Of a DNA stretch of 64,000 nt, positions 1 to 64,000 are shown piece after piece. Numbering within the stretch: the stretch's first letter is position 1; every line of letters begins with the position of its first letter. This DNA comes from a virus (lineage: Duplodnaviria > Caudoviricetes). The notes under the pieces were generated by a model that saw nothing but the letters and a program-made list of their open reading frames with translations, searched no databases and was not told where the DNA came from. The translations under genes and the position numbers were made by a program. The DNA is taken from positions 4,999-68,998 of IMG/VR virus record IMGVR_UViG_3300044711_000026; one strand, 5' to 3'.

Positions 1-64
1 AGACGGTCAGATTTGGTGCCACCCGTGCGCCGATAAGCGTTAACGCGTCGAAAAGGAAAATCAG

Positions 65-310
65 ATGAGCGATCAGCAAACCCCATGGTGGGAGCAACCC
101 GGAGCGCCGGGAGAGAACCGCACCAAGGAGCAATACGATGCGCAGATCGCGGCGCTTAAGGAACCAAAAGTGCGGAGCGCTCACAAGGTTATGACGCCGG
201 CCGAGTACGCCTCGATGCAGATCGTGGGCTGGCATGAGGTCTGCCGCGATATTGATGGATTTGGCGGCGTCGGAATCCGCTACCTCGGAAATGCGAGGTC
301 TAGGCCATGA
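65..310 (+). CDS. hypothetical phage early protein
   Basis: 81-aa ORF with GGAAAA upstream; stop overlaps the next ATG (ATGA). Confidence 0.5.
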   Translation: MSDQQTPWWEQPGAPGENRTKEQYDAQIAALKEPKVRSAHKVMTPAEYASMQIVGWHEVCRDIDGFGGVGIRYLGNARSRP

Positions 311-449
311 CGACGCCCACAGGGAATCCTGCCCTAGATGCAGGCCCAGAATGTCCGCAGTGCTGGCAACTGCGCAGCAAGTCTGTGCTACAAAATATGA
401 ATGCCGTAGTTGCGGGCACGAGATCCCTCTCGTTCATAGGTAGTTAGCG

Positions 450-647
450 ATGCAATTCCCAAAATGCGTGAATTGCCTGGATACGGGGATAGTTTGCGAA
501 GAACATCCAATGGCATGCTGGCCAGAAGAGTGCGACTGTGGGGCTGGCATGCCATGCCCAGAATGTTGCGATCCTGTGCCACAAGACGGCACTCATTCGA
601 TAGTCGAGTGCTTTACACCAAGGCATCTACGGCGGACGGTAAACTGA
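450..647 (+). CDS. small Cys-rich (Zn-binding) protein
   Basis: CxxC..VCEEH..W..CDCGAGMPCPEC; paralogue of 54430..54630. Confidence 0.6.
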   Translation: MQFPKCVNCLDTGIVCEEHPMACWPEECDCGAGMPCPECCDPVPQDGTHSIVECFTPRHLRRTVN

Positions 648-648
648 C

Positions 649-867
649 ATGGTCGACATTGTAGTCCGGCTGCGGTTCGATGCCGCTAGATGCGAGACGC
701 AATTTTCAAAAGACGTGGCTGGCAACATCGACGAAGGCGTCAATGAGATTGAGCGGTTGCGGGCGGCGCTACTGGAATGCAAATACGGTGCCGAATACCC
801 GGATGAACTTGGTGATATAATCGACGCCGCCCTTGGCATTACTCAGCAGATAAAGAAAGGTCCGTAA
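649..867 (+). CDS. hypothetical phage protein
   Basis: GTG-start 72-aa ORF tightly packed after 450..647; EIERLRAAL motif common in phage early proteins. Confidence 0.5.
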   Translation: MVDIVVRLRFDAARCETQFSKDVAGNIDEGVNEIERLRAALLECKYGAEYPDELGDIIDAALGITQQIKKGP

Positions 868-959
868 ATGGCAGAAGCCATGCTCATACTGTGGATCGTG
901 TTCTGCGCGTGCGGCGTAGTTTTTTGTGCCGCTGTTCTGGTGAAGCTGGTGACGAACCA

Positions 960-1604
960 ATGATCGCCCTCGACCTCTTCTGTTGTGCTGGCGGAGCTGC
1001 CGTTGGGCTGAATCGTGCCGGCTATCAGGTCGTTGGCATCGATATCGATCCACAACCTAGATACCCGTTCCCCTTCATTCGAGCCGACGTCATGCAGATT
1101 GACTTTCGGAAATTTGATCTGATCTGGGCGTCACCTCCATGTCAGCGGTTTTGCCGGCTCAAGACGCGCGAGGATATGTCAGGCTATCCGGACCTGATCG
1201 AGCCCGTCCGCGCCAAGTTGATTTCCAGCGGCGCGCTCTACGTCATTGAGAATGTACCAGAGGCCCCGATCCGCGCCAACCTGATGCTGTGCGCCAATAT
1301 GTTTGGCCTTCGTGCATATCGGCACCGTCATTTCGAATGCAACTTCCCGATCGAGCAGCCGGCGCACCACGAGCATAAAGTTCGCGTCAATCGCCGCGGC
1401 GAGAACCGGCGCGAGCATTGGGCTAACGGCGGCTTCATGACGATCACAGGTGATGTAGGGGTCTATTGCGGTCCTGGAGCAATGGGAATCGACTGGATGA
1501 CTGGCAACGAAATGTCGGAAGCGATTCCGCCGGCCTATGCGGAATATATTGCCAAATTCGCCATGGCGGCTCAGGCTCGGCGAGTATTCGAGGCCGCCGA
1601 ATAG
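960..1604 (+). CDS. orphan DNA cytosine-5 methyltransferase
   Basis: motif I LDLFCCAGG, catalytic motif IV ASPPCQ, motif VI IENV; start placed at MIALDLF. Confidence 0.85.
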   Translation: MIALDLFCCAGGAAVGLNRAGYQVVGIDIDPQPRYPFPFIRADVMQIDFRKFDLIWASPPCQRFCRLKTREDMSGYPDLIEPVRAKLISSGALYVIENVPEAPIRANLMLCANMFGLRAYRHRHFECNFPIEQPAHHEHKVRVNRRGENRREHWANGGFMTITGDVGVYCGPGAMGIDWMTGNEMSEAIPPAYAEYIAKFAMAAQARRVFEAAE

Positions 1605-1631
1605 TTTCGTTAACATCACATCAGAGAAAAC

Positions 1632-1811
1632 ATGAACCTACGTGAAAAACTCGAAGACCTTCGGCGATCGCACTACACCTGCGAGGATTGCTGGTACTCT
1701 TGCCCGAAAGCCGGCGACGAGTATTGCGGCCTTCAAGATCGAAATGTGTGCAATTGCGGGGCAGATAGCTACAACGCTATTATCGACGAGATCCTTCTAG
1801 CGAATCCGTGA
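1632..1811 (+). CDS. small Cys-rich hypothetical protein (59 aa)
   Basis: read by hand: MNLREKLEDLRRSHYTCEDCWYSCPK...CNCGAD; below ORF-track cutoff. Confidence 0.55.
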   Translation: MNLREKLEDLRRSHYTCEDCWYSCPKAGDEYCGLQDRNVCNCGADSYNAIIDEILLANP

Positions 1812-2000
1812 GGTTACCCTGACGATGACACAACGCGAGCGGCTCAGTCGTGAGATGATGGATCTAGCTGACCATTTGGCCGATGTGCTGGAGCAGCCAG
1901 ATCCCCGCGCATGGGATCATCTGCTGATCTATTGCCCGCTCGACAGGCTTGAAGCTGCCTATGTCAGAAAGTCCCAGATGGACGAGCAAGGAAAAGAGAC

Positions 2001-2231
2001 ATGAGCGACGATGCGAAGCAGCGATATTCCCTCGCGCATTGCCCCTTCTGCGGTTCGTTAGACATCGATGCAGAAGGTTGGATGAGCTGCAACGAGGATG
2101 GATCTGGAAAGAAAACAGGGCCAGCATGCAACGAGTGTGGCGGATCGGCCGGCAGCATCGCTGAATGGAATACCCGGTTCGATAAGCCTAGCTGTAACGG
2201 TGAGCAAAGGAAACCAGATGGACTTGGATAG
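2001..2231 (+). CDS. Lar-like restriction-alleviation Zn-finger protein
   Basis: CPFCGS...PACNECGGS...AEWNTR pattern typical of the Lar family. Confidence 0.6.
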   Translation: MSDDAKQRYSLAHCPFCGSLDIDAEGWMSCNEDGSGKKTGPACNECGGSAGSIAEWNTRFDKPSCNGEQRKPDGLG

Positions 2232-2379
2232 ATTGAAGCAGTTTGAATTGACGCCTCCCGAGTTCGACCCTCGCCGGGATGTGCGATTCCGCGGGAAGTC
2301 TCTTTGCGATCTGGACAAAAGTGAGCTTCTGGAAGCGCTATGCCAGGCTCTGACCGAGCTGAAGCGCTGGCAACGTTAA
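2218..2379 (+). CDS. hypothetical protein
   Basis: MDLDRLKQFELTPPEF...; AAGGA SD upstream. Confidence 0.45.
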   Translation: MDLDRLKQFELTPPEFDPRRDVRFRGKSLCDLDKSELLEALCQALTELKRWQR

Positions 2380-2401
2380 ATAAGCTATGAAGGGAACTAG
2401 C

Positions 2402-2716
2402 ATGAGCGACCGCAAACCAATCCTGAGTATAGGCTATAGCTGGTGCGATAAAAACGGTCACATCCCCAAGGGGCCAATCTGGATGTTGCATTGGCTCCCT
2501 TCTGGATACGCGCCGACTGCTCAAGATCGCCTGCTCGCGGTATTCTTCGACACGGATGGGAAATGGGACGGTTGCGGCCTACGAATGCCAGAAGATTGCA
2601 ACGAAGAGAAGCCTCAGCCTAGGCCAAGACTTCTGCAGGTCGTGACGAGGGCCATCGAAGACCATTTACGGAAACATCCGGAGGACGCCGCTGGATACCT
2701 TGAGAACAAGGACTGA
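2402..2716 (+). CDS. hypothetical protein, last gene of the rightward unit
   Basis: 104 aa with GAAGGG SD; converges on the leftward late unit. Confidence 0.5.
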   Translation: MSDRKPILSIGYSWCDKNGHIPKGPIWMLHWLPSGYAPTAQDRLLAVFFDTDGKWDGCGLRMPEDCNEEKPQPRPRLLQVVTRAIEDHLRKHPEDAAGYLENKD

Positions 2717-2910
2717 ACCTGATCGCTACGTCATGCTCCCAGCCCGCCGCTTCCTCTCCCTCGCGTCGCAGATCGCCCCGCCGGCAACCCACAGCCCATA
2801 GAGCGGGAGCAGCGCGATGCCGATCAGGATCGCGAGCCTGCGCGCTAGATCCACCATGACCAGCGCACCCGGAGAAGGGCCGCGACGTTCGCCACGGCCC
2901 TGCCGAGTGG

Positions 2911-3258
2911 TCACGTTGTCGCTGCCGGCGTGTTCGCGGCAACGGCCTCGCCGAGCTGCTTCGCGCGACCGCTGATCGCATTGGCCAGAGCCGTGATGCG
3001 AGCCACGGTCGCGGGATCGGTCGTATTGGCCTTCAGGTCCGCCACCATTTTCGAGAGCGTGATGAGGAGCTGTTCGGCGGAATCGTCGGCCGCAGCATTG
3101 GCAGCGGCGGCGGCTTCAGCCTGGTCGAGGGCGTCGGTTTCCATGGACATGATGATTTGTTCTCCTTCGATGATCTGGTCCAGTTTGTCTTCGATATCGT
3201 CCAGCCGGCTCAGGACCAGAGCATCCGGCGTGAAGTGGTGAAAGATGTCGATTCGCAT
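2911..3258 (-). CDS. Ala-rich coiled-coil protein of the lysis-region cluster
   Basis: MRIDIFHHF...LDQAEAAAAANAAADDSA; coupled to neighbours. Confidence 0.6.
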   Translation of the reverse strand: MRIDIFHHFTPDALVLSRLDDIEDKLDQIIEGEQIIMSMETDALDQAEAAAAANAAADDSAEQLLITLSKMVADLKANTTDPATVARITALANAISGRAKQLGEAVAANTPAATT

Positions 3259-3259
3259 G

Positions 3260-3430
3260 TCATCGCCCCTGCAGGATGAAACCGAAGTCATGCCACCCGA
3301 GCAGGAAAAGCAGCACGAAGAACAGGAAATCGCTGGCGTATACGTAGCCGGTGTATCCACCCCACCGAGTGCTGACCCACGAAATCATCCAGAGGATCAT
3401 CAATATCCAAAACAAAAGACCGATCGGCAT
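3260..3430 (-). CDS. small two-TM membrane protein (56 aa)
   Basis: read by hand: MPIGLLFWILMILWMISW...FLFVVLLFLLGWHDFGFILQGR. Confidence 0.65.
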   Translation of the reverse strand: MPIGLLFWILMILWMISWVSTRWGGYTGYVYASDFLFFVLLFLLGWHDFGFILQGR

Positions 3431-3433
3431 GGT

Positions 3434-3808
3434 CTATTCCCTTCTCGTGATACGGTTCAAGCTCTCGATTGGACCGCGTAGCCAAGCATGCGGCATGTGG
3501 AGCCGGTAGCCGTGGCCATGGCTTGGCGGGGCGCGCAGGTGAAGAGAGATGATGTTTACCGCCAGGATAAGGCAGCCGGCAGCGAGCAGTCCCACGTCAA
3601 ACCACGTTGGCTCCCAGAGCCAGCCAATAGCGTACATCGTGAAACACAGGAACAGTTCCCCGCCTGTGAACGTCATGCGGCGTGCCCATCTGACCCACGC
3701 AGGATCGAGATTGTTGATCCGGTCAAAGTCGACTTGCCGGATGACGTATTCGAGGATGCCGATCTCGATCAACGCTATGGCGATATACGCTGCGGCGACG
3801 TTACTCAT
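3434..3808 (-). CDS. multi-TM membrane protein
   Basis: three hydrophobic stretches in 124 aa. Confidence 0.6.
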   Translation of the reverse strand: MSNVAAAYIAIALIEIGILEYVIRQVDFDRINNLDPAWVRWARRMTFTGGELFLCFTMYAIGWLWEPTWFDVGLLAAGCLILAVNIISLHLRAPPSHGHGYRLHMPHAWLRGPIESLNRITRRE

Positions 3809-4097
3809 TTTTTGTTCTTTCGAAGGGTTTCCACGTTCCGGCGAAGAACTTGTCGGCCTGTCGGCAGATACGGAAGCCGCCCATACCGACCATGAAGGCG
3901 AGGAGACCCGGAGGAATCTGGGTCAGTAGTCTCAACAGTTGGGGGACGAAAAAGTTCGCCGCGATCCCGCCCACCACGATATATCCGATGATCTCCCATG
4001 GACTAGCCTTGCGGACGAGGAACGCATGGACGATCCCGCCGGCAATTCCGGGTATTAGAAAGTGAATATTGATGTCAAAAATGAGCAAATCAAACAT
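3801..4097 (-). CDS. putative holin-like membrane protein
   Basis: GIAGGIVHAFL, IVVGGIAANFF, LLAFMVGMGG: three short TMs and a basic C-terminus. Confidence 0.55.
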   Translation of the reverse strand: MFDLLIFDINIHFLIPGIAGGIVHAFLVRKASPWEIIGYIVVGGIAANFFVPQLLRLLTQIPPGLLAFMVGMGGFRICRQADKFFAGTWKPFERTKNE

Positions 4098-4749
4098 TCG
4101 CCCCACCGACGGCCATCGTCATGCTGGTAAGGTTCCGCAGATCTCGCGGCGTAAACTTGCTCGCTTGGAGCGCGTCTTTCTTCGGATACTTCCCGCACTC
4201 GTAGAAGCCCTGCGCGGGCAGCTCGCTGCAGTCCCACGCCCCGAAGCTCTGCCAGTCATGCCATGGCCAGAAGAACGAAAACACGGCACCGTAGTCGTAT
4301 GGCTTGCCGATCTGGCTTTCGATGAAGGCTTCGAAGATGTCCACCTGATCGGCCGTTGCGGTAATGCACCGAAACTCCTCCCGCGTGAACTTCCCGGCAT
4401 CGTACCCGGCCTGACGCCTTCTGACGCCATCCCCCATAGCACTGATATACGAGCCGTCCCGCATGCAGACGTCGACATGCGTCGCCCAGTCGCGCTGGGC
4501 GAACTGGCAGGCGCGATTGAAGATGCCGGGATGCTCGACGAAACGCAGCGTGATGATTTTGTCTTGCGGAGACTGGATGCTGATTTCGTAATATTCGCCT
4601 TCCTGCTCCTGTTCGGCGGGGTCAACCAGCAGATTGAAAAGGGCCTGCTGATCCTGCTCCCCGAGCATGCCCGGAGTTGTGAAAAACAGTTCCACGATTC
4701 CGTTATTCGGGCGGACCCTGTCGCAACGTGCTATCAGGCGGCGTTTCAT
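4090..4749 (-). CDS. permuted papain-like (NlpC/P60, YiiX/YaeF C92-type) amidase/peptidase
   Basis: His before Cys: ATHVDV ... QIGKPYDY ... WDCSEL. Confidence 0.75.
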   Translation of the reverse strand: MKRRLIARCDRVRPNNGIVELFFTTPGMLGEQDQQALFNLLVDPAEQEQEGEYYEISIQSPQDKIITLRFVEHPGIFNRACQFAQRDWATHVDVCMRDGSYISAMGDGVRRRQAGYDAGKFTREEFRCITATADQVDIFEAFIESQIGKPYDYGAVFSFFWPWHDWQSFGAWDCSELPAQGFYECGKYPKKDALQASKFTPRDLRNLTSMTMAVGGANV

Positions 4750-5177
4750 TTAGGAACCGCATGCCCCTGTGAAGTGGTGTAGATAAACCCCGCTGCTGCG
4801 AGAGCCCCAGAGATAACTATGGCGACGCCTATAACGATGGCTCCTATCATGTTGATGCCTTGCGATTTGCCACCGCTTTCCCAGCGAAATTGCTCCTGCT
4901 TTGACATCCGGTCGGAAAGGTCGTTCTTTACCTCTTTGAGCTGTGTAGCCAGCAAATTCGCCGCCGCATCCTGATTAGCTCGTAAAATCTTAGCTAGCTC
5001 CAAGTCAAACATCAATTTCTGCGAGGATAACTGGTCGACGCGTCTCGTCTCCGCATCACGCATATCGTCTCGATATCGATTGTCCGCGTCGCGCAGGGCG
5101 TCGCGGTGGATGCTTTCTCGGGCCAGCGTATCGAGAACGTTTTTAGTCGGGTCGATTGGTAGGGGTTTCTCTACCAT
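4746..5177 (-). CDS. coiled-coil protein with C-terminal TM anchor
   Basis: helical charged body then MIGAIVIGVAIVISGALAAAGFIY. Confidence 0.6.
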   Translation of the reverse strand: MVEKPLPIDPTKNVLDTLARESIHRDALRDADNRYRDDMRDAETRRVDQLSSQKLMFDLELAKILRANQDAAANLLATQLKEVKNDLSDRMSKQEQFRWESGGKSQGINMIGAIVIGVAIVISGALAAAGFIYTTSQGHAVPK

Positions 5178-5297
5178 CGCCACATCCTCACGCCAGCCCG
5201 ATCGCAACGAGGTATCCGTAGCCGGCTGCAACCGTGGCGATGAACATGGCCCAAGCGCAGATCAGCGCCTCCTCATCGGTCCATGCATCGTAGGGTC

Positions 5298-5714
5298 TCA
5301 TCTCAGTGCGCCCTCGACCGCGTCCCAAATCGCCCGGTTCTCCGGTGTCAGAAGCTCGACACCGATCTCGTCGACTTCCTCTTTCATATAGGCCCGGACC
5401 ATCTCCAGCGCGTTGCGCATTTTCGCATTCTCGCCTGGCGGGATGTTGTAGTCCCCGAAGTTCGGATCGTTCGGGTCCTTGTGGAGATCATCCGTTCCGG
5501 TGAACTTACTGGCCAGCGCCTCGTCGGCAATCATCCTGATCTCCATCAGCCGGTCGACATGGCAATCCGTCGTCATGTCGCGGATGTCCTGCAACACCTT
5601 TCGCTGCTTCTTCTCCTTGATGATACGACGCTCGATCTCCTCCCGAGCGGTGTCATCCGCCCGGTAGGAATCCGAGCCCTGCACGTAGCCGCGACCGGTC
5701 GGGCTGTCGTTCAT
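5298..5714 (-). CDS. hypothetical protein
   Basis: 138-aa ORF with coupled start and stop. Confidence 0.55.
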   Translation of the reverse strand: MNDSPTGRGYVQGSDSYRADDTAREEIERRIIKEKKQRKVLQDIRDMTTDCHVDRLMEIRMIADEALASKFTGTDDLHKDPNDPNFGDYNIPPGENAKMRNALEMVRAYMKEEVDEIGVELLTPENRAIWDAVEGALR

Positions 5715-5932
5715 GGGATCGGCTTGTTGAAGTCGTCGAGGTCGGCGTCGAAGTCCGCCCTGATCTTGGCTAGGTCGGCATCCGAGATCGGATGACCCGC
5801 CGCCCCCTGCTTGCTCAGGCTGATGAGCTTCTGAATGCGGTCATTCACATTCGCCCCGCCCTCAAGCAACGTCGGGAGCAGAATGAGACCCTTTTCGATC
5901 AGTTCGAAGATTTTGGTTGCGTTCGTGCTCAT
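5711..5932 (-). CDS. hypothetical protein following the lipoprotein
   Basis: 73 aa, ATGA overlaps on both sides. Confidence 0.6.
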   Translation of the reverse strand: MSTNATKIFELIEKGLILLPTLLEGGANVNDRIQKLISLSKQGAAGHPISDADLAKIRADFDADLDDFNKPIP

Positions 5933-6315
5933 GACGAACCTCCGACATTGACGCCGACCGCGGCGGCTGCCGCCTTGATGTTCGTGTAAAGCGCGGTCAA
6001 CTGGTTGTAGACCACGATCGCGTTCACCTGATCGTTGGTGTCGACGAAGGACCGGAGCTGCGCGACCAGCGGCTTGACCTGGCGGGTGTAGACCTGAATG
6101 CGCGCGATATTGGCCCGGCAGTTCACATCCGCCGCGCCGTCAACGCAGGCCTTCTTGTAAGTCTTCAGGCCCTGAATGGCGCTGTCGAGAACGAGCTCGA
6201 CCTCGGCCTCTTGGGTCCGGGTAACCGGGTTGTCGATGGTCTTGGTGGCCAGTTGCAGGCTGGCGCAGCCCGTGAGCGACAGAGACAGCGCGACGATGAT
6301 GAGGATCTTGCGCAT
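5929..6315 (-). CDS. lipoprotein (spanin-like position)
   Basis: signal MRKILIIVALSLSLTG-C with lipobox LTGC; TGATG overlap with the upstream holin. Confidence 0.75.
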   Translation of the reverse strand: MRKILIIVALSLSLTGCASLQLATKTIDNPVTRTQEAEVELVLDSAIQGLKTYKKACVDGAADVNCRANIARIQVYTRQVKPLVAQLRSFVDTNDQVNAIVVYNQLTALYTNIKAAAAAVGVNVGGSS

Positions 6316-6650
6316 CACGCAGCCCTCGCCAGAGTGACGGCCTCGGGCGAACCCGCAACTACGGTCGTTCGACCTGGGAGTGCCGCAGCCTGTTCTCGTC
6401 CTGCCACGGTTGATTCCATGATGACGGCCTTGACCGGGCTGTCTGGCTGCTTCGCGATGGTGTCGACGACCGCAACCGCATTGGCCTCGGTGTGGACGAA
6501 CATCGACCAGACCAGCGGGGCCGCCATGACGAACATGCCACCCCAAAACTCCATGGACGAACCTGTCATCCACCCGTGGGAAATGATGGAGACCCCCATC
6601 GGGCTCGCGATAAACCACCGCACGGCGGCCTTGAGTTGCTCTTGGTTCAT
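6315..6650 (-). CDS. putative holin (two TMs, Pam3-gp28-like)
   Basis: MNQEQLKAAVRWFIA...GW...FWGGMFVMAAPLVWSMFVH. Confidence 0.6.
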   Translation of the reverse strand: MNQEQLKAAVRWFIASPMGVSIISHGWMTGSSMEFWGGMFVMAAPLVWSMFVHTEANAVAVVDTIAKQPDSPVKAVIMESTVAGREQAAALPGRTTVVAGSPEAVTLARAA

Positions 6651-6656
6651 TTAGAT

Positions 6657-9600
6657 TTACCTCTGTTCATGACGTTCTCTTTTCGATTCATAAGCGAGAC
6701 GCAATGCTACTTCGTGATGCTTGATCGGCTTGGACGTGTTACCCTCGGCAAGCCACTTCCTGAACTCTGCCATACTTATCCGGCGCGCATGGCCAAGACG
6801 AGCGGCGCCCTTTCCATCGCTGAAACCGGCCCGATAGGTGGCCAGAGCCTCCTTCTCGGAATTGAACCCAATCATGCACTTGTGTTCGTCGAATCGGCCT
6901 GTCTCCGCATCCTTCTGATCGACCACGAACACCTGATCTGATTTGTCGTTCGGACCGACGTAGCAATCGACGTGGTCTCCGTCCGCGCCTTCCGTTCGCT
7001 TGATGTATCCATAATGAGCCGGCATGGTCACAGACCAGCGCTTGCCGTCCTTGCCGATACCTGAGCGCTGCCGGCCCTTCAGGTTCTCCAGCGTGATATC
7101 CAGTCCTTGGAAGAAGCGATGAGTCTTGCTGTAATTTCCAGCCTGTTTTTGTGCCTCGCTCGGATTATGATTGTGGACTGCGCCACCATTGGCAAAATGA
7201 ACTTCCCGGCCAGAATGATCAGAGACATTCCCACCTCTTGCGAAGCCGGCTGGTGTAGATGGCTTTCTGCTCCCAGTCGCTACATCGGATTTTTTGTCTT
7301 CGGGTCTTTGAGCCTGAATCATCTTGAGATCGGGCATGGCGCGATTGGTGGATGCTGGTATGGCTTTCCGCACGATCGCGCTAGGCGTAGAACTCCCACC
7401 AATGAACGGCTTTGGCTTTGGAATGATATCGTCCAGCGAATCACTTAGACGCTTGTTCTGTGCCGCCCCTTCAAGGCGGTTTGCTCCCCATTCCAGCATC
7501 TTGCCAACGCCAAGACCGGCAAGACCGCCGTCACCATGAACATAGCCGAGCGCCCCCATGACTGCGGCGCCATATTTGCGAACAGCGGCCAGTAACGCTG
7601 GCGCTGTGTCTGAATTGGTGCGCGCATACTTTGGAATGATTGTCAGCTTGAGAGCGTCGGCGTAACGCTTCATGAGCGCTCGTTCGCTTTCAGAATAAAG
7701 CTGCTCTGCAACGGTGCGTCCTGCGCCATGGAGAAATTCGTTAATAGCCTGCATAGCCTTTTGAGCCCCAGGTTGATCCTTCCCCGCTGCCGCTTGCGTC
7801 AGCTTTTGCCATACTCCCTGACGAACCGCCGCCATTGTGGGGCTATCTGACCCTACGATGCGCTCAATGGCTCCTATCGCTCGCGCGGTATTACCGGGGT
7901 TCTGCGAACCGATGATCTTGAACACACCGTTGACGACTTCCTCTGGCGTGGCGGTGCCATCAACGATCCTGCGGAAGGTGGCCCCAGCAGCGCCACCGAT
8001 TTCCGCACCCCCAAAGACGTCCTGATAGGCCTGCCGCACTCTCTGTGCAGTCTGTGTGGCCGGAAGTTGCTCAATGTTTCGCTCAAGATCCCGCACGCCT
8101 TGTGCGTGAGATCGCATCGCATTTCGCTCTTGCTGCGTGAACATCCTTTGGGCCAATGTAGATCCAGCAAACTCAGAAATGCTGTTTGCACTCCTCACCG
8201 GATCAACTTCGCCAGCGGCGTTGCGAACCTGAGATGCCTTCTGCCACATGGCCTGACGTATCGTGCTCCAAGCATCAGAATCGGCACCTAGAATTTGCTC
8301 AAGACGATCTGCAATCCTGACCGGAAGGCCCGCCGCTCCAATTTTCCCTGAGCCAACGATCATATTGGCGATTTCTTCCGGGGTGGCGTTGCGGTCAACG
8401 ATCCGGCGCATTGCGGTTCCGACGTCATCGCCGGGGCGCTGAGGGCCGAAAGTGTTGCGATACCGAGAATAGGACGCACGAGCTTCCTGCAGAGCCTGTA
8501 GCGCCCGCGGATCTCCAGAAAACAGGTTCTCGGTGATCGCGCGCTCTATCTGGTCGTCAAACCCGTCCAACACCGCACGGGTTGCCCTAGCGTCGGCTGG
8601 ATTAGCCCTCGCCTGCTGATAGTACCCCACCAGACGCTTCCGCATCTGGTCAATCCCTCTCAATGACACCCCTGTTATTTCTTCCGGATTTGGCTCAGCA
8701 TGTGGAGAGGCAAGATTGGTGATGTGTGGACGGGACATTTCATCCAGCGCGGCGATTGCGCGCATGGCGGTAGGCGTGCCCTCATCGATAATTACAGGGT
8801 TATCGGCGCCGTAGGTCAATTCCTGCCGGATACGGGTTCCCATGCCCCGAACGGCGCTGACATCAAATTCACCCGGGAGCCGTCCAAATTCATCATATAG
8901 GCCGCGAAACTCCTCACGGTTGGCTTGTGCTGCCTCACGCACGTTCTGCCCAACGACCTCGCCAGCCTCGCGAGGATTTTCAATCGGGAGCGCGCCTTGG
9001 CGGATCGACTCGTTGAGTGCTCTACCCTGATCCTGAACCATGCCGCGCTGTGATTCGGCCTCAGCCGCCGCGCGACGCTCTGCCTCGGCCTGTAGTTCAC
9101 GCGCTCGCAAACCTTGTTCCGACACTTCTCCTGCGACGACGGAGCCGGCTTCTGCGGGGTTTTCGATTATAGGAGCCGTACGGGCCGTCTGCTCTCCAAT
9201 ATCCCGGCCAGCGGCTTGCGAATCCTCGTATTGTTTCTGAAAGAAAGCCGCTGCACGGTCCTGCGCTTCTTTGCCGTAGGCTCCACGGGCCGCCATATCC
9301 TCATAGCGAATACGGTCTAGATCCTGTGTTGCCTGCCCGCGTGACAGGTTAATTCCAAACTCACTGGCAACTTGCCGGTTGGCTTCCGTGGCAGCGGGGA
9401 CAGCCTCCCTTGCCGCTCGAATTGGGGCGGCGAATAACCCTCCAGTTCCCTTTGGAGCCGCAGGGGTCAAGAATTGAGCGGCCTGCATGGTTGCGCTAGG
9501 CAGCGCTTCACGTCCCTGCGTTTGCTGAAATTGTTCTTCTTCCGTTTGTGGAGTCGATGTCGCTGCCTTGGCAGCTTCCACCGATGTTTTCATGCCCTGA

Positions 9601-9758
9601 AGGCTCTCCTTAATCATCCAAAGCGGGCCGCCAGGAGTGGCTTTGTCCCACATGTTCGCAAGACGATCCCCGAAGGACTTAGGAGCCGCAGTTTCACCAG
9701 CGGCCCAATCAGGAGCCGGTGCACTATCCGCAGTTGCCCAGTCCGGAGCATCGGTCAC
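6657..9758 (-). CDS. large internal virion/DNA-ejection polyvalent protein with C-terminal InPase (inorganic pyrophosphatase-like) domain
   Basis: 1033 aa, helical Ala/Gln/Arg-rich; C-terminus ITLENLKGRQRSG...WSVTMPAHYGYIKRTEGADGDHVDCYVGP...FDEHKCMIGF; GTG start. Confidence 0.75.
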   Translation of the reverse strand: MTDAPDWATADSAPAPDWAAGETAAPKSFGDRLANMWDKATPGGPLWMIKESLQGMKTSVEAAKAATSTPQTEEEQFQQTQGREALPSATMQAAQFLTPAAPKGTGGLFAAPIRAAREAVPAATEANRQVASEFGINLSRGQATQDLDRIRYEDMAARGAYGKEAQDRAAAFFQKQYEDSQAAGRDIGEQTARTAPIIENPAEAGSVVAGEVSEQGLRARELQAEAERRAAAEAESQRGMVQDQGRALNESIRQGALPIENPREAGEVVGQNVREAAQANREEFRGLYDEFGRLPGEFDVSAVRGMGTRIRQELTYGADNPVIIDEGTPTAMRAIAALDEMSRPHITNLASPHAEPNPEEITGVSLRGIDQMRKRLVGYYQQARANPADARATRAVLDGFDDQIERAITENLFSGDPRALQALQEARASYSRYRNTFGPQRPGDDVGTAMRRIVDRNATPEEIANMIVGSGKIGAAGLPVRIADRLEQILGADSDAWSTIRQAMWQKASQVRNAAGEVDPVRSANSISEFAGSTLAQRMFTQQERNAMRSHAQGVRDLERNIEQLPATQTAQRVRQAYQDVFGGAEIGGAAGATFRRIVDGTATPEEVVNGVFKIIGSQNPGNTARAIGAIERIVGSDSPTMAAVRQGVWQKLTQAAAGKDQPGAQKAMQAINEFLHGAGRTVAEQLYSESERALMKRYADALKLTIIPKYARTNSDTAPALLAAVRKYGAAVMGALGYVHGDGGLAGLGVGKMLEWGANRLEGAAQNKRLSDSLDDIIPKPKPFIGGSSTPSAIVRKAIPASTNRAMPDLKMIQAQRPEDKKSDVATGSRKPSTPAGFARGGNVSDHSGREVHFANGGAVHNHNPSEAQKQAGNYSKTHRFFQGLDITLENLKGRQRSGIGKDGKRWSVTMPAHYGYIKRTEGADGDHVDCYVGPNDKSDQVFVVDQKDAETGRFDEHKCMIGFNSEKEALATYRAGFSDGKGAARLGHARRISMAEFRKWLAEGNTSKPIKHHEVALRLAYESKRERHEQR

Positions 9759-12568
9759 GGCTCAACTCCAAATCTGGCGATGAACTTCTCTTTGACCTCG
9801 GGGTGAGTGCGTGCGTAGTCGATATCTGCCTGTGTCGGCTTGGGCTTTTCGGTCTTCTCCGGACTAACCTCTCCCGGCTGAACCTGGCCGTTTTCAGGGA
9901 TGATCGTCTTGCCTTCCTTGATCGCGTCACGCTCGCGGGTAACCTGCTTCTGCAACTGCATGACGGCTTTCTTGTACGTTCCCTTGGAAAAGGCCGTGTC
10001 CAGATAGTGCAGGGCAAGGTCGCGGTCGCTCTCGCGCATGACGCCCATTGGGTTCATGGCTCGGGCCCAGTGCTCGGCGAGCTGCAGGTTGGCCATACCG
10101 AAGGTCACGAGGTTTGGATCGTTGGTCATGACTTGACCATGCTGAATAATGCGATCAAGCGGGACATACCCCGTTGCACGCTGGACCTTCTCCGATTCCT
10201 CAAGTGCCGCTGGTACTGCCGCCGCCGTTGCCTTCAGGATCATGTTGAGGTTTTCCTCACGGGTCGACCGGGTACGGGCCGCAGCGTTCTTTGAAATGCC
10301 GCTTGCAGAGAATTCCTGTTTCCGTGTCGCCATGTCCTGATCCGACACGTTTTTGTCGTTCATCTCCCTCGTGATGGCGCTTTGCACCAAGGCCTTGTTT
10401 TCCGGGTTGAACCCGAGGCTACGAACCCGTGAATCATCTCCCGTCGCGACTGTGTAGCGCGCGATTGCTGTAGCGTCCTCCGGACTCAGGGTTGCCGTTC
10501 TCGCGCCCTTTGGCTGGATCTTTGCATCTTGCGCCGGAGGTTGCCCGGTAATGGCGTCAATGACCTTGCCTGACCCTTGCTCCATGACAAGGGGGTGGAG
10601 CGAATCACCAACCATGACACTACCGGCAGGCGTATACTTCTCCCGTTCAAGATTGGCTTTTTCTGCGGCGGTCATCTGCGTATACGGCCGCTCGGCCCTA
10701 GCTTCGGCCGCCTTCTGCGCCATCGTCATTTGGCTATACGGCTGCTGGAAGTGTGCTTCCTCCATGGCCATCTTGGCCTGCTCAAGATCGTGCTTCTGCT
10801 GCTGCTCGATCGACTTGGAATAGGCACCCACACCAGCCATGCCAGCCTCACCGAGGCCGCCAAGGAACGACCCCGGACCACCACGGGTCGTCGCCATCAT
10901 GGCAAGTCCAGCCTGCATCAGACCTTGCCGGAGTTCAGGCGTCATCTTGATGCCAAGGGAACTGAGGATGCCTCCCTGCTGCTCGGGTGCTGGGATGTCC
11001 TGCGAACGCCCTACGCCGGCCTTCAGGTTTGGAGCGCCGGCATAGCCCAGCGCCTCGGTATCCTCGCCAGAACCAGCCGGAGGAGCAGCGGAGGCCGTCA
11101 TACGCCTTGACGAAACCCCGGCGGTGACCTCCGGCGGCAATGGCTCGTCAGGCACAGCAGCCATTTGTGGTGCTGGCAATCCAGCATCGCTTGCCGCGGC
11201 ACTGATCTTCTTTCCGTTGTCGCGATCGACACGGCCTCGCCAGTCCTCCATGTCCTCCGGAGGCGTTAGCCGGAACGGGCCGCCGCCATCGTCATAGGTC
11301 GGGCCCGGCTCATAGGCTGGCTTGGATGCTCCTACGCCAGCTGCCATGTTCGGAAAGGCATCGTTAAAACGGTCGGCGAAGTCAGGCATGCCGCCTTCGG
11401 CAAAGCCCCTGATCGTGCCGCCGCTATGATAGCCGGGTCCGTAATCGTCCTTGGTAAGACCCTCAGCAGGGGAGTACGAACTGCCGCCGTAAGCATCCGT
11501 CAGGAAATTCCCACCGCCGTAGCTGGCGCTGTCGAAAAGGCCAACGCCGGCTTTCCCCAAGGTGCCAATGCCCTTCATCTGGTCCTGCGACAGTCCGGCC
11601 TGCTTCGGGGCTTGCGGAGCGGACGGCATAGTGGCGTGCAGTGCGTTGGCGTGCGGCTCCATGACCGGAACCCACGTCTGGGAATTGCCGTAGGGACTGC
11701 CGCCGGCCGCAAAGCCTGCCCGCTTCTCTGTGACCGCGCCGCCATCCTTGATAAACATCGAAGCTGCGGTGAGCCCGAGCCCAGCCGCTTGCGTCCATGG
11801 ATTCGGCGTCGGCCCCTGCGTCGTGGCCTGCCCCGTTGTGGTCGATCCCATAGATCCACCCACCGCGGTATCGATCCCGGCCAGCCACTGCGCCACCTGG
11901 AACGGGTAGCCTTGGGCCTGATAGTAGTCCTGACGCTTCTGGGTGTCCTGAGCCTGCTGGGTCTGCTGCTGAAGCGTACCGGCTCCGACCTGTGCCTGAG
12001 CGCCCTGCATCGCAGCCTGCTGGGCTGAAACTCCAGCCCGCATGCGCTGCTGCTGCTGGTTCTCCGCAGTGTTGACGGCCTGCTGATAACCTTGGCTTCG
12101 CAGTCCAGCAATCACAGGGGCCTGTACCCGCGCCTGACCCTCGGCGGTCAAAGCCTGGGCGACTCCAACACGGTCGCCGCCGAGCGCCCCTTGTGCTGCG
12201 GCATTTCCGGTTACGGTCGAGTTGGCCCGCTGGTTCTGAACGTCAAAATCCGCCTGCGTGGCGTTGATGACCTGACTGGTGTAGGGGTCCTGATAGCGCT
12301 GGATATCGGCCGCGCTGATAGGGTTTCCGGAGGCGTCGATCTGACCGATAAACTGCGAATTTGGCCCCGCAATCTGGTTGATGTTGCCGATACCAGCCTG
12401 CTGCTGTTCATTGATCGGAGCGGTTTCCTCGCCCTGATATCCTTGATACGGGGTCGACGCCACGCCAGAGGCACGGTTGAGCAACGCCAGATACGCCTGA
12501 TAGGCGTTGGAATCCGGAGAGGTAGAGCCGGACTGCTGTGTGGTCGTGGTGTTGCTTCCTTTACCCAA
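9755..12568 (-). CDS. internal virion/DNA-ejection (pilot-type) protein
   Basis: GGAGG SD then TTG giving MGKGSNTTTT; Gln/Ala-rich N-terminal half, amphipathic Gly-rich helices; follows the GNAT gene. Confidence 0.75.
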   Translation of the reverse strand: MGKGSNTTTTQQSGSTSPDSNAYQAYLALLNRASGVASTPYQGYQGEETAPINEQQQAGIGNINQIAGPNSQFIGQIDASGNPISAADIQRYQDPYTSQVINATQADFDVQNQRANSTVTGNAAAQGALGGDRVGVAQALTAEGQARVQAPVIAGLRSQGYQQAVNTAENQQQQRMRAGVSAQQAAMQGAQAQVGAGTLQQQTQQAQDTQKRQDYYQAQGYPFQVAQWLAGIDTAVGGSMGSTTTGQATTQGPTPNPWTQAAGLGLTAASMFIKDGGAVTEKRAGFAAGGSPYGNSQTWVPVMEPHANALHATMPSAPQAPKQAGLSQDQMKGIGTLGKAGVGLFDSASYGGGNFLTDAYGGSSYSPAEGLTKDDYGPGYHSGGTIRGFAEGGMPDFADRFNDAFPNMAAGVGASKPAYEPGPTYDDGGGPFRLTPPEDMEDWRGRVDRDNGKKISAAASDAGLPAPQMAAVPDEPLPPEVTAGVSSRRMTASAAPPAGSGEDTEALGYAGAPNLKAGVGRSQDIPAPEQQGGILSSLGIKMTPELRQGLMQAGLAMMATTRGGPGSFLGGLGEAGMAGVGAYSKSIEQQQKHDLEQAKMAMEEAHFQQPYSQMTMAQKAAEARAERPYTQMTAAEKANLEREKYTPAGSVMVGDSLHPLVMEQGSGKVIDAITGQPPAQDAKIQPKGARTATLSPEDATAIARYTVATGDDSRVRSLGFNPENKALVQSAITREMNDKNVSDQDMATRKQEFSASGISKNAAARTRSTREENLNMILKATAAAVPAALEESEKVQRATGYVPLDRIIQHGQVMTNDPNLVTFGMANLQLAEHWARAMNPMGVMRESDRDLALHYLDTAFSKGTYKKAVMQLQKQVTRERDAIKEGKTIIPENGQVQPGEVSPEKTEKPKPTQADIDYARTHPEVKEKFIARFGVEP

Positions 12569-12569
12569 G

Positions 12570-13124
12570 TTATCCTCCAACAGACTTCAGGTGACGTGGC
12601 TCTCGCCCCGATTTGCCACGCCTCGGAAACGGCTCGCGCCAGAAATCCTCGTTTGGTTCCTCGTTCTGCCATTTAGAGTTAAAAACAAACCAAGCTCCGG
12701 CCGGGACACCAAGCGACCGTCGATAAAGCCTGACTTTTCCCTCCATCCGGTAGTTGGTCAGCACTCCGATCGTGAGTGGGATGCCGATCTCCATGGAACA
12801 CGTCTTGGCGAAGTTGATCAACTGAGTGGCATAGTTCTGAGGAGCTTTTCGCACATCCGGGCGGACGAAGTTGAATAATTCTTCAAGGTGATTGGCGCGC
12901 GAATACCACATGCGACTTATCAGGAGGTAAATCATCGCCCTAATGTCGCCCGGTTCCCCAATTACCCCAAGGATGCCGCCCTGACGGTTGAACGCAAGGT
13001 GAAAGGTCTTCTTGGCCTCGATCTCGTCCAGAGGCATCACACCACCTTCGGCATGCATAACCGTCAAGAGTTGCATGATTTCGTCTTCATCGGCGATCGA
13101 GGCAATTCGGACTTTCTCAGTCAT
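12570..13124 (-). CDS. GNAT-fold acetyltransferase (T7 gp13-like position)
   Basis: RMWYSRANHLEELFNFVRPDVRK; located before the ejection proteins. Confidence 0.75.
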   Translation of the reverse strand: MTEKVRIASIADEDEIMQLLTVMHAEGGVMPLDEIEAKKTFHLAFNRQGGILGVIGEPGDIRAMIYLLISRMWYSRANHLEELFNFVRPDVRKAPQNYATQLINFAKTCSMEIGIPLTIGVLTNYRMEGKVRLYRRSLGVPAGAWFVFNSKWQNEEPNEDFWREPFPRRGKSGREPRHLKSVGG

Positions 13125-13126
13125 GC

Positions 13127-15031
13127 TTAGTCCTGTGCTGGAGGCGACAACTTCTGAAGCGTCTTAACATGATTACGGCGATTTTGGACAATCCAGTTAT
13201 CCAACAATCGGTGGCCCAAGCTCACATCACCGCCGCCAATAATCCGTACTTCTTCGGGGGAAAGGACATGCTCGCCGCCCGCCGTGATGACAGGGACGGG
13301 ATGGCCGGTCTCCTGTTCGTCACTGGCCACGCCGCCAATCGCTCGTTTCAAGCGATGCTTGCGGGCGATCTCGCTGGCACCGTGCACAGACATGACCATT
13401 TTTCGGATGCCGTGTGGACCAAGTTGCTTGAGATTCTTCATGCCGGCTAGCGTGTTGTTCTCGCCAAGGTGTGACACCGTTTCCGAAGGAATGACGTATG
13501 AACCCGCCGCGACGTCCATGGGATGCTTGTCAGTGCGCCCGGGCACGTCGGAGATGATAGGTCCCTCAAACACGCCGCCGCCGTCTGCACGGGCTTGGCG
13601 CTTAGCCTCGTAGGCGATATTGAGGGCCTTGTTCACTGGTCCACCTTTTGCTCTGTTCTTTTTGTTGGAGCCCACCCAATGGGGTGCGGGCACCACTTCG
13701 ATCTGCCGGCCCGGCGTCAAATCCGGATTGACGTGCAACGGAATGCGCCCCGCCTGCAAGGTGTCCGGGTTATTGCGCAGATACGGCGCATCGCGCGCTT
13801 CTGACTCGCCGTGCAGATGCAGATACCTTGCATAAGATTCGTCTTTGGCTTTTTGAAGCTGCTGCGCGTACTGATGAATTTGCTTGAGCTGATCCAATAG
13901 CCCCTTGTCTTTCATCGTATTGAACATCGAAAGCTGCTCGGCATTCATCGCTTCAGGCCGCATCGTTGCTACCATGCGTGCACTGAAAGGATTCCATCCG
14001 GTTTCCTGCTGCACCTTTGCATCAAACGATTTTTTCGCTTCTTCTAAATGAGGCTCCGCGCGTTTGATATTTTCCGGAACAAACTGCTCGTGCCCCCCAC
14101 CCCAGCCGAAACCCTCCCGATGTTGAATTGCGTGAACCGCCTCGTGATGCAATACGTCCTGCAACTGTGCTGGCGTAGAAACTGCTCGTACATGTATGCT
14201 TTTATTGACGGGATCGTAGAAGCCTCCCGCGTTGCTTTCCTTCACTGGTACGTCTTTCAGCCACGGATACGCATCGTATAATCTCGGATGATCCCAGAGA
14301 TCGCCCAATCTTACTGCGTCGTATTTCTGCGGCCCTTCACGCCATGACATGGAAGGCATCCCAACCATGCCATCCGGGAGCTGTTGCACCTTATCTGTGA
14401 GTTTCGCATCTTTATCTTGCAACCAGTATCTCGGTTTTTCATCCCCTCCCCGATACCAACCGGTCACGGAGTAGTTCATTTCCGGAGAGGTACCTTTGTT
14501 TTCAAGGCGTTCGAACTGTGCCAGTTTTTTAAGATGTGAACCTTTCGATGAAATGCCAATTCCCGTGCGCAAGGCGTTAGCTTCAACCGGCGCAAGGCCC
14601 GCACCACCAACCATGGTCAATGCAGTTTCGAGAGTTGGGGCGATTGCCTCATCCGGCATCTCACCGCTTCCCGGTCGGTATTGGCCCGCTCCCTCAATCG
14701 CCCGCTTTGGAAGTGTTGCGAGGCCCTCCAAAACGTGCCCGGGGTATTTTAGAACGGCGCCAAGCACTTTTTGTGGATCACCAGCCGTGGCTCTCTGGAG
14801 GGACTCTCTAACAGATCGTGGGTCAAAAGTGCCCTGCTGAACATCAGCTTCAGGCGCTGTGTCGATCACTGGGGCCTCATCCACCTCAGTCAAGCCACCG
14901 CCCTCTGCCCGCTTACGCCGCTTCACCGCATACGCGATTGCAAGGGCCACTTTTTGCGGTTTTCCAGCATGGATTTCCGCCTTCAGATTCCTGACAAAAG
15001 CGCCTTTGCTGGATGACTTCTCAAGCGGCAT
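13127..15031 (-). CDS. polyvalent virion protein: basic N-peptide + LPD23-like + HExxH metallopeptidase (MPTase-like) + C-terminal GP..D..P..GxYV domain
   Basis: N-terminus MPLEKSSSKGAFVRNLKAEIHAGKPQKVALAIAY; TGWYRGGDEKPRY; LWDHPRLYDAYPWL; VLHHEAVHAIQHREGFGWGG; GESEARD; GPIISDVPGRTDKHP...GSYVIP. Confidence 0.7.
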   Translation of the reverse strand: MPLEKSSSKGAFVRNLKAEIHAGKPQKVALAIAYAVKRRKRAEGGGLTEVDEAPVIDTAPEADVQQGTFDPRSVRESLQRATAGDPQKVLGAVLKYPGHVLEGLATLPKRAIEGAGQYRPGSGEMPDEAIAPTLETALTMVGGAGLAPVEANALRTGIGISSKGSHLKKLAQFERLENKGTSPEMNYSVTGWYRGGDEKPRYWLQDKDAKLTDKVQQLPDGMVGMPSMSWREGPQKYDAVRLGDLWDHPRLYDAYPWLKDVPVKESNAGGFYDPVNKSIHVRAVSTPAQLQDVLHHEAVHAIQHREGFGWGGGHEQFVPENIKRAEPHLEEAKKSFDAKVQQETGWNPFSARMVATMRPEAMNAEQLSMFNTMKDKGLLDQLKQIHQYAQQLQKAKDESYARYLHLHGESEARDAPYLRNNPDTLQAGRIPLHVNPDLTPGRQIEVVPAPHWVGSNKKNRAKGGPVNKALNIAYEAKRQARADGGGVFEGPIISDVPGRTDKHPMDVAAGSYVIPSETVSHLGENNTLAGMKNLKQLGPHGIRKMVMSVHGASEIARKHRLKRAIGGVASDEQETGHPVPVITAGGEHVLSPEEVRIIGGGDVSLGHRLLDNWIVQNRRNHVKTLQKLSPPAQD

Positions 15032-15084
15032 AACGTCTCACCTAGGTCCCAATTTATAACATCCACACCAGACATGGTCGCCAT

Positions 15085-15486
15085 TTAGAAGAACTCGATT
15101 ACTGTAAACGGCTGGGCCGTGCCCGTTCCTGCAAACCCCGAAAATCCGCAATTGATGTTTGGATACTGAGCGGATGGGAAGGGCACGGTGCTACCACCGG
15201 CCACCATGAGCGAACCGCCCAGCGTCGACGTGGTCGGAGAGGTCGCCATCCCGGTCTGAAACACGTAGCAAGTCGCGGTACCGGGATTATGAAAGACGAT
15301 GCCGTGACGGATCGAGCTGGTGCTGACCAGAACCGTGATGGAGGCGGTTCCCAGCGTTACCGCGGTGAACTTCGGAGAGGTTGTGGTAGTCGCGGCGGGT
15401 GTCGCGTTGGAAACAGCCTGATTCCACGCCGCGAGCTGCACGGCGATGTTCTGGAGCTGGCTGATTACCTCGTCTGCGCCGGCCAT
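15085..15486 (-). CDS. Thr-rich virion structural protein
   Basis: 133 aa, TGATG-coupled to the tail hub gene. Confidence 0.65.
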   Translation of the reverse strand: MAGADEVISQLQNIAVQLAAWNQAVSNATPAATTTTSPKFTAVTLGTASITVLVSTSSIRHGIVFHNPGTATCYVFQTGMATSPTTSTLGGSLMVAGGSTVPFPSAQYPNINCGFSGFAGTGTAQPFTVIEFF

Positions 15487-17525
15487 CAGTTTCTCCCGCT
15501 CGGAGCGTAGCGATATCGCACCTTGCCTATACGCCAGAAGCTGCCTTGGTCGCTTGAGGTAACCGTGATCGACATCTGACGGCCACGGAACCGTACCGAG
15601 ATGAACTCCGTTGTCGACGTGACCACATAGGGACCGTAGCCTGTCGGGGTGTCACCGGGATAGTTGACCACGTTGAACGTCATCTGGATCTGGGCCGAAC
15701 CGGAGGCTCCATACAGCGAAAATTTGAAATCCGGTATGATGACATCGACGAACGCAAAATCCTCGCCTTCTCCAATGACAAAGTAGCCCGTCGTGAATGA
15801 TGCCGTGATCGGCTGCCCGTCCGCGTCGTTCGTGGTCTCCTGCTGGTAAATGATGCCGCTTGGCGTGGCCGCGATCGGAGGTCCCAGGATGGTCTGGTCC
15901 ATCCATGCCGAGCGCGACAACGTCCCGTAGTCCCACGGCTTGGTAGGTTCAGTGACGTTCATCTTGACGTAGGAATCGCACTCCCCACTGACCGAAGCTG
16001 ATGACGGGAATAACCAGCCCACCTCGTTATAGGGCGTGTTTGGCATGGCCCTGACGTTCTGCAGGAACGACGTATTGCTGTTCTGGAACACGAAGTCCCA
16101 TACCGTGCAGGGTATGACGCTGACCCCGTTCGAATCGTAGGCATAGAAGTTGCTCGCTCCCATCCAGTAGACTGAGCCCCTGAACTGCTGCGCGCCATGT
16201 GATGAGATCAAGCCCGCCCCGGCTCCGATCTTGTTGAAGCCGAACACCAGCGGAAAGCCTTTGTAGGTTGCGGCCCACAAGTCGAGATCGGTCCAGAACA
16301 GGTTCTGGTTTGACACCGCCATGCCACCGCGGATTTCAGATCCGATCGGAATGCGGAATGAGCCAGCCTGATTGGTCGTCGAGGTCTTGAACTGGGTATA
16401 GTCCCCCTGATCGGACCAGCGCACCAGCATTGGGTCCTGAGACTGTCCAATGTTGGCGTTCGTGGTCGATCCCCATGCGAACAGGATTTGCAGGGAATTG
16501 GAGATGAAGATGCCGCCATTGAACGGCGGTGCAGTCGGCACGATGGATGCCGTGTTGAACCCGCCAGTCGGATCGAACTGATAGATTGCCCCCCCAGACG
16601 GATTGGCGAGCGCGATCTCTCCCCAATTATCGCTGGTCCAATCGGTTGCGGTAATGGGGGTGCCCGTCTGGAACGATCCCGCAACGCCGGTCCCATATCC
16701 TCCGGCCCCATAGCCGCCCGTTCCATATCCTGCCCCGCTCGCCGAAGGACCAAGGTTGATGAAATACTGAAAGCTGGTGCTTCCATTGTTCATGAACCCC
16801 GTAGCCAGGCCAGTCGCCAGGGAATTGACGTTGATCGTGAAGTTGTTCGCATCGACAAAGATCGCCGGATAGATGCCGAAAATCGTCACCCCTGACAGTG
16901 ACGTTGTGGCCTGAAACGCCACGTTGATGAATCCGGCGCTTGAAAGGCCGTGTGCTGTAAAATTGACGCTGACGATATTGGACGTCGTCGCGGTCTGGAA
17001 CAGAGGAAGCGATCCGGCATTGTTGACCGTGGCACCAGCCGCTGTTGCAATATTGATCTTGTAGGACGTTCCTCCCAATGTCGTGACTGTGTAAAGACCG
17101 GATATCACCGCCGTCCCGATCGAAACCGGCGTATTGATCATCACGGAATCGAACGAACTCAGGTTGCTGATGTTCGGATCGGTGATCGTGACCGTGGTCG
17201 AATTTGCGATCGTGGAAAAATTCGGAGGGGTGCTGGAGTCTACCTCTTGGGGCGTGATCGAGATCAAAGACCCCGACGTGATCATGTCGAGGCTTCCGGT
17301 CGTTCCCGACAGGAGATGATGGTTACCGTTCAAGTCCTGCCATGCATGGAGATCGCGCGGCGTGCCGGCCACATTGAAGGCGTAGAATTTGGACCATCCG
17401 CCATACTTCTGGACGAGGCCTTCGCGAAAGCGAATCAACTGGCTCGACGAAATGCCAGCCTCATTCAACGTTGGTGTTTTTTCAACGTTAATCCCGGGAA
17501 TGAGTCTGACGCTTCCATGTGGCAT
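15486..17525 (-). CDS. tail hub/nozzle protein (tail tubular B, P22 gp10-like)
   Basis: 679 aa; PGIN..., IRFREGLVQKYGGW, VRWSDQGDY...TNQAGS, VFGFNKIGAGAGLIS, RFRGRQMSI. Confidence 0.8.
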   Translation of the reverse strand: MPHGSVRLIPGINVEKTPTLNEAGISSSQLIRFREGLVQKYGGWSKFYAFNVAGTPRDLHAWQDLNGNHHLLSGTTGSLDMITSGSLISITPQEVDSSTPPNFSTIANSTTVTITDPNISNLSSFDSVMINTPVSIGTAVISGLYTVTTLGGTSYKINIATAAGATVNNAGSLPLFQTATTSNIVSVNFTAHGLSSAGFINVAFQATTSLSGVTIFGIYPAIFVDANNFTINVNSLATGLATGFMNNGSTSFQYFINLGPSASGAGYGTGGYGAGGYGTGVAGSFQTGTPITATDWTSDNWGEIALANPSGGAIYQFDPTGGFNTASIVPTAPPFNGGIFISNSLQILFAWGSTTNANIGQSQDPMLVRWSDQGDYTQFKTSTTNQAGSFRIPIGSEIRGGMAVSNQNLFWTDLDLWAATYKGFPLVFGFNKIGAGAGLISSHGAQQFRGSVYWMGASNFYAYDSNGVSVIPCTVWDFVFQNSNTSFLQNVRAMPNTPYNEVGWLFPSSASVSGECDSYVKMNVTEPTKPWDYGTLSRSAWMDQTILGPPIAATPSGIIYQQETTNDADGQPITASFTTGYFVIGEGEDFAFVDVIIPDFKFSLYGASGSAQIQMTFNVVNYPGDTPTGYGPYVVTSTTEFISVRFRGRQMSITVTSSDQGSFWRIGKVRYRYAPSGRN

Positions 17526-18490
17526 CAGGTCTTCACCAACGGAAGAAAGTCAACGATAGCCGGCGGCATGTTCTGGCTAGTTCCGCTGCCTGTGCCATTG
17601 ACGCCAACCGTAATTCCGGTCACGGCAGAATTTGAATTTGTGCCACCTACCGAAGCCGCGTTAGATCCAGCAATCAGACTCGCAACTGAGCTTGGATTAT
17701 TCGTCGGGATGAAATGCACGTGCCCCGGGTCCGTCACCGTTGCCGTATGGTTATGCGATTGCATCAACTGTGATCCACCAGACGCGCCAAGCGTGCTGCC
17801 GTTGATGCCTGACAGTGACGTCACGCGGCCAGTCGCCCCAGTATCAACCGGAAGTCTGACGCGCGATAATTCGTCGGGTACGCCAAAGGTTGTAATGCCA
17901 TTCCCGCCATATGTGGACCCAAGAAGCTGCGCCAAGGCGGGATATACTGATGCGGTGTAGATTGCACCGTTTTTGATCAAGTATGGAGCGACCGTGCACG
18001 CCGTCATCCAAGGCGGTAGCGTCGTGGTGTTGGTGTGAAGGTCAAGGGCTGATCCCGGCGTCGGCATGTTGACGTAGTCCATGTCCGTTCCGTCGTAGAA
18101 CACATGGATTTTCTGACCGGGAGGCGCTCCTATCCTGTTTCCGACACCAACAGATGGTGCGAGCTGCACGAACGTTGTCCCGGTGCACTGGTTGTGCACG
18201 ATGTAATAGCCCGGCAACGTGAATTGGATCACCGCGCTTCCGGTCTGCGCGCCCGTGAACTTGATCAAGGAGTTGACGCTTTGGGAGAGCGAACCCGGCC
18301 ATATGCCCGTTGTCGCCGGAACGCTGAGCAGCAACGTTGTCGTAACGGAGAGCGTAATAGTGGTGACGCCGCCGAACAATGCGTCAACTGTCTGAAAGTT
18401 TGGGTTGAGCGCAGAGGTTCCCCAGGCTCCGCTTAAATCTCCTGTGTTGGGTACTATTAGTGTTTTCTGTGCAGTTACAGGCTCAACCAT
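17525..18490 (-). CDS. tail fibre/baseplate protein with phage tail-collar domain
   Basis: YLIKNGAIYTASVYPALAQLLGSTYGGNGITTFGVPD; SHNH...DPGHVH; NMPPAIVDFLPLVKT; start at MVEPV. Confidence 0.8.
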   Translation of the reverse strand: MVEPVTAQKTLIVPNTGDLSGAWGTSALNPNFQTVDALFGGVTTITLSVTTTLLLSVPATTGIWPGSLSQSVNSLIKFTGAQTGSAVIQFTLPGYYIVHNQCTGTTFVQLAPSVGVGNRIGAPPGQKIHVFYDGTDMDYVNMPTPGSALDLHTNTTTLPPWMTACTVAPYLIKNGAIYTASVYPALAQLLGSTYGGNGITTFGVPDELSRVRLPVDTGATGRVTSLSGINGSTLGASGGSQLMQSHNHTATVTDPGHVHFIPTNNPSSVASLIAGSNAASVGGTNSNSAVTGITVGVNGTGSGTSQNMPPAIVDFLPLVKT

Positions 18491-18546
18491 TGACTGAAAC
18501 CCCCAACCTATGCTGTAAACGGTTTGTTGGAACGGAGAAACAGCAT

Positions 18547-19224
18547 ATGAAGCTTGAATTGCAAGGCAAGAGATTCGGCCGCTTGACGGTAGTTGCCAAG
18601 ATGCCGCCTGACCCACGCTACAGAAACGCGATGTGGAACTGTCGTTGTGACTGCGGGAACTATACCATAGCCGCTGCCACAAATATCGGCAAAAGCACGC
18701 TTAGCTGCGGATGCCTTGCCAAGGAAACAGCAGCCAAGCAGATTAGAAAAAATAGCGCCACCATCAAACATGGGATGGCCGGAACTCCAGAATACCAAGC
18801 TTGGACCAAACTGAAACTTCGCTGCTACGATGCCGATAACCCGAAATATTACGCCTATGGGGCCCGTGGTATCTCTGTCTGCGACCGCTGGCGCAATAGC
18901 TTTGAGGATTTCTTCGCAGACATGGGGCCAAGACCGTCGAAAATTCATTCGATCAATCGCGTGGATAATGACGGGAATTATGAGCCTTCTAACTGCCGAT
19001 GGGACTTGCCGGGGGTTCAAAATAGAAATGCTAGGTTCAATCGCATTGTCACGATAGACGGTATCAGCCTGTGTGTAGCCGAATGGTGCGACACGCTTGG
19101 AATCCCGAGAATGAGACCCTATGACATGACGAGAGCAACAGGACGCAAGCATGATGGGCCGGCGCGGTTTGCATCCATTGACGACGCTCTTGAGCATGTT
19201 TACCGGAAAAAACATGGCCCCTAA
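18547..19224 (+). CDS. free-standing HNH homing endonuclease (antisense to the late operon)
   Basis: GKRFGRLTVV, WNCRCDCG, SCGC, YGARGISVCDRW, SIxRxDNDGNYEPSNCRW. Confidence 0.9.
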   Translation: MKLELQGKRFGRLTVVAKMPPDPRYRNAMWNCRCDCGNYTIAAATNIGKSTLSCGCLAKETAAKQIRKNSATIKHGMAGTPEYQAWTKLKLRCYDADNPKYYAYGARGISVCDRWRNSFEDFFADMGPRPSKIHSINRVDNDGNYEPSNCRWDLPGVQNRNARFNRIVTIDGISLCVAEWCDTLGIPRMRPYDMTRATGRKHDGPARFASIDDALEHVYRKKHGP

Positions 19225-19919
19225 CCTGCCTTCGGCTGCGGCGTCACGTTATGGCCGATCAAGAATTTCTTCCGGGCTTCCTCGGTCTGGGCGTCGACAA
19301 GCAAATCATCCAGATGCTGTTTCCAGCTCATCGCTGTCTTTGGATCGTCGGCCATTGAACCAAAGTTGCGCTGATAGCCGGAGGCGAATACGAGAGATGC
19401 CGCCAACAACAAGTCCGGAAAGAACGTCGAAAGGATTGACGTCGTCTGGTTGACGTAAAGCGGGGTGAAGCGCTGCGTGCCGACGACTTCCACCGTATAG
19501 GCCTGATCCGGCCACGGCCCGACGATCGCCACGTCCTGATCCATCAATGAGAAGTATACAGGGACTGTAGATCCGTTTGAACTCGGCCACAGGAAATCCA
19601 GCGTGTCGATCGAGGCTGGGATCAGAGGAACTCGCGTTCCGCTATTTGGGTCGGTCGTTCCGGCTGGCGTGATGACGTTCAACTGCTCGACAACGATATA
19701 GGTCCCATTTGAGGTTGGCATATTAAAATTGCGCGTTCCCGTCGTCAGGGTAGAACTGGGGTCTCTTACGGTCGAATCCACCAAGTCAAGTTTGCGCTGA
19801 ATAAACAGTTCAGCATCGTCCAGACAATTCGGTATCATCGCCTGAAATCCGGGGTCCGTGACCGGAACCACCATCATGTTGGCGAGGGATGTCACGTATG
19901 TTGCATAGGTAAGCGGCAT
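19221..19919 (-). CDS. tail tubular A/adaptor-type protein
   Basis: MPLTYATYV...IPNCLDDAELFIQRKLD; IVGPWPDQAYTVEV; PDLLLAASL. Confidence 0.7.
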   Translation of the reverse strand: MPLTYATYVTSLANMMVVPVTDPGFQAMIPNCLDDAELFIQRKLDLVDSTVRDPSSTLTTGTRNFNMPTSNGTYIVVEQLNVITPAGTTDPNSGTRVPLIPASIDTLDFLWPSSNGSTVPVYFSLMDQDVAIVGPWPDQAYTVEVVGTQRFTPLYVNQTTSILSTFFPDLLLAASLVFASGYQRNFGSMADDPKTAMSWKQHLDDLLVDAQTEEARKKFLIGHNVTPQPKAG

Positions 19920-21664
19920 TACGTCAGCCCAAAGATTTTGATCGTTCCGGTCTGGATGTTGCCGGAGTTGAAGGAGAAGTTAACCCCAGTAACCGGGTTG
20001 GAGTTGCCGTCAAAGATCCCATAGACGTTACAGGCTGCGAGCGTTGTTGTGCTCACCCCAGTCGATGCGATAATGTGAGTCAGCATGCCGCTGATCGTCT
20101 TCCTGTTGGCGCTCCCCGCTGGATTGTAGAGATACATATTCCCGGTGATGCCGTAGAACGACGTATTCGTTACCAAGGTCGTCGCCGCCTGACCGGACAA
20201 GATGAATGCGGTTGTGCTGAACAGGTTGTTGACGGATACGACATTGACCAGAGACAGGTAGGACCCAACAATAAAATTTGATCCGCTCGTCGCGACCTGC
20301 ATTTGAAAAATTGTACTGTTGGTCGCTGGCGCAACATTGTCCATTACGAACAGGTACGATCTGTATGCAGAGGTAAAACTCGTCGTGTCGTTGGTGGACG
20401 CAACGTTGTTAGGTGACAACGTGTTCAAAAGGACCATGCCGCCCTGCGAAGACAAGACGCCCGTTCCACTTGCTACGACTATTCCAGTCGCTAGGCTTGA
20501 AAGCGTGGTCGTGCCGCTGACAGTCAAGAGGCCGGTCAATGTAGACGTGCCAACCACTCCGAGTGAACCGGTAATGGTAGACGTGCCAACAACACCAAAT
20601 GCCCCCGTGAAGAGCGACGTCCCCACCACACCGAAAGTCGACGTAAACAAAGTTGTGCCAACTACACCGAATGTTCCTGAAGTGAAAAGCGTGGTGCCGA
20701 CCACGTTATGAACGCCAGTCATGACCGACGTTCCAACAACGCCTAACGATCCGGTGAAGAGTGACGTACCAACTACACCGAATGTTCCGGTCACAAGCGT
20801 GGTGCCTTGAACGCCCAGCACAACGCTTCCTGTAAGGCCTGCTGTGCCTATGGCAACGCCGCCGCCATTTGGGCTGAGAACGATAGAAAAGTTTGATGCT
20901 AGGTTATTGCCAGTTCTGGCTTGCAACCATGCATTTCCGGTTCCGTATGATCCATGATCAAATACGACGCCTGAAACAATAACTCTGAACGCAACATTGG
21001 GATCGGTTGTCCCGGTCGTAGCTGGGGCACCAAAATTAGGCCACCCGACCGAAAGATTCCCCGCAGAGACCACGGCTCCTATCGATAATGCCAAAGAGCT
21101 TCCGGTCGCCGTTCCTATGTTTGGTGTAACCAGAACCAAGGATGACGTGAGGTTGGCCGAAACGACACCGGAGGTGTCGATCTGTCCTGAGCCGATGGCA
21201 AAGGCCGTCATATTCGCTCTGAGGACAGCACCCGCATCAATCTGCGCAGAGCCAATAGCTGCTGAGGTTATATTGGCCCTCTGGACCGCCAAGGCTCCAA
21301 GCTGCGTGCTCCCAATTGCTCCGGAGGCGATCTGGGTTGACGAGATGCCCTGATTGGCAACGAATGCAACGATTGAAGTAGCGCTTCCAGTCGTGGCCAG
21401 AGAGGTGCCGACCGCGACAAATTGAGTGATGCTGCTCCACGTAGACGAGAAATTGCTGGCGTTCGTCTTGTTGAGGATTTGCCCCGTTCCCCCTCCTGTC
21501 GGCAGCCCTGCGACAAGAGAGGTGAGTTGCCCCAAAGAGAGCTGCACCGACACGCCAACACCGGCCGTGGTCTGCACAGCCTCAATCAGTTCTGCTCCCG
21601 TGATCGATGTACCGATCGGAAGGTCAACGATTCTGACGACTGCTGGTAAGGTCGTGGCGACCAT
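19919..21664 (-). CDS. long tail fibre, Ser/Thr/Gly-rich with tandem repeats
   Basis: 581 aa with 10-aa and 12-aa repeat blocks. Confidence 0.75.
   Translation of the reverse strand: MVATTLPAVVRIVDLPIGTSITGAELIEAVQTTAGVGVSVQLSLGQLTSLVAGLPTGGGTGQILNKTNASNFSSTWSSITQFVAVGTSLATTGSATSIVAFVANQGISSTQIASGAIGSTQLGALAVQRANITSAAIGSAQIDAGAVLRANMTAFAIGSGQIDTSGVVSANLTSSLVLVTPNIGTATGSSLALSIGAVVSAGNLSVGWPNFGAPATTGTTDPNVAFRVIVSGVVFDHGSYGTGNAWLQARTGNNLASNFSIVLSPNGGGVAIGTAGLTGSVVLGVQGTTLVTGTFGVVGTSLFTGSLGVVGTSVMTGVHNVVGTTLFTSGTFGVVGTTLFTSTFGVVGTSLFTGAFGVVGTSTITGSLGVVGTSTLTGLLTVSGTTTLSSLATGIVVASGTGVLSSQGGMVLLNTLSPNNVASTNDTTSFTSAYRSYLFVMDNVAPATNSTIFQMQVATSGSNFIVGSYLSLVNVVSVNNLFSTTAFILSGQAATTLVTNTSFYGITGNMYLYNPAGSANRKTISGMLTHIIASTGVSTTTLAACNVYGIFDGNSNPVTGVNFSFNSGNIQTGTIKIFGLT
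20492..20820 (-). repeat. ~9 tandem 12-aa repeats (F/L)GVVGT(S/T)(L/T)(F/I/L)TG in the tail fibre
   Basis: LGVQGTTLVTGT / FGVVGTSLFTGS / LGVVGTSVMTGV / HNVVGTTLFTSGT / FGVVGTTLFTST / FGVVGTSLFTGA / FGVVGTSTITGS / LGVVGTSTLTGL / LTVSGTTTLSSL. Confidence 0.9.
21140..21355 (-). repeat. ~7 tandem 10-aa repeats (IGSxQI..A alternating with VxRAN..A) in the tail fibre
   Basis: ISSTQIASGA IGSTQLGALA VQRANITSAA IGSAQIDAGA VLRANMTAFA IGSGQIDTSG VVSANLTSS. Confidence 0.8.
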
Positions 21665-21667
21665 TAA

Positions 21668-22054
21668 TTACCTCTGTCCATCGACTACACCGCCTTGAAC
21701 CGTTGCTATAAGATTGACGTTATAGCCGTGCGGATACTGCATGATAACACGGATTCTTCCGTCCATGGTGTAGCGTGTCGAGACGGGCTGCTCATCAATG
21801 AAATATTGCTCAGGCCTTGCATTCATCAGGGGCATAGGATCAGGACCGAGCAGAGCTGGAGAGCCCAACTGGCGCTGCGGAATGTCGAGTTCGTCCTCAT
21901 GCACCAGAACGCGGGTGTTCTGGAGCTTCGGACCTCGCCACTCATACTGGAACTTCATGTTGGCGAGGTTGCCAACCATTCCGTTTCGATCTGAGGACCC
22001 CCAGCCTTGCGGCCAGAACGGATCGACCGCAGCGCGCCGCGGCTTGCGTCTCAT
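21668..22054 (-). CDS. neck-region conserved protein
   Basis: ATGA-coupled to the adaptor; QYEWRGPKLQNTRVLV..D.PQ..QL. Confidence 0.6.
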   Translation of the reverse strand: MRRKPRRAAVDPFWPQGWGSSDRNGMVGNLANMKFQYEWRGPKLQNTRVLVHEDELDIPQRQLGSPALLGPDPMPLMNARPEQYFIDEQPVSTRYTMDGRIRVIMQYPHGYNVNLIATVQGGVVDGQR

Positions 22055-22746
22055 GACCAATATCCTCCGAACTTGGGAATGATCCGGATCGGAACATTCT
22101 CGATGTCCTGAGTGGCCGCGAAGTTCCAGGCCTCCGTATAGTCGGCCTTCAGGCCTGCCATCTTGTCCGGCGCGAACGACCTCGAAAGCCGATAGGCAAG
22201 GCCGGCACAGAGCGCATCAAACCAGCGGTTCGGAACGTCTGGAGTCTCGCCGCCTGGAATATTAGCGTCCTGCACGTTCACGCAGGCATAGTAGTTGATG
22301 TAGTACGGTCCTCCATTGTCTGCGACCGGATACGTGGTCAAGGTCGGTGTTTCCTGCCGATTGAACCAGTATTGAGTTGGCGGTGCCTGTGTCTGCTTCA
22401 TCGGATATGCCGCGTAATCGTCGCGGCTGATCGGCGACATGAAGATGTCAGTCTGGCTGGTCGTGCCCTGCTGAGTGCTACGATAGGCATCCAGAACCAT
22501 CACAACGCGAGCCGGAAGCGTGTAGGTAGCGGTGCCTTGGGTCAGAAGCTGGGAGTTAAGCTCCACCTTCCATAGGTTCACTTGGCGGTTAGACCATTCA
22601 GAACCAAGCATCAGGTTGAGTTGCCGGCGTGCGCTGTAGAAGTGCCGCTGCTCAAGCATCGCCATGCCGATGCCGCATCGATCGAAAGCGTCGATGACTG
22701 CTTCGCCGTTGCTGATGGAGAAGTTATAGGTGCCGGAGCTGGTGAT
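22051..22746 (-). CDS. head-tail adaptor/connector protein with non-canonical ATC start
   Basis: frame continues upstream as (I/M)TSSGTYNFSISNGEAVIDAFDRCG; AGGAGG SD 5 nt before ATC; in-frame TAA just upstream; ARRQLNLMLGSEWSNRQVNLW, RWFDALCAGLAYRL. Confidence 0.75.
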   Translation of the reverse strand: MTSSGTYNFSISNGEAVIDAFDRCGIGMAMLEQRHFYSARRQLNLMLGSEWSNRQVNLWKVELNSQLLTQGTATYTLPARVVMVLDAYRSTQQGTTSQTDIFMSPISRDDYAAYPMKQTQAPPTQYWFNRQETPTLTTYPVADNGGPYYINYYACVNVQDANIPGGETPDVPNRWFDALCAGLAYRLSRSFAPDKMAGLKADYTEAWNFAATQDIENVPIRIIPKFGGYWS

Positions 22747-22758
22747 GGAGGCCTCCTG

Positions 22759-23106
22759 TTATCGAGGTAGCCCCGCTTGCACAAAGGTCGCGACGAATAT
22801 GCTTGTCGCCGTGGCCGTGACGACATTGATTCGCATGGCCTGCACGGGAGTGGTATAATTGGCCGTAGCGTTGGCGCCGGTCAAGGCGACGATGTTCCAC
22901 CATGTCGCATTGGCCGCAGCGGTGCCAAGGGTCCCCAGTGTTCCCAGATCGATCTTGTCAAATGTTACATCAACGGTGGCGGTCCCGTTGACGCCAGTAG
23001 TGCCGGTGACAACCGAAATTCCAACCTGAAATGGAGAAATCGTCCAATCGGGGAAATATACGAAACTTCCAGTCCCGTTGACGGTGGCGGCTGCCGGCAT
23101 GCCCAT
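22759..23106 (-). CDS. Thr/Val-rich beta-strand virion protein
   Basis: 115 aa, YTTPVQAMRINV. Confidence 0.65.
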   Translation of the reverse strand: MGMPAAATVNGTGSFVYFPDWTISPFQVGISVVTGTTGVNGTATVDVTFDKIDLGTLGTLGTAAANATWWNIVALTGANATANYTTPVQAMRINVVTATATSIFVATFVQAGLPR

Positions 23107-23115
23107 CGCGCTATC

Positions 23116-23361
23116 CTATGTCCTGCGCGGCTTGTCTGCCCTCTGGCTTACGCAGCCGCCCTCCATCTTCATTTCGATGCCTGGAAACTTCCGGTGCACC
23201 TTGGCTTTGACCTTGGCTTTGAGCGCTGGAGATCCGTGCTGAGAAACCCGCGCCAGCGCATTTCTGGCGTGGCTCTTATCTTCAATTGGGTAGCTGCGGT
23301 CAGGTCCGGCAAAATCCTTTGTCGGGATTTTCTTCCGGGCCTTGGCCGTCAGCTTGGTCAT
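23116..23361 (-). CDS. small basic head-associated protein
   Basis: KARKKIPTKDFAGPDRSYPIEDKSHARNALARVSQ; contains KMEGGCV. Confidence 0.7.
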   Translation of the reverse strand: MTKLTAKARKKIPTKDFAGPDRSYPIEDKSHARNALARVSQHGSPALKAKVKAKVHRKFPGIEMKMEGGCVSQRADKPRRT

Positions 23362-23705
23362 TTCGGAGTGCCGCCATACGTGTCGGCGGGACTAGACGAC
23401 CCGGCGCAGCTCGCCGAGTTATGAGCGGTCGATAGCGGAGACCGATTGGCACCAACCGCACCACCCGACTTGCGGCCTGGCCGATCCAGACGCGCCTTCA
23501 CGCCGCCACCGGCCATCAGGCCGATGACCTTGCCGCCGGTCGCACGCTTCTTCTTGACCTTACCGCCCTTCTTGTGGCCGGTCTCCGCGCCATCTTCGTC
23601 GTCATCGGCCTCGCGCAGCACTTCCGGATTCCCGGAAGCCACCATACCGATCCGGCCGCCCTTCTTGCGCTCGGTCTTAACTTGCATACCGCCGTGCTTA
23701 GCCAT
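23358..23705 (-). CDS. small basic KKGG-repeat protein
   Basis: AGGAGG SD; KHGG, KKGG x2, RATGG, RKSGG motifs. Confidence 0.75.
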   Translation of the reverse strand: MAKHGGMQVKTERKKGGRIGMVASGNPEVLREADDDEDGAETGHKKGGKVKKKRATGGKVIGLMAGGGVKARLDRPGRKSGGAVGANRSPLSTAHNSASCAGSSSPADTYGGTPK

Positions 23706-23718
23706 CTAGGCCTCCTGA

Positions 23719-24963
23719 TTAAATCTGAGCCGTGCCGAGGATCGGCGCCGTATTGAGCGGGGTAGCAGCCGCCGCGCTGTAGACCGGCATTGTCACCGCC
23801 ATGAACAGGCGCCGCGCGCCATCTGTCGGAACCGCAAACGCTGTGGATGCATTGAGCGTGCCACGAACGTCAGCCGTCGAGGTCGATGCAGACGTGCCGA
23901 GCGCCTTGGTCCAGCCAGCATTGTTGATGACCGAGGTTCCGCCGAACCGATAGTCAGCGTATTCCCACTTGTCCGACCGCAGGTTGAACCCGAAGATATC
24001 CGAGATTCCAACCACGACGTTCGCGGGGGTTACAGTGGTCGCGGCCGTCACAACCTTGATGGATGATACGTACTTGAAGGCCTTCTTGCCGTTGACCGTG
24101 TTGGTTCCGTTCGCCGTGATCAGTTCAGACATGGCGTTGAAGTACATGTCATAACCAGCGACAACAAGGGCCGTGGTTCCTGACCCGATCGACGCCGCCG
24201 TGACAGACAGGGCTCGGGCCGAGCCCTCCAGAGGATTGAACGGCAGGGCAAAGCCAGCCACGCGATACGGATCAGAAGCGTTCGCTGAAGCCGCTGCGGG
24301 GCCGAACTGAGTGGCTGGCGGCAGGAACTGGCTGTACAGGTTGCCCTGTCCAATCGGCGCATGGCTGAGCGCGGTAGCCGCCACAGGGCTGATCGTGATC
24401 AGCGCACTGTTCGCATTGGTCGACAGCGATTGGACCTGAGCGAACAGGGCCACGTTGGTTGCACCTGCCGAGCCCGCGCCTCCAATCACGACCCACTGGC
24501 CAACCGAAAACAGCGTGTTATCATTCACGATCACGGTTGAAGAGTTCGCCGCAGTCGTTCCGGTCGCAAACCCGAAATCAACAGCCGAAACCGTCGTGGC
24601 CACCGACGTACCAACGGGGATGATCGGAATGCCAGGGGTCCACACCTGAACGCCTGCAGCCGTGCCAAGAACCGCAGTGGTCAGAGTCAGCGCAACGCCT
24701 GCAGTCGTTGACGGCGCCTGAGCAGCCGCCACCGTTGTCGTGCTGTTCGACGAAGGAATGACATCAGTCAGCACGATGTAAGGGTTGTTGAACCACCCTT
24801 TTATCGCACCAGGCGCCATACCATCCTTGTTCGCAGGCGAGAACGACGGATTGGCAACAACGCCGCCCTGATAGTCGATCGAGGGGCCGTCAAGCGGCTC
24901 GACCCGCCCATCCATCAAGGACCCGACGTTCGCGACAGGCCCGCGGAATAGTGATTCAGCCAT
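23719..24963 (-). CDS. Thr/Ala-rich capsid-associated (decoration/fibre) protein
   Basis: 414 aa from MAESLFRGP; VNGKKAFKYVSSI; follows the capsid gene. Confidence 0.7.
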   Translation of the reverse strand: MAESLFRGPVANVGSLMDGRVEPLDGPSIDYQGGVVANPSFSPANKDGMAPGAIKGWFNNPYIVLTDVIPSSNSTTTVAAAQAPSTTAGVALTLTTAVLGTAAGVQVWTPGIPIIPVGTSVATTVSAVDFGFATGTTAANSSTVIVNDNTLFSVGQWVVIGGAGSAGATNVALFAQVQSLSTNANSALITISPVAATALSHAPIGQGNLYSQFLPPATQFGPAAASANASDPYRVAGFALPFNPLEGSARALSVTAASIGSGTTALVVAGYDMYFNAMSELITANGTNTVNGKKAFKYVSSIKVVTAATTVTPANVVVGISDIFGFNLRSDKWEYADYRFGGTSVINNAGWTKALGTSASTSTADVRGTLNASTAFAVPTDGARRLFMAVTMPVYSAAAATPLNTAPILGTAQI

Positions 24964-26095
24964 ATGAGCCCTCAAAGTTTGGTGTGGCTACCAGAAGCCA
25001 GTCGCGCTTCGGATCGCGGAACGGAATGACCTGTGGCTGATACCTCCGGAGATAGGTAGCAGCCTTTGTCAGGACTTCGGGATCATCGCAGGCATATCCG
25101 ATTGCAAGGTTGCAGCCAGAGCAGAGCAGACCGCGCACCGCGCCAGTGGTGTGGTTGTGGTCAACCGAGAGCATGCGGATGACGCCGTTCTCAACCCGCG
25201 TCTCTGGCTTCTCGCAGATCGCACAAACGCCCTTCTGGTCTACTAACATGCGCTGATATTCGACGATATCGATGCCGTACTTCTTGCGGAAGTCGCGATC
25301 TCTGAGTTGGTCCTTGTTCGCTGCGTAATTTGCCTTGGCGTAAGCGCGCTTTCCTTCAACGCCATCGGCCACCGGGTGACCGTCAGATGCCCACCGATAG
25401 TTACCAGGACCGATCGGCCGGCTGGAATCGATCGCTGCGATTGCATACCGACGTTCTGGAACGTCAGTCACCTCGGCCGCGAACTCTTCAAACGAGGCCC
25501 AGCCAATGATAATTCCCTGCCCAACAAGATTAGCCCAAGCCGCACGTTGGCGTTTTTCGATTCGAAGAGCTTCAAACACGGCCTCGGTCTTAATTGCATC
25601 AGTCGCGCCTGAAAGACGTGAATAAGCGTCGGTCACCACGATTGACGCATCTTCAGGGCTGTCAAAATTCATTCCAAGAGACACTTGTTTTGTTTTCCAA
25701 GTAATCTTGGCTTGCCACTTGTTGTGTGGCGCGACGCTTACACCCTGAAACCCGCTCGTGTTATTTTTGTTTTTACCACGGGCATGCTGCAATTCAGATC
25801 GTTCTACTTCCTTTAGATTTTCAAACCTCAAGTTATCAAAGTTCCCATCAACTGGGCGAACATCTTTCGACGAAAAATCTCCCTTGACATAGAACCATGC
25901 TAGCCGATGGGCCATGAACTTTTCACCGTCTACGGCAATGTAACGGCCGCCAGTAGGGCGATGCACCACGCCAGCTACAGATCCAACTTTTACGCGATTT
26001 GAAGTGCTTACTTTCCAAGTGAAAACGCCAACCGCTGGATCAAAATCCAGCAATTCAAGAAGGCGCTTGTGGGTCAGCTTGGTCACGCGTGTCAT
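24956..26095 (-). CDS. composite homing endonuclease: degenerate HNH + AP2-like + endonuclease VII domain
   Basis: LLDFDPAVGVFTW...MAHRLAWFY (HNH core decayed); NTSGFQGVS..KWQAKIT; KYGI..EY..ML..QKGVCAICE...LSVDHNHTTGAVRGLLCSGCNLAIG. Confidence 0.85.
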   Translation of the reverse strand: MTRVTKLTHKRLLELLDFDPAVGVFTWKVSTSNRVKVGSVAGVVHRPTGGRYIAVDGEKFMAHRLAWFYVKGDFSSKDVRPVDGNFDNLRFENLKEVERSELQHARGKNKNNTSGFQGVSVAPHNKWQAKITWKTKQVSLGMNFDSPEDASIVVTDAYSRLSGATDAIKTEAVFEALRIEKRQRAAWANLVGQGIIIGWASFEEFAAEVTDVPERRYAIAAIDSSRPIGPGNYRWASDGHPVADGVEGKRAYAKANYAANKDQLRDRDFRKKYGIDIVEYQRMLVDQKGVCAICEKPETRVENGVIRMLSVDHNHTTGAVRGLLCSGCNLAIGYACDDPEVLTKAATYLRRYQPQVIPFRDPKRDWLLVATPNFEGSYG

Positions 26096-26166
26096 CTTTC
26101 CAATCCTCCAGTTTCAACATCATACTTATCGCATGATGCCCGGAGGCATGTCAATCCAAAAGAATA

Positions 26167-27081
26167 TCAAGCAGTAGGGAACTCGCCCCATGCCGCTCTT
26201 GGATCGTTTATACCAAAGCTATACCTTTCATAACTTTTGACCAAAAGATTATCGGTCACATTATCAACCCACATATCGCTCTCATACGGAATGCGCAGCA
26301 TGTGGATGAGCCCCTCGATGTTCGTGGTGAGGAACCACGCGAAATTCGAGGTGAGGAAGTCGAGAACGATGAAGCCCTCGGGGAGGCCGCCGGAGAGCGA
26401 CAGGATGGCGTTGACGTCGTTGTCCGCGGTGCCGGGGCGCAGCTCGGTCTTGGTGAGGCGGATCGCGACCGCTTCAAGGTTGGCCGGCACGACGAGCTTG
26501 CGTGCGCGGGCCAAGATCCTCATGCCGCGTTCGTTGACGAACTGGGCGCGAACGTTGGTCATGTTCGCGAGCAGCGTCGATTCATTCAGAGACTTCGGCG
26601 TGCTGGACGTGTTGGCCCATGTTCCACCGTCATAGGGATGTGAGGTGGAGAAGAATGCGACGCCGTCGCCGACCTGGCTCGAGTTGTAGGTCGTGCCGAG
26701 ATTGAAGATGTTGGCGGCCTGAATTTCCTTGAATTGCGCGAACGCTTCCTGGAGCTTCAGGTTGGTCGGGTTGAACTGGGCCTTGTACAGGTTGTCGTCG
26801 ATTGCCTTGCGCGTGATCGCGTAGCCAAGAGCCACTTCCACATGGATAAATGCCCAAGTGAAGCGCTCGCCAGCGTTGTTGTCGAACTGGGTTGCCGCGC
26901 CCTCGTCCTTGAGGTATGGCAGCGCCACGAACGCCATCTGAGTAGAGCGCTCGACCGCCATTGAGGACTTGTGGGTCTTGAAGACCTTGTCCCACTGACG
27001 GGGTATCATGTCGTAGCTGCCGCGGACATCGAAGAGGCCCGGAAGCAATTCCGACCGAACGTTTGCAAGTGAAATCGGCAC
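26167..27081 (-). CDS. major capsid protein
   Basis: 304 aa, AGGAGG SD + GTG; ELLPGL, EVALGYAITRKAIDDNLY, LVVPANLE, SYERYSFG..DPRAAWG. Confidence 0.9.
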   Translation of the reverse strand: MPISLANVRSELLPGLFDVRGSYDMIPRQWDKVFKTHKSSMAVERSTQMAFVALPYLKDEGAATQFDNNAGERFTWAFIHVEVALGYAITRKAIDDNLYKAQFNPTNLKLQEAFAQFKEIQAANIFNLGTTYNSSQVGDGVAFFSTSHPYDGGTWANTSSTPKSLNESTLLANMTNVRAQFVNERGMRILARARKLVVPANLEAVAIRLTKTELRPGTADNDVNAILSLSGGLPEGFIVLDFLTSNFAWFLTTNIEGLIHMLRIPYESDMWVDNVTDNLLVKSYERYSFGINDPRAAWGEFPTA

Positions 27082-27137
27082 CTATGGCCTCCTGTGTCAA
27101 CTCGGCGCCGTGGAGCGCCGCATTAGAATTGCGACGC

Positions 27138-27737
27138 TTAAACCGTACCTGTCGCACCCGCCTGGTAGAGGGTGTTGTTCATCTTCACGATGACCCAGTT
27201 GTAGTTGGTGGTCGGGTCAGAACCGTTGCCAATGCCCGGGTAGAGATACATGACCTTGAACGCGAGCGTGTTCGTGCTGGCGAGCGTCGATTGGTCGATC
27301 GTGTAAGTGGAGAATCCGCCGCCGACCGTGGTGCCGCCGGCTCCGGTGGAGAAACTGGCATTGTTTCCAACCGCGGTCGCGGGGACGGCCGTCAGGAGTG
27401 CCGCAACCTTGAACAAGGCATTGGGCGCATCAATGACGTATGCCGTTGAGTCGCCACCTGCAGCCGCTGCTGGGTACCATGGGAGCCAGCCCGGGACGCC
27501 GCCGACCGGCGTATACTGGCAGCCTTGGAAAATCCCCACCATCGTCGTCGCCGTGGTGCTAACCATCGGCTTGATGTAGTTGCCACCCGAACCAACGGAG
27601 GCGATGACCGGATCGCCGAAGAAAATGGCGGTGTGATAGGTCGACTGAATGGCGTACTTGGAAAGCTGGTAGTCGGGAGCACCCCCCGGCAGGTAGCCGA
27701 AGTGCGCGAAGCCGAACTGCGCTTGGGTGTTAGCCAT
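27138..27737 (-). CDS. capsid cement/spike-type structural protein
   Basis: MANTQAQFGF...Y.IQSTYHTAIFFGDPV...GIFQGCQY...VIDAPNALF; directly upstream of the capsid gene. Confidence 0.7.
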   Translation of the reverse strand: MANTQAQFGFAHFGYLPGGAPDYQLSKYAIQSTYHTAIFFGDPVIASVGSGGNYIKPMVSTTATTMVGIFQGCQYTPVGGVPGWLPWYPAAAAGGDSTAYVIDAPNALFKVAALLTAVPATAVGNNASFSTGAGGTTVGGGFSTYTIDQSTLASTNTLAFKVMYLYPGIGNGSDPTTNYNWVIVKMNNTLYQAGATGTV

Positions 27738-27796
27738 GACAAGCCCTTGACTTTTAAGGCCTCGTCCAGCGCTTGCCGGGGTGCGATTGCCAGAAA

Positions 27797-27881
27797 GTCA
27801 CAACGGCTTGTTGCGACAGAATGCCAAGGGACGATCTATCGTCTGCCTTTGGCTGCTCGACCTCCTGCCACAGGCGGGAGG
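27797..27881 (-). ncRNA. structured 5' leader (three consecutive hairpins) of the capsid transcript
   Basis: stems at 27861-27881, 27823-27853 and 27797-27817 (GUCGCAAC/GUUGUGAC, G-U pair only on the minus strand). Confidence 0.5.
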
Positions 27882-27896
27882 GAACTGAATTGCGGC

Positions 27897-27925
27897 AAAA
27901 TGCAAGAAGATTCAGTGATTGTCAA
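27897..27925 (-). promoter_or_regulatory. putative sigma70-type promoter for the capsid genes
   Basis: TTGACA-N17-CATTTT on the minus strand. Confidence 0.55.
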
Positions 27926-27966
27926 GTGGGGGGCAAGGCGATCACAGCCCATTCCCAGAGACTATA

Positions 27967-27994
27967 GCCCCTCCCGACTTTCGGCGAGAGGGGC
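27967..27994 (-). terminator. strong GC-rich hairpin (terminator or stabiliser; no U-tract)
   Basis: GCCCCUCUCG/CGGGAGGGGC 10-bp stem capped by C-GAAA-G. Confidence 0.45.
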
Positions 27995-28000
27995 ACTTGT

Positions 28001-28080
28001 CAAATGGGGTGGGATTCGAACCCACTATCTAAGCCACTGTTAGTTGGGCCACGCTGTACCACGCCAAGCTCCACCATTTG
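28001..28080 (-). tRNA. tRNA-like element/atypical tRNA (degenerate anticodon arm, no encoded CCA)
   Basis: perfect T-arm GUGGG-UUCGAAU-CCCAC; closing stem GUCAAAUGG/CCAUUUGAC; D-like arm GCU..UGGUAC..AGC; ~79 nt. Confidence 0.55.
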
Positions 28081-28114
28081 ACTTGTTCTTATTGCCGCTG
28101 GCAGCATTGCAAAC

Positions 28115-28930
28115 CTACAGCCCCAGCGCCGCAACGATCTTGGGTACGAAAAGATCAGCGCCGGCATCGTGTCCAGCCCCCGTCAAATGGGTAAGGTCAA
28201 CCTGTCGATAGACAAGCCCGGTCAACGAATCCAAATTCGCCCCTTGAAATACATTGATCCCGTTCGGAGCAGCGTCCTGCGCAGCCTGCACAGCCGTGCT
28301 GACTGCGCCATTGATGAGCGTGCATTTCGAGATCATCCACGGGACGCCATCCCCAGGTGTGGCAATGACCTGAGCGAGCGAGGCTGTGTAAGCAGCCTGC
28401 GAGGTGTTGAGGGGGTTGTTGTCGGTTTCGCCCTGTATCCAGATGTAGAGGCTGGCCGCAAGCCCTCTGGATGCGAGGATTTGCGGAACGAGTGCCAGAC
28501 GTCTGTTCAGGACCCCGCCTGTCGCCCATCGCGCTACTGGCGTCCCGCCGTAGCAGATCGGAACGAGAATAACGCGCTGACAATAGCCGCCATTGATCAG
28601 CTTGTCGGCAATCCGCCCGGCTATATTGCCGCAAGTCGCTGACGATCGGATCGTGCAGCCTAGCAGCGGGTCAACGGCCTTGTACGTTCCGCCATCGAAA
28701 ATATTGAAGTTGTCAACCTTGTCCGCGTTGGTCGGGGTATAGGCCACACTGCCAGAATTCGCGCCGTTCGATTGGCCCACGGTAACGAGAACGAGGGTCT
28801 TTTCGCCCGGGTTAAGCTGCGGCGATCTGGTTTCCTTTCCAACTGGGTAGCGGTTGCTGCCCCACGGGATCTGGTCAAGGTCCTCGGGGACGATAAACGG
28901 ATAGCCCGCCGAGGCCACTCCCCTCATCAT
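28115..28930 (-). CDS. SGNH carbohydrate esterase (sialate O-acetylesterase/CE6-like)
   Basis: VGQSNG, WIQGETDN, DLTHLTGAG; ATGA-coupled start. Confidence 0.85.
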   Translation of the reverse strand: MMRGVASAGYPFIVPEDLDQIPWGSNRYPVGKETRSPQLNPGEKTLVLVTVGQSNGANSGSVAYTPTNADKVDNFNIFDGGTYKAVDPLLGCTIRSSATCGNIAGRIADKLINGGYCQRVILVPICYGGTPVARWATGGVLNRRLALVPQILASRGLAASLYIWIQGETDNNPLNTSQAAYTASLAQVIATPGDGVPWMISKCTLINGAVSTAVQAAQDAAPNGINVFQGANLDSLTGLVYRQVDLTHLTGAGHDAGADLFVPKIVAALGL

Positions 28931-29895
28931 CCCCAGAACTCCAACTGCAAGCCCGAGCGATGCACGGCGGCTCCAGCGTTGTTCCCATACCATGTCTGTG
29001 TATCCGGCGTGACTCCAGCACCTCTTTCCTGCCAGATTATTTGATGCCAGCCAAGGCCCGGATAGCCCTTGTAGAAGCTTTGGCACGTCACAATAGGTGA
29101 GTTAGTGCACTGCACAAACGTACTGCGCCCGCTGTTGACTGTGGTGCTGTCTATGCCGATTCCTGCGGCGACCGTGCGCGGTGTGGTGGTGGAGTTCTGC
29201 ACGACGTTGAACGCTTCTGCCGTCATCAGCACGCTTGGAAGACCGAACAGCGTTTCTACTTGGTTGGCAGCCCCAACATTGGCCGAATTGACTTGACGGA
29301 AGCTAGACGCTGAATGATCCCAGTTTGTTCCTGCCTCTTGGACCAAGCCACAGCGTTGCGCGATCTGCCAGGCATTGAACACGAGCCGCTTCAGTGCCGT
29401 ATCGCCAGCCTGGCCGTCAGCTATTGGCCGGAATGATCCAATATAGGTCGCGCAATTCGCAGCCACGGTCATGGTGCTGCCACTCGCAGACCCGTACCGG
29501 ATCGTAATTGCGTTGGCGTTGGTCCAGATGCCGTTGACGAGGTGGATCTCGGTAGACCCAACACCAGTTCCTCGAAGAATATTTGAACCTGGATTGGCGC
29601 CAGCAGTCCAATCAGGACCGGTGCCGACACGAGCGGCTCCAGACCCATCCAGAACAGCAAACAGATCGAAGTTCTTTCCAGCCTGATGATAACCGACATG
29701 ACCGGAGTTGTTATCGAGTGCCAAGGCAAGGTCAGACGCAACCGTGTAGAGCCGAAACCTCGAGCCGTCATGGATCGGCAACCTGCAGCCATCGACAGGC
29801 GTCGCGTAAATGTTGGTCACGCCAGAGACGTCGGCGGTCGTATTCGCAACACCCGGCGTCAACGTGATCCGAACTTGCGGGGCGACCTTTGTCAT
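28927..29895 (-). CDS. tail-fibre/spike-like protein
   Basis: RITLTPGV..TADVSG.TNIYATP..G..LPIHDG, NFDLFAV, TYIGSFR, FNAW, YPGLGWH..W.E; coupled to flanking genes. Confidence 0.6.
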   Translation of the reverse strand: MTKVAPQVRITLTPGVANTTADVSGVTNIYATPVDGCRLPIHDGSRFRLYTVASDLALALDNNSGHVGYHQAGKNFDLFAVLDGSGAARVGTGPDWTAGANPGSNILRGTGVGSTEIHLVNGIWTNANAITIRYGSASGSTMTVAANCATYIGSFRPIADGQAGDTALKRLVFNAWQIAQRCGLVQEAGTNWDHSASSFRQVNSANVGAANQVETLFGLPSVLMTAEAFNVVQNSTTTPRTVAAGIGIDSTTVNSGRSTFVQCTNSPIVTCQSFYKGYPGLGWHQIIWQERGAGVTPDTQTWYGNNAGAAVHRSGLQLEFWG

Positions 29896-30662
29896 CACGC
29901 CGCCGGCAGCATGGCGATTTGCGCTGCGTCCATAGGCACGACGGGTGCCATCTGCTGTTGCTGGGCCTGAGCCTCGACCACGTCGAGATACCTCCCGCAA
30001 TAGTCGAACGGGCCGACATGGCTCATCTTATGCCCGATGTTGGCCCACACCGATCCGCCGCACTGACCCCACCGGATACAGAACGAGAGGTCTTCAGAGA
30101 TCAACCCCCGATCCGGAACGTCCATCTTTTCGAACAGCCGGAGCAGGCGATTCGTCCCCGCCTGACGCAGGGTTTCGCCGGCCGGGTGCAGGGTCAAACG
30201 GGTGTCAATCAGTTCGGGAAACTTCTCTACCATCTTGGTGATAGCGTCACGGCGGATCAGAGTGCAGCCGAAGCCAACGCCTTCTACGCGCATGAAATCG
30301 CCTCGGCGCTCGGTCAGTGGCGTGCCGCTGCCTGAGCCGGCCCAGGACAGTGGCATCTTGCGCTGAGGGTAGACGGTGCCAACAACGGCCTCGTTGAACA
30401 GCACCATGTCGCTCACGAGTTCCGGGGGAAAGCCCATGTCTGCATCGATGAACAGGATGTGGCTGCTGTTGGGCATCGTGTCATACCAAATCGTCGTAAA
30501 CATTGACCGCAGCTCGGCGATATCAGGGAACGACAAAGTCGTAATTCCTCCACCGATCCCCTTCTGCATAAGGTGCTGACGCAAGGCGTGGGTCGTAAGG
30601 AACGTGGTTGCCGTCACGACTTGCCCGAAGGCCGGAACGCAGATCAAAATATCAGTAGCCAT
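29895..30662 (-). CDS. glycosyltransferase, GT-A fold (phage GT2-like)
   Basis: ILICVPA, HILFIDADMGF (DxD), GVGFGCTLIRR, SEDLSFC..W...GG..W, SHVG. Confidence 0.85.
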   Translation of the reverse strand: MATDILICVPAFGQVVTATTFLTTHALRQHLMQKGIGGGITTLSFPDIAELRSMFTTIWYDTMPNSSHILFIDADMGFPPELVSDMVLFNEAVVGTVYPQRKMPLSWAGSGSGTPLTERRGDFMRVEGVGFGCTLIRRDAITKMVEKFPELIDTRLTLHPAGETLRQAGTNRLLRLFEKMDVPDRGLISEDLSFCIRWGQCGGSVWANIGHKMSHVGPFDYCGRYLDVVEAQAQQQQMAPVVPMDAAQIAMLPAA

Positions 30663-30853
30663 TACGAAACACCCCTCTTGGTGGATTGATCAAGGCCCTC
30701 GTCTTGAGGCCGAAAAACATGCACAAATCCTATTGCGTCTGCCTTCGCTGCCTTACGCAAGCCCGGCGTATATGGCTCGTCTGATGGAATGCGCGGCCGA
30801 CTCGTCACTCCAAATTGAGGACGATAGACAGGTTTCCGAGGTGGCTCGCTCAT
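30662..30853 (-). CDS. small hypothetical protein
   Basis: 63 aa coupled on both sides. Confidence 0.45.
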   Translation of the reverse strand: MSEPPRKPVYRPQFGVTSRPRIPSDEPYTPGLRKAAKADAIGFVHVFRPQDEGLDQSTKRGVS

Positions 30854-31536
30854 TTTGGAGCCTTTATGTTGGAAAAGAAAATGTCCGTGGCTTCCTTGCT
30901 CCGCTCCATGGCCTCGGTAAGGACAAGGGCGTAATCACGGGGGATGCTGAAATCGAGCGGGGACTGTCGGTGCACCACGTTGATGCGATCGGTCCAGATC
31001 ATGTAGGTGTTCCAATATCTGGCGTCCTGCCTCAGGAGCGTATCAATCGCCGCTTCGTCGAATTTCAGGTACTCCACGAATGGGTATTTCGAGATGAACC
31101 GCAGTTCGTCACCGAGCACCCACGCCATGAAACGATGATGATGATAGCCGCGGAACGGAGGTGAGCCGCCGTCAACGCCCCGCCCCAGTTCTGCCATCGG
31201 TGACGGCGTCTCGACATAGCCGGCCTTGGCTACGCGGCTCATCTCGGCGCAAAGCGGGAAAGGGTTGTACATGTCCTCCAAAACGTGACGCGCGATGACG
31301 AAATCAAACTCCTTGTCCTTGAACGGCAGAGGCTCCGTTGCCACGTCGCACTTGACGAAGTTCTTGACGCCCTGCACGTCGACAAAATCGACCGACACAT
31401 CAGCCCGCTTGAACGGAGCTGTACCAGGGCCGATCTCTAGCACCCTCGCATCGGCAGGAATCACCACGTTGGTGAGGTAGTCGTAGACGCTCTGAATCGG
31501 AGGCCAATGCTTCTTGTCGTTTTGGGTGAGAGCCAT
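30850..31536 (-). CDS. class I SAM-dependent methyltransferase
   Basis: RVLEIGPG, DVATEPLPFKDKEFDFVIARHVLE, EMSRVAKAGYVETP. Confidence 0.9.
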   Translation of the reverse strand: MALTQNDKKHWPPIQSVYDYLTNVVIPADARVLEIGPGTAPFKRADVSVDFVDVQGVKNFVKCDVATEPLPFKDKEFDFVIARHVLEDMYNPFPLCAEMSRVAKAGYVETPSPMAELGRGVDGGSPPFRGYHHHRFMAWVLGDELRFISKYPFVEYLKFDEAAIDTLLRQDARYWNTYMIWTDRINVVHRQSPLDFSIPRDYALVLTEAMERSKEATDIFFSNIKAPK

Positions 31537-31548
31537 CAAAAAGTCCTG

Positions 31549-32706
31549 TCAGAGAAACTCAGCGTGATCCGGGGTCTTCGTTGTGGGGAAGTCTACCTTC
31601 CCTTCCTTCCAATCAAATAGCCATTGATTGGTGTGGGTTTGCAAGCACTGGGTACCACAGCGCTCCCGGGGGTCGAACTGATCGCTGGCGAGATAGCGGA
31701 CCATTTCCCAGTATCTGTCACTGGCGAAGATGTCCCGGAAGCGCGTGCTGACGATCGAATCGACGTGAAATTTCTTGAACTTCTCGTTGAAGTGGAAGCC
31801 GCAGCTTGTGATGAGGCCATTTCCACTCATCTGAAGCTGGAAAGGAACGCCGAGGCACCGGCTGTAATGACGTTTGCCTTCATCTGCCAGCCGAGCCCAC
31901 TTCACGACAACGCGAAACGTCTCATCTCCCATCTTCTCAACTTCGCGGAAGGTATCGTACAGCGCGTCATACTTCTTGTAGTCGACACCAAGGTGGCCCT
32001 CGTCGTTGTCGCTGCAGTGCTTGTAGATCAGATACCCCGGGCGTATCTCCTGCGCCAACTTCGCAAGCGGCATGATTTGATCGTGGAACTGGGGCATGGT
32101 GACCATTTGCATGTTCACGACGCACGGCAGATTATCTCGGCGCACGATCTCCATTGCGTCCTTGACGTTCTGGATAACCTGCCAATAGTCCCGCTCCTTG
32201 AGGCCCATGATCTCCTTGTAGCGAGGCATTTCGCCGGCCGAGAAGTTGAACCTCAGATAGGTGATGTGTGGAAGGATTCGCTCCAGAACCTTCTTCTTGA
32301 GCCGCACACCATTCGTCCCGATGCCGATCTTGATTCCGAGAGAAGCGGCATATTCGATCGATTCCTCGTACCACGGGACAACCGTCGATTCGCCGTCGCT
32401 GATGAGGCTGATGCCCTTGACGCCGATTTCTGCAGCGTCCTCCAAAAACTCGAATGCGTGCTTCTTGGTGATCTCGCCGCCGTCTTCAGACGCCTGCATC
32501 GTCGCGAAACAAAAAACGCACGCTGCATTGCACTTGCGCGTCCAGGCTACGTCCATCGTGACCGGCGCTATCCGTTCACCACGGTCCCACGCCAGAACGC
32601 GGTCTTTCCACCAGCCGACCTTGCTCGCATCGAGAATTAGGTCGTTGACCGAGATGGCGGGAGACCCCGTGACGACGTGATCGAAGAACTCCGGAAGATT
32701 GCTCAT
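31549..32706 (-). CDS. radical SAM enzyme with SPASM/twitch-like C-terminus
   Basis: CNAACVFC (CxxxCxxC), SDGES, RCLGVPFQLQMSGNGLITSCG, CGTQC. Confidence 0.9.
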   Translation of the reverse strand: MSNLPEFFDHVVTGSPAISVNDLILDASKVGWWKDRVLAWDRGERIAPVTMDVAWTRKCNAACVFCFATMQASEDGGEITKKHAFEFLEDAAEIGVKGISLISDGESTVVPWYEESIEYAASLGIKIGIGTNGVRLKKKVLERILPHITYLRFNFSAGEMPRYKEIMGLKERDYWQVIQNVKDAMEIVRRDNLPCVVNMQMVTMPQFHDQIMPLAKLAQEIRPGYLIYKHCSDNDEGHLGVDYKKYDALYDTFREVEKMGDETFRVVVKWARLADEGKRHYSRCLGVPFQLQMSGNGLITSCGFHFNEKFKKFHVDSIVSTRFRDIFASDRYWEMVRYLASDQFDPRERCGTQCLQTHTNQWLFDWKEGKVDFPTTKTPDHAEFL

Positions 32707-32900
32707 ATGCGCTTTCTTTCTTCTTCGGTCATGAGGTTCCTAAGCTTCGAATCGTCGGCCATCGTCTCTTTGAACACCTCGATCGGTAGCCCCGTGGACT
32801 CACGTAGGTACTTCTCCAGATCGAACATGAGCTTGGCCTGAAGCGATCCCTTGATCTTCGGGCCGAACTTCATGATGATCTCGTAATCCTTGTTAGCCAT
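32703..32900 (-). CDS. small hypothetical protein
   Basis: 65 aa, coupled. Confidence 0.5.
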   Translation of the reverse strand: MANKDYEIIMKFGPKIKGSLQAKLMFDLEKYLRESTGLPIEVFKETMADDSKLRNLMTEEERKRI

Positions 32901-33435
32901 TGGCCCTCTGATCCTTATACCGATCGGTGTACTCCACGAGTAGGGTCGACCGATGGGAATTAAGCGCTTTCACGTATTCCGGGACGATGTCGGCCTCGTC
33001 CCTCAGCTCGACGATGTCCGTTGTTCTCAGCATGAGACGAAACGCCGCTGTGAAATCGTCGTCATGCTGAGGTCCCGGATTGAACGGGGACGTGCTCGGG
33101 GTCGCGGTTCGGATGATCACCTTTGGCCGGTACTCGGAATACAGGCTCAGCCGGTCTAGATGACTAACTATCTGATTTGTCGCGCAAATCAAGAAGTTCC
33201 ATCTAGGGTAAGTACATACCGGGATGAACCCTTGCAGCGACATGCCGATCGCCATGCCCATCTGCATGTCCTCAGCCACGGGCATTTCGATCCGCTTCTC
33301 TGGAGCGATGCCACGGAAGGACGGAGCCAAGGTCGTACCATCGTAGCCGACTCCTTGACCCATAAAGATGACACGGTCGTCGCTGGCCAGGGTCTGCATC
33401 GCAAGGCAGAGTTGATCGAAGTAGGATGATGTCAT
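32893..33435 (-). CDS. TPP-enzyme beta subunit (transketolase/E1-beta pyrimidine-binding domain only)
   Basis: VIFMGQGV, EMPVAEDMQMGMAIGMSLQG, NQIVSHLD, GPQH; 180 aa, C-terminal domain absent. Confidence 0.85.
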   Translation of the reverse strand: MTSSYFDQLCLAMQTLASDDRVIFMGQGVGYDGTTLAPSFRGIAPEKRIEMPVAEDMQMGMAIGMSLQGFIPVCTYPRWNFLICATNQIVSHLDRLSLYSEYRPKVIIRTATPSTSPFNPGPQHDDDFTAAFRLMLRTTDIVELRDEADIVPEYVKALNSHRSTLLVEYTDRYKDQRANG

Positions 33436-33443
33436 TTTTTTAT

Positions 33444-33629
33444 CTAAACGTCGTCTGACTTGTTAGGCATAAGATGAGCCATGAGGACCTCAAGCCTCTT
33501 TACTCTATCCTCAAGCGTCGGCCCGGCCGGCTCAGGCGCTTGGATTGAGCATCTGCAAGTTCTTGGATGATCATAACATCCAAACGGATGGTGCGGGCAT
33601 TCACATACATGAGTTTCAAAAACTGACAT
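33444..33629 (-). CDS. small Cys/His protein
   Basis: CECPHHPFGC..HPRTCRC. Confidence 0.45.
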   Translation of the reverse strand: MSVFETHVCECPHHPFGCYDHPRTCRCSIQAPEPAGPTLEDRVKRLEVLMAHLMPNKSDDV

Positions 33630-34197
33630 GGCGTCCGATCCCAACATGCGGCCTCGTCAACTCATACCGATAGCTAATATGCGGCGAGTGGCCACACCGG
33701 CCCCAGACTTCCTTGGTGTCCGTGCAGACAGACTTGCCGTTGTCCTCCGTCACGAAGTTGATTGGCAGTTCATGCCCATGAGCGTAGCGCATCGTCTCGC
33801 TGATGATCCCTGCCCTCGCCGTCATGTCGCCCATAAAAACCCACACCTTGCCGGGCTTGTCGCTGCGCTTGAGTCCCCAGGCGATGCCCATGGCAATCGG
33901 AGCGATGCCGCCGACGATAGCGGAAGAAATAACACGATATTTCGGGAAACACAGCGCGATCGAATGACCGGCCAAGATAGCGGCCTTCAGTTCTTCGGGT
34001 GGCACGCCGGCCAATAGCGCATGGTAATGCATACGCCAGCCCCCACAAATATAATCGTGCTCCAAGTCAACGCGCTCGAATAGGTCAATAAGCTGCTGTT
34101 CGTTGCCTCCGGCCAAATGAAGCGGCGAACGGATCTGGCCCGCCTCAAACAAGGCTGCCATCTCGGCTTCGAAGGCTAGGAGGTCTTGCGGGGTCAT
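33616..34197 (-). CDS. TPP-dependent E1-alpha-like subunit
   Basis: PLHLAGGNE, WRMHYHALLAG, SAIVGG..PIAMGIAW, TPP motif GDM...EDNG. Confidence 0.85.
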   Translation of the reverse strand: MTPQDLLAFEAEMAALFEAGQIRSPLHLAGGNEQQLIDLFERVDLEHDYICGGWRMHYHALLAGVPPEELKAAILAGHSIALCFPKYRVISSAIVGGIAPIAMGIAWGLKRSDKPGKVWVFMGDMTARAGIISETMRYAHGHELPINFVTEDNGKSVCTDTKEVWGRCGHSPHISYRYELTRPHVGIGRHVSF

Positions 34198-34460
34198 GTA
34201 ATCCAATCCGATTTATCGTCAATCAGAACAGCATGCGACATGCCCATAGGCTTTACTGGAACTCCGCACGCATTGAGTTGGCAACGGACCCACTCCATGC
34301 ATTCGTCTCGGTCCTCGGGGATTCGATCCCGGAAATGGACGCGGCTCAAGCACTCAAACATCACGTCCAGAATCTTCTGAGACCGTTCTTTTTCGTTCAC
34401 TGAACCATCCCCAGCGCCTTGCCAATCCGATACAGGACCAAGCTTCGATCGATCCGCCAT
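34194..34460 (-). CDS. hypothetical protein
   Basis: 88 aa, ATGA-coupled. Confidence 0.5.
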   Translation of the reverse strand: MADRSKLGPVSDWQGAGDGSVNEKERSQKILDVMFECLSRVHFRDRIPEDRDECMEWVRCQLNACGVPVKPMGMSHAVLIDDKSDWIT

Positions 34461-34545
34461 CCTCTATGCTCCAAGCGGTAGTGCAGGAGGCTGTGGCTGG
34501 TCGTGTCGAGGAAGTGGTGGGGGATTTTCACTTGCTTTTGCTGCA

Positions 34546-34749
34546 TCATAGGTGGCTGCTCGGTTGGCCAATCCCAATGAAAAGATCATCAGGATTTATG
34601 GATGTGGCTCTTATAAATTCCTGTATATCTGAAATAATAGGATTTAACTCATCAAGGGCTTGGCAAGCCAGAGTCTCTCCGCCATCCTGCATTATCACAA
34701 GGAGTGATTTGACTTCTATTAGCCTATTAAGCGCATCCCTTACATTCAT
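34546..34749 (-). CDS. AT-rich hypothetical protein
   Basis: 67 aa, coupled to gmhA, visibly AT-rich codons. Confidence 0.4.
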   Translation of the reverse strand: MNVRDALNRLIEVKSLLVIMQDGGETLACQALDELNPIISDIQEFIRATSINPDDLFIGIGQPSSHL

Positions 34750-35333
34750 TTGGATTTGTCCTTCTCAATTACTTCGTCCAAGATCGAATGAAGGATAGCT
34801 AGGTGCGCAATCTCAACAGTGCCATACTGGTTGGACGGAACGTAGAAGTTAACTTGGCCCTTGGTCCGCAGGAAGTTGCCAACGCCAAATCCGCTCAGCG
34901 TGACCAGGTTCATCCGCATGCCGACAGCCACATCAGCCGCGCGTAGGATGTCCTCACTCATGCCAGAACTCGAGATCGCGAACAGCACGTCCCCGAGCTG
35001 GCCGTGTCGAACGATCATCTCGGAATAGATCCGGTCAAACCCGTAGTCGTTGCCGTAGCAGCTCATGAGGGCGGAATCAGGCGGGCCGAACGTCGGAAAG
35101 CCGCCATTCTTCTGGTAGTCAGTTGCGCAGTGTGAAGCGATCGCCGCCGACCCGCCGTTGCCGATGAAGAACAAACGCGACTTCTGCAACCCGTATTGCG
35201 TGATGAGGTTGTGGACGGCCTGATAGCCACCTGCCTCGACTTGGGTGCCGGACAAAGCGTCAGACAGCAGATTGAAGCTACCGCGCTCAAATTTCATTGC
35301 AGGGTAAGAAGCGTATGCTTCCGCGTCGTTCAT
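34746..35333 (-). CDS. gmhA: phosphoheptose (sedoheptulose-7-P) isomerase, SIS domain
   Basis: FIGNGGSAAIASH, GNDYGFDRIY, GDVLFAISSSG.S..IL.A, YG.VE..HL.ILH. Confidence 0.9.
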   Translation of the reverse strand: MNDAEAYASYPAMKFERGSFNLLSDALSGTQVEAGGYQAVHNLITQYGLQKSRLFFIGNGGSAAIASHCATDYQKNGGFPTFGPPDSALMSCYGNDYGFDRIYSEMIVRHGQLGDVLFAISSSGMSEDILRAADVAVGMRMNLVTLSGFGVGNFLRTKGQVNFYVPSNQYGTVEIAHLAILHSILDEVIEKDKSK

Positions 35334-35662
35334 TTAAGGGCCTCATCAATCATCCGTTCCCATATGGACTCACACTGGCCTGCCGGCTCTCCCCCTTCAG
35401 CCCCCGCATCCTTCATTGCGTCAGTAGGTTTGCGCATGGCCTCAATCACAGCGATAGCATTAAGACCGATCACTCGTTGCTGACATGAAATGCTGTCACT
35501 GCACATTTCAAAAACGGTAGGGTGAGTTATTTCGGAAACCGGCTTATCCTCGCAGGACTTTATAAACGCATGACTATCGTAAACATACCAACTTCCATCA
35601 GTCGACGGATAACTAGCATAATGGTTGAGCACCTCGCAGACCCTTTCCATCAACTCATTCAT
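35330..35662 (-). CDS. phage hypothetical protein (EAMRxPTxAM family)
   Basis: C-terminus AVIEAMRKPTDAM...WERMIDEALK shared with 54979..55230. Confidence 0.6.
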   Translation of the reverse strand: MNELMERVCEVLNHYASYPSTDGSWYVYDSHAFIKSCEDKPVSEITHPTVFEMCSDSISCQQRVIGLNAIAVIEAMRKPTDAMKDAGAEGGEPAGQCESIWERMIDEALK

Positions 35663-37053
35663 GCCAGCAACGCCTCCAACGTTTGCAAAATCTCATCCCG
35701 CCCAACGTGGCGTTTATGCCCGAGGATGGACACCTTGATTGCACCCACAATGTTCCCCACCAGCGCGGCGCATGCCAGGTCAAGCCCAGCGGCCACCAGC
35801 GGCGCGGTTACAGCCATCACGGCATCTCCCGCCCCCATCGTGTCTATGCCACCGATCGCCAATGCTGGGGCTGTCTCATGCTTCCAGTTAGATTGAGCCG
35901 GAGATGTTGTCATATCGAACCATTGCGACCCATAACGCCCATGCGTAATCAACCATTTCCTGCAATCAATTTTGTGGGACAATGACGAAACTACAAAGCT
36001 TGGCACGCATTCACTTGCAGGCATTCCAGACGCCAATCTAGCTTCCGGCTCGTCTATGCAGATATAATCAACCTTCGGATACTTCGTCACCAGATTGAAC
36101 CCGTAATTACCAGCATTGGTCTGGCTATTTACGGCTAGAAACCTCGATCCCCTCAATTGATAGCGCTCGATATCCCCAAGAAGGCCATGACCAAAATCGT
36201 TGACAACAACCACATCAGCCGTAGCGACGACACTTCCCAGTTTATCGCGGAACGCTGCGCGGCAATCCTCGGTCATCTCGATTTCACGGGACGAATAGAC
36301 GTCGAACAGCTTGCGATTAAAGTCGGAGTCTACGAATCGGGTCTTTGAAATACCTGTGCTGCGTGGATGGCTCAGGTAATCCACGTTCTTCCATTCGCCA
36401 TGCTTCATCGCAGCCAGAACGCCACCCTCGAACGCATCTGACCCGGTCTCCACCGTAGCCAGCATCAGTTCCTTGGACGCCCGGCCCAGCCCCTGCACAT
36501 AGCGGTAGACATCAAGGATGATCTCTCCGACAAACAGGACCTTCAGTCTGTCAGCCCTGTCGAAGGCCTCAAGGATCTTGTCCCTGGCACCTATGTTCTT
36601 CATGAAGTCCAGGTATTGGCAGACGTCTTCGGAGAACGTCTCGCCCTTCAATATCCGGGAGGATGACCACTTGTGGCTCCCCGTGATCTTCATCTTGCCG
36701 CCAACCTCCGCAATGGCCTCGCGCTCCTTGGCAAGTCCCGGATTGGTCGATCCTGCATAGTCCACGCCCTTGACGTAGAAGTTTGGCCTGAGCCTGCGAA
36801 TCAGGTCCCACGCCCCCTCCTCATCGTTGACAATAACCTCGTCCACACAGCCAAGCGCACGAACTGATTCGGCCCGCTGCTCTGCATTGAAATGAGGCCG
36901 TCCCATGCCCTTCTTGACGAACCGATCGGATACGACAGAGACCACGAGCCAATCGCCGAACTTCGCAGCCTCCTGCAAATGGCGGATGTGGCCGAGGTGC
37001 AGGAGGTCCCAGACGCCGTGACACAGGACGATGGTGCGAGGGTTGATGATCAT
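35659..37053 (-). CDS. bifunctional sugar nucleotidyltransferase + PfkB kinase (HldE/RfaE-like, reversed domain order)
   Basis: N-terminal HGVWDLLHLGHIRHL (HxGH), KGVDY, WSSSRI; C-terminal VNDFGHG, DTMGAGD. Confidence 0.9.
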   Translation of the reverse strand: MIINPRTIVLCHGVWDLLHLGHIRHLQEAAKFGDWLVVSVVSDRFVKKGMGRPHFNAEQRAESVRALGCVDEVIVNDEEGAWDLIRRLRPNFYVKGVDYAGSTNPGLAKEREAIAEVGGKMKITGSHKWSSSRILKGETFSEDVCQYLDFMKNIGARDKILEAFDRADRLKVLFVGEIILDVYRYVQGLGRASKELMLATVETGSDAFEGGVLAAMKHGEWKNVDYLSHPRSTGISKTRFVDSDFNRKLFDVYSSREIEMTEDCRAAFRDKLGSVVATADVVVVNDFGHGLLGDIERYQLRGSRFLAVNSQTNAGNYGFNLVTKYPKVDYICIDEPEARLASGMPASECVPSFVVSSLSHKIDCRKWLITHGRYGSQWFDMTTSPAQSNWKHETAPALAIGGIDTMGAGDAVMAVTAPLVAAGLDLACAALVGNIVGAIKVSILGHKRHVGRDEILQTLEALLA

Positions 37054-37292
37054 GTGCTGCTGCCGTCTTGAGACGTTTCCCAACGGAACGTATCGCAATA
37101 GAAGGCGTAGAACTTCTCTTGCATGTCTCGACGGGCACGGGCTTCTGCAACTGTCAGCGCAGGATCGGAAACGATCGGGCGCACGTCGAGCACGCGCTTG
37201 AGTTGCTTCAGCGCCCGGAATAGATCAGCCGCGTCATCGTCTCTAAGGTTGCTTTCGAGCGTTACCACAAATCCTGCTATTCGGTCTGTCAT
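37050..37292 (-). CDS. hypothetical protein
   Basis: 80 aa, ATGA overlaps on both sides. Confidence 0.55.
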   Translation of the reverse strand: MTDRIAGFVVTLESNLRDDDAADLFRALKQLKRVLDVRPIVSDPALTVAEARARRDMQEKFYAFYCDTFRWETSQDGSST

Positions 37293-38212
37293 ACTGTCCT
37301 CGGCAATAGGAATTTTCGGAACATGTCCTGCTCTTGCTCCGGCATGCCGTAGTCCTCCAGCAGCCGCGGAATCAGCGCAATCGCTCGCTGCTTCACCCGG
37401 TTGTACCTCTCGTCAGGAGGAAGATTTCCGGCCCATTGCGAGAGCTGATTGTCTTGCGCCCGCACCCCGGAATTGATCATACGCGACCTGACCTCGATCA
37501 ACGGGTGGCGGGTCTTGAGCAAGTCAATCTGCCACTGCGGCGTGGAGGCGCGGAAGTCCTCGTGGTCCATGATGTCGTGGGCCTGCTTGCGCCGCATCAG
37601 ATACGCCGCGTCAAAGAACGTGGCCCACCACCCCGGTTCCCGCATTTCCTGCGTGATGCCGGGTTTGGACTGATCCGTGCGGATGTTGGCGAACGAGATG
37701 CGGCCAATGATCCTGGCCAGATCGTCTGTCCAGTGATCCACGAACCAATACGGGAACAGCGGCGGGAAGATCACCCCGCCCATCAACTCACAGAGCTTGC
37801 GTGTCGGCGCTACCGCTCCGGAGAACGACAGGTTGGCGAGATGGCCGTAGACCATCCCTATGGAATCTGGAAATCGCTTCGCGGCCTCGATGATAAGGGT
37901 ATCGTACCCAGGTGTGACGTACGGATCATCGTCGGCTGCGACAAGATAGACGTCTGCTGGCTCGGTGAGAGCCCGATTCCACTTGTCCGCAATTGTGTCT
38001 TCTCGCGGGCGTATATTCGAAACAACTCGCGAATCGATAACACACGGGAGGTCATTGAGGAGTCGACAAGTTTGCTCCAGAGTTGGGTCATCGTCATCAA
38101 GCTGTACCTGCATGATGGTCTCCGGATGAGACCAATTGGCATACGACCGTTGAATGGTATCAATGAGCCGATCCGGACGGCCTCGCGTAGCCATTGAGAT
38201 AACAAGTTTCAA
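37289..38212 (-). CDS. glycosyltransferase family 2-like
   Basis: ISMATRGRP, VQLDDDD, AADDDPY..PGYD, PYWFVDHW; TTG start with AAAGGA SD. Confidence 0.8.
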   Translation of the reverse strand: MKLVISMATRGRPDRLIDTIQRSYANWSHPETIMQVQLDDDDPTLEQTCRLLNDLPCVIDSRVVSNIRPREDTIADKWNRALTEPADVYLVAADDDPYVTPGYDTLIIEAAKRFPDSIGMVYGHLANLSFSGAVAPTRKLCELMGGVIFPPLFPYWFVDHWTDDLARIIGRISFANIRTDQSKPGITQEMREPGWWATFFDAAYLMRRKQAHDIMDHEDFRASTPQWQIDLLKTRHPLIEVRSRMINSGVRAQDNQLSQWAGNLPPDERYNRVKQRAIALIPRLLEDYGMPEQEQDMFRKFLLPRTV

Positions 38213-38255
38213 GGAGCATTCCTTTCAAAGGCGCAGCGTGCGGCCCGTAGTTTGA

Positions 38256-38966
38256 TTATTCCCCGTCGTCGACCTGATAGGAGCGCTGATTATTGATATT
38301 CAGAACATCCAAGCTCTTGTCAATCTGCATGCGGATGCCACCTCCCGTGCCGCGGTACTTGCCGTTCATTTCGAAGCCGTCGCCCAGATCCTTCTTCACA
38401 CCGGCCAACTTCAGGCTTTCGTTCCGGTCGCTGATGAGCTGGCGCGCGTTGCGGATGTCTTCGGCCTGTGCTTCCTCGGTCAGGACCGTGGGACGCTCCA
38501 TGAGCATCTGCTGACCGCGGATGATGTTGCCCTTGCTACCCTTGGGGACGAGCGTGCCGGCGTAGCGCTCGGCTGGAACAGGGCGCCAGCCGTTCTGGTG
38601 CATCATGTGGTTCTGATCGAGAAGGATTTCCGAGTTGCCGGCGACGCTTACCGAGTTCCACTGGTAGGACCAGTTTTTGGGAATCATGTCCTGTGGGATG
38701 TCGAAGATGTCGCCAACCTGCGTGCGGGTACGGGACAGCACCTCGCCGTCACGGCCGGTAACCTCCACGCGACCGTTCGGGCGTGTGCGGATTTCACCAC
38801 GGGTCGCCGTCCGCGCCGCCGCCACGGGCTCGTTCTGATAGATCGGGGCTTTCTTAACCTGACGGGTGACGGGTTCGGCCTGTGCCGCCCGTGCTGCTCG
38901 AGCAGCCTTGCTGCGGCCGTCGATCTTCTGCTCTGTGGATTTCACGATCTCAGGTTCGTCATTCAT
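38256..38966 (-). CDS. conserved head-module protein (after scaffold)
   Basis: FDIPQDMIPKNWSYQW, NGWRPVPA, GQQMLMERP. Confidence 0.7.
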   Translation of the reverse strand: MNDEPEIVKSTEQKIDGRSKAARAARAAQAEPVTRQVKKAPIYQNEPVAAARTATRGEIRTRPNGRVEVTGRDGEVLSRTRTQVGDIFDIPQDMIPKNWSYQWNSVSVAGNSEILLDQNHMMHQNGWRPVPAERYAGTLVPKGSKGNIIRGQQMLMERPTVLTEEAQAEDIRNARQLISDRNESLKLAGVKKDLGDGFEMNGKYRGTGGGIRMQIDKSLDVLNINNQRSYQVDDGE

Positions 38967-38976
38967 AGTCCGTCTC

Positions 38977-39540
38977 CTAAGCTTCAACCGAGATCAAATT
39001 GAACAGCCACTTGAGCCAGCCATATTTCACGACAAATCGTTTCGGCATGGTCGAGAACATCAGCTTTCCACCATGACATCCGACGATGATGGACGGGTCT
39101 TTTTCTTCGGCAATCTGCTTGACCCGCCACGCTGCGTACTGAGAACTGCTCAGGCTCATGGACTTGGCCGTCTCGATCTCAAACGCGGACAGGTTGATGC
39201 GAGAAACCAGATCAATCGAAATATCCCGGCCAGATCCTGAGTTGATGACGGCTTGATCCATTTCTTTGTCGCGTGCGATTTTCGACACGTCGCGAATGCG
39301 CTCCATAAGAACCTGACCGCCGACAGAGATTTCATCGTTGCTATCGCCGCGATATCGCCCACGGAAATGCTGCTCCAGCCTTCCGTAAGGAACTCGCGTC
39401 CACCCGGCGTCCAGCATCGACTGTAATTGTTTGTCGATCTGCCCGAACGATTTCTTGGCGACCCACTGATATATCATCCCCGGTGGGATAAGATGCGCGG
39501 GAATCTCATAAGGGTCCTGATGCTTTATGGATGATCCCAT
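38977..39540 (-). CDS. paralogue of 38256..38966
   Basis: YEIPAHLIPPGMIYQW, AGWTRVP, GGQVLMER. Confidence 0.7.
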   Translation of the reverse strand: MGSSIKHQDPYEIPAHLIPPGMIYQWVAKKSFGQIDKQLQSMLDAGWTRVPYGRLEQHFRGRYRGDSNDEISVGGQVLMERIRDVSKIARDKEMDQAVINSGSGRDISIDLVSRINLSAFEIETAKSMSLSSSQYAAWRVKQIAEEKDPSIIVGCHGGKLMFSTMPKRFVVKYGWLKWLFNLISVEA

Positions 39541-39541
39541 G

Positions 39542-40519
39542 TTACCCTTCCGTGAAGCTTCGGTCATAAGCGCCTTGCTGCTGCAGCTTCAGCTTGCGCC
39601 GCGCGAACTCCTGCAGGCCGATCGGATCGCCCTTCTTGAACTTCCCGCTTGGATCTGAGTAGTTCCAAATGTGGGTGCCGTCCTGAGCGGCAGCGGCCTC
39701 CCGTGCAGTCAGCGAAACAGTCGGGGATGAGCCACCACCATTGGTCGACACAGCCGCGCCAGGAGCCACGGGAGGCGCTGGCGAGCGCTTCTGCTGCTGC
39801 GTAGTGACCTGCGCCGCTTCGGTCGGATCGGCCGCCTTCTTGCCGATTCCGAGGTATTCCTCGACCCGCGCGAAATATTCCGGCGTATCTGGGATGAGGT
39901 CTTCAGCCTGTGCCACGGCATCGGCCGCGGTCAGCTTCTTCAGGCCCTTTTCGCTCCGGACATATTCGGGATGGGCTCGCACCCAAGCTGCCGTAGGTGG
40001 CGTGCGATTCGCCGCGAAGATTTCGACCGGATCGGTTGACTTTACTTCTTCGGTTTCTCTCTTCGGGGCCTTGGCTCGCGCCTCCATGTCGGACTTGGCT
40101 TCGTCGAGCCGCATTTCCGTGGAGCGCGCTTTGGCGAGGCGGTCTTGCGCTTCGACTTCCGCATCAATATCGCCCGCCGCCTTGGCTACTCGTATGTCAC
40201 GCTTGGCGCGCTCGGCGTCTTCCTGCGCAGCGCTCAGGGCCGTTGTAATGGTGTCAAGATGGCTGGACGTGGCGCGCTTGTTCGCTGACTCAGCCTCGCG
40301 CTTGTGACGTGCGGCTTCTCGTTCTGCCTCGATTCGGCGCCGCTCCTGCTCGGCCGCGCGTGTCTCCAGGTCCTTGTACTGCGCCATCAGGTCTTGGACG
40401 GCGGGGTCAGCCTTGACCTCGATCTTGGGCGCTTCAGTCTTTACGACTTCTGCCGCACCCTCAACGTTGGCGACCTCGTCAGGGATGATGTTGATGGAGA
40501 TTTCGTCGTCAATCGTCAT
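39542..40519 (-). CDS. capsid scaffolding protein
   Basis: acidic N-terminus, long coiled coil, AWVRAHPEY, PPVAP, short C-terminal helix. Confidence 0.75.
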   Translation of the reverse strand: MTIDDEISINIIPDEVANVEGAAEVVKTEAPKIEVKADPAVQDLMAQYKDLETRAAEQERRRIEAEREAARHKREAESANKRATSSHLDTITTALSAAQEDAERAKRDIRVAKAAGDIDAEVEAQDRLAKARSTEMRLDEAKSDMEARAKAPKRETEEVKSTDPVEIFAANRTPPTAAWVRAHPEYVRSEKGLKKLTAADAVAQAEDLIPDTPEYFARVEEYLGIGKKAADPTEAAQVTTQQQKRSPAPPVAPGAAVSTNGGGSSPTVSLTAREAAAAQDGTHIWNYSDPSGKFKKGDPIGLQEFARRKLKLQQQGAYDRSFTEG

Positions 40520-40522
40520 ATT

Positions 40523-40741
40523 TCAAAATCCCATCCACGGCGGCATTGGATCTTCTGAACTGAGATTTGATGATTTCCTGAAATCCATGCCTGACAGGGC
40601 TCTTTCCAGTTTCCGCAACGGATGTTCAGAAGGAAACTTTTCCACTCCAATCTCCGTCATGAGAAGGCGAAGCTCTATGGCATAAGACATTGCATCAAGA
40701 ACATTGATGGAAACGCTTTTGGAGATTTCGTCGTCAGCCAC
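40523..40741 (-). CDS. hypothetical protein
   Basis: 72 aa in an AT-richer patch. Confidence 0.45.
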   Translation of the reverse strand: MADDEISKSVSINVLDAMSYAIELRLLMTEIGVEKFPSEHPLRKLERALSGMDFRKSSNLSSEDPMPPWMGF

Positions 40742-40757
40742 TATCGGTCCCTTTTCA

Positions 40758-41096
40758 TTATCCGTTCCAATTCGATCCCAAAATTAGAAGTCTCATACTA
40801 AACCCATAATCTTCGCGATCAGCGTATTGGAATATCTTAGGAACTACCCGCCAACATAGTATGCCTGATTTGCCCTGAATGTATTTTTCAAATTGTTCCT
40901 GAGCAGCAATCCTAGCGTCCTCTGCGGTGCAATAACCGTCTAAGCAGATAGTATTTCCTGGAGGCGCTGGCGCAGTGACTGATAAATCAATTTCTGGGGG
41001 TTCCCATATGGGGAATTTATTTTCCCAATATGATCTAAAAATATCTGTCTGCCTGCGACATTCTTCCTTGGAGATTTCTTCCGCTGCGTCGGACAT
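40758..41096 (-). CDS. hypothetical protein, paralogue of 41612..41974
   Basis: shared A..AQ..F..Y..G..G.L.WRVVP.I...R..YG..MRLLI. Confidence 0.65.
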   Translation of the reverse strand: MSDAAEEISKEECRRQTDIFRSYWENKFPIWEPPEIDLSVTAPAPPGNTICLDGYCTAEDARIAAQEQFEKYIQGKSGILCWRVVPKIFQYADREDYGFSMRLLILGSNWNG

Positions 41097-41354
41097 TTAT
41101 TTCTCCACGATCTTAAAGCCGGCCGCAGAAAGACATTGAATAATCGCCGCTGCTGGAAGCTTGTCCTCTTCTAAAGCTAAATATGGGTCAGGAGTCTTTT
41201 CGCCCTTCCTATTGAGCTTAAGCATTCCCAATTCTACAAATAAACTTAGCCATTTCTCATTTCTCTCTGATTCGTACTCGTTACGAGCACCAAACCTATT
41301 TTCCATGGCAGCAAGAGCTTCTTGCTTCGTAACCATCTTTCGCCTCTCAGCCAT
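41097..41354 (-). CDS. hypothetical protein
   Basis: MAERRKMVTKQEAL...; AT-rich. Confidence 0.5.
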   Translation of the reverse strand: MAERRKMVTKQEALAAMENRFGARNEYESERNEKWLSLFVELGMLKLNRKGEKTPDPYLALEEDKLPAAAIIQCLSAAGFKIVEK

Positions 41355-41622
41355 GTGCCGCCTCAGCCTGTACGATGGCAACCGTCTTGGACGCGGCGCG
41401 CATTTCCAGAACCTTGACCCGAGCCCGGTTGATCCGGCTTTTGACCGTGCCAATTTTGACGCCCATAAGGTCCGCGATTGTGCCGTAGGCTAGGCCATCC
41501 AGGGTCGCAAGTTCCAACATCTCGCGGGCATCGCTCGAAAGCTTCTGCAAATGCTCCTCATCGGTGGAGAAGAGTGTAAAGTCTTGAGCGGGATGATTGT
41601 TGATGTGCCGTCTATTCAGCAT
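41347..41622 (-). CDS. stand-alone ECF sigma-factor region 4 (HTH) protein
   Basis: REMLELATLDGLAYGTIADLMGVKIGTVKSRINRAR; no region 2. Confidence 0.8.
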   Translation of the reverse strand: MLNRRHINNHPAQDFTLFSTDEEHLQKLSSDAREMLELATLDGLAYGTIADLMGVKIGTVKSRINRARVKVLEMRAASKTVAIVQAEAAHG

Positions 41623-41974
41623 TGGCTATCACCGGCTTGTCTGAAATGAGAAGGCGCATGTAGTAGCCGTATTTCTCTCTTCTCGGCATGAATGCAATCT
41701 CAGGAACAACGCGCCAGTAAAGCGTCCCCTTGCGTCCTTCGGCGTATCTGTCGAAGTCATCTTGCGCTTGCTCGCGGGCACCAGATGCAGTTCGGTATTC
41801 ACCGATACGACATAACTCCGTATATTTCTGATTTGTCACGGAAAGAGGTCCATTCGTTGACTCGCCTACCTTGCGCTTTGCTTCGCAATACGCTTGCAAA
41901 ATCGCAGCCTGTTGAGAGCATTCCGCGGTGAATTGAACGTTTTCCGGTCCGACCAATCTGACCTTCGCCATCAC
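41612..41974 (-). CDS. hypothetical protein, paralogue of 40758..41096
   Basis: TLYWRVVPEI...KYGYYMRLLISD. Confidence 0.65.
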   Translation of the reverse strand: MMAKVRLVGPENVQFTAECSQQAAILQAYCEAKRKVGESTNGPLSVTNQKYTELCRIGEYRTASGAREQAQDDFDRYAEGRKGTLYWRVVPEIAFMPRREKYGYYMRLLISDKPVIANAE

Positions 41975-41978
41975 ACCC

Positions 41979-42425
41979 TCAATAAATCAGAGAGGGGTCT
42001 TTGACCCGACCGCGCACGAAGGTGTCCTCGATCAGCCGGCAGGACAGGCCCTCGTTCATCTTGCGTCGATCGCGGATGTAAAGCTCGTAGCCATCGCTGG
42101 GACGGTAAACGACCCAATCCCCTGGCTTGACGGTAATACCGCCGAATTTGGCCACGCCATCGTCCTGAAACGCGATGGGGCCAGTCTTCAGGACCAGACC
42201 GATCTTCCCTTGGAAGCGGTTTTCTTCCTGGGCCCGGTCGGTCTCATGAAACACGATGTCCTCGCCATTCGGGCCCTTCATGACCTTCAGCGGCGGTACA
42301 TAGGTGGCGATCAAAATAAGATTGTGGAAAACTTCGTAGTCTCCCAAATCTCCCGCCGCATCCCACAGGGGTTTGGCCGGGTCGTGCGCAGCCGCTTCAG
42401 CGAGCTGTCTCAAGTTCAACTTCAT
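41979..42425 (-). CDS. GroES-like co-chaperonin
   Basis: GKIGLVLKTGPIAF, VKPGDWVVY, CRLIED..V.G.V.DP. Confidence 0.75.
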   Translation of the reverse strand: MKLNLRQLAEAAAHDPAKPLWDAAGDLGDYEVFHNLILIATYVPPLKVMKGPNGEDIVFHETDRAQEENRFQGKIGLVLKTGPIAFQDDGVAKFGGITVKPGDWVVYRPSDGYELYIRDRRKMNEGLSCRLIEDTFVRGRVKDPSLIY

Positions 42426-42435
42426 TCATCGTCCT

Positions 42436-42630
42436 TCAGGCCCGCTCGGCCTTTTCGATATCGTCGCAGACGTGCAACGCCTCATCGATTCCTTCCAAGA
42501 CGCCAACGCGGCGCTTGTAGTCTGGCCAATCTTGCGCGACGACCAGTTCGCTTAATCGATCCGCCCTGATTTGTTCCAACTTAGTGCGGATCGTCCTGAG
42601 TGTCAGCGGGGCATCTAGTGCAAAGACATG
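42436..42630 (-). CDS. small helical protein between the portal region and GroES (start uncertain)
   Basis: LEQIRADRLSELVVAQDWPDYKRRVGVLEGIDEAL; no canonical start near the expected position. Confidence 0.5.
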   Translation of the reverse strand, partial: HVFALDAPLTLRTIRTKLEQIRADRLSELVVAQDWPDYKRRVGVLEGIDEALHVCDDIEKAERA

Positions 42631-42640
42631 GAAACCCCGA

Positions 42641-43558
42641 TCAGCGCTCAACCGCCGGCTCCCATGGTTCGTGTCCAGCCTTGTTCTGCATATGAGCCTT
42701 GGCTTTCCGAGCCTTACCACCGCCGGAACCGGATGGCAACTTCGGTGCCATCTGGTGGCCCTTCTTGCCATCGGAGTAGATCGGACCGCCCGCAGCTCGC
42801 GTGATGACCGGACCACGTCCGATGTTTTGCGTATCGCTCTTGTTGCCAGAATGCTGGATTGGAGTCCGGTCGCCAATGCCGGTAACGCCCTTCTTGTCGG
42901 CCAGTGACTTCTTCCCGACCGCGCCGCCATCCTTGTACGCTCTGCCGCCCTCCGAACGAGGCGGCATTGGCATTCCACCCGGAGGAGGTCCACCGATCCC
43001 AGCCATCGGTGGCGCTCCAGCGCCCGGAGGAGGAGGCATCATGGGCGGCTTTGGCAGCATGGGAGGAGGCCCGGCCATCGGAGGTGCACCACCAGGCATC
43101 GGCGGATGCTGTCCACCGCTCGGCGCCACGATGACGTTGACACTGGTCTTGCCGCTGCCCTTGGACTTGACGTGGCCGCCGCGAGCCCTTCCCATCCTTT
43201 CCTCAATGGTCTTGATAGCGTCTTGTGCATCCTGATCAGACGGCCGTGGCCTTGAACGATTAGTTGCCACGATCTGCTCAGGAGTTGGCAACTTCCCGGG
43301 AGCAGCACCACCGCCAGCCTTTTTGGCTCCCTTGGCGCGCCTCATGGCTTTATCACCTCGGTGCTTGGCTCCCTTCCCTTCGCCCTTGAGCGCGCTGCCC
43401 TTGACCTCCTTCTTGATCAAGGCGCGGTCCTCGGCTTCATCGGAATGGACTGAGCCGCCACGGGCGTAGCACTTCGGAGATTCACTGACGCCGGCAATGC
43501 GGCTGACGCGATCGCGCTCGACCTTGTGTCCGCGATGTTCGTTCATCGGATGTGCCAT
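42641..43558 (-). CDS. basic low-complexity head-associated protein with six GG motifs
   Basis: MAHPMNEH start (TAATG overlap); YARGG, KAGGG, RARGG, RSEGG, YKDGG, RAAGG; Pro/Met/Gly tract. Confidence 0.7.
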   Translation of the reverse strand: MAHPMNEHRGHKVERDRVSRIAGVSESPKCYARGGSVHSDEAEDRALIKKEVKGSALKGEGKGAKHRGDKAMRRAKGAKKAGGGAAPGKLPTPEQIVATNRSRPRPSDQDAQDAIKTIEERMGRARGGHVKSKGSGKTSVNVIVAPSGGQHPPMPGGAPPMAGPPPMLPKPPMMPPPPGAGAPPMAGIGGPPPGGMPMPPRSEGGRAYKDGGAVGKKSLADKKGVTGIGDRTPIQHSGNKSDTQNIGRGPVITRAAGGPIYSDGKKGHQMAPKLPSGSGGGKARKAKAHMQNKAGHEPWEPAVER

Positions 43559-43866
43559 TATGCAACCTCGCTGATTTGCATGTCGCTTTGAAGCGTCGTG
43601 ACTCTCCATACGTATGGAAAGCCAACCTGTGCCATCTCAACACATTTACCTGGCTGATACGCAATGACGCGCCCGCTCTGCTCAAACACAAACTCTGGAG
43701 CAACGGTGAACGACATCGTCATGGACCCGGCTAGGTTAGATGACTTTGTGTCCCACTCTCCCGTAGTCGGATCGCTCCAACTAATCATTCGCGGCGCCTC
43801 ACGCCTTTGCACCATGTCAAATCCGAAGGCGATGATGAAACCCTGAGAGTGCTTGAAGAGTTTCAT
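43558..43866 (-). CDS. 102-aa mini-paralogue of a segment of the tail hub protein
   Basis: PRMISWSDPTTGEWDTKSSNLAGS..GFPYVW vs hub PMLVRWSDQGDYTQFKTSTTNQAGS..GFPLVF. Confidence 0.65.
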   Translation of the reverse strand: MKLFKHSQGFIIAFGFDMVQRREAPRMISWSDPTTGEWDTKSSNLAGSMTMSFTVAPEFVFEQSGRVIAYQPGKCVEMAQVGFPYVWRVTTLQSDMQISEVA

Positions 43867-44042
43867 TTCCCCTTCTCCTCATAGACGGGATAGCCCGCGT
43901 CATCGTTGGCCTTCTTGTCGCCGCCGTAATTTCTAATCACGGCATCAACATCAGCTTGGCCAGCCTTCTCTACAAATGGCTTGATGCCACGGAGCCATGA
44001 AGGGTCGTTTTTGTGCGCTGCATCACGATACGGATGTGCCAT
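43863..44042 (-). CDS. 59-aa protein with MAHP N-terminus
   Basis: read by hand: MAHPYRDAAHKNDPSWLRG...NYGGDKK...; AAGGA SD; ATGA-coupled. Confidence 0.6.
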   Translation of the reverse strand: MAHPYRDAAHKNDPSWLRGIKPFVEKAGQADVDAVIRNYGGDKKANDDAGYPVYEEKGK

Positions 44043-44250
44043 CTTTGATTCCTTGTTTTACTTCGCGAAATCCTGTCATCTCACGAGTAACGATCACGTC
44101 GGCTCGCAACCGCCTGATTTCTTCGGCCGCGTCGTAAAACAGTTTGCGCAACGGGACGTCCCAACTGATCTTTTCCGGTGAAAGCCATTCAGGCATTTCC
44201 GATCCCTGTGGGAGCGCTGCCATCCGCTCAAGCTTTTCAAGAACATCCAT
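44023..44250 (-). CDS. hypothetical protein
   Basis: 75 aa; AAEEIRRLRA motif. Confidence 0.5.
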   Translation of the reverse strand: MDVLEKLERMAALPQGSEMPEWLSPEKISWDVPLRKLFYDAAEEIRRLRADVIVTREMTGFREVKQGIKDGTSVS

Positions 44251-44468
44251 TATTTCTTCCCCTTCGGATTAGCTTTGCCGTCTAATTCCTGAACCAATCC
44301 CATCAGAACATGAAAAGGAATCGCGCAATGAAGGTCGTCCAGCGTTGCTCCGGGCGGCATGGTGGATGAAAATTTGATCAAAATATCCCGTGCTTTCTCT
44401 AAATTAGAGAGCGGAGCCGCTACATCACTATAGCTAGCACCTTCTTCATCCTGCCCAGGTCCTGTCAT
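44250..44468 (-). CDS. hypothetical protein
   Basis: 72 aa coupled to the portal stop. Confidence 0.45.
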   Translation of the reverse strand: MTGPGQDEEGASYSDVAAPLSNLEKARDILIKFSSTMPPGATLDDLHCAIPFHVLMGLVQELDGKANPKGKK

Positions 44469-46750
44469 TTCTTCCCCTTCGGCTTGGCCGGCTCTGGCGG
44501 GTTCAGCGCCTGATGCGTTGAAATGGCCTGATCGTGCTGGTCCTGGCGGCTCTGTCTCACGTGATCAGCGACGTTCAATTGGTGCTCTTGATGCGCCTGA
44601 TGGGAGCCCAGTCCAGCCTTGATCAATTCTACCCCGGTCTTGCGGCGTGAATCAATCTCGGCCTGCTCCATCTCGCGGTGCTTCTTCTGGGTTTCGGCGT
44701 TGGCCTTCGCCACATCGGCTTGTGCCTTCTCAGCGTCCGCCTGATGAATGACCTGTTCTTTCACCAGATCGTCCTTATGGGTCTGGACCTGGGTGGCCAG
44801 TTCCTGCTGCTTCAGTTGGTTCTCGGTTGAGTCGTTGGCAATATCGGCATCAACCTTCTTCGCCTTGGTCTGAGCCTCGATGAGCTTGGCGGCATCGGCG
44901 GGTGCCGGCCCCTGCTGCGGCGGTGCGTCTCGTACCAAGCCTTCCGGCGCCTCGCGCATCGCGGCAAGCACGCGCAATAGCGCCTCTTTCGGATCAAGCA
45001 GCGGCTTGAATTCCGGGATCTGCAGCAACTGCACCAAGCCCAGCGCCTTTGCCACGCGATGGATATGGCTCGGTACGTTCGGATCGGAGACCGGAACAAG
45101 CTTGACGTTCTCAAGCGCGGCCAGCAGCCGTTGAGCGTCCCATTCCGGAAGTTCGTCGCCAGCCGCCGTCAGCAGGTCCTCCGGATGCCGGCGGAACAAC
45201 TCCACCAGCATGCCGATTTCTTCGCTCTGCGCGGTGTGCATGCCCTTGTGGGCCGCGGCCATGACCTTGGTGGCCTGCTCGATCTGGGCCAGCATCGTTC
45301 CAACAGGAACATTGGCGATGCCTTCAGCCGCGGGGATCTCCGCACCCTGCCCTAGCGCCTTGGACTGCTCGGTGATTTTGTCAATCAGGCTCAGCAGGCC
45401 GGGGGTGACGTCGCGGTACGGGTTGGGGAAGATGATCTGGCTGATCGGAAGACCATTAGTCTCTACTGGCTTCCACTCGCCAGGACCAACCTGAAAATCG
45501 GTGTTGATCTGCCTCCCGCCGAGCTTGGAAATCATGCCGCCCGGGAAGTTGGCGAACATGCCGGCGTCCAGCGCCTCGCGCCACGCTGCGGTCATCGCGG
45601 AAGAAGCATTTCCCAGCAGGTTGAGCATTCCTGTTCCATAGAACCCGGGCCCGGGAATGTAGGGATACCGCACGTACATTCGCTGGCGGTTGCAGTGCTC
45701 GTCGTGCTCGTCCCAGTCACGGCGAATCGACAGGATTTCCTCGTTGTCCCGATCGATCGTCACGAGGTATGGAAGTGGGATTCCCTTCCCCTTGAAATTG
45801 GACTTGGCTGGAATGAACTCGTCCAGATCAAGTTCGCACTGGCTTTCCCAGATCGTGTAGGGCTTGTCCTCGGGACGGTCGGGGGTCGGGTTGGTACCCT
45901 GGATGTCAGCGATCTTGCTGTCGATCGCGTCGGGTGACGGGTTCGGTGGCGGTGCGCCGGTCTTGCGATAGGCGCCCAGCATGACCATGCGCTTGAACAC
46001 CGAGGGGCGCATTTCGATCTGATGGGTGATTCGCCCGCAAGACCGCAGATCGGTCGACGTATCGGAAACGATGAGGTCCTTGCCTTCGACCTTCTCCGAA
46101 ACAGGCCTGCGCCGCATCGGGCAGCGGTAAATCTTCTTGAAGCCGCTCCCCCGGAAATACACGCCCCACAACAGCATGTGGCTGGTTTCCGGGTAGTACT
46201 CCACGGCCTTTTCGGTCAGGTAGCGGTTGACGGCCCGCTCCAGCCTGTCCGCGTCGTCGTCTTCCTGATTGGTCTCCCGGCCGTCTGACTTGACCTTGAC
46301 TGGGCCTTGCGCCGGCAGCAGCTCAGCTTCCGCGTTGGCCCAGCCCTTGAGGCACGCCTCGAGCAACAACGGATTTCGGACCTTGGACATCACCGGCCCT
46401 TCGCCGGTAGAGCTTACGTCAGATCCTGGGCTTTCGATCTTCAGCCCGAGGATGTCCATCCCGCGCCGGCCGTTGTCGAGCCAGCCTTGTCGGGATTGGT
46501 CGTCTGCCTTGATGCCGTCGATGAGATCGTTCTGGATGACGGAGAGCTTAATTCCGTCAATCTTGTCAACGATATTGGCGAACCAGGCTTCTTCCTTCTC
46601 GCCGAAACCAGCTTTGGGAGCGTCGAGCCTGACAATGACGCCGCCATCGGGTGTCTGCTCTGTGATAGTCCCAGTCTCAGGGTCAACGGTAATCGTCTGG
46701 CTTTCGCCATCGTCCACAACGACATGCAATGATCCGCTTTGCCCGGCCAC
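44465..46750 (-). CDS. portal protein (P22-like)
   Basis: 761 aa; NPLLLEACL, GSGFKKIY, YIPGPGFYGTG, ALDAGMFANFPGG, PVGTMLAQIEQ, PVSDPN; C-terminal coiled coil. Confidence 0.9.
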   Translation of the reverse strand: MAGQSGSLHVVVDDGESQTITVDPETGTITEQTPDGGVIVRLDAPKAGFGEKEEAWFANIVDKIDGIKLSVIQNDLIDGIKADDQSRQGWLDNGRRGMDILGLKIESPGSDVSSTGEGPVMSKVRNPLLLEACLKGWANAEAELLPAQGPVKVKSDGRETNQEDDDADRLERAVNRYLTEKAVEYYPETSHMLLWGVYFRGSGFKKIYRCPMRRRPVSEKVEGKDLIVSDTSTDLRSCGRITHQIEMRPSVFKRMVMLGAYRKTGAPPPNPSPDAIDSKIADIQGTNPTPDRPEDKPYTIWESQCELDLDEFIPAKSNFKGKGIPLPYLVTIDRDNEEILSIRRDWDEHDEHCNRQRMYVRYPYIPGPGFYGTGMLNLLGNASSAMTAAWREALDAGMFANFPGGMISKLGGRQINTDFQVGPGEWKPVETNGLPISQIIFPNPYRDVTPGLLSLIDKITEQSKALGQGAEIPAAEGIANVPVGTMLAQIEQATKVMAAAHKGMHTAQSEEIGMLVELFRRHPEDLLTAAGDELPEWDAQRLLAALENVKLVPVSDPNVPSHIHRVAKALGLVQLLQIPEFKPLLDPKEALLRVLAAMREAPEGLVRDAPPQQGPAPADAAKLIEAQTKAKKVDADIANDSTENQLKQQELATQVQTHKDDLVKEQVIHQADAEKAQADVAKANAETQKKHREMEQAEIDSRRKTGVELIKAGLGSHQAHQEHQLNVADHVRQSRQDQHDQAISTHQALNPPEPAKPKGKK

Positions 46751-46854
46751 GAGCTGCTTTCCAGTTGGGACCGGGCGTCGGTCATGTGGTGCCTGCGGCG
46801 GGCGGGCTAGGGATACATACTACCGATTTGGTGGCGCGTCCAATGAAGGCGAGG

Positions 46855-47100
46855 TCATTTCGGAGAACCGAGCCTCCTCAACCGGTCAATGTGCCTAATG
46901 ATCAAATCCCCGGACATCGGAGCGCCATGGCCGCCCCAGCCGAAGAACTCGTCAGCCTTGACCAGATATGATCTGGCTGTGGCGCTTGAATCTCTGTTCG
47001 AGGCCCAAACCAAGCGGATCTCCACGTAATCGGGAAACCCCGTGTCAGGCTCTATGCACGGAGCGCGGTCTAGGTCGCCTTGGGGTGGGAGACGGGGCAT
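46855..47100 (-). CDS. hypothetical protein
   Basis: 81 aa, GAGGA SD. Confidence 0.5.
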   Translation of the reverse strand: MPRLPPQGDLDRAPCIEPDTGFPDYVEIRLVWASNRDSSATARSYLVKADEFFGWGGHGAPMSGDLIIRHIDRLRRLGSPK

Positions 47101-47303
47101 TCATTCCTCAGTCTTTGATGTTAAAGAAAACCTATTTGGCGGTGCATCGCGACCGGCCCTCAGCAGTGAGCGCAGACCGACGATCACTTCGGGTTCGCAG
47201 CGACAGTATGACCGGACTTTCTCACCGTCGTTTGGAATGCGCAGCACTGGACTTACCCCGATCTGCGCCGACTTGTGAGCGAGTGACCCGACAGTAACCC
47301 CCG

Positions 47304-47501
47304 CTACCTCACACTTCCCGGCGATGCACCGCCAAATAGGTAATCCGCAGCACGACGCAGCGCGTCTGCTACTGCTTTGCGCGATCTTTCGTCGTCCGCA
47401 ACGTCCTCAACAAAAATCTCCAATCTGCCATCCCAGTGCTCTTTTAGACGCACCGTATAGCATACTGGTGGGCGATGGTCCGCAAGATCGACGACACTCA
47501 T
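47304..47501 (-). CDS. hypothetical protein
   Basis: MSVVDLADHRPP...; GGGA SD. Confidence 0.5.
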   Translation of the reverse strand: MSVVDLADHRPPVCYTVRLKEHWDGRLEIFVEDVADDERSRKAVADALRRAADYLFGGASPGSVR

Positions 47502-47530
47502 GTTTTCCCTGACTGCTGAGCAGTAGTCTA

Positions 47531-47806
47531 TCACTGAATCGGCTTCAGGATCGACGAGCGCCGCGAGGCTCGCTCCGTCGTGCCAGACGACACCGCAGCA
47601 TGAATCTTATATTTCAGGTCGTCGCAGGCAAGGTTGAGGTCCGCAGCCTGCCGGCCTGACATGACCGAGGCAAAGCCGTCTTTCATGCAAACGACAATCC
47701 CGATTGTGGAAAAGTTGCCTTCAAGGGCCTGAGCCAGGGTTTCCTTCAGCAGATCGACGATTGCGATCTGGTCTTCGTTCAGTCTGCTTGATCCGATGAT
47801 GGTCAT
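47531..47806 (-). CDS. hypothetical protein
   Basis: 91 aa, ATGA-coupled. Confidence 0.6.
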   Translation of the reverse strand: MTIIGSSRLNEDQIAIVDLLKETLAQALEGNFSTIGIVVCMKDGFASVMSGRQAADLNLACDDLKYKIHAAVSSGTTERASRRSSILKPIQ

Positions 47807-48057
47807 AGGCCACGCGCTCCGTGCTTTGCCAATTGAATATTAAGTGACATCGACTCGCGTATCAGCTCAGATGTTTTGTCTCGGTGTGACGAGTCATTGA
47901 ATTTGGCCGCAAGATCAAGGCACTTCTGATAAAGAGCATTGGCTTGTGCCCATTTACCATCCCTCTCCAAGAGCACGATCTCTCCGTCAATCACCTTCAT
48001 CTGCTGTTCGATTTCGGTGTCTATCAGCTTGCCGCCGATGATGCGTGGTCCGGTCAT
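47803..48057 (-). CDS. hypothetical protein
   Basis: MTGPRIIGG..., ATGA-coupled. Confidence 0.55.
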   Translation of the reverse strand: MTGPRIIGGKLIDTEIEQQMKVIDGEIVLLERDGKWAQANALYQKCLDLAAKFNDSSHRDKTSELIRESMSLNIQLAKHGARGL

Positions 48058-48407
48058 GCGATAATCCTCCGTTGCAACTCTCTTGCCTTCATCCGCTCCC
48101 AACGATGGTCTGCGTCAAGCGGGATGGAATGGTGAGGGCGGTCTGATCTCTCCGACCATTTGGCGTGGCTGAACTCGGCGACGGGTCTCTCCACAAAATC
48201 ACTATAACGGTTCCCATACATATTTAACTCACTCGAATAACGCGCCATGCCTTCAATGGGGAAGGTGATATCCCCAATCGCATCCGGCAATAGCAGCATA
48301 TTCTTGACTGGCATAATGACGGTGGATCGGACGATAGCTGGCGCGCAGACCAGAGCAAGCCCGAGGCCAGTTAGGAAGGATCGTCGTGACGAAATAATTT
48401 CAGTCAT
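48054..48407 (-). CDS. protein with twin-arginine-like N-terminus
   Basis: SSRRSFLTGLGLALVCAPAIVRS. Confidence 0.6.
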   Translation of the reverse strand: MTEIISSRRSFLTGLGLALVCAPAIVRSTVIMPVKNMLLLPDAIGDITFPIEGMARYSSELNMYGNRYSDFVERPVAEFSHAKWSERSDRPHHSIPLDADHRWERMKARELQRRIIA

Positions 48408-48730
48408 GAGAAATACCCTCGCTCCACCATCTCATCAATCCACGGGATGATCTCAGCCATCGCCTTGCCCTTCTGCTTCTCTCGCCAGCCAACCTTGGTC
48501 GTGCACAGGATGAAATTTACCTGCCAATATGGCGTGTTCAGGCGTTCGCACCATGGAAGCGGGTCACTAGTCATATTCTATCGTCTCATGATGTGTCGGA
48601 TGCCACAGCGGCAAGTCTATCAATTTAACCCGCATACTGGTGATAGGTTTTGGTTCTGACTTCGGCACAGACTTATCATCGCCCAGCATTCGAGAGCGAA
48701 TGTCGGCATAGTCAAATACCAGCGGTCCGA

Positions 48731-48940
48731 TCATTCTATGCCCTCATCACCAAAAAGAGACCGCAACGTATCAGATGCTCCGCTCCCGACATGATACAGC
48801 ATGTCTCTGGCAGTAGCGGAGGGTAGCCACTTGCTACCGTCCCAAATCTCGAATTCGAATATTTGCTCTGGTGGCGTGCCGGGAGGATACTTCGGGTCAA
48901 TCCTGACATCACCAGTAAGTAGCTTCTTTGCATCGGTCAT
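48731..48940 (-). CDS. hypothetical protein
   Basis: 69 aa, coupled. Confidence 0.5.
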   Translation of the reverse strand: MTDAKKLLTGDVRIDPKYPPGTPPEQIFEFEIWDGSKWLPSATARDMLYHVGSGASDTLRSLFGDEGIE

Positions 48941-49113
48941 TTGAACAGATCCTTGATGCTTTCCTTCGGGTCCTTTAGCCGCGACTTATCCTTGATCTCA
49001 GTGCGCTCCGCTTCCAAGCGCTGCACATGCCGGAACTTAGGGCTCTTGGTGTTGCCGCGATGGCTACCCGACTTGCCGTGCTTCTTCATTCCGATGCCCT
49101 TGGTGCCGCTCAT
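48937..49113 (-). CDS. small basic protein (58 aa)
   Basis: read by hand: MSGTKGIGMKKHGKSGSHRG...; TGATG overlap with the TerL stop. Confidence 0.55.
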   Translation of the reverse strand: MSGTKGIGMKKHGKSGSHRGNTKSPKFRHVQRLEAERTEIKDKSRLKDPKESIKDLFK

Positions 49114-50867
49114 CACGAGAAATACCCCTCTGCCACCGATCCGCGCTTCAGCTTGGCCAAGTCGCGAATCTGCTCCTCGACCTCGATCGCCTTGCTCTCT
49201 TCGTCGGTGTTGGCCAGTCCGAGCGAACGCAAATGCTTCACGGCCTGTGTGGCGCTGTCGGTCAAATCCCGGTACTTGTGCTTCGGGAACGATTCCATTT
49301 CAGAAATAACCATATCCGCCCAGTCCCGAGCGGGCGCGTAAACCAGAAGCTGTGAGAACGTCGGCTGCGCCGCATAGGCCCGCGCTTCCTTGCTGCCTGC
49401 CACCTGACAGAGCTGCACCGCAAAATCCAGCCGGCCATACCTGTTCGATAGCTCCTGCGCCGCACTGATCCCGCTCGCCTTTGCTTCTATCAGAAGTTTT
49501 TCGACCCGGAAACGCTCGCATGTGTATTTCACCCATTCCATCAGGCCCCATGTGGGTTGGGTGCGCTGGACCCAGTGCTGCTTGCTCTCGCCCGGCGCCA
49601 TGTCCATCCGGGGCCCGGAGAACTGCAGGTGCTTGCGCCAGGCATGCACCAGCATGATCCTAGGTTGCCCCCCACTAGAAACTTCTGAGTGCCAGATTTT
49701 CCCAGTCTTTGGATCAGCGCGGCCGTTAACCAGCGTCGTTTCCAAACTAGGAAGTGTGAACACGCCCCATACCGTCAGCGCGCTCGGGTCGTTGCGCTCC
49801 TGCTCGGTGAAGGCCGAATCGAGCGAGGCCACCAGATAGTCAAAGACAGGGAAGCGGCCATCCGGGCTTTCCCATAGCTGCCACCATTCGCGCCTGAAGA
49901 TACCACCACCGCGCGGTGCGGGACTCTGGCCATACTGCCCGGCTACGGCATACGGTCCGATATCGGTTTGGATCTTCTCCCAAACATCTTCGGAAAACCG
50001 CTCCGGCCATGCCAGCATCCCGTTAACCTCGTCCGCATCGCCCTCGTCGTACCGCGGATCGTACCAGCCGATCGATGTTCGAACTGGCTCATAATGCTCA
50101 TCGGTCTGACGGCCAAAGTCGTATTCCATCGGAATCATCAGGTGTTCATAGGCCATGCCCATTTCAAGGATGACCCCAGAAACGTCGTCGCCGTGCAGCC
50201 GCTGCATGATGACGATGATAACGTCCGCCTCCATGTCGTTCAGGCGGTTGGACATCGATTCCCGGAACCAACGGATTGTCTCGCCGCGAACGATCTCGGA
50301 TTCGGCTTCCTTGACGTTGTGGGGATCGTCCAGAATGACGCGATTGCCGCGCTCGCCCGTGCCGACGCCCCCAACCGATGACGCCAGCTTCCAGCCCGTC
50401 GCCTGATTGGACACCATCTTGGCGCCAAGCATCACGACCTGGACCTTTTGGCCGTACAAGTCTTGATACTCCGGCGACGACACCAGAGCGCCGAACCTGC
50501 GATTGTCACGCTCGGTCAGGCTGGACGAGTAGGAGAACGTCACGTAGCGGAGATGAGCGCCGATCGTGGCCCATTCCCATGCTGGCCAGAACACGTCCAC
50601 CAGCAAACTTTTCATGAAACCGGGCGGAACATTTATAAGAAGCCGCGTGATCTCGCCCCGCGACACCGCCTCAAGGTGCAGGCAGATCGCGTGCAGTGGC
50701 CAGCCATCGACGAACTTGGTCTGAGGCTCAAGGATGTGCCAGAAGTGCTTGACGAAGCGGAGCAGCCCGCCAGGGGATGAGAAGCTATTGCGCAGCAGCC
50801 GGCGTTGAGCTTCTTTCTGGAGGCTCTCCAAGCGTCGGCGGGTGTCTGGGTCTAGCTTGAGGGTCAT
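49113..50867 (-). CDS. terL: terminase large subunit
   Basis: Walker A INVPPGFMKS, Walker B ILDDPHN, IMQRLH, nuclease SLDSAFT..DPSALTVWGVF, DLTDSATQA. Confidence 0.95.
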   Translation of the reverse strand: MTLKLDPDTRRRLESLQKEAQRRLLRNSFSSPGGLLRFVKHFWHILEPQTKFVDGWPLHAICLHLEAVSRGEITRLLINVPPGFMKSLLVDVFWPAWEWATIGAHLRYVTFSYSSSLTERDNRRFGALVSSPEYQDLYGQKVQVVMLGAKMVSNQATGWKLASSVGGVGTGERGNRVILDDPHNVKEAESEIVRGETIRWFRESMSNRLNDMEADVIIVIMQRLHGDDVSGVILEMGMAYEHLMIPMEYDFGRQTDEHYEPVRTSIGWYDPRYDEGDADEVNGMLAWPERFSEDVWEKIQTDIGPYAVAGQYGQSPAPRGGGIFRREWWQLWESPDGRFPVFDYLVASLDSAFTEQERNDPSALTVWGVFTLPSLETTLVNGRADPKTGKIWHSEVSSGGQPRIMLVHAWRKHLQFSGPRMDMAPGESKQHWVQRTQPTWGLMEWVKYTCERFRVEKLLIEAKASGISAAQELSNRYGRLDFAVQLCQVAGSKEARAYAAQPTFSQLLVYAPARDWADMVISEMESFPKHKYRDLTDSATQAVKHLRSLGLANTDEESKAIEVEEQIRDLAKLKRGSVAEGYFS

Positions 50868-51079
50868 TTATGAAACGTGAATGGCACCTTGCAATGAGGA
50901 CAGCACTCTGGTGCTTTATCTCGCCACCGCAGGCCAGCAAAGCATCTTGGACATTGAACAGCGCTCCAGTCTGGACCTGACCCAATGTCGACGCCGACGA
51001 ACGTCACGCCGGCCCAACTCCCTTCAATAGCGTCCTTCAATCCGGCGGCTATCTTGTCGAATGCGAGCTTGGTCATCAC
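50864..51079 (-). CDS. small Zn-ribbon protein
   Basis: CPRC...CPHC. Confidence 0.5.
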   Translation of the reverse strand: MMTKLAFDKIAAGLKDAIEGSWAGVTFVGVDIGSGPDWSAVQCPRCFAGLRWRDKAPECCPHCKVPFTFHK

Positions 51080-51216
51080 TCATCCTCTCTTGTTAATGCG
51101 GGAGCCATGAACCTTGAACGGCAGCGATGCCTAACCAACCACGATCCGCAGGTTCATTTTCTGAAAGCCGACCCTCCCGCTAGCCGACCGAAAGGAACAT
51201 CGCGGTCGGTGACTGA

Positions 51217-51456
51217 TTAGCTCCTAGGAGTGATATTGATATCGCAACCGAGCGTGTTAGCCCACCGGACCAACAGTTTCATGGACGGCTGCTTGTTTCC
51301 ATTCTCGCAGAATTTGATCGTGCCTGGCGCGACATGCATCAGGCTGGCCAAGTCATCTCTGGACATTCCCCATGCCTCGCGCGCTCGCACCAGTTCTGCA
51401 ACGATCTTGGACAGCATTAAGGATTCCTGCTCGGTTGAAATGAGCGTCCTGTTCAC
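51217..51456 (-). CDS. XRE-family HTH protein
   Basis: LVRAREAWGMSRDDLASLMHVAPGTIKFCENGNKQPS. Confidence 0.85.
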   Translation of the reverse strand: MNRTLISTEQESLMLSKIVAELVRAREAWGMSRDDLASLMHVAPGTIKFCENGNKQPSMKLLVRWANTLGCDINITPRS

Positions 51457-51740
51457 GCGCGAGCGCCGGCCCGTTCGATCGCAGCTTGGCCGAGAGGAAG
51501 GTCAGCGAGCATCCCCAAGGCTGCCTTGTAGGTTTCCAGGATCGTCTCATGTTCAGCCCGCTTGTTCGCATCCTGCTTTCGAATGCGGACTATCTCGCGC
51601 AATGCCTTAACGTCGAAGCCTTGAGACTTCGATTCAGCGTAGATATCGCTGATGTCGGAGGTGATCTCAGCCTTGGATTCCTCCAGGCACTCAATCCGCT
51701 CGACGATGGATCGGATTTGGTCGTGAGATACGGTGGTCAT
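51453..51740 (-). CDS. gapR: GapR/DUF2312 nucleoid-associated protein
   Basis: QIRSIVERIECLEESKAEITSDISDIYAESKSQGFDVKALREIVRIRKQD...ILETYKAALGM. Confidence 0.9.
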   Translation of the reverse strand: MTTVSHDQIRSIVERIECLEESKAEITSDISDIYAESKSQGFDVKALREIVRIRKQDANKRAEHETILETYKAALGMLADLPLGQAAIERAGARA

Positions 51741-51854
51741 TTCGCGCGTTCCTTCTGATTTGCCTTTTTCTTCTTCGGTGGTTTGACAGTCCAGCCGTGG
51801 CGCCGCAGTTCTCCCTTTTCTGCCTTGGCCTTGGCTTCAGCTTGACGGCGGTAG

Positions 51855-52226
51855 TCAGCGCTGCACGTCGATCATGATGGTGTGATCCTTGAGACGATCC
51901 GGGATTCCATCGGTGGGGAGCATCGCAGTCAGACCGCCGCCTTTCCGGATTTTGACTGTCATGCCAAGATCGGATTCCAGCTTGGATCTGAACTCGGGCC
52001 AATTGTCTCCCGTGACGTTCGGCGCCTCGGTCGGCATCCCAGGGCATTGCCCCAGGATTGTCTTCTGCATCTCCTGCCACAGGTCCTTGCTGCCGAAGTG
52101 ATGCGTCCAGATCGAATGGCCCATCAGATATTCGGCGGCCTCGTGCATCTCCTGGAACGAGCAGAGCAGCACCCCGGAGGATAGTGAGGCAATAACGGGT
52201 GTTGGGAAGTCGCGAGTTTCTGTCAT
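51855..52226 (-). CDS. conserved phage hypothetical protein
   Basis: MTETRDFPT...SGVLL..F..MHE..EYLMGHSIWTH. Confidence 0.6.
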   Translation of the reverse strand: MTETRDFPTPVIASLSSGVLLCSFQEMHEAAEYLMGHSIWTHHFGSKDLWQEMQKTILGQCPGMPTEAPNVTGDNWPEFRSKLESDLGMTVKIRKGGGLTAMLPTDGIPDRLKDHTIMIDVQR

Positions 52227-52522
52227 TTTCTTTGTTCCTTCTTTTCGGCTTGACGACGCTTTCGCATCAGTTCCCTTTGATATGCCTTCCGATCGAACGT
52301 TCCTCGAGGTGCACGTTTGGATTTGGTGGACGGCAAGGGTGTTGAACCCTTTTCCAGACACGGTGCCTGCTCGCGCGCTTCCTGTATCTTGTCTACCGAG
52401 ATGCCGCCCGATTTTTGTGGCATTCCTCCCGCCAATAATGCTGGCATTGGCGTGCAACGGTGACGGCTACCGACCAAGGCTAGGTTCGCATTGCACCTAG
52501 GACAGCGTTCAATCTTGATCAT
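52223..52522 (-). CDS. Zn-ribbon/basic protein, second gene of an operator-led cassette
   Basis: CPRCNAN..HRC; FDRKAYQRELMRKRR. Confidence 0.6.
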   Translation of the reverse strand: MIKIERCPRCNANLALVGSRHRCTPMPALLAGGMPQKSGGISVDKIQEAREQAPCLEKGSTPLPSTKSKRAPRGTFDRKAYQRELMRKRRQAEKKEQRK

Positions 52523-52695
52523 TGGTCATCCAACCAATTCTTGGATGCGACCTGAGACCATACCTTAGAGCCGGACATAACACGGGTCGCCTTGAGACTT
52601 CCCTGAAAGCCGAAAGCCACCGTGTACTGATTGCGACCTATGTGGGTGATCTTGACCCACTTGATGCCTTGGCGCTTGGTGCTCTCTGTGTTCAT
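52519..52695 (-). CDS. 58-aa protein, likely leaderless
   Basis: read by hand: MNTESTKRQGIKWVKITHIGRNQY...; ATGA-coupled to the next gene. Confidence 0.55.
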   Translation of the reverse strand: MNTESTKRQGIKWVKITHIGRNQYTVAFGFQGSLKATRVMSGSKVWSQVASKNWLDDQ

Positions 52696-52697
52696 GC

Positions 52698-52731
52698 CGT
52701 TAGTCTAACCACACTTGTTAGACTAACGCAA
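52698..52731 (-). promoter_or_regulatory. promoter with overlapping 12-bp inverted-repeat operator
   Basis: TTGCGT-N18-TAGACT-N6-ATG; IR CGTTAGTCTAAC-N7-GTTAGACTAACG. Confidence 0.65.
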
Positions 52732-52735
52732 GCCC

Positions 52736-52945
52736 CTATTTCTCTTCCGGCTCGTTCTGATCCGACGTCGTCAAGCAATCCTCATGAAAACAGTCACGAT
52801 GAAGAACCCCAACGGAATCCAGCCATTCCACATCAATAAGCTGCTTATCGTCGTGGAATGGGTCCGAAACGGTCATCTTATGACCGCCTGATTTGAGCTG
52901 GACAACGGTTCCAGTTTCAAACTTCCTGATCACGGCTATCCTCAT
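52736..52945 (-). CDS. YodC/DUF2158-family protein
   Basis: GTVVQLKSGGHKMTV...VEWLD....HRDCFHEDCL. Confidence 0.75.
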   Translation of the reverse strand: MRIAVIRKFETGTVVQLKSGGHKMTVSDPFHDDKQLIDVEWLDSVGVLHRDCFHEDCLTTSDQNEPEEK

Positions 52946-53580
52946 TCGTCACCACCCTTATCTGTCTGATCGGTAAGAAGAAGTTGCGCCGTCTTCGCCA
53001 GTTCCGTCACCAGTTCCGCGTCGCTTAGCTTGTCGAACTCGCCAGCGCGCCCGATTTCATGCCGGTGCACGTCGCGCCACTGGTCCTTGCGGCGGTTCTT
53101 GAGCCAGAAGATGCAGGCCGTAGTGTCAGGTGGAACATGCTCTAGGTACGGGACAATCACAGCGTCTTCTACCCGGGTAGAACCCTTCGGAAGGAAAATC
53201 TTAACGCTTTCATAGGTGTAGCCAATGGCGCGGGTGTAAAGGCTGCGCTCCACACGGTCATCGGCTACCGATTTCCCAACTTTTAAGGCCTCCCCGAACT
53301 CAGGATGTTCCGTCTTCCATTCGGAAATGGTCGAGATGTTGACCTTGAAAAAACTGGCGATCTCGACATCGACGGCACCTAGCTTGCATAGTTTTGTGGC
53401 CTGCTCCGGGAACTCTGGTTTGTAGGCCGGAGGTCGCCCCATCTTGACCATGCGAGTTAGCGTATCTCCGTCTGGCATCTCATCCAGTTCAGCCATTCCT
53501 CCGTCGTCCCCAATAACGCCCTCAGCACGATCGGCTGCGCGCTTGATCTCTGCTTTTGAGGGTTTGCGGGGCTTTTTCAT
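52942..53580 (-). CDS. terS: terminase small subunit (HTH type)
   Basis: GRPPAYKPEF..QATKLCKLGA.D.EIA.FF.V..STI.EWK..HPEF; PPDTTACIFWLKNRR..QWRD. Confidence 0.8.
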   Translation of the reverse strand: MKKPRKPSKAEIKRAADRAEGVIGDDGGMAELDEMPDGDTLTRMVKMGRPPAYKPEFPEQATKLCKLGAVDVEIASFFKVNISTISEWKTEHPEFGEALKVGKSVADDRVERSLYTRAIGYTYESVKIFLPKGSTRVEDAVIVPYLEHVPPDTTACIFWLKNRRKDQWRDVHRHEIGRAGEFDKLSDAELVTELAKTAQLLLTDQTDKGGDE

Positions 53581-53934
53581 GGGTTGGCCAGCAGGATCTC
53601 GTCAATGATAGCATTGTGCCGATCTGCGCCGCAGTTGCAGTAATCGTGAGGGCTTGTGTCATTGCAGCACTGACCGCTCTTGGGACATGAGTACCAGCAA
53701 TCGTCACAGACGTAGTGGGATTGGCGCAGCAGTTCCATTTTCTCGCGGAGGTTCATGCCAAGTTATCCCGCCACAGCTCAAGCCATATCGCCTCGTTCAA
53801 CTCCGATTCGCTCGCGATCAGGGCCGGCGCGTGGCGCAGGAACTCCATTGCTTTAAGTTCCTCGGTTTCCTGCAGGGTTCTTGTCCTGGTGCGCGGAATG
53901 AACTGGATGATTTCTGCGGTCATGATCGTATTCC

Positions 53935-54225
53935 TCAGATATACTTCGGCATCGTCGCCCCACCACAGAAACCGGTAGGCGTTCCGTTGTGGTCTTGGTG
54001 GGACCAGCGCCAGAACATGCATTCCGCGGCGATACAGTGGGTAGGAGCGGTGTGACGAGCGTAGCCCATGGAGGTCATCGAACCTGATCCCAGGCTGATG
54101 CTGTGAGCTTCAATAGGAACGTGCTCCACATGTCCAGATGGAGACAGCGCGTCTGCCGCAGGAAAGCTTTGCGGACATCTCTTCATCTTCGCCTCGTCCT
54201 CAGTCAGCATATCGCGAACTGTCAT
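53935..54225 (-). CDS. Cys-containing hypothetical protein
   Basis: TEDEAK.K.CP...HCIAAECMFWRW...GFCG. Confidence 0.6.
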   Translation of the reverse strand: MTVRDMLTEDEAKMKRCPQSFPAADALSPSGHVEHVPIEAHSISLGSGSMTSMGYARHTAPTHCIAAECMFWRWSHQDHNGTPTGFCGGATMPKYI

Positions 54226-54429
54226 TGTCTGGTCCTTCAGTTAGACGGCGTTGGCCATATTTTTATGGAACCTATTACTATTGGTCCGCCGTAAATCAAC
54301 TGATGGCTATGCGTCGGATCAGTAATCGTTAGAGGTGGTGCTGGCTTCGGTTCCGGCTTGTCCTCGCCCAGCATGCGGGATCGGATGTCGGCAAAGTCGA
54401 ATATTAGGCTTGTCATGGCTCTTTCCTCT

Positions 54430-54630
54430 TCAATTGATCCAGCCCCGATGAATGTCCCAAATCAAGGTTGATCCTTCTGGGCTTGCTGGATAATTCTTCC
54501 CATCTGGAACATTGCAATCCGGACAAGGCGCTCCGGCCCCGCCGCACTCGCATGCCCGCTCCCCTTCCCAAGGCTTGTCACGGTGGTTTTCACATACCCA
54601 TCTGTGGCCGTCGCAGCGCTGGCAGATCAT
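54430..54630 (-). CDS. small Cys-rich protein, paralogue of 450..647
   Basis: CQRCDGHRWVCENH..KPW...CECGGAGAPCPDC. Confidence 0.65.
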   Translation of the reverse strand: MICQRCDGHRWVCENHRDKPWEGERACECGGAGAPCPDCNVPDGKNYPASPEGSTLIWDIHRGWIN

Positions 54631-54632
54631 TT

Positions 54633-54959
54633 CTACACCGCGCCCGCGTAAATATGGTCCTCGCTGGAGTCCGAGACACGGGTATATTGACCTTCCTTCT
54701 TGCGCTGGTTCCTCAGCCTGTTGGCTTCCCTCGCCTTGGATTTGCGGTTTTCCCGCTGATCGTCGCCAAGCCAATAGGATACCGTCGACGGGTTCAACTG
54801 GGTTACTTTTGCCATGCCGGCAATAGTGAAGCCAACGTCACGGAGCTTGAGAATAGCAGCCTGTCTGGCGCGACTCACCACGCCATTCCGCTCGCGGCCG
54901 AAGAACCTGGCTGGCGTAATCCCGAACTCGTCACAGACCGCATAGACAATGGATGTCAT
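54633..54959 (-). CDS. DnaA C-terminal (domain IV)-like HTH protein
   Basis: VCDEFGITP..FFGRER..VVSRARQAA..LR..GFTI..MA...NPSTVSYW. Confidence 0.65.
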   Translation of the reverse strand: MTSIVYAVCDEFGITPARFFGRERNGVVSRARQAAILKLRDVGFTIAGMAKVTQLNPSTVSYWLGDDQRENRKSKAREANRLRNQRKKEGQYTRVSDSSEDHIYAGAV

Positions 54960-54978
54960 GTAAAGATCCTCCAGCGGG

Positions 54979-55230
54979 TCATTTCAGGGCCTCATCAAGC
55001 ATGGCCTGCCATCCGGCCTTCCACGCTTTGCCGGCGAGCCAGTCGGCCTTCTCGCCTCCGCAGTCCACGGCGGCCATCATCGCCTCTGTCGGCTCTCGCA
55101 TGGCCTCGATCGCGGCGCGGGCTTCCTGCCGGCATTCCTCTTCCGCATCTGGAAAACGCCCCCACGGGATTTGACCACCATACCGCTCTTGGTGAATCGC
55201 CCTCGCCACTCGCTCTCGCATCTCGCTCAT
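54979..55230 (-). CDS. phage hypothetical protein (ARAAIEAMREPTEAM family)
   Basis: MSEMRERVARAI...ARAAIEAMREPTEAM...WQAMLDEALK. Confidence 0.65.
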   Translation of the reverse strand: MSEMRERVARAIHQERYGGQIPWGRFPDAEEECRQEARAAIEAMREPTEAMMAAVDCGGEKADWLAGKAWKAGWQAMLDEALK

Positions 55231-55231
55231 T

Positions 55232-55693
55232 TCAGGTCTCCGGTGGGGCTGGGAGGGGCATCCAGTGAGTGGGCTGCGCTGCGAATAGGCCCGCATTGTC
55301 CATCCAGTCCCATGTCTGGCCAACTTGGCTCCACCCCCAATAGGCATCGCAAGGATGCAGGTTCGTCGCACCGACCATGATCCACGTCCCATCCCTCGGC
55401 GCCGTCACGATCGGCTGCCATCCCCGAGCTTTCTTGGCGCCTTCCAGACCCGCCTGGAATCCCCAAGTAAACCAGTCTTCAGCTATTTGCTTGTTCTCGT
55501 CAGACTCAGGGGTGGCGGGGCGATCGATCGTCCGCCACGGCGAGGGCATCGCGGCGATAGCGGCTTGGGCAATGTCCAACCCCATGGCATGGGTCTGAGG
55601 TCCCAGCCATCCCGTATCGGGACCATAATCGCCCATCTTGATCCCGATCGCCCGCGCGACCAATTCCACTACCTCGTTCCCGGACTCGGTCAT
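55232..55693 (-). CDS. DUF551-like protein
   Basis: WQPIVTAPRDGT...QPTHWMPLPAPP. Confidence 0.7.
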   Translation of the reverse strand: MTESGNEVVELVARAIGIKMGDYGPDTGWLGPQTHAMGLDIAQAAIAAMPSPWRTIDRPATPESDENKQIAEDWFTWGFQAGLEGAKKARGWQPIVTAPRDGTWIMVGATNLHPCDAYWGWSQVGQTWDWMDNAGLFAAQPTHWMPLPAPPET

Positions 55694-55875
55694 TTCACAT
55701 CCTCGGACTTGAGCTTTAGCTTGACACAAAGACGCAGGAGCTTAGCGACCGGCTCCGGCGGCCCCTTGGCAGCGTAATTCTGGCCGGTCCTGGCTGAGAC
55801 GCCAAGCCATTCCCCGGCCTCCTCTTGATTGAGGCCGAGGGATTTTATGGCGGTTTTGTATTGGGCGGGCGTCAT
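55690..55875 (-). CDS. HTH (XRE-like) regulator/antitoxin-like protein
   Basis: MTPAQYKTAIKSLGLNQEEAGEWLGVSARTGQNYA. Confidence 0.75.
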   Translation of the reverse strand: MTPAQYKTAIKSLGLNQEEAGEWLGVSARTGQNYAAKGPPEPVAKLLRLCVKLKLKSEDVK

Positions 55876-56087
55876 CCTTCGGCGCGCTCGAAATAGGGAG
55901 GCTTGCCGGCGTATTTGATCACGTAGCCACGGAAGCCGTCGCCGCGCGGCGTGTTGTAGATACCGATTTGGCCCTCGGCCGCACCGCCGATGAAGTCGGT
56001 GGCGATCTTTATCACGGTATCCAGGGTATAGGCCTTGGAAACGTAATGGCTCTTGAGTGGGGGTGTGGTGTCGCAATCGAGATACAT
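55872..56087 (-). CDS. 71-aa protein, first gene of a two-gene cassette
   Basis: GGAGG SD, own promoter, ATGA-coupled to the HTH gene. Confidence 0.65.
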   Translation of the reverse strand: MYLDCDTTPPLKSHYVSKAYTLDTVIKIATDFIGGAAEGQIGIYNTPRGDGFRGYVIKYAGKPPYFERAEG

Positions 56088-56113
56088 GGAATGCCTCCGT
56101 CTCTGGTAGCCAT

Positions 56114-56142
56114 GTAATACGAAACATATTCGTATTACGCAA
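56114..56142 (-). promoter_or_regulatory. promoter with overlapping 10-bp inverted-repeat operator
   Basis: TTGCGT-N17-TATTAC; IR GTAATACGAA-N5-TTCGTATTAC; adjacent IR TACGCAAG-T-CTTGCGTA (56136-56152). Confidence 0.65.
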
Positions 56143-56163
56143 GTCTTGCGTATTCACGAAATG

Positions 56164-56367
56164 TTACGAAAGCTTATGATCGTGCCAGGTGCACAGCCGA
56201 ATCCCGAGCTTGCGCTGGTACATGTAGACGGTACGGGCCGACAGCCCCAGCGCATCGGCGAGGATGAACGGATCAACCGTCGGGTTGGCCCGGAGGTAGG
56301 CGTCACGCTCCGCGGTGAACATGCGGGCGCGGCGGATCGGGTAGAGATCGGGGGCGATCACCGTCAT
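56164..56367 (-). CDS. small HTH-like protein
   Basis: LADALGLSARTVYMYQRKLG. Confidence 0.55.
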   Translation of the reverse strand: MTVIAPDLYPIRRARMFTAERDAYLRANPTVDPFILADALGLSARTVYMYQRKLGIRLCTWHDHKLS

Positions 56368-56753
56368 TCGGCGGCGTCCTTCATGGCTCTCTCGTCTGGC
56401 TCATCGCAAGCCAACCTCATCTGCTTGATTGCAAAGTCAATTCCTGCGTTGTAGCCGCGCTGGAACGGATATTCGATCCGTCTTTCCTTGAATTTCCCGG
56501 CAATGAGCCTGTCGTAAAGCTCTGCCACCAGTTGCTCGCTCATTGCTCAGCCTTCGTTCCGAACTGGTAGTTTGCCCAGAATGATAACGCCGCGAAGATC
56601 ATAAACACCGGATGCAGCAGCACGCTCGCCATCATCGCTGCCCCAAAGGAAATACCCCAGATAAATCCCATCGTGCGTTCATTGTTCATGCGGATAGAAT
56701 CCCCGTGTTGAGCCAAAGAGGTCTGCAATGGACGAATGCGCGGAGGCGTCGCG

Positions 56754-56990
56754 TCACCCAATTACCAGTCTTTGCGTTGCCCGATCTCCAACTATCGTTT
56801 TAGCTGCTTCATAGTGCTGAATATGCCTGCAGCCCTTGCAGATATCCCAAAACCTGAAGAAATATGGCTGCGATGCTTTCGGCTTCCAGTTCGGGCCATG
56901 CTCAAACCGCTGCATCATCAATTTGCATTTCGGGCAGATGCTTCCACCTTCAATTTTGGCAGCTTTTCGTTGTTTTTCAGCTCTTCTCAC
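56754..56990 (-). CDS. Zn-ribbon protein
   Basis: GTG with AAGGGAG SD; CPKC...CKGC. Confidence 0.55.
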   Translation of the reverse strand: MRRAEKQRKAAKIEGGSICPKCKLMMQRFEHGPNWKPKASQPYFFRFWDICKGCRHIQHYEAAKTIVGDRATQRLVIG

Positions 56991-57459
56991 CTTGTTTTAC
57001 TCCCTTTCTGGAGGTCCTACAGGTTCGGTTCAGATTGGTGCATGCTGAAAGCTTCGCCGTCTCCAGCGAAGCTAACGGCTACAGTATACGGACGAGTCGT
57101 ATGCAGAGGCGTTCGACGGATCAAAGCAACCTTGTGACAGGAAGGGCCAGGTCAGCGGTCTGCCCTTTATGCTCGCTTTTGACGCAGGAACACCGGCCAC
57201 CGATCCGTCAGCAGCGCGGCTCTCCCGTGGGTCGCAATTCAACAGCGGAGCCCACTCACTTTTCATTCCGCCGCAGATTTCCGCAACAACCCTGGCTAGG
57301 CTCGCGGTTCCTGGCCCGATGGACGGGTTGCGCAATGCGGCTGAGGGGGGTTGGTTTTCTGGCTGGGGGATGCTAAGTGAGCATCTTCGGTCAGGGTCCT
57401 TGTCCAAAGAACCACCTTGATCAGCACCGAGCGGTTTGCGGCCGCGTCGGTGCACCTTT

Positions 57460-58026
57460 CTAAGGGGCTTGATGTTCATGCGTCAAGCCCCTTTCAATTT
57501 GAGCCAGCAGGTTGGCGATTCCAGCAGCAAACACGGGGTCCGCAGCCATCAATTCCTCAACCTTCCGTATCGCATGCAAAACTGTCGTATGGTCCCTGTT
57601 GCCAAATTTCTGGCCGATATACACAATCGACCTTCGTGTGGTCATTCTGGCCAGGTACATGCCGATCTGGCGGGCCCTGACCGCGGGTCGGAACCGGCGA
57701 TCCGAGAGCAGGTCAATCATGGTGACGTTTCCGAACGCGCAGACCATGCGCTGAATCGCACCGATCTTTCTGGCGGTAAAAAAGAGGTTATCCACAGGAA
57801 TTGGAGGATTTTTATACTCATTTTGCTCCGGAATGACCGGATAGACCAGAATCTCGCGCGGCTTGGCTTTGGGTTTTGAGATTGGTTCCGGCGAACGCTG
57901 TGAGGCCGATGGACATTTCACCCCCGTATCCACCTTGGCCTTGGCGGCAATGCTCAATTTGAGGGCATGGTGGCGGGCCCGGATCTCGGAAAGGCTACGG
58001 TTCTCGAGTTCGGTCCATGCTGTCAT
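57460..58026 (-). CDS. protein with DnaA C-terminal DNA-binding domain (domain IV)
   Basis: RARQIGMYLARMTTRRSIVYIGQKFGNRDHTTVLHAIRKV (DnaA signature); no AAA+ domain. Confidence 0.9.
   Translation of the reverse strand: MTAWTELENRSLSEIRARHHALKLSIAAKAKVDTGVKCPSASQRSPEPISKPKAKPREILVYPVIPEQNEYKNPPIPVDNLFFTARKIGAIQRMVCAFGNVTMIDLLSDRRFRPAVRARQIGMYLARMTTRRSIVYIGQKFGNRDHTTVLHAIRKVEELMAADPVFAAGIANLLAQIERGLTHEHQAP
57788..57796 (+). promoter_or_regulatory. perfect DnaA box
   Basis: TTATCCACA within the DnaA-C gene. Confidence 0.5.
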
Positions 58027-58409
58027 GCGCAAGCCCTCACAATCACCCGCATCCCGGACGGCGCGTGACCCCAGATCACATGCAGCCCGCGCATGTTTTT
58101 CTTGGCGTCGTTGGCGATGATCTCAATCCGCCGGAGATAGTCGATGACCGATTTGATGCCGTTGTCCGCATCGAGATTGCAGTGGTCTTCGGACAGGACG
58201 ATCGTCACGGTGAAGCGCTCCAGCCGGTCGAACTTCGGCGGATTCGCCGAGCGCTTGGCGGCCATGACGAACCGATCGGCCTGCTCTTTCCATGCGCGAA
58301 GCTTGGGCTGGGATTGCCAGTCGACACGGCGGGTCCGGTTCACGGACAGGGGCGGCGGCAGATCGAGCATGACCACGTCTTGGGCTGGGAGATCGGCAAG
58401 GGCGTACAT
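58023..58409 (-). CDS. RusA-like Holliday junction resolvase
   Basis: LPPPLSVN, DADNGIKSVIDYL..I.ND. Confidence 0.75.
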   Translation of the reverse strand: MYALADLPAQDVVMLDLPPPLSVNRTRRVDWQSQPKLRAWKEQADRFVMAAKRSANPPKFDRLERFTVTIVLSEDHCNLDADNGIKSVIDYLRRIEIIANDAKKNMRGLHVIWGHAPSGMRVIVRACA

Positions 58410-58591
58410 CAGGACCGCCTTTCGATCTTGCCGATATCTGAATAGTCGGCATAGATAACGGCATCAGCCAGTGATGAAAGCATGCAAAGGATGATGATGC
58501 GCCAACTCCATTCAATGCCGAGCAAATGAGCGCACAGCATCATCCAGATGACCCAGATAAGAGCTCTAAAAAATTTAAACTGGGGCATCAT
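58409..58591 (-). CDS. small membrane protein
   Basis: two hydrophobic stretches in 60 aa. Confidence 0.45.
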   Translation of the reverse strand: MMPQFKFFRALIWVIWMMLCAHLLGIEWSWRIIILCMLSSLADAVIYADYSDIGKIERRS

Positions 58592-58986
58592 TCATCCCTC
58601 CAGTCTATCCCATCGAAATCCCTTGGTGCCCGCAGAAAGGCCGGTAGTGCGTCCAGCCGCTCCCGGTGTGCTGCAGCTTGGATTTGCAGGAAGACGCTTT
58701 CGAGCAAGGAGCGCTCGACGAGGACAAAGGCTTCACCCGCGCTACAGTCCGACATCGCGCGCGGCCGATTCAGAGCCGAGGGTGACGGAGACCACTCTCT
58801 CGGATGTGGCGCGGGTGAACTCTGAATTGGTCCGGCCGCTGCAGGGGAGGACTCTGCAGCGGCCGGCTCACCCACGCCACAAGCCGGCATCACTGACGGC
58901 TCACGCTCACCGGGGCTGATGTGAGGCGCTGAGGATGGCGCGGGTGAAGTCTTGAAGGGGTTTGCGATGTCGAGGGCGGGGTGCAT
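58588..58986 (-). CDS. hypothetical protein
   Basis: Pro/Ser-rich with conserved-looking LDALPAFLR C-terminus; coupled. Confidence 0.45.
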   Translation of the reverse strand: MHPALDIANPFKTSPAPSSAPHISPGEREPSVMPACGVGEPAAAESSPAAAGPIQSSPAPHPREWSPSPSALNRPRAMSDCSAGEAFVLVERSLLESVFLQIQAAAHRERLDALPAFLRAPRDFDGIDWRDE

Positions 58987-59149
58987 CAGACTGGCTCACG
59001 GTTTAGGTGGAATGGCGGGCATCCGGTCCATTCGCGCAGGTCACCCTTGCTGCGAGCATCCTCCCGCCGCCATGCTTCAAGGCGGTCCAGATAATCCGAC
59101 GCGGTTTCATCCTTTTTACGAATAGGGTAACTCATGGGCTGCTGTTTGC

Positions 59150-59386
59150 TCATGGCTCAAAGGCCTCCATCGTCCATTCCAGGAAACAATCCTCGCAAAG
59201 AGCCTCACCATCATCGTTGAATGCTGTCGCGATTTCCTTGCATCCTCGCGCCTCGCATTGATGATTACCGGAGCCGTCGCAGGCCTCACATTTCCCCGCA
59301 TCCCAGACATCAGGATCGTTGCCGCCATATCTGGAATTCAGTTTGCGACCTTCGCCGCCGCATCTGGCGCATGGGAGGAAAGTCAC
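59150..59386 (-). CDS. Cys-rich (CxxCxGxG) protein
   Basis: CARCGGEG, CEACDGSG, LCEDC. Confidence 0.55.
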   Translation of the reverse strand: MTFLPCARCGGEGRKLNSRYGGNDPDVWDAGKCEACDGSGNHQCEARGCKEIATAFNDDGEALCEDCFLEWTMEAFEP

Positions 59387-59601
59387 TCCGCTACCTGTTT
59401 TTCTGCGAGATTAGCGAGGACTTCGTAAGATACCCGCTTGATGTTGCGCTCGCGGGCGGCCTCAACGACACGCTTCCAGTAGACGGAAGGTATCGAGTTG
59501 CGGTGTTTCATTACCCCAGCATGGTTCTCGGTGATGCCGATCGCCGCACTGAAGGGCGCATATCCGCCAAAGGCGTCGATAATGTCGGAGAAGTTGTTCA
59601 T
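59383..59601 (-). CDS. Cro-like HTH regulator, leaderless
   Basis: IIDAFGG.A.F.AAIG.......MK.RNSIP..YW..VV.AA; first gene of the leftward unit. Confidence 0.75.
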   Translation of the reverse strand: MNNFSDIIDAFGGYAPFSAAIGITENHAGVMKHRNSIPSVYWKRVVEAARERNIKRVSYEVLANLAEKQVAE

Positions 59602-59607
59602 GACGCA

Positions 59608-59685
59608 TCATTACGCCGAGTAAACGCGCTCGTCAAATTATTTTTACGAATGGTGTTGACTTCCGGAAATTACGCGGTGTAAGGT
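59608..59685. promoter_or_regulatory. divergent early promoters with two TTAC-N5-GTAA operators
   Basis: left TTGACG-N17-TAATGA-N6-ATG; right TTGACT-N18-TAAGGT; operators at 59611-59623 and 59670-59682. Confidence 0.7.
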
Positions 59686-59716
59686 GTGCGCATCAGATCG
59701 CTGATGGAGAGCCGCC

Positions 59717-59962
59717 TTGGAACAGACCCGCACCCACCACTTCGACAACGGCGACGTCATCACCGGGCTTTGCCCGAACGGCGAGTTCGGCGCCTACCTT
59801 GAGCGCCATGACGGCCGCATCCGTGGTTATGGCCACACGCGGTTCGCTGCGATCGCCGACCTCGTTGAATCGCTCGACCTGCAGGAGCCGGAAGACTTCG
59901 ACCGTCAGGCCGCCGCGTTCGACCATGCGCATGATCTCCGCAAGAACTGGGAGCGCGTGTGA
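59717..59962 (+). CDS. hypothetical early protein
   Basis: TTG start with GGAGA SD. Confidence 0.55.
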   Translation: MEQTRTHHFDNGDVITGLCPNGEFGAYLERHDGRIRGYGHTRFAAIADLVESLDLQEPEDFDRQAAAFDHAHDLRKNWERV

Positions 59963-60204
59963 TGCCCTACATGATTTCAACCGGCGCCCATTATCATTGG
60001 GTCGAGCGGATCACCGCAGAGACGAACACCCCCGGTGCGCTCAAGATCATCCTCCATGGGGCGGAGGACGTTTCTGACCAGCAGTTCAATCAGGCGGAGA
60101 TAACGATCTTCACTGACAACGCGGCCCTAGCAAGGCGGCTTGCCGCTGCGATCAATGAATGTGCAAAGGCCCCGGCCCGCAAGCACGAGGTGGCCAATGG
60201 GTGA
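59959..60204 (+). CDS. hypothetical early protein
   Basis: coupled 81-aa ORF. Confidence 0.55.
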   Translation: MMPYMISTGAHYHWVERITAETNTPGALKIILHGAEDVSDQQFNQAEITIFTDNAALARRLAAAINECAKAPARKHEVANG

Positions 60205-60406
60205 GCTGACGCAAGTCATGGAGATAGCTCGCCTCACCCGAGAAAACGGCGAACTGAAAGCCGCGCTGATGTCGTGCCGTACATCCTACGACGGCTACCA
60301 GATCACGAGCAATGATCAGTATGCCCAGGTGATTGATAACTTCTGGCGCGAGCTTCAGCGGATCGACAAGGCGGCGCGCACCGCTCTCAAGGAGCCATGC
60401 AAGTGA
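60197..60406 (+). CDS. hypothetical early protein
   Basis: GAGG SD; coiled coil. Confidence 0.5.
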   Translation: MGELTQVMEIARLTRENGELKAALMSCRTSYDGYQITSNDQYAQVIDNFWRELQRIDKAARTALKEPCK

Positions 60407-60684
60407 CATTCAAGGTCATGAAAGAGCGTTGCGATCAATGCCTATACGGTCCCGACAAGATCGTGAGCAATGCGCGCCGGTCGCAGATCATCCGCGAGAT
60501 CATGCGAAAAGACTGTCACTTCATCTGCCACAAGGCATCGATCGCAGGCCAAAACGTGGCCTGTCGTGGCGATTTTGACCAGCGCGGTTGCGGCCAATTG
60601 GGCCGCATCATGGGGCGCCTGAATGTAATTGAGTTCGTGCCGGAGGCTTCTTTGAAGACTGCAAAGAAGGGATCTGGCAAATGA
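60397..60684 (+). CDS. Cys-rich early protein
   Basis: CDQCLY, FICHK, ACRG. Confidence 0.6.
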   Translation: MQVTFKVMKERCDQCLYGPDKIVSNARRSQIIREIMRKDCHFICHKASIAGQNVACRGDFDQRGCGQLGRIMGRLNVIEFVPEASLKTAKKGSGK

Positions 60685-60975
60685 CCCCACAGATGCGCGC
60701 CAACCTCGACCTCGCCAGATGGCAAGCCATGCGAGAGCTTCCGCCGGAAGAACGGATCGACCGGTTGATGTCGGATTTCTTCAAGGCGCCGCTGGATCTG
60801 GACGTCCGCTATTCCGACGTGCTCGCAGCGGTAAGCGCGGAGATGGCGGAGTGATTGCATACATCGCAGGAGCCCTGACGGTCGTCATCCTCCTGTTCGT
60901 TACGTGGCAGATCGGACAGCCGAGCGACGACGATTACTCGCAATGCCGTGGCCTGGATAAGGTGGAGGATTGAAG

Positions 60976-61554
60976 ATGGAAAGCCTACACAAAGCCATCG
61001 AGGCCGCCAAGAGCTTGCGTCTGGAGATCGCGCGCATGTGTTGCGGCGACGAACAGTTGCTCGCCGACACGTTCGAGGGTGAAACCACGCTTGATGCGGA
61101 AATCCGCGCCGCTGTGCTCCTGATCGAGGAGGACGAAATTTTCGTCACCGGCATCAAGGCGCGCGAGGCCGAGCTGAAGGCGCGGCGGTTGAGGTTCGAG
61201 AAGCGCATTGAAGCAACGCGCGGGCTGATCGAGCAGGCCATGACGCTGGCGCAATGGCAAAGCCGAGAGATGGACATCGGAACTGTAGCACTCGGCAAGG
61301 CCGCGCCGCGGCTAGCGATCGACGACGAGAGCGCCATCCCTACCCAATTCTGGAAGCGCGGAGAGCCGACGCTCGACAAGGCTGGGCTGACGAAGGTTCT
61401 GCGCGAGCGCCAGAAGGCGTTGGAAGGAGTCGCAAGGATCAAAAATATCGGGGAGCGCACGGCGGCCGAGGCTGTGATTGACGATGAATTGCCGGCAATC
61501 CCCGGCGTCCACATGGAAACTGACGGCGTAACGCTGACCATTCGGAGAGCCTGA
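60976..61554 (+). CDS. Siphovirus Gp157-family protein
   Basis: LLADTFEGETTLD, R..RFEKR.E..R.LI.QAM, PTQFWK..EPTLDK, IPG. Confidence 0.75.
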   Translation: MESLHKAIEAAKSLRLEIARMCCGDEQLLADTFEGETTLDAEIRAAVLLIEEDEIFVTGIKAREAELKARRLRFEKRIEATRGLIEQAMTLAQWQSREMDIGTVALGKAAPRLAIDDESAIPTQFWKRGEPTLDKAGLTKVLRERQKALEGVARIKNIGERTAAEAVIDDELPAIPGVHMETDGVTLTIRRA

Positions 61555-61555
61555 C

Positions 61556-62503
61556 ATGAACCAGATTTCACGTATCCAGCCGGCCGGCGTCGCTTCGTGG
61601 ACCTCTCGCCAGCTCGACACCATCAAGCGCACGGTCGCCCGCGATACCAATCACGATGAGTTCGACCTTTTCATCGAATATGCGCGATCGAAGCAGCTCG
61701 ATCCATTCTCGAAACAGATCATCGCCGTCGTCTACTCCAAGGACAACGCCGAAAAGCGCAAAATGACGATTATCGTCACGCAGGACGGCCAGCGCGTCTT
61801 GGCGTCCCGGTGCCGTGATTACCGCCCGTCCGAGACAGAGCCGGAGTTCACTATTCAGCCGGATCTGAAGTGCCCGACCAACCCGCTCGGCATTGAGAAG
61901 GTCACGGTTACCCTGTGGAAGCAGGACAGCGGCGGCGCTTGGCATCCGGTCAAGGGCTGGGCCTATTGGGACGAATACGCCCCAGTCAAGGAAGAATGGG
62001 CGTTTGATCAGGAGTCCGGCAAGCGCAAGCCGACCGGGAAACTGACCATCGACGCATCTGGCAACTGGGCCAAGATGCCCCGCGTCATGCTGGCCAAGTG
62101 CGCCAACATGGTTGCACTGCGCGCCGGCTGGCCGGAAACGTTCTCAGGCCTCTATGTCGAGGAGGAGATGGACCGCGCCAAGGCGATCGACCTCACCGCC
62201 TCTGAAATGGTCGAGCACGAGCGCGAAGAGCGCCGCATGAAGTCGATCGCCATGTCAGACGACGAATACCCGTTCGTCGACCACGAGGGGACGATGACGT
62301 TCATCCCGGCCGGAAGGTACGGCGACCGCGTTATCATGATGGCCCGGAACTGCACGGACCTCGCCGAACTCGACAGCATGAAGACCCGCAACAGGGAAGG
62401 CCTGCAGCGGTTCTGGGCTCGTCACAAGGACGACGCACTATCGGTCAATGCCGAGATGGAGAAAATCCGCACCGCCCTGAATAAAACGGCAGGTGCCAAA
62501 TGA
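61556..62503 (+). CDS. bet: Bet/RecT-like single-strand annealing protein
   Basis: LDPFSKQI, DGQRVLASR, WAKMPRVMLAKCA..ALRAGWPETFSGLYVEEEM. Confidence 0.9.
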   Translation: MNQISRIQPAGVASWTSRQLDTIKRTVARDTNHDEFDLFIEYARSKQLDPFSKQIIAVVYSKDNAEKRKMTIIVTQDGQRVLASRCRDYRPSETEPEFTIQPDLKCPTNPLGIEKVTVTLWKQDSGGAWHPVKGWAYWDEYAPVKEEWAFDQESGKRKPTGKLTIDASGNWAKMPRVMLAKCANMVALRAGWPETFSGLYVEEEMDRAKAIDLTASEMVEHEREERRMKSIAMSDDEYPFVDHEGTMTFIPAGRYGDRVIMMARNCTDLAELDSMKTRNREGLQRFWARHKDDALSVNAEMEKIRTALNKTAGAK

Positions 62504-63084
62504 TCCTGTTTTTCGACACCGAGACTACTGGGTTTTTTGACGATCGCCTTCCGGTCGATCACGAGGCGCAGCCCTATATCGTCCAGCTTGCGGCGCAATT
62601 GTGCGAAGACAGCGGGGAACCTGTCGGTGGGTTCTCCTTCATCGTCCACTATCCAGGCGTTTCCATTCCGGAGCGCGCAGCGGCGGTGCATGGCATCACC
62701 ACCGAGAAGGCCGAGAAGCTCGGTATCGAGCCGGAATATGCGATGTCTGCTTTCGAACACCTATACCGCCGCGCCGATCTGGTTTGCGCCCACAACATCA
62801 AGTTCGATAAGGGCGTGATCGAAACGGCAATTGCCCGTCACTATGGCAAGGCAATGCCACTACGAAAGCAACTGTTCTGCACGATGGAAACGGCCTCGCC
62901 GATCGTCAATCTGCCACCCACAGAGAGGATGCTTGCCGCCGGCTTCACCAAGCCGAAGCCTCCAAAGCTGGAGGAATGCATTCGTCATTTCTTCGGGGAG
63001 GAATTGGACGGCGCACACGACGCAATGGTCGATCTTGCTGCATGCAAGCGTGTCTATTTGGAACTGAAGAAGGTCGCAGGATGA
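62500..63084 (+). CDS. DEDDh 3'-5' exonuclease
   Basis: FFDTETTG, AHNIKFD, AHDAMVD. Confidence 0.9.
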   Translation: MILFFDTETTGFFDDRLPVDHEAQPYIVQLAAQLCEDSGEPVGGFSFIVHYPGVSIPERAAAVHGITTEKAEKLGIEPEYAMSAFEHLYRRADLVCAHNIKFDKGVIETAIARHYGKAMPLRKQLFCTMETASPIVNLPPTERMLAAGFTKPKPPKLEECIRHFFGEELDGAHDAMVDLAACKRVYLELKKVAG

Positions 63085-63608
63085 CGCCCGCCGATCAAGC
63101 CATCAACGCCGCCATATCGCTTGAAGCGAAGAAAGACGGCCTAGTCCAGAAGCAGTCAGGCGACTGGAAGATGTCCTTCACCGTTCAGGCAATCGACATG
63201 AGCGATCGTTTGACGAAAGCCCCCATGGGAACGCGGTTTGCCATGGTGCTGGTGGAGATCGGCGACGATGAATTACCGGCTCCGACAGCGACGACTTCCC
63301 CCGTTGTCGAGGCGCCGACCGAGCCGGTCAACCAGCCCCGGCCGGCTCGGGCCAGGCGTGATTGGCGGGATGTGCCGCCGGCAGAACAAGCATTCCTTCG
63401 GTGTCAGGATGTCGCCTTCGTTTCCTTCCTGAAAGAGGAATGGTCGCTCGAATGGCGGCAGGCTGGGAATATTGATCCAGCCGCAGATTGCGTGCGCCAG
63501 ATTTGCGGCGTGGAGTCACGCAGCGAGCTTGCGACCAATCATCGATCAAGGATGCTGTGGAAGCAGTTGGACGACCAATTCCAGGCGTGGATGAGGGTTG
63601 GCGCATGA
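63081..63608 (+). CDS. hypothetical protein
   Basis: MGTRFAMVLVEIGDDE; AA..VR.ICGV.SR.EL..N. Confidence 0.65.
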   Translation: MTPADQAINAAISLEAKKDGLVQKQSGDWKMSFTVQAIDMSDRLTKAPMGTRFAMVLVEIGDDELPAPTATTSPVVEAPTEPVNQPRPARARRDWRDVPPAEQAFLRCQDVAFVSFLKEEWSLEWRQAGNIDPAADCVRQICGVESRSELATNHRSRMLWKQLDDQFQAWMRVGA

Positions 63609-63988
63609 GCCTGCGAGGAGAACGCCGCACCGAGTTCCCCCAGTCAGTCCGCAAGGCCGCATTCGCCCGCGCCTGCAAGCCTGACGGCGTGCCCAAATGC
63701 GAAGCCCCAGGTTGTGGCAAGGTGATCCGCGCCGGCCATCTGATATTCGAACACGTCCAGCCTGACGGCCTCGGTGGAGAGCCGACGATCGACAACTGCA
63801 AATGCTACTGCGACGTCTGCGCGGACAAGAAGACGGTTGAGGAAGACAATCCGCGCATGGCCAAGGCCGATCGTGTGCTGAAGCGCTCCTACGACCTGAT
63901 GCCGGCGAAGCAGAAGATTCCGTCACGAGGTTTCGCCAGGCGCCAGCGCACCCATGCGGGACGGCCGCCGGCACTGCGCTTCGATTAA
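63605..63988 (+). CDS. HNH endonuclease
   Basis: CEAPGC, EHVQPDGLGGEPTIDNCKCYCDVC..KKT..D.PRMAKADR. Confidence 0.75.
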   Translation: MSLRGERRTEFPQSVRKAAFARACKPDGVPKCEAPGCGKVIRAGHLIFEHVQPDGLGGEPTIDNCKCYCDVCADKKTVEEDNPRMAKADRVLKRSYDLMPAKQKIPSRGFARRQRTHAGRPPALRFD

Positions 63989-64000
63989 AAGGGACACAGA

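What the first reader, a model, noticed from the sequence alone, without database searches (positions are those of the whole stretch)
6657..43558. About 20 copies of a [RKFY]-[AKHS]-x-G-G-x-[VI] peptide shared by six head-associated/ejected proteins: candidate packaging or di-glycine processing signal
Seen: RAEGG, RAKGGPV, RADGGGV, RAIGG (13127..15031); FARGGNV, FANGGAV (6657..9758); IKDGGAV, FAAGG, YHSGGTI, FAEGG (9755..12568); YARGGSV, RARGGHV, RSEGG, YKDGGAV, RAAGGPI, KAGGG (42641..43558); KKGGRI, KKGGKV, RATGGKV, RKSGGAV, KHGG (23358..23705); KMEGGCV (23116..23361). Roughly two thirds have V/I two residues after GG. I did not notice the motif in portal, capsid or tail proteins, and the GNAT protein ends in ...KSVGG-stop. 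The motifs sit at domain boundaries. Established: GG is the cleavage signature of ubiquitin/SUMO isopeptidases and bacteriocin leaders, and other phages use short peptides to target or cleave internal proteins (T4 capsid-targeting sequence). Inference: a capsid-loading tag or polyprotein cleavage site for internal cargo.
Basis: partly seen in the sequence, partly recalled or inferred. Interest (0 to 1): 0.85.

Follow-up and report, generated by a model that had tools for sequence, protein, structure and literature searches.

The report
Gly-Gly joint motif in phage cargo
The proteins that this phage carries inside its head and injects into its host share a short, strongly conserved peptide ([R/F/Y]-A-x-G-G-x-V) at the flexible joints between their modules; I found no published description of it, and it is probably a docking-and-hinge signal for loading cargo, though cutting at these sites is not excluded.

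Summary
All 22 listed peptides exist. Twelve fit the full pattern, against 0.6 expected from shuffled proteins, and all twelve lie in 5 of 91 proteins: three ejection/polyvalent proteins, a disordered 305-aa protein just after the portal gene, and a 115-aa basic protein.

The motif recurs in independent data:
- 198 observed against 8 expected in 150 diverse InPase-bearing phage proteins.
- The invariant columns of the portal-adjacent family (at least 287 members) and of the carrier family (at least 582 viral contigs) include its Gly-Gly pairs; the 115-aa family (at least 244 members) keeps about four copies.

It belongs to the junction, not to any one domain. It sits in the low-confidence stretches of AlphaFold models, often just after a helix, often in tandem, and on both sides of inserted cargo modules.

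Function is unproven. I favour an uncleaved docking/hinge motif (about 0.4) over a cleavage site (about 0.25). My reasons:
- No head protease was found.
- Pro follows Gly-Gly at 5-13% of sites.
- Both flanks are conserved.
- Two proteins are little more than motif arrays.

The GNAT's C-terminal GG is not conserved and should be dropped. Earlier notes of this scan report similar AxGG or glycine junctions in other phages; I found no paper describing the motif.

The parts
6657..9758 (-). Protein A, 1033 aa: ejection-protein core with a C-terminal InPase cargo domain (aa 868-1003). A tandem junction motif lies just upstream: FARGGNV (7224-7244) and FANGGAV (7176-7196).
   Evidence: Pfam PF18823 at 2.8e-51. 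Motif coordinates. The same junction lies upstream of InPase in most of 150 diverse homologues. In P0171 the InPase sits at the other end of the same core, and the junction there reads KRAAGGRVGYADGGAL.
9755..12580 (-). Protein B, 941 aa: DNA-ejection protein. Four motif copies lie in its linker region: IKDGGAV 11732-11752, FAAGGSP 11693-11713, YHSGGTI 11411-11431, FAEGGMP 11384-11404.
   Evidence: phrog_4287 'DNA ejection protein', aa 8-275. Motif positions. In the counterpart protein of MW202675 an extra segment follows the shared N-terminal region and is followed by motif copies.
13127..15031 (-). Protein C, 634 aa: a roughly 195-aa 'carrier' made of an N-terminal DUF6496-like helical hairpin and a C-terminal domain. 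A 415-aa LPD23 + HExxH zincin cargo is inserted at the first motif. Motif copies: RAEGGGL 14891-14911, RAKGGPV 13634-13654, RADGGGV 13571-13591, RAIGGVA 13325-13345.
   Evidence: Pfam LPD23 and DUF6782; phrog_2423 on aa 1-43. Minimal 171-230-aa homologues lack the insert. The helix plus motif is duplicated on both sides of the insert. In the AlphaFold model of a minimal carrier, both motifs lie in the only low-confidence stretches.
42641..43558 (-). Protein D, 305 aa: basic, proline-rich and largely disordered, encoded just downstream of the portal gene. Motif copies: YARGGSV 43448-43468, RARGGHV 43169-43189, RSEGGRA 42938-42958, YKDGGAV 42917-42937, RAAGGPI 42779-42799. There is also a loose KKAGGGA at 43304-43324.
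   Evidence: At least 287 homologues. The Gly-Gly pairs of four motifs are among the 15 invariant columns, and copy number ranges from 3 to 10. The gene always follows the portal gene in related contigs. AlphaFold mean pLDDT 59, pTM 0.19.
23358..23705 (-). Protein E, 109-115 aa: a small basic protein between a 418-aa Ala/Thr-rich structural protein and the head-tail adaptor genes. Motif copies: RKKGGRI 23649-23669, HKKGGKV 23556-23576, RATGGKV 23526-23546, RKSGGAV 23454-23474.
   Evidence: At least 244 homologues. The family consensus keeps four copies, with a mean of 4.2 core motifs per member.
23116..23361 (-). Protein F, 81 aa (DUF6582-like). It has one loose copy, KMEGGCV, at 23149-23169, and its membership in the system is doubtful.
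   Evidence: It fits neither the full pattern nor its first half. Weak Pfam DUF6582 hit and phrog_16160.

Best explanation
The peptide [R/F/Y/K]-A-x-G-G-x-[V/I] is a selected short linear motif that forms the joint between modules of proteins carried inside the phage head and ejected with the DNA.

Anatomy, shown here: the R/F/Y-A part often ends an amphipathic helix, Gly-Gly is a flexible hinge, and the V/I begins the next module.

Proposed function, inferred: the chain is not cut at these sites. The joints keep modules independently foldable, so the string can be packed and later threaded through the portal-tail channel. The conserved flanks act as a multivalent docking handle. That handle holds cargo in the assembling procapsid, either on a repeated internal surface (scaffold, coat or portal) or through proteins D and E. 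D and E are little more than motif arrays and would then serve as adaptors or filler.

New cargo cassettes (InPase, LPD23-zincin and others) enter and leave carrier proteins at these joints.
For: - Enrichment and specificity: 12 observed against 0.6 expected, confined to internal proteins of the window. The result replicates in 150 InPase proteins (198 against 8.2) and in 45 related loci.
- Selection acts on the protein. Synonymous codons differ between copies. The invariant columns of families D and carrier include the GG pairs, although overall identity falls to about 35-45%.
- The motif belongs to the junction. It is present upstream of InPase when InPase is internal or C-terminal, absent when InPase starts the protein, and present on the other side when the domain order is swapped. 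It lies on both sides of the LPD23-zincin insert. Homology-block ends fall within 10 residues of a motif 53% of the time against 5% expected, and 13% against 5.5% outside the InPase zone.
- The sites are flexible. They are the low-pLDDT stretches in the models.
- Evidence against cutting and for docking: no head protease was found, and a separate coiled-coil scaffold protein is present. Pro follows GG at 5-13% of sites. Both flanks are conserved. 40 of 180 neighbouring pairs lie 20 residues or less apart. D and E are conserved, multivalent and disordered.
- The helix module that precedes the motif in carriers is the N-terminus of the AP22 prohead protease/scaffold protein, and a free small ORF beside head genes in other phages.
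- Precedent: crAss001 cargo protein gp45 is described as one continuous, partly disordered chain docked by short segments to portal and tail barrel. Its A-[F/Y]-G-G, FAEGG and FAYGG sites bracket those segments.
Against: - No receptor has been identified, and no structure shows the motif bound to anything.
- In crAss001 the comparable sites are unresolved, so they are not seen docked.
- One motif at nearly every module joint is also exactly what a polyprotein processing code would look like. Gly-Gly-X is a proven cleavage signal in ASFV and, from my own knowledge, in adenovirus.
- Not every protein of the genome was scanned for proteases, and a host protease cannot be excluded.
- The motif could owe part of its spread to shared descent of exchanged linkers rather than to binding.
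Confidence: 0.4

Rival explanations
1. Processing code. The motif is where a protease, either an unrecognised phage enzyme or a host enzyme, cuts the internal proteins into separate modules. This would happen inside the head or after ejection, as adenovirus and ASFV cut their core proteins at Gly-Gly-X. D and E would then yield short basic peptides.
For: - A motif sits at almost every module joint and is absent in front of N-terminal domains.
- A small stand-alone InPase has a 26-residue leader ending in RARGG. Helix plus motif plus cargo mirrors the T4 arrangement of targeting sequence plus cut site (my own knowledge).
- ASFV polyproteins are cut after Gly-Gly-X by pS273R.
- Iyer et al. 2017 predict autoproteolytic processing of polyvalent proteins by their metallopeptidase domains, and protein C carries such a domain.
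- A review states that P22 gp20 may need cleavage by a host enzyme.
Against: - No prohead, clan-CE, C39 or other candidate protease appeared in the proteins scanned, and there is no homologue of the AP22 protease domain.
- The zincin insert is absent from most relatives that keep the motif, and motif density is not higher in proteins with HExxH.
- Pro follows GG at 5-13% of sites, including an invariant site in D.
- The position four residues before a cut after GG is Ala, not the hydrophobic residue of adenain sites (my own knowledge).
- Tandem sites 8-12 residues apart, and copies close to a protein's C-terminus, would release only trivial fragments.
Confidence: 0.25
2. A plain structural linker with no binding partner: a helix stop, a Gly-Gly hinge and a strand start. 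It would be kept because modules are exchanged by recombination within linkers, and because the string must stay flexible to be packed and threaded.
For: - The motif follows helices and lies in low-pLDDT stretches.
- In the carrier, the V/I is followed directly by structured residues.
- crAss001 gp45 is thought to thread through the portal as an extended chain.
- Cassette swaps occur at the motif.
Against: - A hinge alone does not explain why Ala at position -2 (76-91%), R/F/Y at -3 and V/I at +3 are conserved inside fully disordered proteins D and E across hundreds of homologues.
- It does not explain the restriction to internal virion proteins.
- DNA-level identity between copies is too low and too short for homologous recombination to maintain the motif.
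Confidence: 0.15
3. A motif that acts after ejection by binding a host component. One example would be mimicry of the GroES mobile loop, whose E. coli sequence K-S-A-G-G-I-V fits the reader's pattern. Another would be use of a periplasmic or envelope factor.
For: - From my own knowledge, the E. coli GroES mobile loop reads ...TKSAGGIVL..., which fits the pattern.
- The lineage encodes its own GroES-like protein beside D.
- The motif-bearing proteins are the ones that enter the host.
Against: - The motif has one conserved hydrophobic residue, not the hydrophobic triplet that GroEL binds, and position +2 is mostly R, A, S or K.
- Flanks are acidic in some proteins and basic in others.
Confidence: 0.08

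Closest known systems
Phage-type polyvalent proteins (Iyer, Burroughs, Anand, de Souza, Aravind 2017, PMC5512222)
   Same: Multi-domain effectors carried in the virion, with InPase, LPD23 and zincin-like peptidase domains. Domains are shuffled between phages, and the proteins are predicted to be packaged and injected.
   Different: The paper's text contains no occurrence of 'glycine' or 'linker' and describes no junction peptide. Here the carriers are ejection-protein cores and a small DUF6496-type carrier, not MuF or portal fusions.
T4 capsid targeting sequence with gp21 cleavage (L/I-x-E) of internal proteins (my own knowledge)
   Same: A short N-terminal helical address, followed by a short conserved motif and then the cargo, shared by several unrelated internal proteins.
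   Different: The motif here is mostly internal, repeated and often in tandem. Its sequence is different, and no gp21-like protease was found.
Gly-Gly-X processing of core polyproteins in ASFV (pS273R) and adenovirus (adenain)
   Same: A Gly-Gly core in proteins of the virion interior, including small basic proteins (for ASFV; adenovirus from my own knowledge).
   Different: No clan-CE protease was found. Ala, not Met/Leu/Ile, sits two residues before GG. V/I two residues after GG is conserved. Pro can follow GG.
crAss001 cargo protein C1 (gp45), Bayfield et al. 2023 (PMC10172136)
   Same: A largely disordered cargo chain docked by short segments to portal and tail barrel, with Gly-Gly sites flanked by Ala and an aromatic residue bracketing the resolved segments.
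   Different: The register differs: mostly A-[F/Y]-G-G there, against [F/Y/R]-A-x-G-G-x-V here. The paper does not discuss the motif.
Encapsulin cargo-loading peptides (my own knowledge)
   Same: A short glycine-containing peptide on a flexible linker that binds the inner face of an HK97-fold shell and loads unrelated cargo.
   Different: Those peptides are terminal, usually single, and have a different consensus (G-S-L type). Binding to the shell is not shown here.

Membership tests
Polyvalent proteins (Iyer et al. 2017) | Several unrelated effector domains in one polypeptide, including family-specific domains (InPase, LPD, MPTase) | tested here: met
   Protein A has InPase PF18823 at 2.8e-51. 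Protein C has LPD23 PF18838 at 1e-9 and DUF6782 with an HEAVH signature.
Polyvalent proteins (Iyer et al. 2017) | Encoded among virion genes and predicted to be packaged and injected | tested here: met
   The genes lie directly downstream of the P22 gp10-like gene in an ejection-protein operon. Actual packaging is not testable here.
T4-type capsid targeting sequence with prohead-protease cleavage | A single N-terminal targeting peptide removed by a prohead protease at L/I-x-E | tested here: not met
   The motif is internal and repeated and has a different sequence.
T4-type capsid targeting sequence with prohead-protease cleavage | A prohead protease gene in the head module | tested here: inconclusive
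   Pfam, PHROG and NCBIfam scans of about 40 late proteins gave no protease hit, and there is no homologue of the AP22 gp28 protease domain. Not all small ORFs were scanned, and remote folds were not tested.
Gly-Gly-X processing by clan-CE cysteine proteases (adenain, ASFV pS273R) | A Gly-Gly-X site, with a hydrophobic residue two positions before GG in adenain sites | tested here: not met
   GG is present, but the residue two positions before it is Ala in 76-91% of sites and Lys, Ser, Gln or His in the rest. Pro follows GG in 5-13% of sites.
Gly-Gly-X processing by clan-CE cysteine proteases (adenain, ASFV pS273R) | A virus-encoded clan-CE protease | tested here: inconclusive
   None was seen in the proteins scanned. 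The 219-aa protein at 4090-4749, which the first-stage reader called papain-like, has no Pfam hit and only phrog_1128.
Actual proteolytic cleavage at the motif (any protease) | Mature virion proteins begin or end at the site | not testable with these tools
   This needs virion mass spectrometry. No cultured close relative was found in the phage collection.
Double-glycine leader peptides (C39 peptidase / ABC exporter) | An N-terminal leader ending in GG, with a C39-ABC transporter nearby | tested here: not met
   The sites are internal and repeated. The Pfam scans of the neighbouring late proteins returned no C39 peptidase or ABC-transporter hit.
GroES mobile loop (GroEL-binding) | Gly-Gly followed by a hydrophobic tripeptide (I-V-L type) | tested here: not met
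   Only position +3 is hydrophobic. Position +2 is mostly R, A, S or K, and +4 is polar.
Encapsulin-type cargo-loading peptide | A terminal peptide that binds the inner surface of an HK97-fold shell | not testable with these tools
   The structure tool takes single chains only, so complex prediction was not possible. The motif is mostly internal.

The most novel reading that the evidence does not exclude
Tailed phages of this lineage, and by extension other phages with glycine-jointed cargo, mature their head contents by a Gly-Gly processing code like that of adenovirus and ASFV. An unrecognised phage or host protease would cut cargo polyproteins at [R/F/Y]-A-x-G-G. It would also dice the motif-array proteins D and E into short basic peptides that stay with the DNA.
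Probability: 0.2. Interest if true: 0.85.

Novelty: new variant of a known kind. Interest (0 to 1): 0.6.

Why it matters
How tailed phages select and load proteins into the head, other than in T4 and a few giant phages, is largely unknown, and so is how long multi-domain cargo is arranged for ejection.

A short, widespread and easily recognised joint motif would give three things:
- A sequence marker for finding virion cargo and its module boundaries in metagenomes.
- A concrete handle for experiments on packaging or processing.
- A possible tag for loading foreign proteins into phage heads.

If the sites are cut instead, this would extend Gly-Gly-X core maturation from eukaryotic large DNA viruses to tailed phages.

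Tried and rejected
- GNAT ending in GG as a mature-end signature: rejected. Only 2 of 35 homologues end that way.
- Selection at the DNA level, or a recombination signal: rejected. Codons differ between copies.
- Motif as an integral part of the InPase fold: rejected. It is absent when InPase is N-terminal, in PB1-like portal-InPase fusions (E217 gp19), and in a class of giant proteins.
- Zincin of protein C as the general processing enzyme: rejected. Most relatives lack the insert, and motif density is not higher with HExxH.
- Enrichment at protein termini: none found.
- General DNA-binding motif: unlikely, because many junctions have acidic flanks.
- Fold of the carrier: Foldseek against PDB, and VIA-align against 48,161 chains, gave only weak matches, Z below 5 on the helical hairpin alone. 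Sequence searches of PDB gave nothing.
- Annotation of D and E: NCBIfam and the ESM Atlas gave no name for D or E.
- Control phage phiM5, a more distant relative: no enrichment.
- Literature: searches for a prior description found none.
I took gene neighbourhoods from the search for related loci instead.


Full report
**Setting.** The window is bases 4999-68998 of a single 68,998-bp phage contig. Late genes run on the minus strand in this order:
- terminase large subunit, 49113-50867
- portal, 44465-46750
- protein D, 42641-43558
- a GroES-like protein, 41979-42425
- a coiled-coil scaffold protein, 39542-40519
- a sugar operon
- a Mu gpT-like capsid protein, 26167-27081
- adaptor and tail genes
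- a P22 gp10-like protein, 15486-17525
- an ejection operon: C (13127-15031), GNAT (12570-13124), B (9755-12580), A (6657-9758)

The nearest annotated relative is an uncultured phage, MW202675 (39% identity in gp10).

**The observation.** Twelve fit the full pattern, 18 fit its first half, and 15 have V/I at the last position. In a 91-gene set called by codon statistics, the full pattern occurs 12 times against 0.62 expected from within-protein shuffles. All twelve lie in A, B, C, D and E.

Because the pattern was drawn from these data, I tested it on independent material:
- In the 150 best cluster representatives that share only the InPase domain with A, it occurs 198 times against 8.2 expected.
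- In 45 related viral loci fetched through the carrier protein, it occurs 26 against 0.6 in carriers and 43 against 3.1 in downstream ejection ORFs. In upstream tail ORFs it occurs 13 against 4.4.
- A more distant phage, phiM5, shows nothing.

The consensus is [R/F/Y/K]-A-x-G-G-x-[V/I]. Copies use different synonymous codons, so selection acts on the peptide.

**Where the motif sits.**

*Protein A.* Two copies lie 7-29 residues before the InPase domain. Across diverse proteins the same joint, often doubled, precedes InPase whenever InPase is internal or C-terminal. It is missing when InPase begins the protein. In P0171 the InPase sits at the N-terminal end of the same ejection core, and the joint between them reads KRAAGGRVGYADGGAL. 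The motif therefore belongs to the joint, not to either neighbouring domain.

*Protein C.* C is a small carrier found in at least 582 viral contigs. The carrier has an N-terminal DUF6496-like helical hairpin, a motif, a first half-domain, a second motif and a second half-domain. In the window, a 415-residue LPD23-plus-zincin cargo has been inserted at the first motif, and the helix plus motif is repeated on both sides of it.

*MW202675.* In its 739-aa post-portal protein, motif copies occur at intervals along the chain, around the M15-peptidase-like segment and again close to the C-terminus.

*Quantitative and structural support.* Ends of homology blocks fall within 10 residues of a motif 53% of the time against 5% expected, and 13% against 5.5% outside the InPase zone. 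In the AlphaFold model of a minimal carrier (mean pLDDT 85), residues 47-51 at the first motif are the only stretch below 50. The block 131-140, which holds the second motif, averages 58. Each lies just after a helix.

**Motif arrays.** D has at least 287 homologues. Among its 15 invariant columns are the Gly-Gly pairs of four motifs, copy number varies from 3 to 10, and the gene always follows the portal gene. It is predicted to be disordered (pLDDT 59, pTM 0.19). E has at least 244 homologues with about four copies each. Both proteins are basic.

**Cleavage or docking.** I found no prohead protease and no other candidate protease. The phage has a separate scaffold protein, and the AP22 protease domain has no counterpart in this genome. 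The zincin in C is an insert that most relatives lack, and motif density is not higher in proteins with HExxH.

Further points against cutting:
- Pro follows GG at 5-13% of sites, and invariably in the last motif of D.
- Both flanks are conserved.
- 40 of 180 neighbouring pairs are 20 residues or less apart, with peaks at 8-9 and 12.
- Cutting at every site would reduce D and E to short peptides.

On the other side, one motif per joint is what a processing code looks like, and Gly-Gly-X is a proven viral cleavage signal.

A new lead favours loading. The N-terminal helical module of the carrier is 57% identical to the N-terminus of the prohead protease/scaffold protein gp28 of Acinetobacter phage AP22. 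It also occurs as a free 43-58-residue ORF in other phages; in BCSR129 that ORF lies between a minor-capsid gene and a protease/scaffold-like gene. This suggests it is an address for the head interior.

In crAss001, cargo protein gp45 is described as a continuous chain with short docked segments. Its Ala/aromatic-Gly-Gly sites bracket those segments. The sites themselves are unresolved in the map.

**Verdict.** The motif is real, widespread and under selection, and I could find no published description of it. Earlier notes of this scan report AxGG or glycine joints in other phages, so this is a recurring theme and not a one-off. I rank the readings as follows:
- an uncleaved docking/hinge motif, about 0.4
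- a cleavage code, about 0.25
- a plain linker, about 0.15
- a host-directed motif, under 0.1

No experiment bears on any of these yet.

Noticed in passing
window 12570-13124 (-); loci L027-L106: A GNAT-like acetyltransferase of 157-218 aa follows the carrier gene directly in 35 distinct related loci, giving a conserved set of carrier, GNAT and two large ejection proteins. Its role in the ejection operon is unknown.
   Followed up: partly
window 14900-15031 (-), aa 1-43 of protein C; L107:4501-5826; L108:3501-3632; L109:4001-4177: The N-terminal DUF6496-like helical module (MPL.K..S......N.......G.P..QA.AIA) also forms the N-terminus of the prohead protease/scaffold protein gp28 of Acinetobacter phage AP22. 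It is a free 43-58-aa ORF in Prochlorococcus phage P-HS2 and, beside head genes, in Burkholderia phage BCSR129. It may be a head-interior address.
   Followed up: partly
window 13130-13669 (-); model of P0277: The C-terminal part of the carrier is an internal duplication of a hairpin-plus-helix unit (G-S-Y-V-x-P... and A-G-G-E-x-V-x-x-P...). It is modelled confidently, gave no convincing PDB match, and has invariant R, D, E, H and Y residues of unknown role.
   Followed up: partly
window 41979-42425 (-): A GroES-like 148-aa protein lies next to D, and its homologues stay close to D in most related contigs that extend far enough. The MW202675 counterpart is annotated as a co-chaperonin. The phage may depend on host GroEL for head assembly.
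   Followed up: no
L001:9188-12745: The MW202675 counterpart of ejection protein B carries a segment resembling the self-cleaving intramolecular-chaperone (S74-type) domain of tail spikes (SDRRLKHDI...). It follows the shared N-terminal region and is followed by motif copies.
   Followed up: no
L110:11988-14516 (crAss001 gp45): Cargo protein gp45 has four A-[F/Y]-G-G sites plus FAEGG and KAKGGKV. They bracket the two segments resolved by cryo-EM (residues 214-245 and 425-552).
   Followed up: partly
window 11732-11749 and 42917-42934: The DNA encoding KDGGAV in protein B and in protein D is identical over 18 bases (AAGGATGGCGGCGCGGTC). This may be chance or a small exchange.
   Followed up: no
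homologues of window 23358-23705 (P0394-P0424): Many homologues of protein E start with histidine-rich tails (MAKHHSKHHEKHH...), which the window's copy lacks.
   Followed up: no
window 4090-4749 (-): The 219-aa protein that the first-stage reader called a permuted papain-fold enzyme has no Pfam hit. It matches only phrog_1128, annotated as enoyl-CoA hydratase-like, so its nature is open.
   Followed up: partly

Follow-up and report, generated by a model that had tools for sequence, protein, structure and literature searches.

The window analysed here, a stretch of 64,000 nucleotides, covers most of a 69-kb IMG/VR virus record from a soil phage, and its own locus is referred to below as WIN. 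The major capsid protein gene lies on the minus strand at 26167-27081 and encodes 304 aa from a GTG start. Its product matches Pfam Mu-like_gpT (PF10124) with 24.7 bits (cut-off 20.1) and the major head protein family phrog_371 with E = 1e-8, PF25209 (Phage_capsid_4) is found on 304-aa capsid homologues of other contigs, and tblastn with the capsid returned matches that are annotated as major capsid proteins in phage records. At the level of sequence similarity, these matches identify the product as an HK97-type major capsid protein of the Phage_capsid_4 / Mu gpT-like kind.

The codon usage of this gene changes abruptly near its 3' end. The maximum-likelihood change point in GC3 falls at capsid codon 269, with values of 0.81 before and 0.33 after (LLR 15.6), and none of 1000 permutations scored as high (p<=0.001). 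The AT3-rich tail delimited in this way occupies 26167-26277 on the minus strand (codons 269-304 plus the stop). An earlier note on this DNA had drawn attention to the contrast, and its counts were reproduced exactly: 4 of the 40 codons before 26280 (codons 229-268) end in A or T, as do 22 of the 33 degenerate codons within codons 269-304. The rare AGG, AGA and ATA codons it listed were likewise confirmed from the codon table, the two arginine codons of the tail being AGG and AGA and its sole isoleucine codon ATA; CGN makes up 13 of the 14 arginine codons in the capsid body, and the shares of AGA, AGG and ATA in their codon families across the window's long ORFs are 5.7%, 11% and 6.9%. Among all 36-codon windows of these long ORFs, 3.3% are equally AT3-rich, so the capsid tail is unusual but not unique in the genome. 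The capsid gene, however, is the one with the highest GC3, and the AT3-rich patch within it has an abrupt edge. The peptide encoded by the tail, YESDMWVDN[IV]TDNLLVK.YERYSFG.NDPR, is conserved among relatives while the codons differ, in keeping with the statement of the earlier note that the protein stays capsid-like there. The AT3 excess is diffuse, extending over ~25 codons (~278-304); a compact patch resembling a recognition site, and separating nuclease-bearing from nuclease-free tails, was considered and rejected for this reason.

A spacer of 71 nt (26096-26166, minus strand) separates the capsid stop from a free-standing gene of the homing endonuclease type (24956-26095, minus strand, 379 aa). 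This is the HNH/EndoVII gene that had been placed just downstream of the capsid, and its product does combine a weak HNH_3 match with a strong Endonuclease_7 match. A 150-nt profile shows low GC (0.41-0.51) from ~26285 down to ~25550; beyond the capsid stop it takes in the spacer and ~170-200 codons at the start of the nuclease gene, in which a separate GC3 change point lies at codon 198 (p = 0.006). The whole low-GC block (25504-26277, minus strand) covers the nuclease's DNA-binding half in addition to the capsid tail and the spacer. On its other side the nuclease gene is followed by a conserved gene without a family match (23719-24963, minus strand, 414 aa from an ATG at 24963), its start and the stop of the nuclease gene overlapping by 8 nt (ATGGCTGA).

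In the nuclease, an N-terminal region resembling I-HmuI, whose HNH_3 motif is inactivated, is followed by an AP2 domain, then a helical linker, and at the C-terminus an EndoVII domain. Its N-terminal half (aa 1-170; 25586-26095, minus strand), which includes the pseudo-HNH_3 and AP2 modules, has low GC3. Residues 1-163 of this ~170-aa region match the I-HmuI-type HNH_3/AP2 endonucleases of phrog_99 (E = 2e-42), but the score against Pfam HNH_3 (PF13392) is 21.9 bits, below the curated cut-off of 24.8, and the sequence VRPVDGN stands where VDH.DGN is expected, with Pro81 at the position of the catalytic His. This His is missing in 119 of 120 fused homologues, and DH is kept in five free HNH_3 neighbours; judged by these residues, the WIN nuclease does not belong among the active HNH_3 enzymes. 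For the AP2 region (aa ~111-172), the single nuclease sequence searched against Pfam did not report AP2 (PF00847), the family profile matches TEM1 AP2 (E = 4.6e-6) and ERF1, and the AP2 fold is matched with probability 1.0. Profile and fold similarity together identify this region as an AP2 DNA-binding domain.

The EndoVII catalytic domain, of the 'DHHRN', beta-beta-alpha-metal type, spans aa 279-354 (25034-25261, minus strand) and matches PF02945 with 75 bits. Its motif is made up of C291-x2-C294, D312-H313-N-H315, R321 and C325-x2-C328-N329, and D312, H313, H315, R321 and N329 are invariant, together with the four zinc-binding Cys, in 120 of 120 homologues. The family profile matches Hpy99I (E = 1.8e-12) and T4 EndoVII (E = 6.7e-8), EndoVII folds are matched with probability 1.0, and the top fold matches of the AlphaFold model of the whole nuclease (mean pLDDT 91) are I-HmuI (probability 0.99), TEM1 AP2, T4 EndoVII and Hpy99I. 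The GC3 of the EndoVII region, 0.65-0.85, is like that of the genome. By motif and fold the WIN nuclease is thus of the EndoVII-motif 'DHHRN' type; because the HNH_3 motif is dead, the EndoVII domain is its predicted active centre, and the invariance of the catalytic residues makes the enzyme look functional. The family to which it belongs is unnamed and large, with at least 378 proteins at E<=1e-10 that combine a dead HNH with a predicted cutting EndoVII domain. A second nuclease-like ORF is present in the window at 18460-19224, with a PHROGs match and without a match in Pfam.

Nuclease occupancy and tail composition among relatives

A capsid search in IMG/VR yielded 80 loci, and ~85 related loci were compared overall. 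Searching with the single nuclease protein returned only L012, and an alignment-based search of the fused nuclease was used instead; loci L083-L097 entered the set via the nuclease itself. In the nuclease-free L003-L005, L008-L011 and L018 the next gene begins 4-30 nt after the capsid stop, and in WIN, L001, L002, L006, L007, L012 and L016 the same junction is occupied by a nuclease gene. Profile searches assigned every inserted gene tested to HNH_3/AP2 or EndoVII, with active-type HNH_3/AP2 members at the junction in L001, L002, L007 and L016. Fused nuclease or EndoVII-only genes stand directly after the capsid in ten viral contigs (L083, L085-L089, L091, L092, L096 and L097) whose capsids are 31-90% identical, and the nuclease directly follows the same capsid family in 4 of 4 metagenome contexts sampled from a large protein collection, so that the nuclease family follows one capsid family in every context checked. 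Soil and freshwater samples are the main sources of the contigs with this nuclease family. The boundary that the capsid gene shares with the next gene is a hot spot, occupied by differing HNH_3/AP2 or EndoVII nucleases from genome to genome, and the sporadic presence of these genes at one intergenic site, with the flanking genes intact, is that of homing elements.

The composition of the tail follows the presence of the nuclease, as the earlier note had proposed in tying the odd capsid end to the endonuclease. Tail-minus-body GC3 averages -0.21 in the 20 nuclease-bearing loci, those in which the capsid gene is immediately followed by an HNH_3 or EndoVII gene, versus +0.03 in the 62 nuclease-free loci (Mann-Whitney p = 2e-9, a value that is not corrected for shared ancestry), and a like drop is seen in two further nuclease-bearing loci, L141 and L142. 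The AT3-rich tail is not a property of element-free relatives, the drop being absent in 58 of the 62; the clearest of the exceptions is L003, with moderate or weaker drops in L033, L054 and L074, and on the other side L023 and L038 have a nuclease without a clear drop. In most nuclease-bearing capsid genes the change point is at codons 257-271 or 285-291; of the nuclease-free genes tested, L003 alone has one in the tail, and that of L033 lies upstream at codon 227. L003 has no nuclease, and its tail combines pieces of two alleles that are linked to nucleases, which fits nuclease loss or partial conversion and proves neither. A generic gene-end effect was rejected as a source of the drop: nearly all relatives start with 12-22 codons of low GC3, a feature unrelated to the nuclease, and the 3' ends of nuclease-free capsid genes show no generic low-GC3 effect.

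Synonymous divergence gives a parallel picture. The spike in dS over the tail that the earlier note had suggested looking for appears as a tail/body ratio of synonymous differences of 1.49 in nuclease-bearing pairs versus 1.00 in nuclease-free pairs. Mean tail GC3 (0.55) is close to the GC3 of the nuclease genes (0.58; p = 0.22) and lower than that of the capsid body (0.78; p = 3e-6). Over nine loci, the divergence of the tail and that of the nuclease N-domain show no overall correlation (Mantel rho 0.08, p = 0.30); similar tails are found in only the two closest nuclease pairs, beyond which synonymous sites are saturated, and L083 and L002 have similar tails, yet unrelated nucleases. Nuclease-bearing genomes have a nuclease-like, AT3-rich tail with saturated synonymous divergence, and nuclease-free genomes have neither.

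These observations bear on the possibility that the gene serves the head module in a housekeeping role, as an EndoVII-type resolvase or a packaging nuclease, the composition of the tail being unrelated mosaicism. The gene does lie within the head gene cluster, and some of its homologues are named 'Recombination endonuclease VII' by their sources. T4 EndoVII, a resolvase required for packaging, provides a precedent. Close relatives, however, are without the gene or have unrelated HNH_3 nucleases at the same spot, the effect on the tail tracks the presence of the gene, and the protein contains AP2 and I-HmuI-like modules for sequence-specific DNA binding. Its EndoVII motif, moreover, is C-terminal, a position that PMC6083498 associates with the homing/restriction clade and not the resolvase clade. 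We find a housekeeping role barely credible.

A constraint on expression would be another way for an inserted gene to leave its mark on the capsid end, if the nuclease gene required a regulatory signal overlapping that end, such as a promoter or an unstructured leader. T4 homing endonucleases are tightly regulated (PMC2988022), and candidate signals are indeed near: TTGACA occurs at 26149-26154, and a hairpin is predicted that pairs CCUCC (26142-26146) with GGAGGA (26104-26109), the Shine-Dalgarno sequence of the nuclease gene, within a spacer RNA that folds at -30.8 kcal/mol (z = -4.4). Hairpins pairing with the Shine-Dalgarno sequence, of differing sequence, are also found in L012, L139, L006, L142 and L088. 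By hiding the ribosome-binding site on read-through capsid mRNA, the hairpin probably lowers expression of the nuclease; as predicted, the sequestration would block nuclease translation from an abundant message, mirroring the sequestered ribosome-binding sites known at T4 I-TevI, segB and Aeh1 mobE (PMC2988022). All of these signals sit in the spacer, however, outside the coding tail, and a consensus promoter scan under its criteria found no minus-strand promoter in the tail or the spacer. Nuclease-free relatives, in which the following gene starts within the same short distance of the capsid stop given above, have no GC3 drop, and the saturated divergence between tails would be left unexplained. 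An expression constraint is therefore a very improbable cause of the recoded tail.

Mosaic structure of the exchanged block

The closest relative of WIN is L002, with a near-identical capsid body and downstream gene and a different nuclease. Synonymous difference between the two loci is 0.07-0.25 over capsid codons 31-269 and 0.74 in the capsid tail; the nucleases are 31% identical, and the downstream genes are 97% identical, with a synonymous difference of 0.07-0.08 in their first 60 codons. The block that diverges between WIN and L002 begins at capsid codons 267-275, ends with the nuclease gene and is enclosed by near-identical flanks, the downstream gene being the right border of the exchanged block. 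Its upstream edge is marked by a cluster of recombination breakpoints at 26257-26281 on the minus strand (codons 267-275), to which the maximum chi-square method assigns the break in six pairs (WIN-L002, WIN-L001, L001-L002, WIN-L083, WIN-L085 and WIN-L006; p values 0.0005-0.02); nuclease-free control pairs show no break at these codons by the same method. The pattern points to co-inheritance of the flank with the nuclease up to a recombination boundary, as in homing.

The affinities of WIN change again within this block. The WIN tail is nearest to that of L012, at a synonymous difference of 0.38, its lowest, and the start of the spacer is common to the two loci. The N-terminal half of the WIN nuclease is 77% identical to that of L012 (70-87%), among the most similar found, versus only 27-63% identical to L083, and residues 180-285 are nearest to L083. 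The WIN nuclease is a recombinant, with a crossover at residues ~165-200 between the DNA-binding half and the EndoVII half, and the locus as a whole is a mosaic in which the capsid body and downstream gene are L002-like and the linker and EndoVII region L083-like. Given this sharing with L012, the unit exchanged is made up of the tail and spacer plus the DNA-binding nuclease half. Had the insertion occurred within the capsid gene, with the cassette supplying a new 3' end, a remnant of the old tail would be expected beyond the nuclease gene; this was looked for and rejected, the best local alignment scoring 33 with a shuffled maximum of 35 and no DNA matches being found.

Because the contigs come from metagenomes, chimeric assembly is a residual possibility. 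Identical fragments were, however, recovered from the X2 run of another study, among them a 640-nt contig over 25663-26302 that spans the breakpoint, which argues against chimerism. No contig or read joining the capsid gene to the downstream gene was found in four public runs, of which X1 probably represents the source sample, a result that is uninformative on inheritance. In the X3 and X4 runs, related capsid contigs cover the tail less and are unusable as evidence.

The mosaic bears most directly on a reading in which selection altered the synonymous sites of the resident tail in place, against the genome's own enzyme. Self-protection by polymorphisms in the target has been proposed for MobE (PMC2790892), and the tail of the capsid gene, with strictly conserved amino acids and differing codons, has the appearance that such selection would produce. 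The AT3 excess, however, covers ~25 codons and not a patch the size of a site; the shift is directional, toward the composition of the nuclease, and escape needs no such direction; and the AT-rich signal carries on unbroken across the spacer to the nuclease N-terminal half. WIN and L012, furthermore, have both the tail and that half in common, and the WIN-L002 difference in the tail, 0.74 beside flanks at ~0.2, is too much to have accumulated since the two diverged. We consider recoding in place unlikely as the main cause, and it could supply part of the divergence on top of hitch-hiking. The earlier note had proposed a synonymously recoded capsid end; in that wording this part of its account is not supported, since the pattern does not resemble a targeted escape at a compact site, the excess being diffuse, nuclease-like and continuous with the spacer and nuclease half.

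Mutagenic repair or relaxed selection would likewise involve no foreign allele, the tail being changed by error-prone repair of breaks and AT-biased local mutation. This would accord with raised synonymous diversity specific to nuclease-bearing tails, and the patchwork of two nuclease-linked alleles in L003 shows frequent recombination of the tail. It would not account for boundaries that are sharp and recur at codons 267-275, nor for a tail and nuclease N-terminal half that form one block common to WIN and L012, and no effect is seen at the start of the downstream gene, a stretch just as near to the nuclease gene. Local mutagenesis seems to us quite improbable.

Probable co-conversion with a homing endonuclease

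We regard it as likely that gene conversion brought in the capsid tail together with the nuclease, as the flank of a free-standing homing endonuclease cassette. The tail is best read as a co-converted foreign allele rather than as the outcome of point-wise escape recoding, because the AT3 excess is diffuse, its composition is like that of the nuclease, and it is continuous with the spacer and nuclease half. In such a process, the nuclease would cleave genomes without a copy of it, in the conserved 3' part of their capsid gene, a co-infecting genome that bears the nuclease would serve as the template repairing the break, and the segment between the cut and the insertion point would be copied along with the nuclease gene. 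The tail would then share the long and promiscuous history of the cassette and, for that reason, would never adapt to the strong codon bias of the capsid gene. Its many synonymous differences would probably also protect the carrier from its own enzyme, a protection that may be a by-product of the divergence. Nuclease activity, cut site and self-immunity are what we infer, the model of homing being drawn by analogy with T4 SegF, SegG and MobE; the predicted cut site and a cleavage-resistant tail are both compatible with breakpoints clustered at the tail's upstream edge.

Close parallels are found in T4; the cut sites of free-standing endonucleases are distant from the insertion site and the flanks are co-converted (PMC2988022). 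SegF at gene 56 and SegG at gene 32 are encoded, as in WIN, by free-standing genes between conserved genes; they cut in the neighbouring essential gene, away from the insertion point, as we propose for WIN, and the segment from the cut to the nuclease is co-converted, with a divergent allele in the carrier (PMC2988022), which is alike in WIN. They differ in being GIY-YIG enzymes for which cleavage and inheritance have been demonstrated, whereas the WIN nuclease is of the EndoVII type and the evidence on it is comparative, from ~85 metagenomic loci. T4 MobE, which acts on nrdB, resembles the WIN nuclease in its modular combination of a DNA-binding part with a beta-beta-alpha-metal nuclease, and its target lies within a conserved block of amino acids, like the capsid tail. 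Target polymorphisms protect the carrier genome from MobE and were proposed by the authors to prevent self-nicking (PMC2790892). The HNH of MobE is active, however, whereas that of WIN is dead and has an EndoVII domain appended, and the target of MobE is a gene of nucleotide metabolism, whereas the candidate target in WIN is the capsid gene. In position, the nearest counterpart is T4 segD, which lies between gene 23, for the major capsid protein, and gene 24, directly downstream of the capsid as in WIN (Table 1, PMC2988022); it encodes a GIY-YIG protein of undetermined activity and target, and the review text consulted describes no recoded capsid end for it.

In motif, the WIN nuclease is likened to F-CphI of cyanophage S-PM2, a homing endonuclease with the EndoVII 'DHHRN' motif that targets a neighbouring conserved gene (PMC6083498). 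F-CphI is small, with its catalytic region at residues 71-129, compared with 379 aa for the WIN nuclease, and its carrier is protected by the psbA intron ('collaborative homing') and not by a divergent allele; the passages searched in that paper do not mention a pseudo-HNH_3/AP2 fusion or a link to a capsid gene. More broadly, boundaries of genetic exchange between phages hold nuclease genes (PMC10448857).

A more far-reaching reading is that the capsid 3' end is a contested site at which nuclease lineages displace one another, each cassette carrying a matched pair of specificity module and tail allele. The capsid proteins of WIN, L001 and L002 are 98% identical, and the three genomes have three different nucleases and three mutually saturated tails; together with the recombinant nature of the WIN nuclease, this suggests such a contest, an idea that we put forward tentatively and hold to be rather doubtful as yet. 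If true, a tail allele would be uncut by its own enzyme and possibly cut by rival enzymes, the specificity half and its cognate 'immune' target would be exchanged as a unit, like a toxin-immunity pair, and an arms race of selfish nucleases, rather than the codon preference of the phage, would write the synonymous sequence of an essential gene.

No new principle is involved, intronless homing, co-conversion and protective target polymorphism being already textbook for T4; the locus is an unusually clear and widespread natural example of a known process. Its comparison yields, from sequence alone, a narrow prediction that the enzyme cuts at capsid codons 267-275 or shortly after them, and the ~20 independent cassettes form a natural series for the length of co-conversion tracts, the turnover of nucleases and the cost of non-optimal capsid codons. 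A compositional oddity in an essential, highly expressed gene can in this way be readable as the footprint of a homing endonuclease.

A mosaic nuclease gene and its right-hand junction

The nuclease gene next to the capsid gene (window 24956-26095, minus strand) is itself a recombinant: residues 1-170 of its product are closest to the homologue in related locus L012, residues 180-285 are closest to that in L083, and a change point in GC3 (the share of G/C-ending codons) falls within the gene at codon 198. Across the nuclease family, the catalytic His of HNH_3 is absent in 119 of 120 homologues and the EndoVII centre is unchanged in all of them. The loss of one centre together with the invariance of the other shows that the nuclease domain has been replaced in this family.

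At the other end of the gene, a 73-nt segment (window 24934-25006; L001:2457-2529) extends from the nuclease ORF's 3' end (peptide ...RDWLLVATPNFEGSYG) into the beginning of the gene downstream and is 85% identical between the window and L001. Outside this segment, identity between the two loci is only 37% for the nucleases and only 40% for the downstream genes. The segment forms a conserved right-hand junction.

Spacer hairpin and variation of the capsid tail

The spacer upstream of the nuclease gene (window 26096-26166, minus strand) and its counterparts in L012 (4916-4985), L139 (131-203) and L006 (4916-5017) all contain a -35-like box, TTGAC, and, after it, a hairpin with the Shine-Dalgarno sequence in its 3' arm. 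The pairing of this hairpin is preserved across these loci despite unlike arm sequences. This arrangement resembles the known ribosome-binding-site sequestration of T4 I-TevI, T4 segB and Aeh1 mobE (PMC2988022).

The capsid gene of L003 (L003:4001-4915) carries an AT3-rich tail without the nuclease gene. Codons ~276-285 of this tail are of the L002/L083 type and codons 288-299 of the window's type, a pattern consistent with either recombination within the tail or loss of the nuclease with its flank retained. Low GC3 and high synonymous divergence also mark the first 12-22 codons of the capsid gene (codons 1-22) in the window and most relatives, independently of nuclease presence; they probably reflect a general effect of translation start, separate from the tail finding. 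Elsewhere, the gene at 28927-30000 (minus strand) has a strongly AT3-rich 36-codon patch near codon 112 (GC3 0.28 versus 0.60 gene-wide).

Occurrence in a second sample and other nuclease genes

Comparison of window 23700-27800 with X2, a rhizosphere metagenome from another study and another year, identified fragments identical to the window, among them a 640-nt contig spanning the tail breakpoint. At least two samples therefore contain this phage together with its cassette.

A second nuclease-type gene (18460-19224, plus strand; phrog_374 HNH endonuclease, E = 1e-65), for which a Pfam search returned no match, lies antisense inside the tail operon. It adjoins a tail-collar-domain gene (17525-18682, minus strand) at that gene's 5' end. 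The minimum GC3 window (0.31) of the latter starts at codon 40, so that this genome may have a second gene with a recoded end next to a nuclease gene. Further HNH_3 or EndoVII genes occur a few genes from the capsid gene in the relatives L002 (8411-8851), L016 (794-1264), L023 (1330-1710), L141 (5426-6070) and L142 (364-900). In this group of phages, nuclease genes are scattered through the head module.

Follow-up and report, generated by a model that had tools for sequence, protein, structure and literature searches.

Two glycosyltransferases and a nucleotide-sugar pathway encoded within the late head operon of an uncultured soil phage

Analysis of the window, a stretch of 64,000 nucleotides covering most of the complete 69-kb genome of an uncultured soil phage, supports the presence of a phage-resident nucleotide-sugar pathway and two glycosyltransferases (GT1 and GT2) in the late head operon, and the most likely product of this cassette is an unusual sugar of seven carbons, branched and methylated, that would be attached to something made during infection, perhaps to the phage's own head. 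The gene run described by the first-pass annotation exists as reported, entirely on the minus strand, and because the source is a virus record of 68,998 bp with a completeness of 100% (CheckV), it resides in the phage rather than in a host island, as had been proposed. No integrase or resolvase was found in the genome. The suggested position between scaffold and capsid genes is also borne out, with p243 (downstream of a coiled-coil scaffold-like protein) on one side and p199 plus the major capsid gene on the other. The features are:

26167..27081, minus strand: major capsid protein (MCP), Mu gpT-like (Pfam Mu-like_gpT, phrog_371)
27138..27737, minus strand: p199, conserved and rich in Gly, Ala and Thr; borders the slot downstream and lies immediately upstream of the capsid gene
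28115..28993, minus strand: SASA-family carbohydrate esterase (Pfam SASA 1e-7) with a Tat-like signal peptide, outside the conserved cassette
28927..29895, minus strand: tail-fibre-like protein, outside the conserved cassette
29895..30662, minus strand: GT2, glycosyltransferase predicted to be soluble and of GT-A fold, Anp1/Mnn9-like; IDADM motif
30850..31536, minus strand: class I SAM-dependent methyltransferase (Pfam Methyltransf_11 1.5e-7)
31549..32706, minus strand: radical SAM enzyme (Pfam Radical_SAM 1e-14)
32703..32900, minus strand: s65, a conserved 65-aa protein with the motif GDDSKLR..MT.E.R..L
32893..33435, minus strand: minimised ThDP beta subunit, PYR domain only, 180 aa (Pfam Transket_pyr)
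33616..34197, minus strand: minimised ThDP alpha subunit, E1-alpha-type PP domain only, 193 aa (Pfam E1_dh)
34746..35333, minus strand: SIS-domain sugar-phosphate isomerase, GmhA-like (Pfam SIS_2)
35659..37053, minus strand: nucleotidyltransferase (N-terminal) fused to a PfkB kinase (C-terminal)
37289..38194, minus strand: GT1, glycosyltransferase predicted to be soluble and of GT-A fold (GT2-like); DDDP motif
38256..38966, minus strand: p243, conserved protein of the head module that borders the slot upstream
39542..40519, minus strand: coiled-coil scaffold-like protein, charged and Ala-rich, positioned as in relatives

The cassette is co-oriented and overlapping with the head genes, and nine of the junctions are overlaps of 4 nt, two are overlaps of 1 nt and one is 8 nt, which makes the translational coupling claimed earlier plausible. 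The protein annotated as MCP in MW202675 shares 61% identity with the capsid protein, and homologues of p199 occupy the identical place in HTVC023P and MW202675; p199 gave no match in a Pfam search, while a weak Atlas lead ('phage cement', score 0.82) points to a possible cement or decoration protein.

The HMM and synteny searches that the first-pass annotation had proposed confirmed the enzyme families (those of the glycosyltransferases through structure models) and uncovered approximately 20 related viral contigs sharing the order p243, GT1, nucleotidyltransferase-kinase, SIS isomerase, ThDP enzyme, s65, radical SAM enzyme, methyltransferase, GT2, p199 and capsid, an order that is held at protein identities as low as 40-60%. 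In approximately 45 contigs with about 60% MCP identity the slot is empty, p199 and the capsid gene coming straight after p243, whereas in nearer relatives it is filled in a graded series up to the full pathway, with GT2 alone (L040), GT2 fused to an FkbM methyltransferase (L041, L042) or GT2 plus GT1 (L037, L039). Of the 16 contigs whose slot is complete and whose MCP identity is 82% or more, 14 carry GT2; L048 has 87% MCP identity, yet its slot is empty. L022 has a different phage backbone; there the cassette is flanked by replication genes on one side and the terminase on the other, and includes GT1 only. Unrelated cargo also collects in the slot, namely the fibre and esterase genes of the window, a TROVE/vWA protein (L007), HNH endonucleases and a 292-aa protein (L043), so that the slot may simply be an insertion hot spot. 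Among the small open reading frames formerly described as filler, s65 alone is conserved.

With regard to sugar activation, the pathway would start, in the order that we infer, with conversion of a ketose phosphate, most likely sedoheptulose-7-phosphate, by the GmhA-like isomerase, the best 11 PDB matches of which are all phosphoheptose isomerases (top 2e-18) and which matches the NCBIfam GmhA models at about 1e-22. The fused kinase and nucleotidyltransferase would then activate the product to an NDP-heptose-type sugar; this protein matches CTP_transf_like (1e-14) and PfkB (6e-9) in Pfam, HldE (2e-29), rfaE_dom_II (8e-29) and rfaE_dom_I (2e-16) in NCBIfam, and HldA (5e-4) in the PDB, and its domain order, reversed relative to HldE, recurs in a bacterial homologue. 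All these NCBIfam scores fall far short of the curated cut-offs (102 versus 521 bits for HldE, 80 versus 265 bits for GmhA). The heptose of the earlier designation is a putative one, the similarity to the GmhA and HldE families being weak and below every curated cut-off. As in the ADP-heptose pathway of the Gram-negative LPS core (GmhA, HldE or HldA plus HldC, and GmhB), a GmhA-like SIS isomerase is present, the PfkB kinase best matches heptose-7-phosphate kinase and the cytidylyltransferase-fold nucleotidyltransferase best matches HldE domain II. On the other hand, the cassette has neither GmhB nor HldD, and it continues with tailoring enzymes not known from that pathway. The reported lack of a GmhB-type phosphatase extends to the entire genome, in which no GmhB/HAD phosphatase was found, and this step would have to be supplied by the host.

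The proposal that the two ThDP proteins form a C2-branching enzyme has gained comparative support. The alpha subunit (phrog_34187, 3e-46; PDH E1 alpha in a profile search of the PDB, 4e-12) keeps the invariant ThDP motif GDM...N-G in the alignment, and the beta subunit, which has no transketolase C-terminal domain, matches the C-terminal half of phrog_34187 and E1 beta (3e-10) and keeps an invariant P-V-x-E. In five contigs a YerE-like ThDP enzyme stands in for this pair and the two never occur together; the enzyme of L016 is closer to JanthE (8rph, 1e-107), which has been described as YerE-like (PMC12188165), than to AHAS (8e-76). Because of this replacement in sister cassettes, and given that both E1-type and YerE-type enzymes are reported to put C-4 acetyl branches on from pyruvate (PMC4753412), the sequence comparison supports a sugar-branching role, and the minimised enzyme would use pyruvate to put an acetyl or hydroxyethyl branch of two carbons on the sugar. 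The pair resembles AviB1/AviB2 and Pau11/Pau12 in being of the E1 alpha/beta type with intact ThDP motifs, and sister cassettes parallel the single AHAS-like enzyme YerE, but the subunits are reduced to bare PP and PYR domains. No E2 or E3 gene came to notice in the cassette or in the window ORFs that were scanned. Unlike those systems, the cassette has no 4,6-dehydratase to generate a keto substrate, and the constant neighbour of the pair is the radical SAM enzyme.

The latter enzyme contains the CxxxCxxC motif (C59, C63, C66) and four further invariant cysteines (C284, C302, C350, C354; alignment A3), has an auxiliary cluster, and finds its best, weak matches in viperin-like enzymes, TYW1 and SkfB. 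Its gene is preceded by s65 in 15 of 15 aligned loci, the stop of s65 overlapping its start in most of them, and an s65-like ORF also precedes the bacterial homologues. Complex prediction for s65 and the radical SAM enzyme gave an ipSAE of 0.88 (best control 0.00), with a partner pLDDT of at least 77 and at least 80% of contacts agreeing between runs; among solved complexes such a mark was attained in 58 of 80 cases, among mismatched pairs in 2 of 110. In the predicted complex the invariant segment 41-51 of s65, including D49-S51, packs against residues 57-59 and 68-75 of the enzyme, that is, its cluster loop. It may be that the sugar becomes a keto intermediate prior to branching, through oxidation or dehydration by the radical SAM enzyme with s65 positioned above its active site, and that the methyltransferase, which is kept in every full cassette, subsequently methylates the product. 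The strict coupling of the two genes in phages and bacteria, the predicted contact at the cluster loop and the peptide-modifying SPASM enzymes among the weak relatives could also be read differently, with s65 as a substrate or carrier modified by the enzyme rather than a subunit, and with the end product a small glycosylated, methylated peptide- or nucleotide-derived molecule, loosely analogous to mycofactocin, instead of a glycan coat. This is improbable: in bacteria the two genes are embedded in ordinary nucleotide-sugar clusters that also contain SDR, DegT and E1 genes, s65 has no cysteine, leader-core layout or protease partner, and the slots with GT2 alone or with GT1 plus GT2 have neither s65 nor the radical SAM enzyme, from which it follows that the glycosyltransferases have an acceptor independent of both.

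Every cassette enzyme except these glycosyltransferases is supported by Pfam, PHROG and NCBIfam. Both were blank in the Pfam search, and it is their AlphaFold models that bear out the earlier call of two glycosyltransferases, each matching the GT-A fold at a Foldseek probability of 1.0. GT1 (PHROG glycosyltransferase match 7e-6; invariant D88-D90 in alignment A1; pLDDT 90) has PcManGT, TarS, RmlT and TarP as top matches, and GT2 (phrog_1574, 3e-14; invariant D73 and D75; pLDDT 80) matches the LH3 GT domain, STIV A197, COLGALT1, Mnn9 and PBCV-1 A64R, its nearest Atlas clusters being 81-100% viral. Hypermodification of DNA with a variety of glycans is a known activity of glycosyltransferases encoded by viruses (Pyle et al. 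2024, cited in PMC12619734), and the soluble, cytoplasmic nature of the cassette enzymes would suit glycosylation of phage DNA bases as a means of restriction evasion. Such a role is very improbable here, since the complete genome has no thymidylate-synthase or hydroxymethylase family gene, a scan of ten window ORFs outside the tail-head block yielded only RecT, a DNA methyltransferase and the terminase subunits, with neither a DNA polymerase nor a nucleotide-metabolism module among them, T4 alpha- and beta-glucosyltransferases are not among the Foldseek matches listed for these GT-A folds, and the cassette is located in the head operon.

The biosynthetic core copies a bacterial cell-surface sugar pathway. 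Loci in bacterial chromosomes (SAR11/Pelagibacteraceae and others) share the nucleotidyltransferase-PfkB fusion, E1 alpha/beta, the s65-like ORF and the radical SAM enzyme at 38-53% identity, and sometimes an SIS gene, but their E1 subunits are full-length and they additionally contain SDR dehydratases, DegT aminotransferases and a GT2 of their own; no homologues of the phage GT1 or GT2 were found in them. Among phages, S-SM2 and P-TIM68 carry a fused form of the same mini-E1 with a carbohydrate kinase, a heptose nucleotidyltransferase, the phosphoheptose isomerase GmhA and glycosyltransferases in clusters annotated as LPS (PMC3037559), and the function of such clusters in T4-like cyanophages (P-SSM2 type) is likewise unknown (PMC3037559). 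The cyanophage clusters belong to 190-kb myoviruses, where they occupy hypervariable regions close to hli or tRNA genes and include many SDR enzymes, no radical SAM match being found in S-SM2 or P-TIM68, whereas the present cassette is compact and fixed within the head operon of a 69-kb phage. These parallels raise the alternative that the rare sugar enters lipid-linked precursors of LPS, capsule or EPS on the cytoplasmic side of the inner membrane and that host flippases export the product, the altered surface stopping, for example, progeny or competing phages from adsorbing to cells or debris. It is in keeping with this that the structural neighbours of GT1 (TarS, TarP, RmlT) modify cell-wall polymers from the cytoplasm, that an esterase with an export signal adjoins the cassette in the window and that the cassette of L022 is not beside capsid genes. 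We nevertheless consider host envelope remodelling unlikely, though less so than the two preceding alternatives: the absence of an integrase argues against lysogenic conversion, there is no flippase, polymerase, Gtr-type or other membrane protein, the bacterial loci do not have GT1 or GT2 and the GT2 family is mostly viral, late and translationally coupled expression with head genes would be an odd time for a surface change, and a stage with GT2 alone in a fixed head-module slot is hard to account for.

No transmembrane segment was found in any cassette protein and this, together with the missing integrase, the overlap with head genes and the GT2-like genes within structural modules of related pelagiphages, points to a cytoplasmic, phage-made acceptor. 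We therefore tentatively favour, at somewhat less than even confidence, a conserved phage glycan cassette acting in the cytoplasm late in infection and placing its sugar on virion or head proteins, with the virion as the leading acceptor candidate. The two phage-specific GT-A transferases would attach the sugar, or assemble a short glycan, on head proteins of the same operon, the likeliest being p199, the capsid protein or p418. The sugar donors of glycosylating mycobacteriophages come from the host, whereas the present cassette would supply its own. The soluble glycosyltransferases encoded by those phages, which in some relatives have methyltransferases close by, have been proposed to act on virion proteins, and the glycans are placed on C-termini of capsid and tail-tube subunits (Freeman et al. 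2023, summarised in PMC12619734). The capsids studied here have no such tails, and no C-terminal extension sets the glycosyltransferase-bearing ones apart. The Ser/Thr richness of virion proteins, formerly taken as a sign of acceptors, is real but is the same in relatives devoid of any glycosyltransferase, the S+T content of p199 and the capsid protein being equal in both groups, and no acceptor signature was detected in this comparison. The favoured reading as a whole is also countered by the mixed cargo and the empty slot of L048, the location near the terminase in L022, the sub-cut-off heptose scores and the missing phosphatase.

The fibre-like protein and SGNH esterase, which had been counted as members of the system, do not belong to it. 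They are missing from all related cassettes but turn up side by side in a phage contig (L134) that is not related, and are a separate mobile pair. Agrobacterium phage Rivra and Pseudanabaena phage Pam5 (tail spike) have homologues of the fibre-like protein in their tail modules, and the esterase, read from its start at 28993, begins MVWEQRWSRRAS..VGVLG.MRG.ASA, a segment that is conserved in L134 despite overlapping the 3' end of the fibre gene.

The window spans positions 4999-68998 of one virus record of 68,998 bp, which is rated 100% complete by CheckV, and in it the minus strand carries nearly all of the long open reading frames (ORFs) between about 6.6 and 51 kb. The genes relevant to this analysis are as follows.

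Genes around and within the putative rare-sugar cassette
49113-50867, minus strand: large terminase, first in transcription order among the genes listed
44465-46750, minus strand: portal, downstream of the large terminase
Between portal and scaffold-like gene: GroES-like protein
39542-40519, minus strand: scaffold-like protein, a charged coiled coil, after the GroES-like gene
Between scaffold-like gene and cassette, minus strand: p196 and p243, a paralogous pair
37289-38194, minus strand: GT1, glycosyltransferase gene of the cassette
35659-37053, minus strand: NT-kinase, nucleotidyltransferase-PfkB fusion, cassette
34746-35333, minus strand: SIS (GmhA-like) isomerase, cassette
33616-34197, minus strand: ThDP alpha, cassette
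32893-33435, minus strand: ThDP beta, cassette
32703-32900, minus strand: s65, a 65-aa ORF, cassette
31549-32706, minus strand: radical SAM enzyme, cassette
30850-31536, minus strand: methyltransferase, cassette
29895-30662, minus strand: GT2, second glycosyltransferase gene of the cassette
28927-29895, minus strand: fibre-like gene, within the stretch singled out by the first-pass annotation
28115-28993, minus strand: SASA esterase, within that same stretch
Between cassette and major capsid gene, minus strand: p199
26167-27081, minus strand: major capsid protein, Mu gpT-like, with 61% identity to the capsid annotated in MW202675
Downstream of the capsid gene: HNH/EndoVII endonuclease, then p418, then adaptor and tail genes

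The gene run described in the first-pass annotation is confirmed; of its junctions, nine overlap by 4 nt and two by 1 nt, and one is of 8 nt. Six small unconserved ORFs are interspersed among the cassette genes (s80, s110, s67a, s88, s67b and s63), none of which matches a family; the first five have no full-length homologue in related cassettes and s63 has one, in L012. Promoter- and terminator-like sites showed no excess over chance, ARAGORN returned no tRNA, and no Rfam family was matched in 25000-45000. The largest gap in the operon is a non-coding stretch of 377 nt (27738-28114) that separates the esterase from p199; a tRNA-like element had been noted in it, but both ARAGORN and Rfam came back empty there; the distance from GT2 to p199 in relatives is about 100-400 nt. 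As for p199 itself, no Pfam match was obtained even at E 1, and an Atlas lead to 'cement' scores only 0.82.

With NT-kinase, radical SAM and capsid protein as queries, about 100 loci were collected from IMG/VR. Megablast with the 10-kb cluster matched none of 50,697 phage records. In about 20 distinct contigs the order p243, GT1, NT-kinase, SIS, ThDP alpha, ThDP beta, s65, radical SAM, methyltransferase, GT2, p199, capsid is conserved, with enzyme identity falling to 40-60% while the capsid protein keeps 85-98%. Across the wider family, represented by about 45 contigs that have both borders and a capsid about 60% identical, p199 comes only about 200 bp after p243, and this short interval is also found in the database phages MW202675 and HTVC023P. 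Within the sub-clade defined by capsids at least 82% identical, 16 contigs have a complete slot, that is, a complete p243-to-p199 interval, and its content is graded: GT2 alone (L040); GT2 fused to an FkbM-type methyltransferase, the sole occupant upstream of p199 and the capsid gene in L041 (7608-9206) and L042 (821-2530); GT2 with GT1 (L037, L039); and the full pathway, of 7.5-12.6 kb, in the remaining cassette-bearing contigs. GT2 is present in 14 of the 16 slots, the exceptions being an empty one (L048) and one holding an unrelated 292-aa protein (L043), which was ruled out on comparison as a diverged form of either glycosyltransferase. The strongest argument that the system is functionally tied to the head comes from this graded series, which in every case sits immediately upstream of p199 and the capsid gene.

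Unrelated cargo is found in this slot as well, including HNH endonucleases, the TROVE/vWA protein of L007 and, in the window, the fibre-esterase pair, and identity to the nearest relative jumps sharply between adjacent genes (98.7% for the radical SAM enzyme, 73% for the methyltransferase), so recombination at a hot spot is also at work. The closest relative, L007 (IMGVR_UViG_3300010401_000036), carries its TROVE/Ro60-like vWA gene at 18814-20118 in place of the fibre-like gene and esterase. In the window an HNH/EndoVII homing-type endonuclease lies just after the capsid gene (24956-26095), and in relatives endonuclease genes occur inside the cassette (L007 15958-16485, L008 12409-13023, L011 11833-12345); the sharp identity differences between neighbouring genes of close relatives suggest endonuclease-driven mosaicism. 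While the sub-clade capsid is 85-98% identical, portal, scaffold, p243, p199 and p418 drop to 35-55%.

Large chromosomal contigs from Pelagibacteraceae, other Alpha- and Gammaproteobacteria, cyanobacteria and further groups carry homologues of the radical SAM enzyme (38-53% identity). An NTase-PfkB fusion and E1 alpha/beta usually lie within about 8 kb of these homologues, and a SIS gene often does so too. In one bacterial locus, L117, the order is a GT2-family gene of its own, an SDR dehydratase, NTase-PfkB with the domain order of the phage, an SDR, two DegT aminotransferases, full-length E1 alpha and beta, an s65-like ORF and the radical SAM gene. L117 (1-13251) is an alphaproteobacterial SAG contig, about 20 other bacterial loci were found, and such loci are common in Pelagibacteraceae. 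Since these bacterial loci share the core genes, the phage core reads as a pared-down copy of a bacterial surface-sugar pathway; homologues of GT1 and GT2 are absent from them.

With regard to the sugar itself, a heptose pathway had been proposed, and the closest named relatives are indeed of GmhA and HldE type. The 11 best PDB matches of the SIS isomerase are all phosphoheptose isomerases (best 2e-18), and the NT-kinase, which Pfam, PHROG and NCBIfam all describe as a PfkB kinase preceded by a cytidylyltransferase-fold domain, has the two halves of HldE as its best named relatives, although in the opposite order. Every NCBIfam score in the cassette is well under its curated cut-off (79.6 bits against 265 for the best GmhA model, 102 against 521 for HldE), and the kinase domain matches PDB HldA at only 5e-4; heptose is therefore a best guess for the putative product and not a membership. 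Compared with the ADP-heptose pathway (GmhA/HldE/GmhB), the cassette has candidates for both HldE domains, in reversed order, and lacks GmhB: as had been remarked earlier, no such HAD phosphatase is visible, neither TIGR00213 nor HAD_2 being matched anywhere in the complete genome at E values of up to 1. The methyltransferase is a class I enzyme.

The ThDP alpha protein, at 193 aa, consists of an E1-alpha-type PP domain; ThDP beta, at 180 aa, consists of an E1-beta-type PYR domain and lacks the usual C-terminal domain. The motifs GDM...N-G and P-V-x-E, including the catalytic Glu, are intact in the pair. Five cassettes without this pair (L008, L016, L021, L022, L033) encode instead, just after the radical SAM gene, a 560-593-aa TPP_enzyme_N/M/C protein, and the two types, which occupy the same class of position in the cassette, are mutually exclusive in the 23 loci compared, which come from about 20 contigs. 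For the L016 protein the match to JanthE (PDB 8rph), described as YerE-like (PMC12188165), is at 1e-107, against 8e-76 for the best acetolactate synthase. It has been described that a C-4 acetyl branch from pyruvate is installed on rare sugars both by an AviB1/AviB2-type pair and by a single YerE (PMC4753412), and the cassette pair shares the E1 alpha PP and E1 beta PYR domains and motifs of the AviB1/B2-type enzymes. This non-orthologous replacement supports the view, already put forward in the first-pass annotation, that the pair would be a C2-branching carboligase; it would be functionally equivalent to the YerE type. A role as a mini-transketolase supplying sedoheptulose-7-P was rejected, because the PDB profile matches are E1 enzymes rather than transketolase and because a YerE-like carboligase replaces the pair in sister cassettes.

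Such a carboligase requires a keto sugar, an SDR dehydratase is missing from the cassette, and the constant neighbour of the ThDP carboligase, also in phage LR756501 of 735 kb, is the radical SAM enzyme; this enzyme is thus the natural candidate for the keto step, and by analogy with BtrN or DesII it may generate the keto group on which the carboligase would act. It has the CxxxCxxC motif (C59, C63, C66) and four further cysteines, C284, C302, C350 and C354, invariant in 15 sequences, which suggest an auxiliary iron-sulfur cluster of the twitch/SPASM kind. None of the named subfamilies (BtrN, DesII, TYW1, viperin) is matched above its curated cut-off: the best match is viperin-like, with 49.8 bits against a cut-off of 180, and the other weak hits are TYW1, at 3.5e-5 in PDB, and SkfB.

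The s65 ORF, which belongs to no known family, is found upstream of the radical SAM gene in 15 of 15 aligned loci, in most with its stop overlapping the radical SAM start, and a similar ORF precedes several of the bacterial homologues. Structure prediction of the s65-radical SAM complex gave an ipSAE of 0.88, a mark attained in 58 of 80 solved complexes and in 2 of 110 mismatched pairs, while the best of three controls gave 0.00; partner pLDDT is at least 77 and at least 80% of contacts agree between runs. In the predicted complex the invariant s65 segment (residues 41-51) lies against the radical SAM cluster loop. The model supports binding of s65 to the radical SAM enzyme, for which it may serve as a lid subunit or, with lower probability, as a substrate; that the cassette as a whole serves a small s65-linked product is quite improbable.

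Neither glycosyltransferase has a Pfam match, and sequence-profile searches against PDB gave nothing significant for either, so a fold search was used, on models built with alignments of phage homologues. The GT1 model (pLDDT 90) matches the GT2-family enzymes PcManGT, TarS, RmlT and TarP in Foldseek, and the GT2 model (pLDDT 80) matches the LH3 GT domain, STIV A197, COLGALT1, Mnn9 and the PBCV-1 capsid glycosyltransferase A64R, with probability 1.0 throughout and TM-scores of about 0.3-0.55. Invariant DxD motifs (DDDP and IDAD) are present in the GT1/GT2 alignments, and both proteins are predicted to be glycosyltransferases of the GT-A fold. GT1 found no match in tblastn against phages; the nearest Atlas clusters of GT2 are 81-100% viral.

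The leading reading is virion or other phage-protein glycosylation, which we place slightly short of an even chance. In favour of an acceptor made by the phage, all cassette enzymes are soluble, with no transmembrane segment in any cassette protein, the genes are coupled to head genes, the glycosyltransferases are specific to phages, GT2 in its lone stage is already located in the head module, and related pelagiphages have GT2-like genes inside structural modules. Against it, or neutral, are the nature of the slot as a cargo hot spot and the location of the cassette in L022, a phage of different backbone in which a GT1-only version stands between the replication genes and the terminase and portal genes. 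Remodelling of the host envelope is the unlikely though weightier alternative. Seroconversion of the Gtr or O-antigen type relies on membrane components (GtrA/GtrB/GtrC, Wzy, acetyltransferase) and a temperate lifestyle; the cassette encodes no flippase, polymerase or Gtr-type component, and the genome has no integrase or resolvase, which makes lysogenic conversion unlikely. Glycosylation of the phage DNA is likewise graded unlikely, and very remote in our estimate, since no thymidylate-synthase/hydroxymethylase family gene (PF00303) was found in the genome, nor any replication or nucleotide-metabolism module among ten scanned window ORFs outside the tail-head block. The probability left after these four readings is unassigned.

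It had also been suggested that the Ser/Thr-rich virion proteins are the acceptors. Their richness stands (18-27%), but p199 and the capsid protein have the same composition and the same C-termini in relatives without any glycosyltransferase, and neither feature is retained as an acceptor signature. Mycobacteriophage glycans are placed on C-terminal tails of capsid or tail-tube subunits (Freeman et al. 2023, as cited in PMC12619734), whereas here the major capsid protein and p199 end without any extension or S/T tail that is particular to GT-bearing phages.

Mycobacteriophage virion glycosylation and the cyanophage 'LPS' clusters are the nearest described systems, the latter (PMC3037559) having mini-E1, kinase, nucleotidyltransferase and GmhA genes in common with the cassette; no paper describing the cassette was found in a literature search. 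Our tentative proposal, held rather below an even chance, is of a tailed-phage lineage with autonomous virion glycosylation, making its own C-branched methylated heptose nucleotide by means of a new radical SAM enzyme with a small subunit and a minimal ThDP carboligase. Assembly would have been stepwise, beginning with a lone capsid-module glycosyltransferase and ending in a full pathway, and the chemistry would vary among sister phages as in an arms race. Chloroviruses and mimiviruses make their own rare sugars to coat their particles; tailed phages would join them if this proposal is true, which would matter for the recognition and stability of phages and for their host range in soil. The cassette would offer a compact soluble route to branched higher sugars, through a minimal ThDP carboligase and a radical SAM enzyme with a 65-aa partner, and because the core pathway is also present in abundant bacteria such as SAR11, solving the phage version would annotate those loci.

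The fibre-like protein and the esterase, which had been counted as members of the system, are absent from every related cassette. Both are found again in an unrelated viral contig of 44 kb (L134, 5126-6888), together and in the same order, at 65% identity and beside an HNH gene; they are a separate mobile pair outside the glycosylation system. The esterase frame opens 66 nt inside the fibre gene, in a different frame, and its N-terminus, MVWEQRWSRRAS..VGVLG.MRG.ASA, conserved in L134, looks like a twin-arginine signal peptide (SRRAS...ASA) with an AxA cleavage site, so the enzyme is probably exported, to the periplasm. The pair indicates that this phage also acts on envelope carbohydrates.

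At the contig ends, the last 50 bases (68949-68998) recur at 415-464 and the last 100 do not, which may reflect a short repeat or an assembly feature. Finally, L108 (CAIZGQ010000073.1, 67,107 bp), a phage of this type with the full cassette and a 93% identical capsid, was placed in a Rhizobiales MAG bin, a weak host hint or a binning artefact; among sequencing runs no RNA match is listed and the only full DNA match is a soil metagenome, which may be the source, and relatives of the fibre-like gene occur in Agrobacterium and Rhizobium phages. Together these are weak hints of an alphaproteobacterial soil host.
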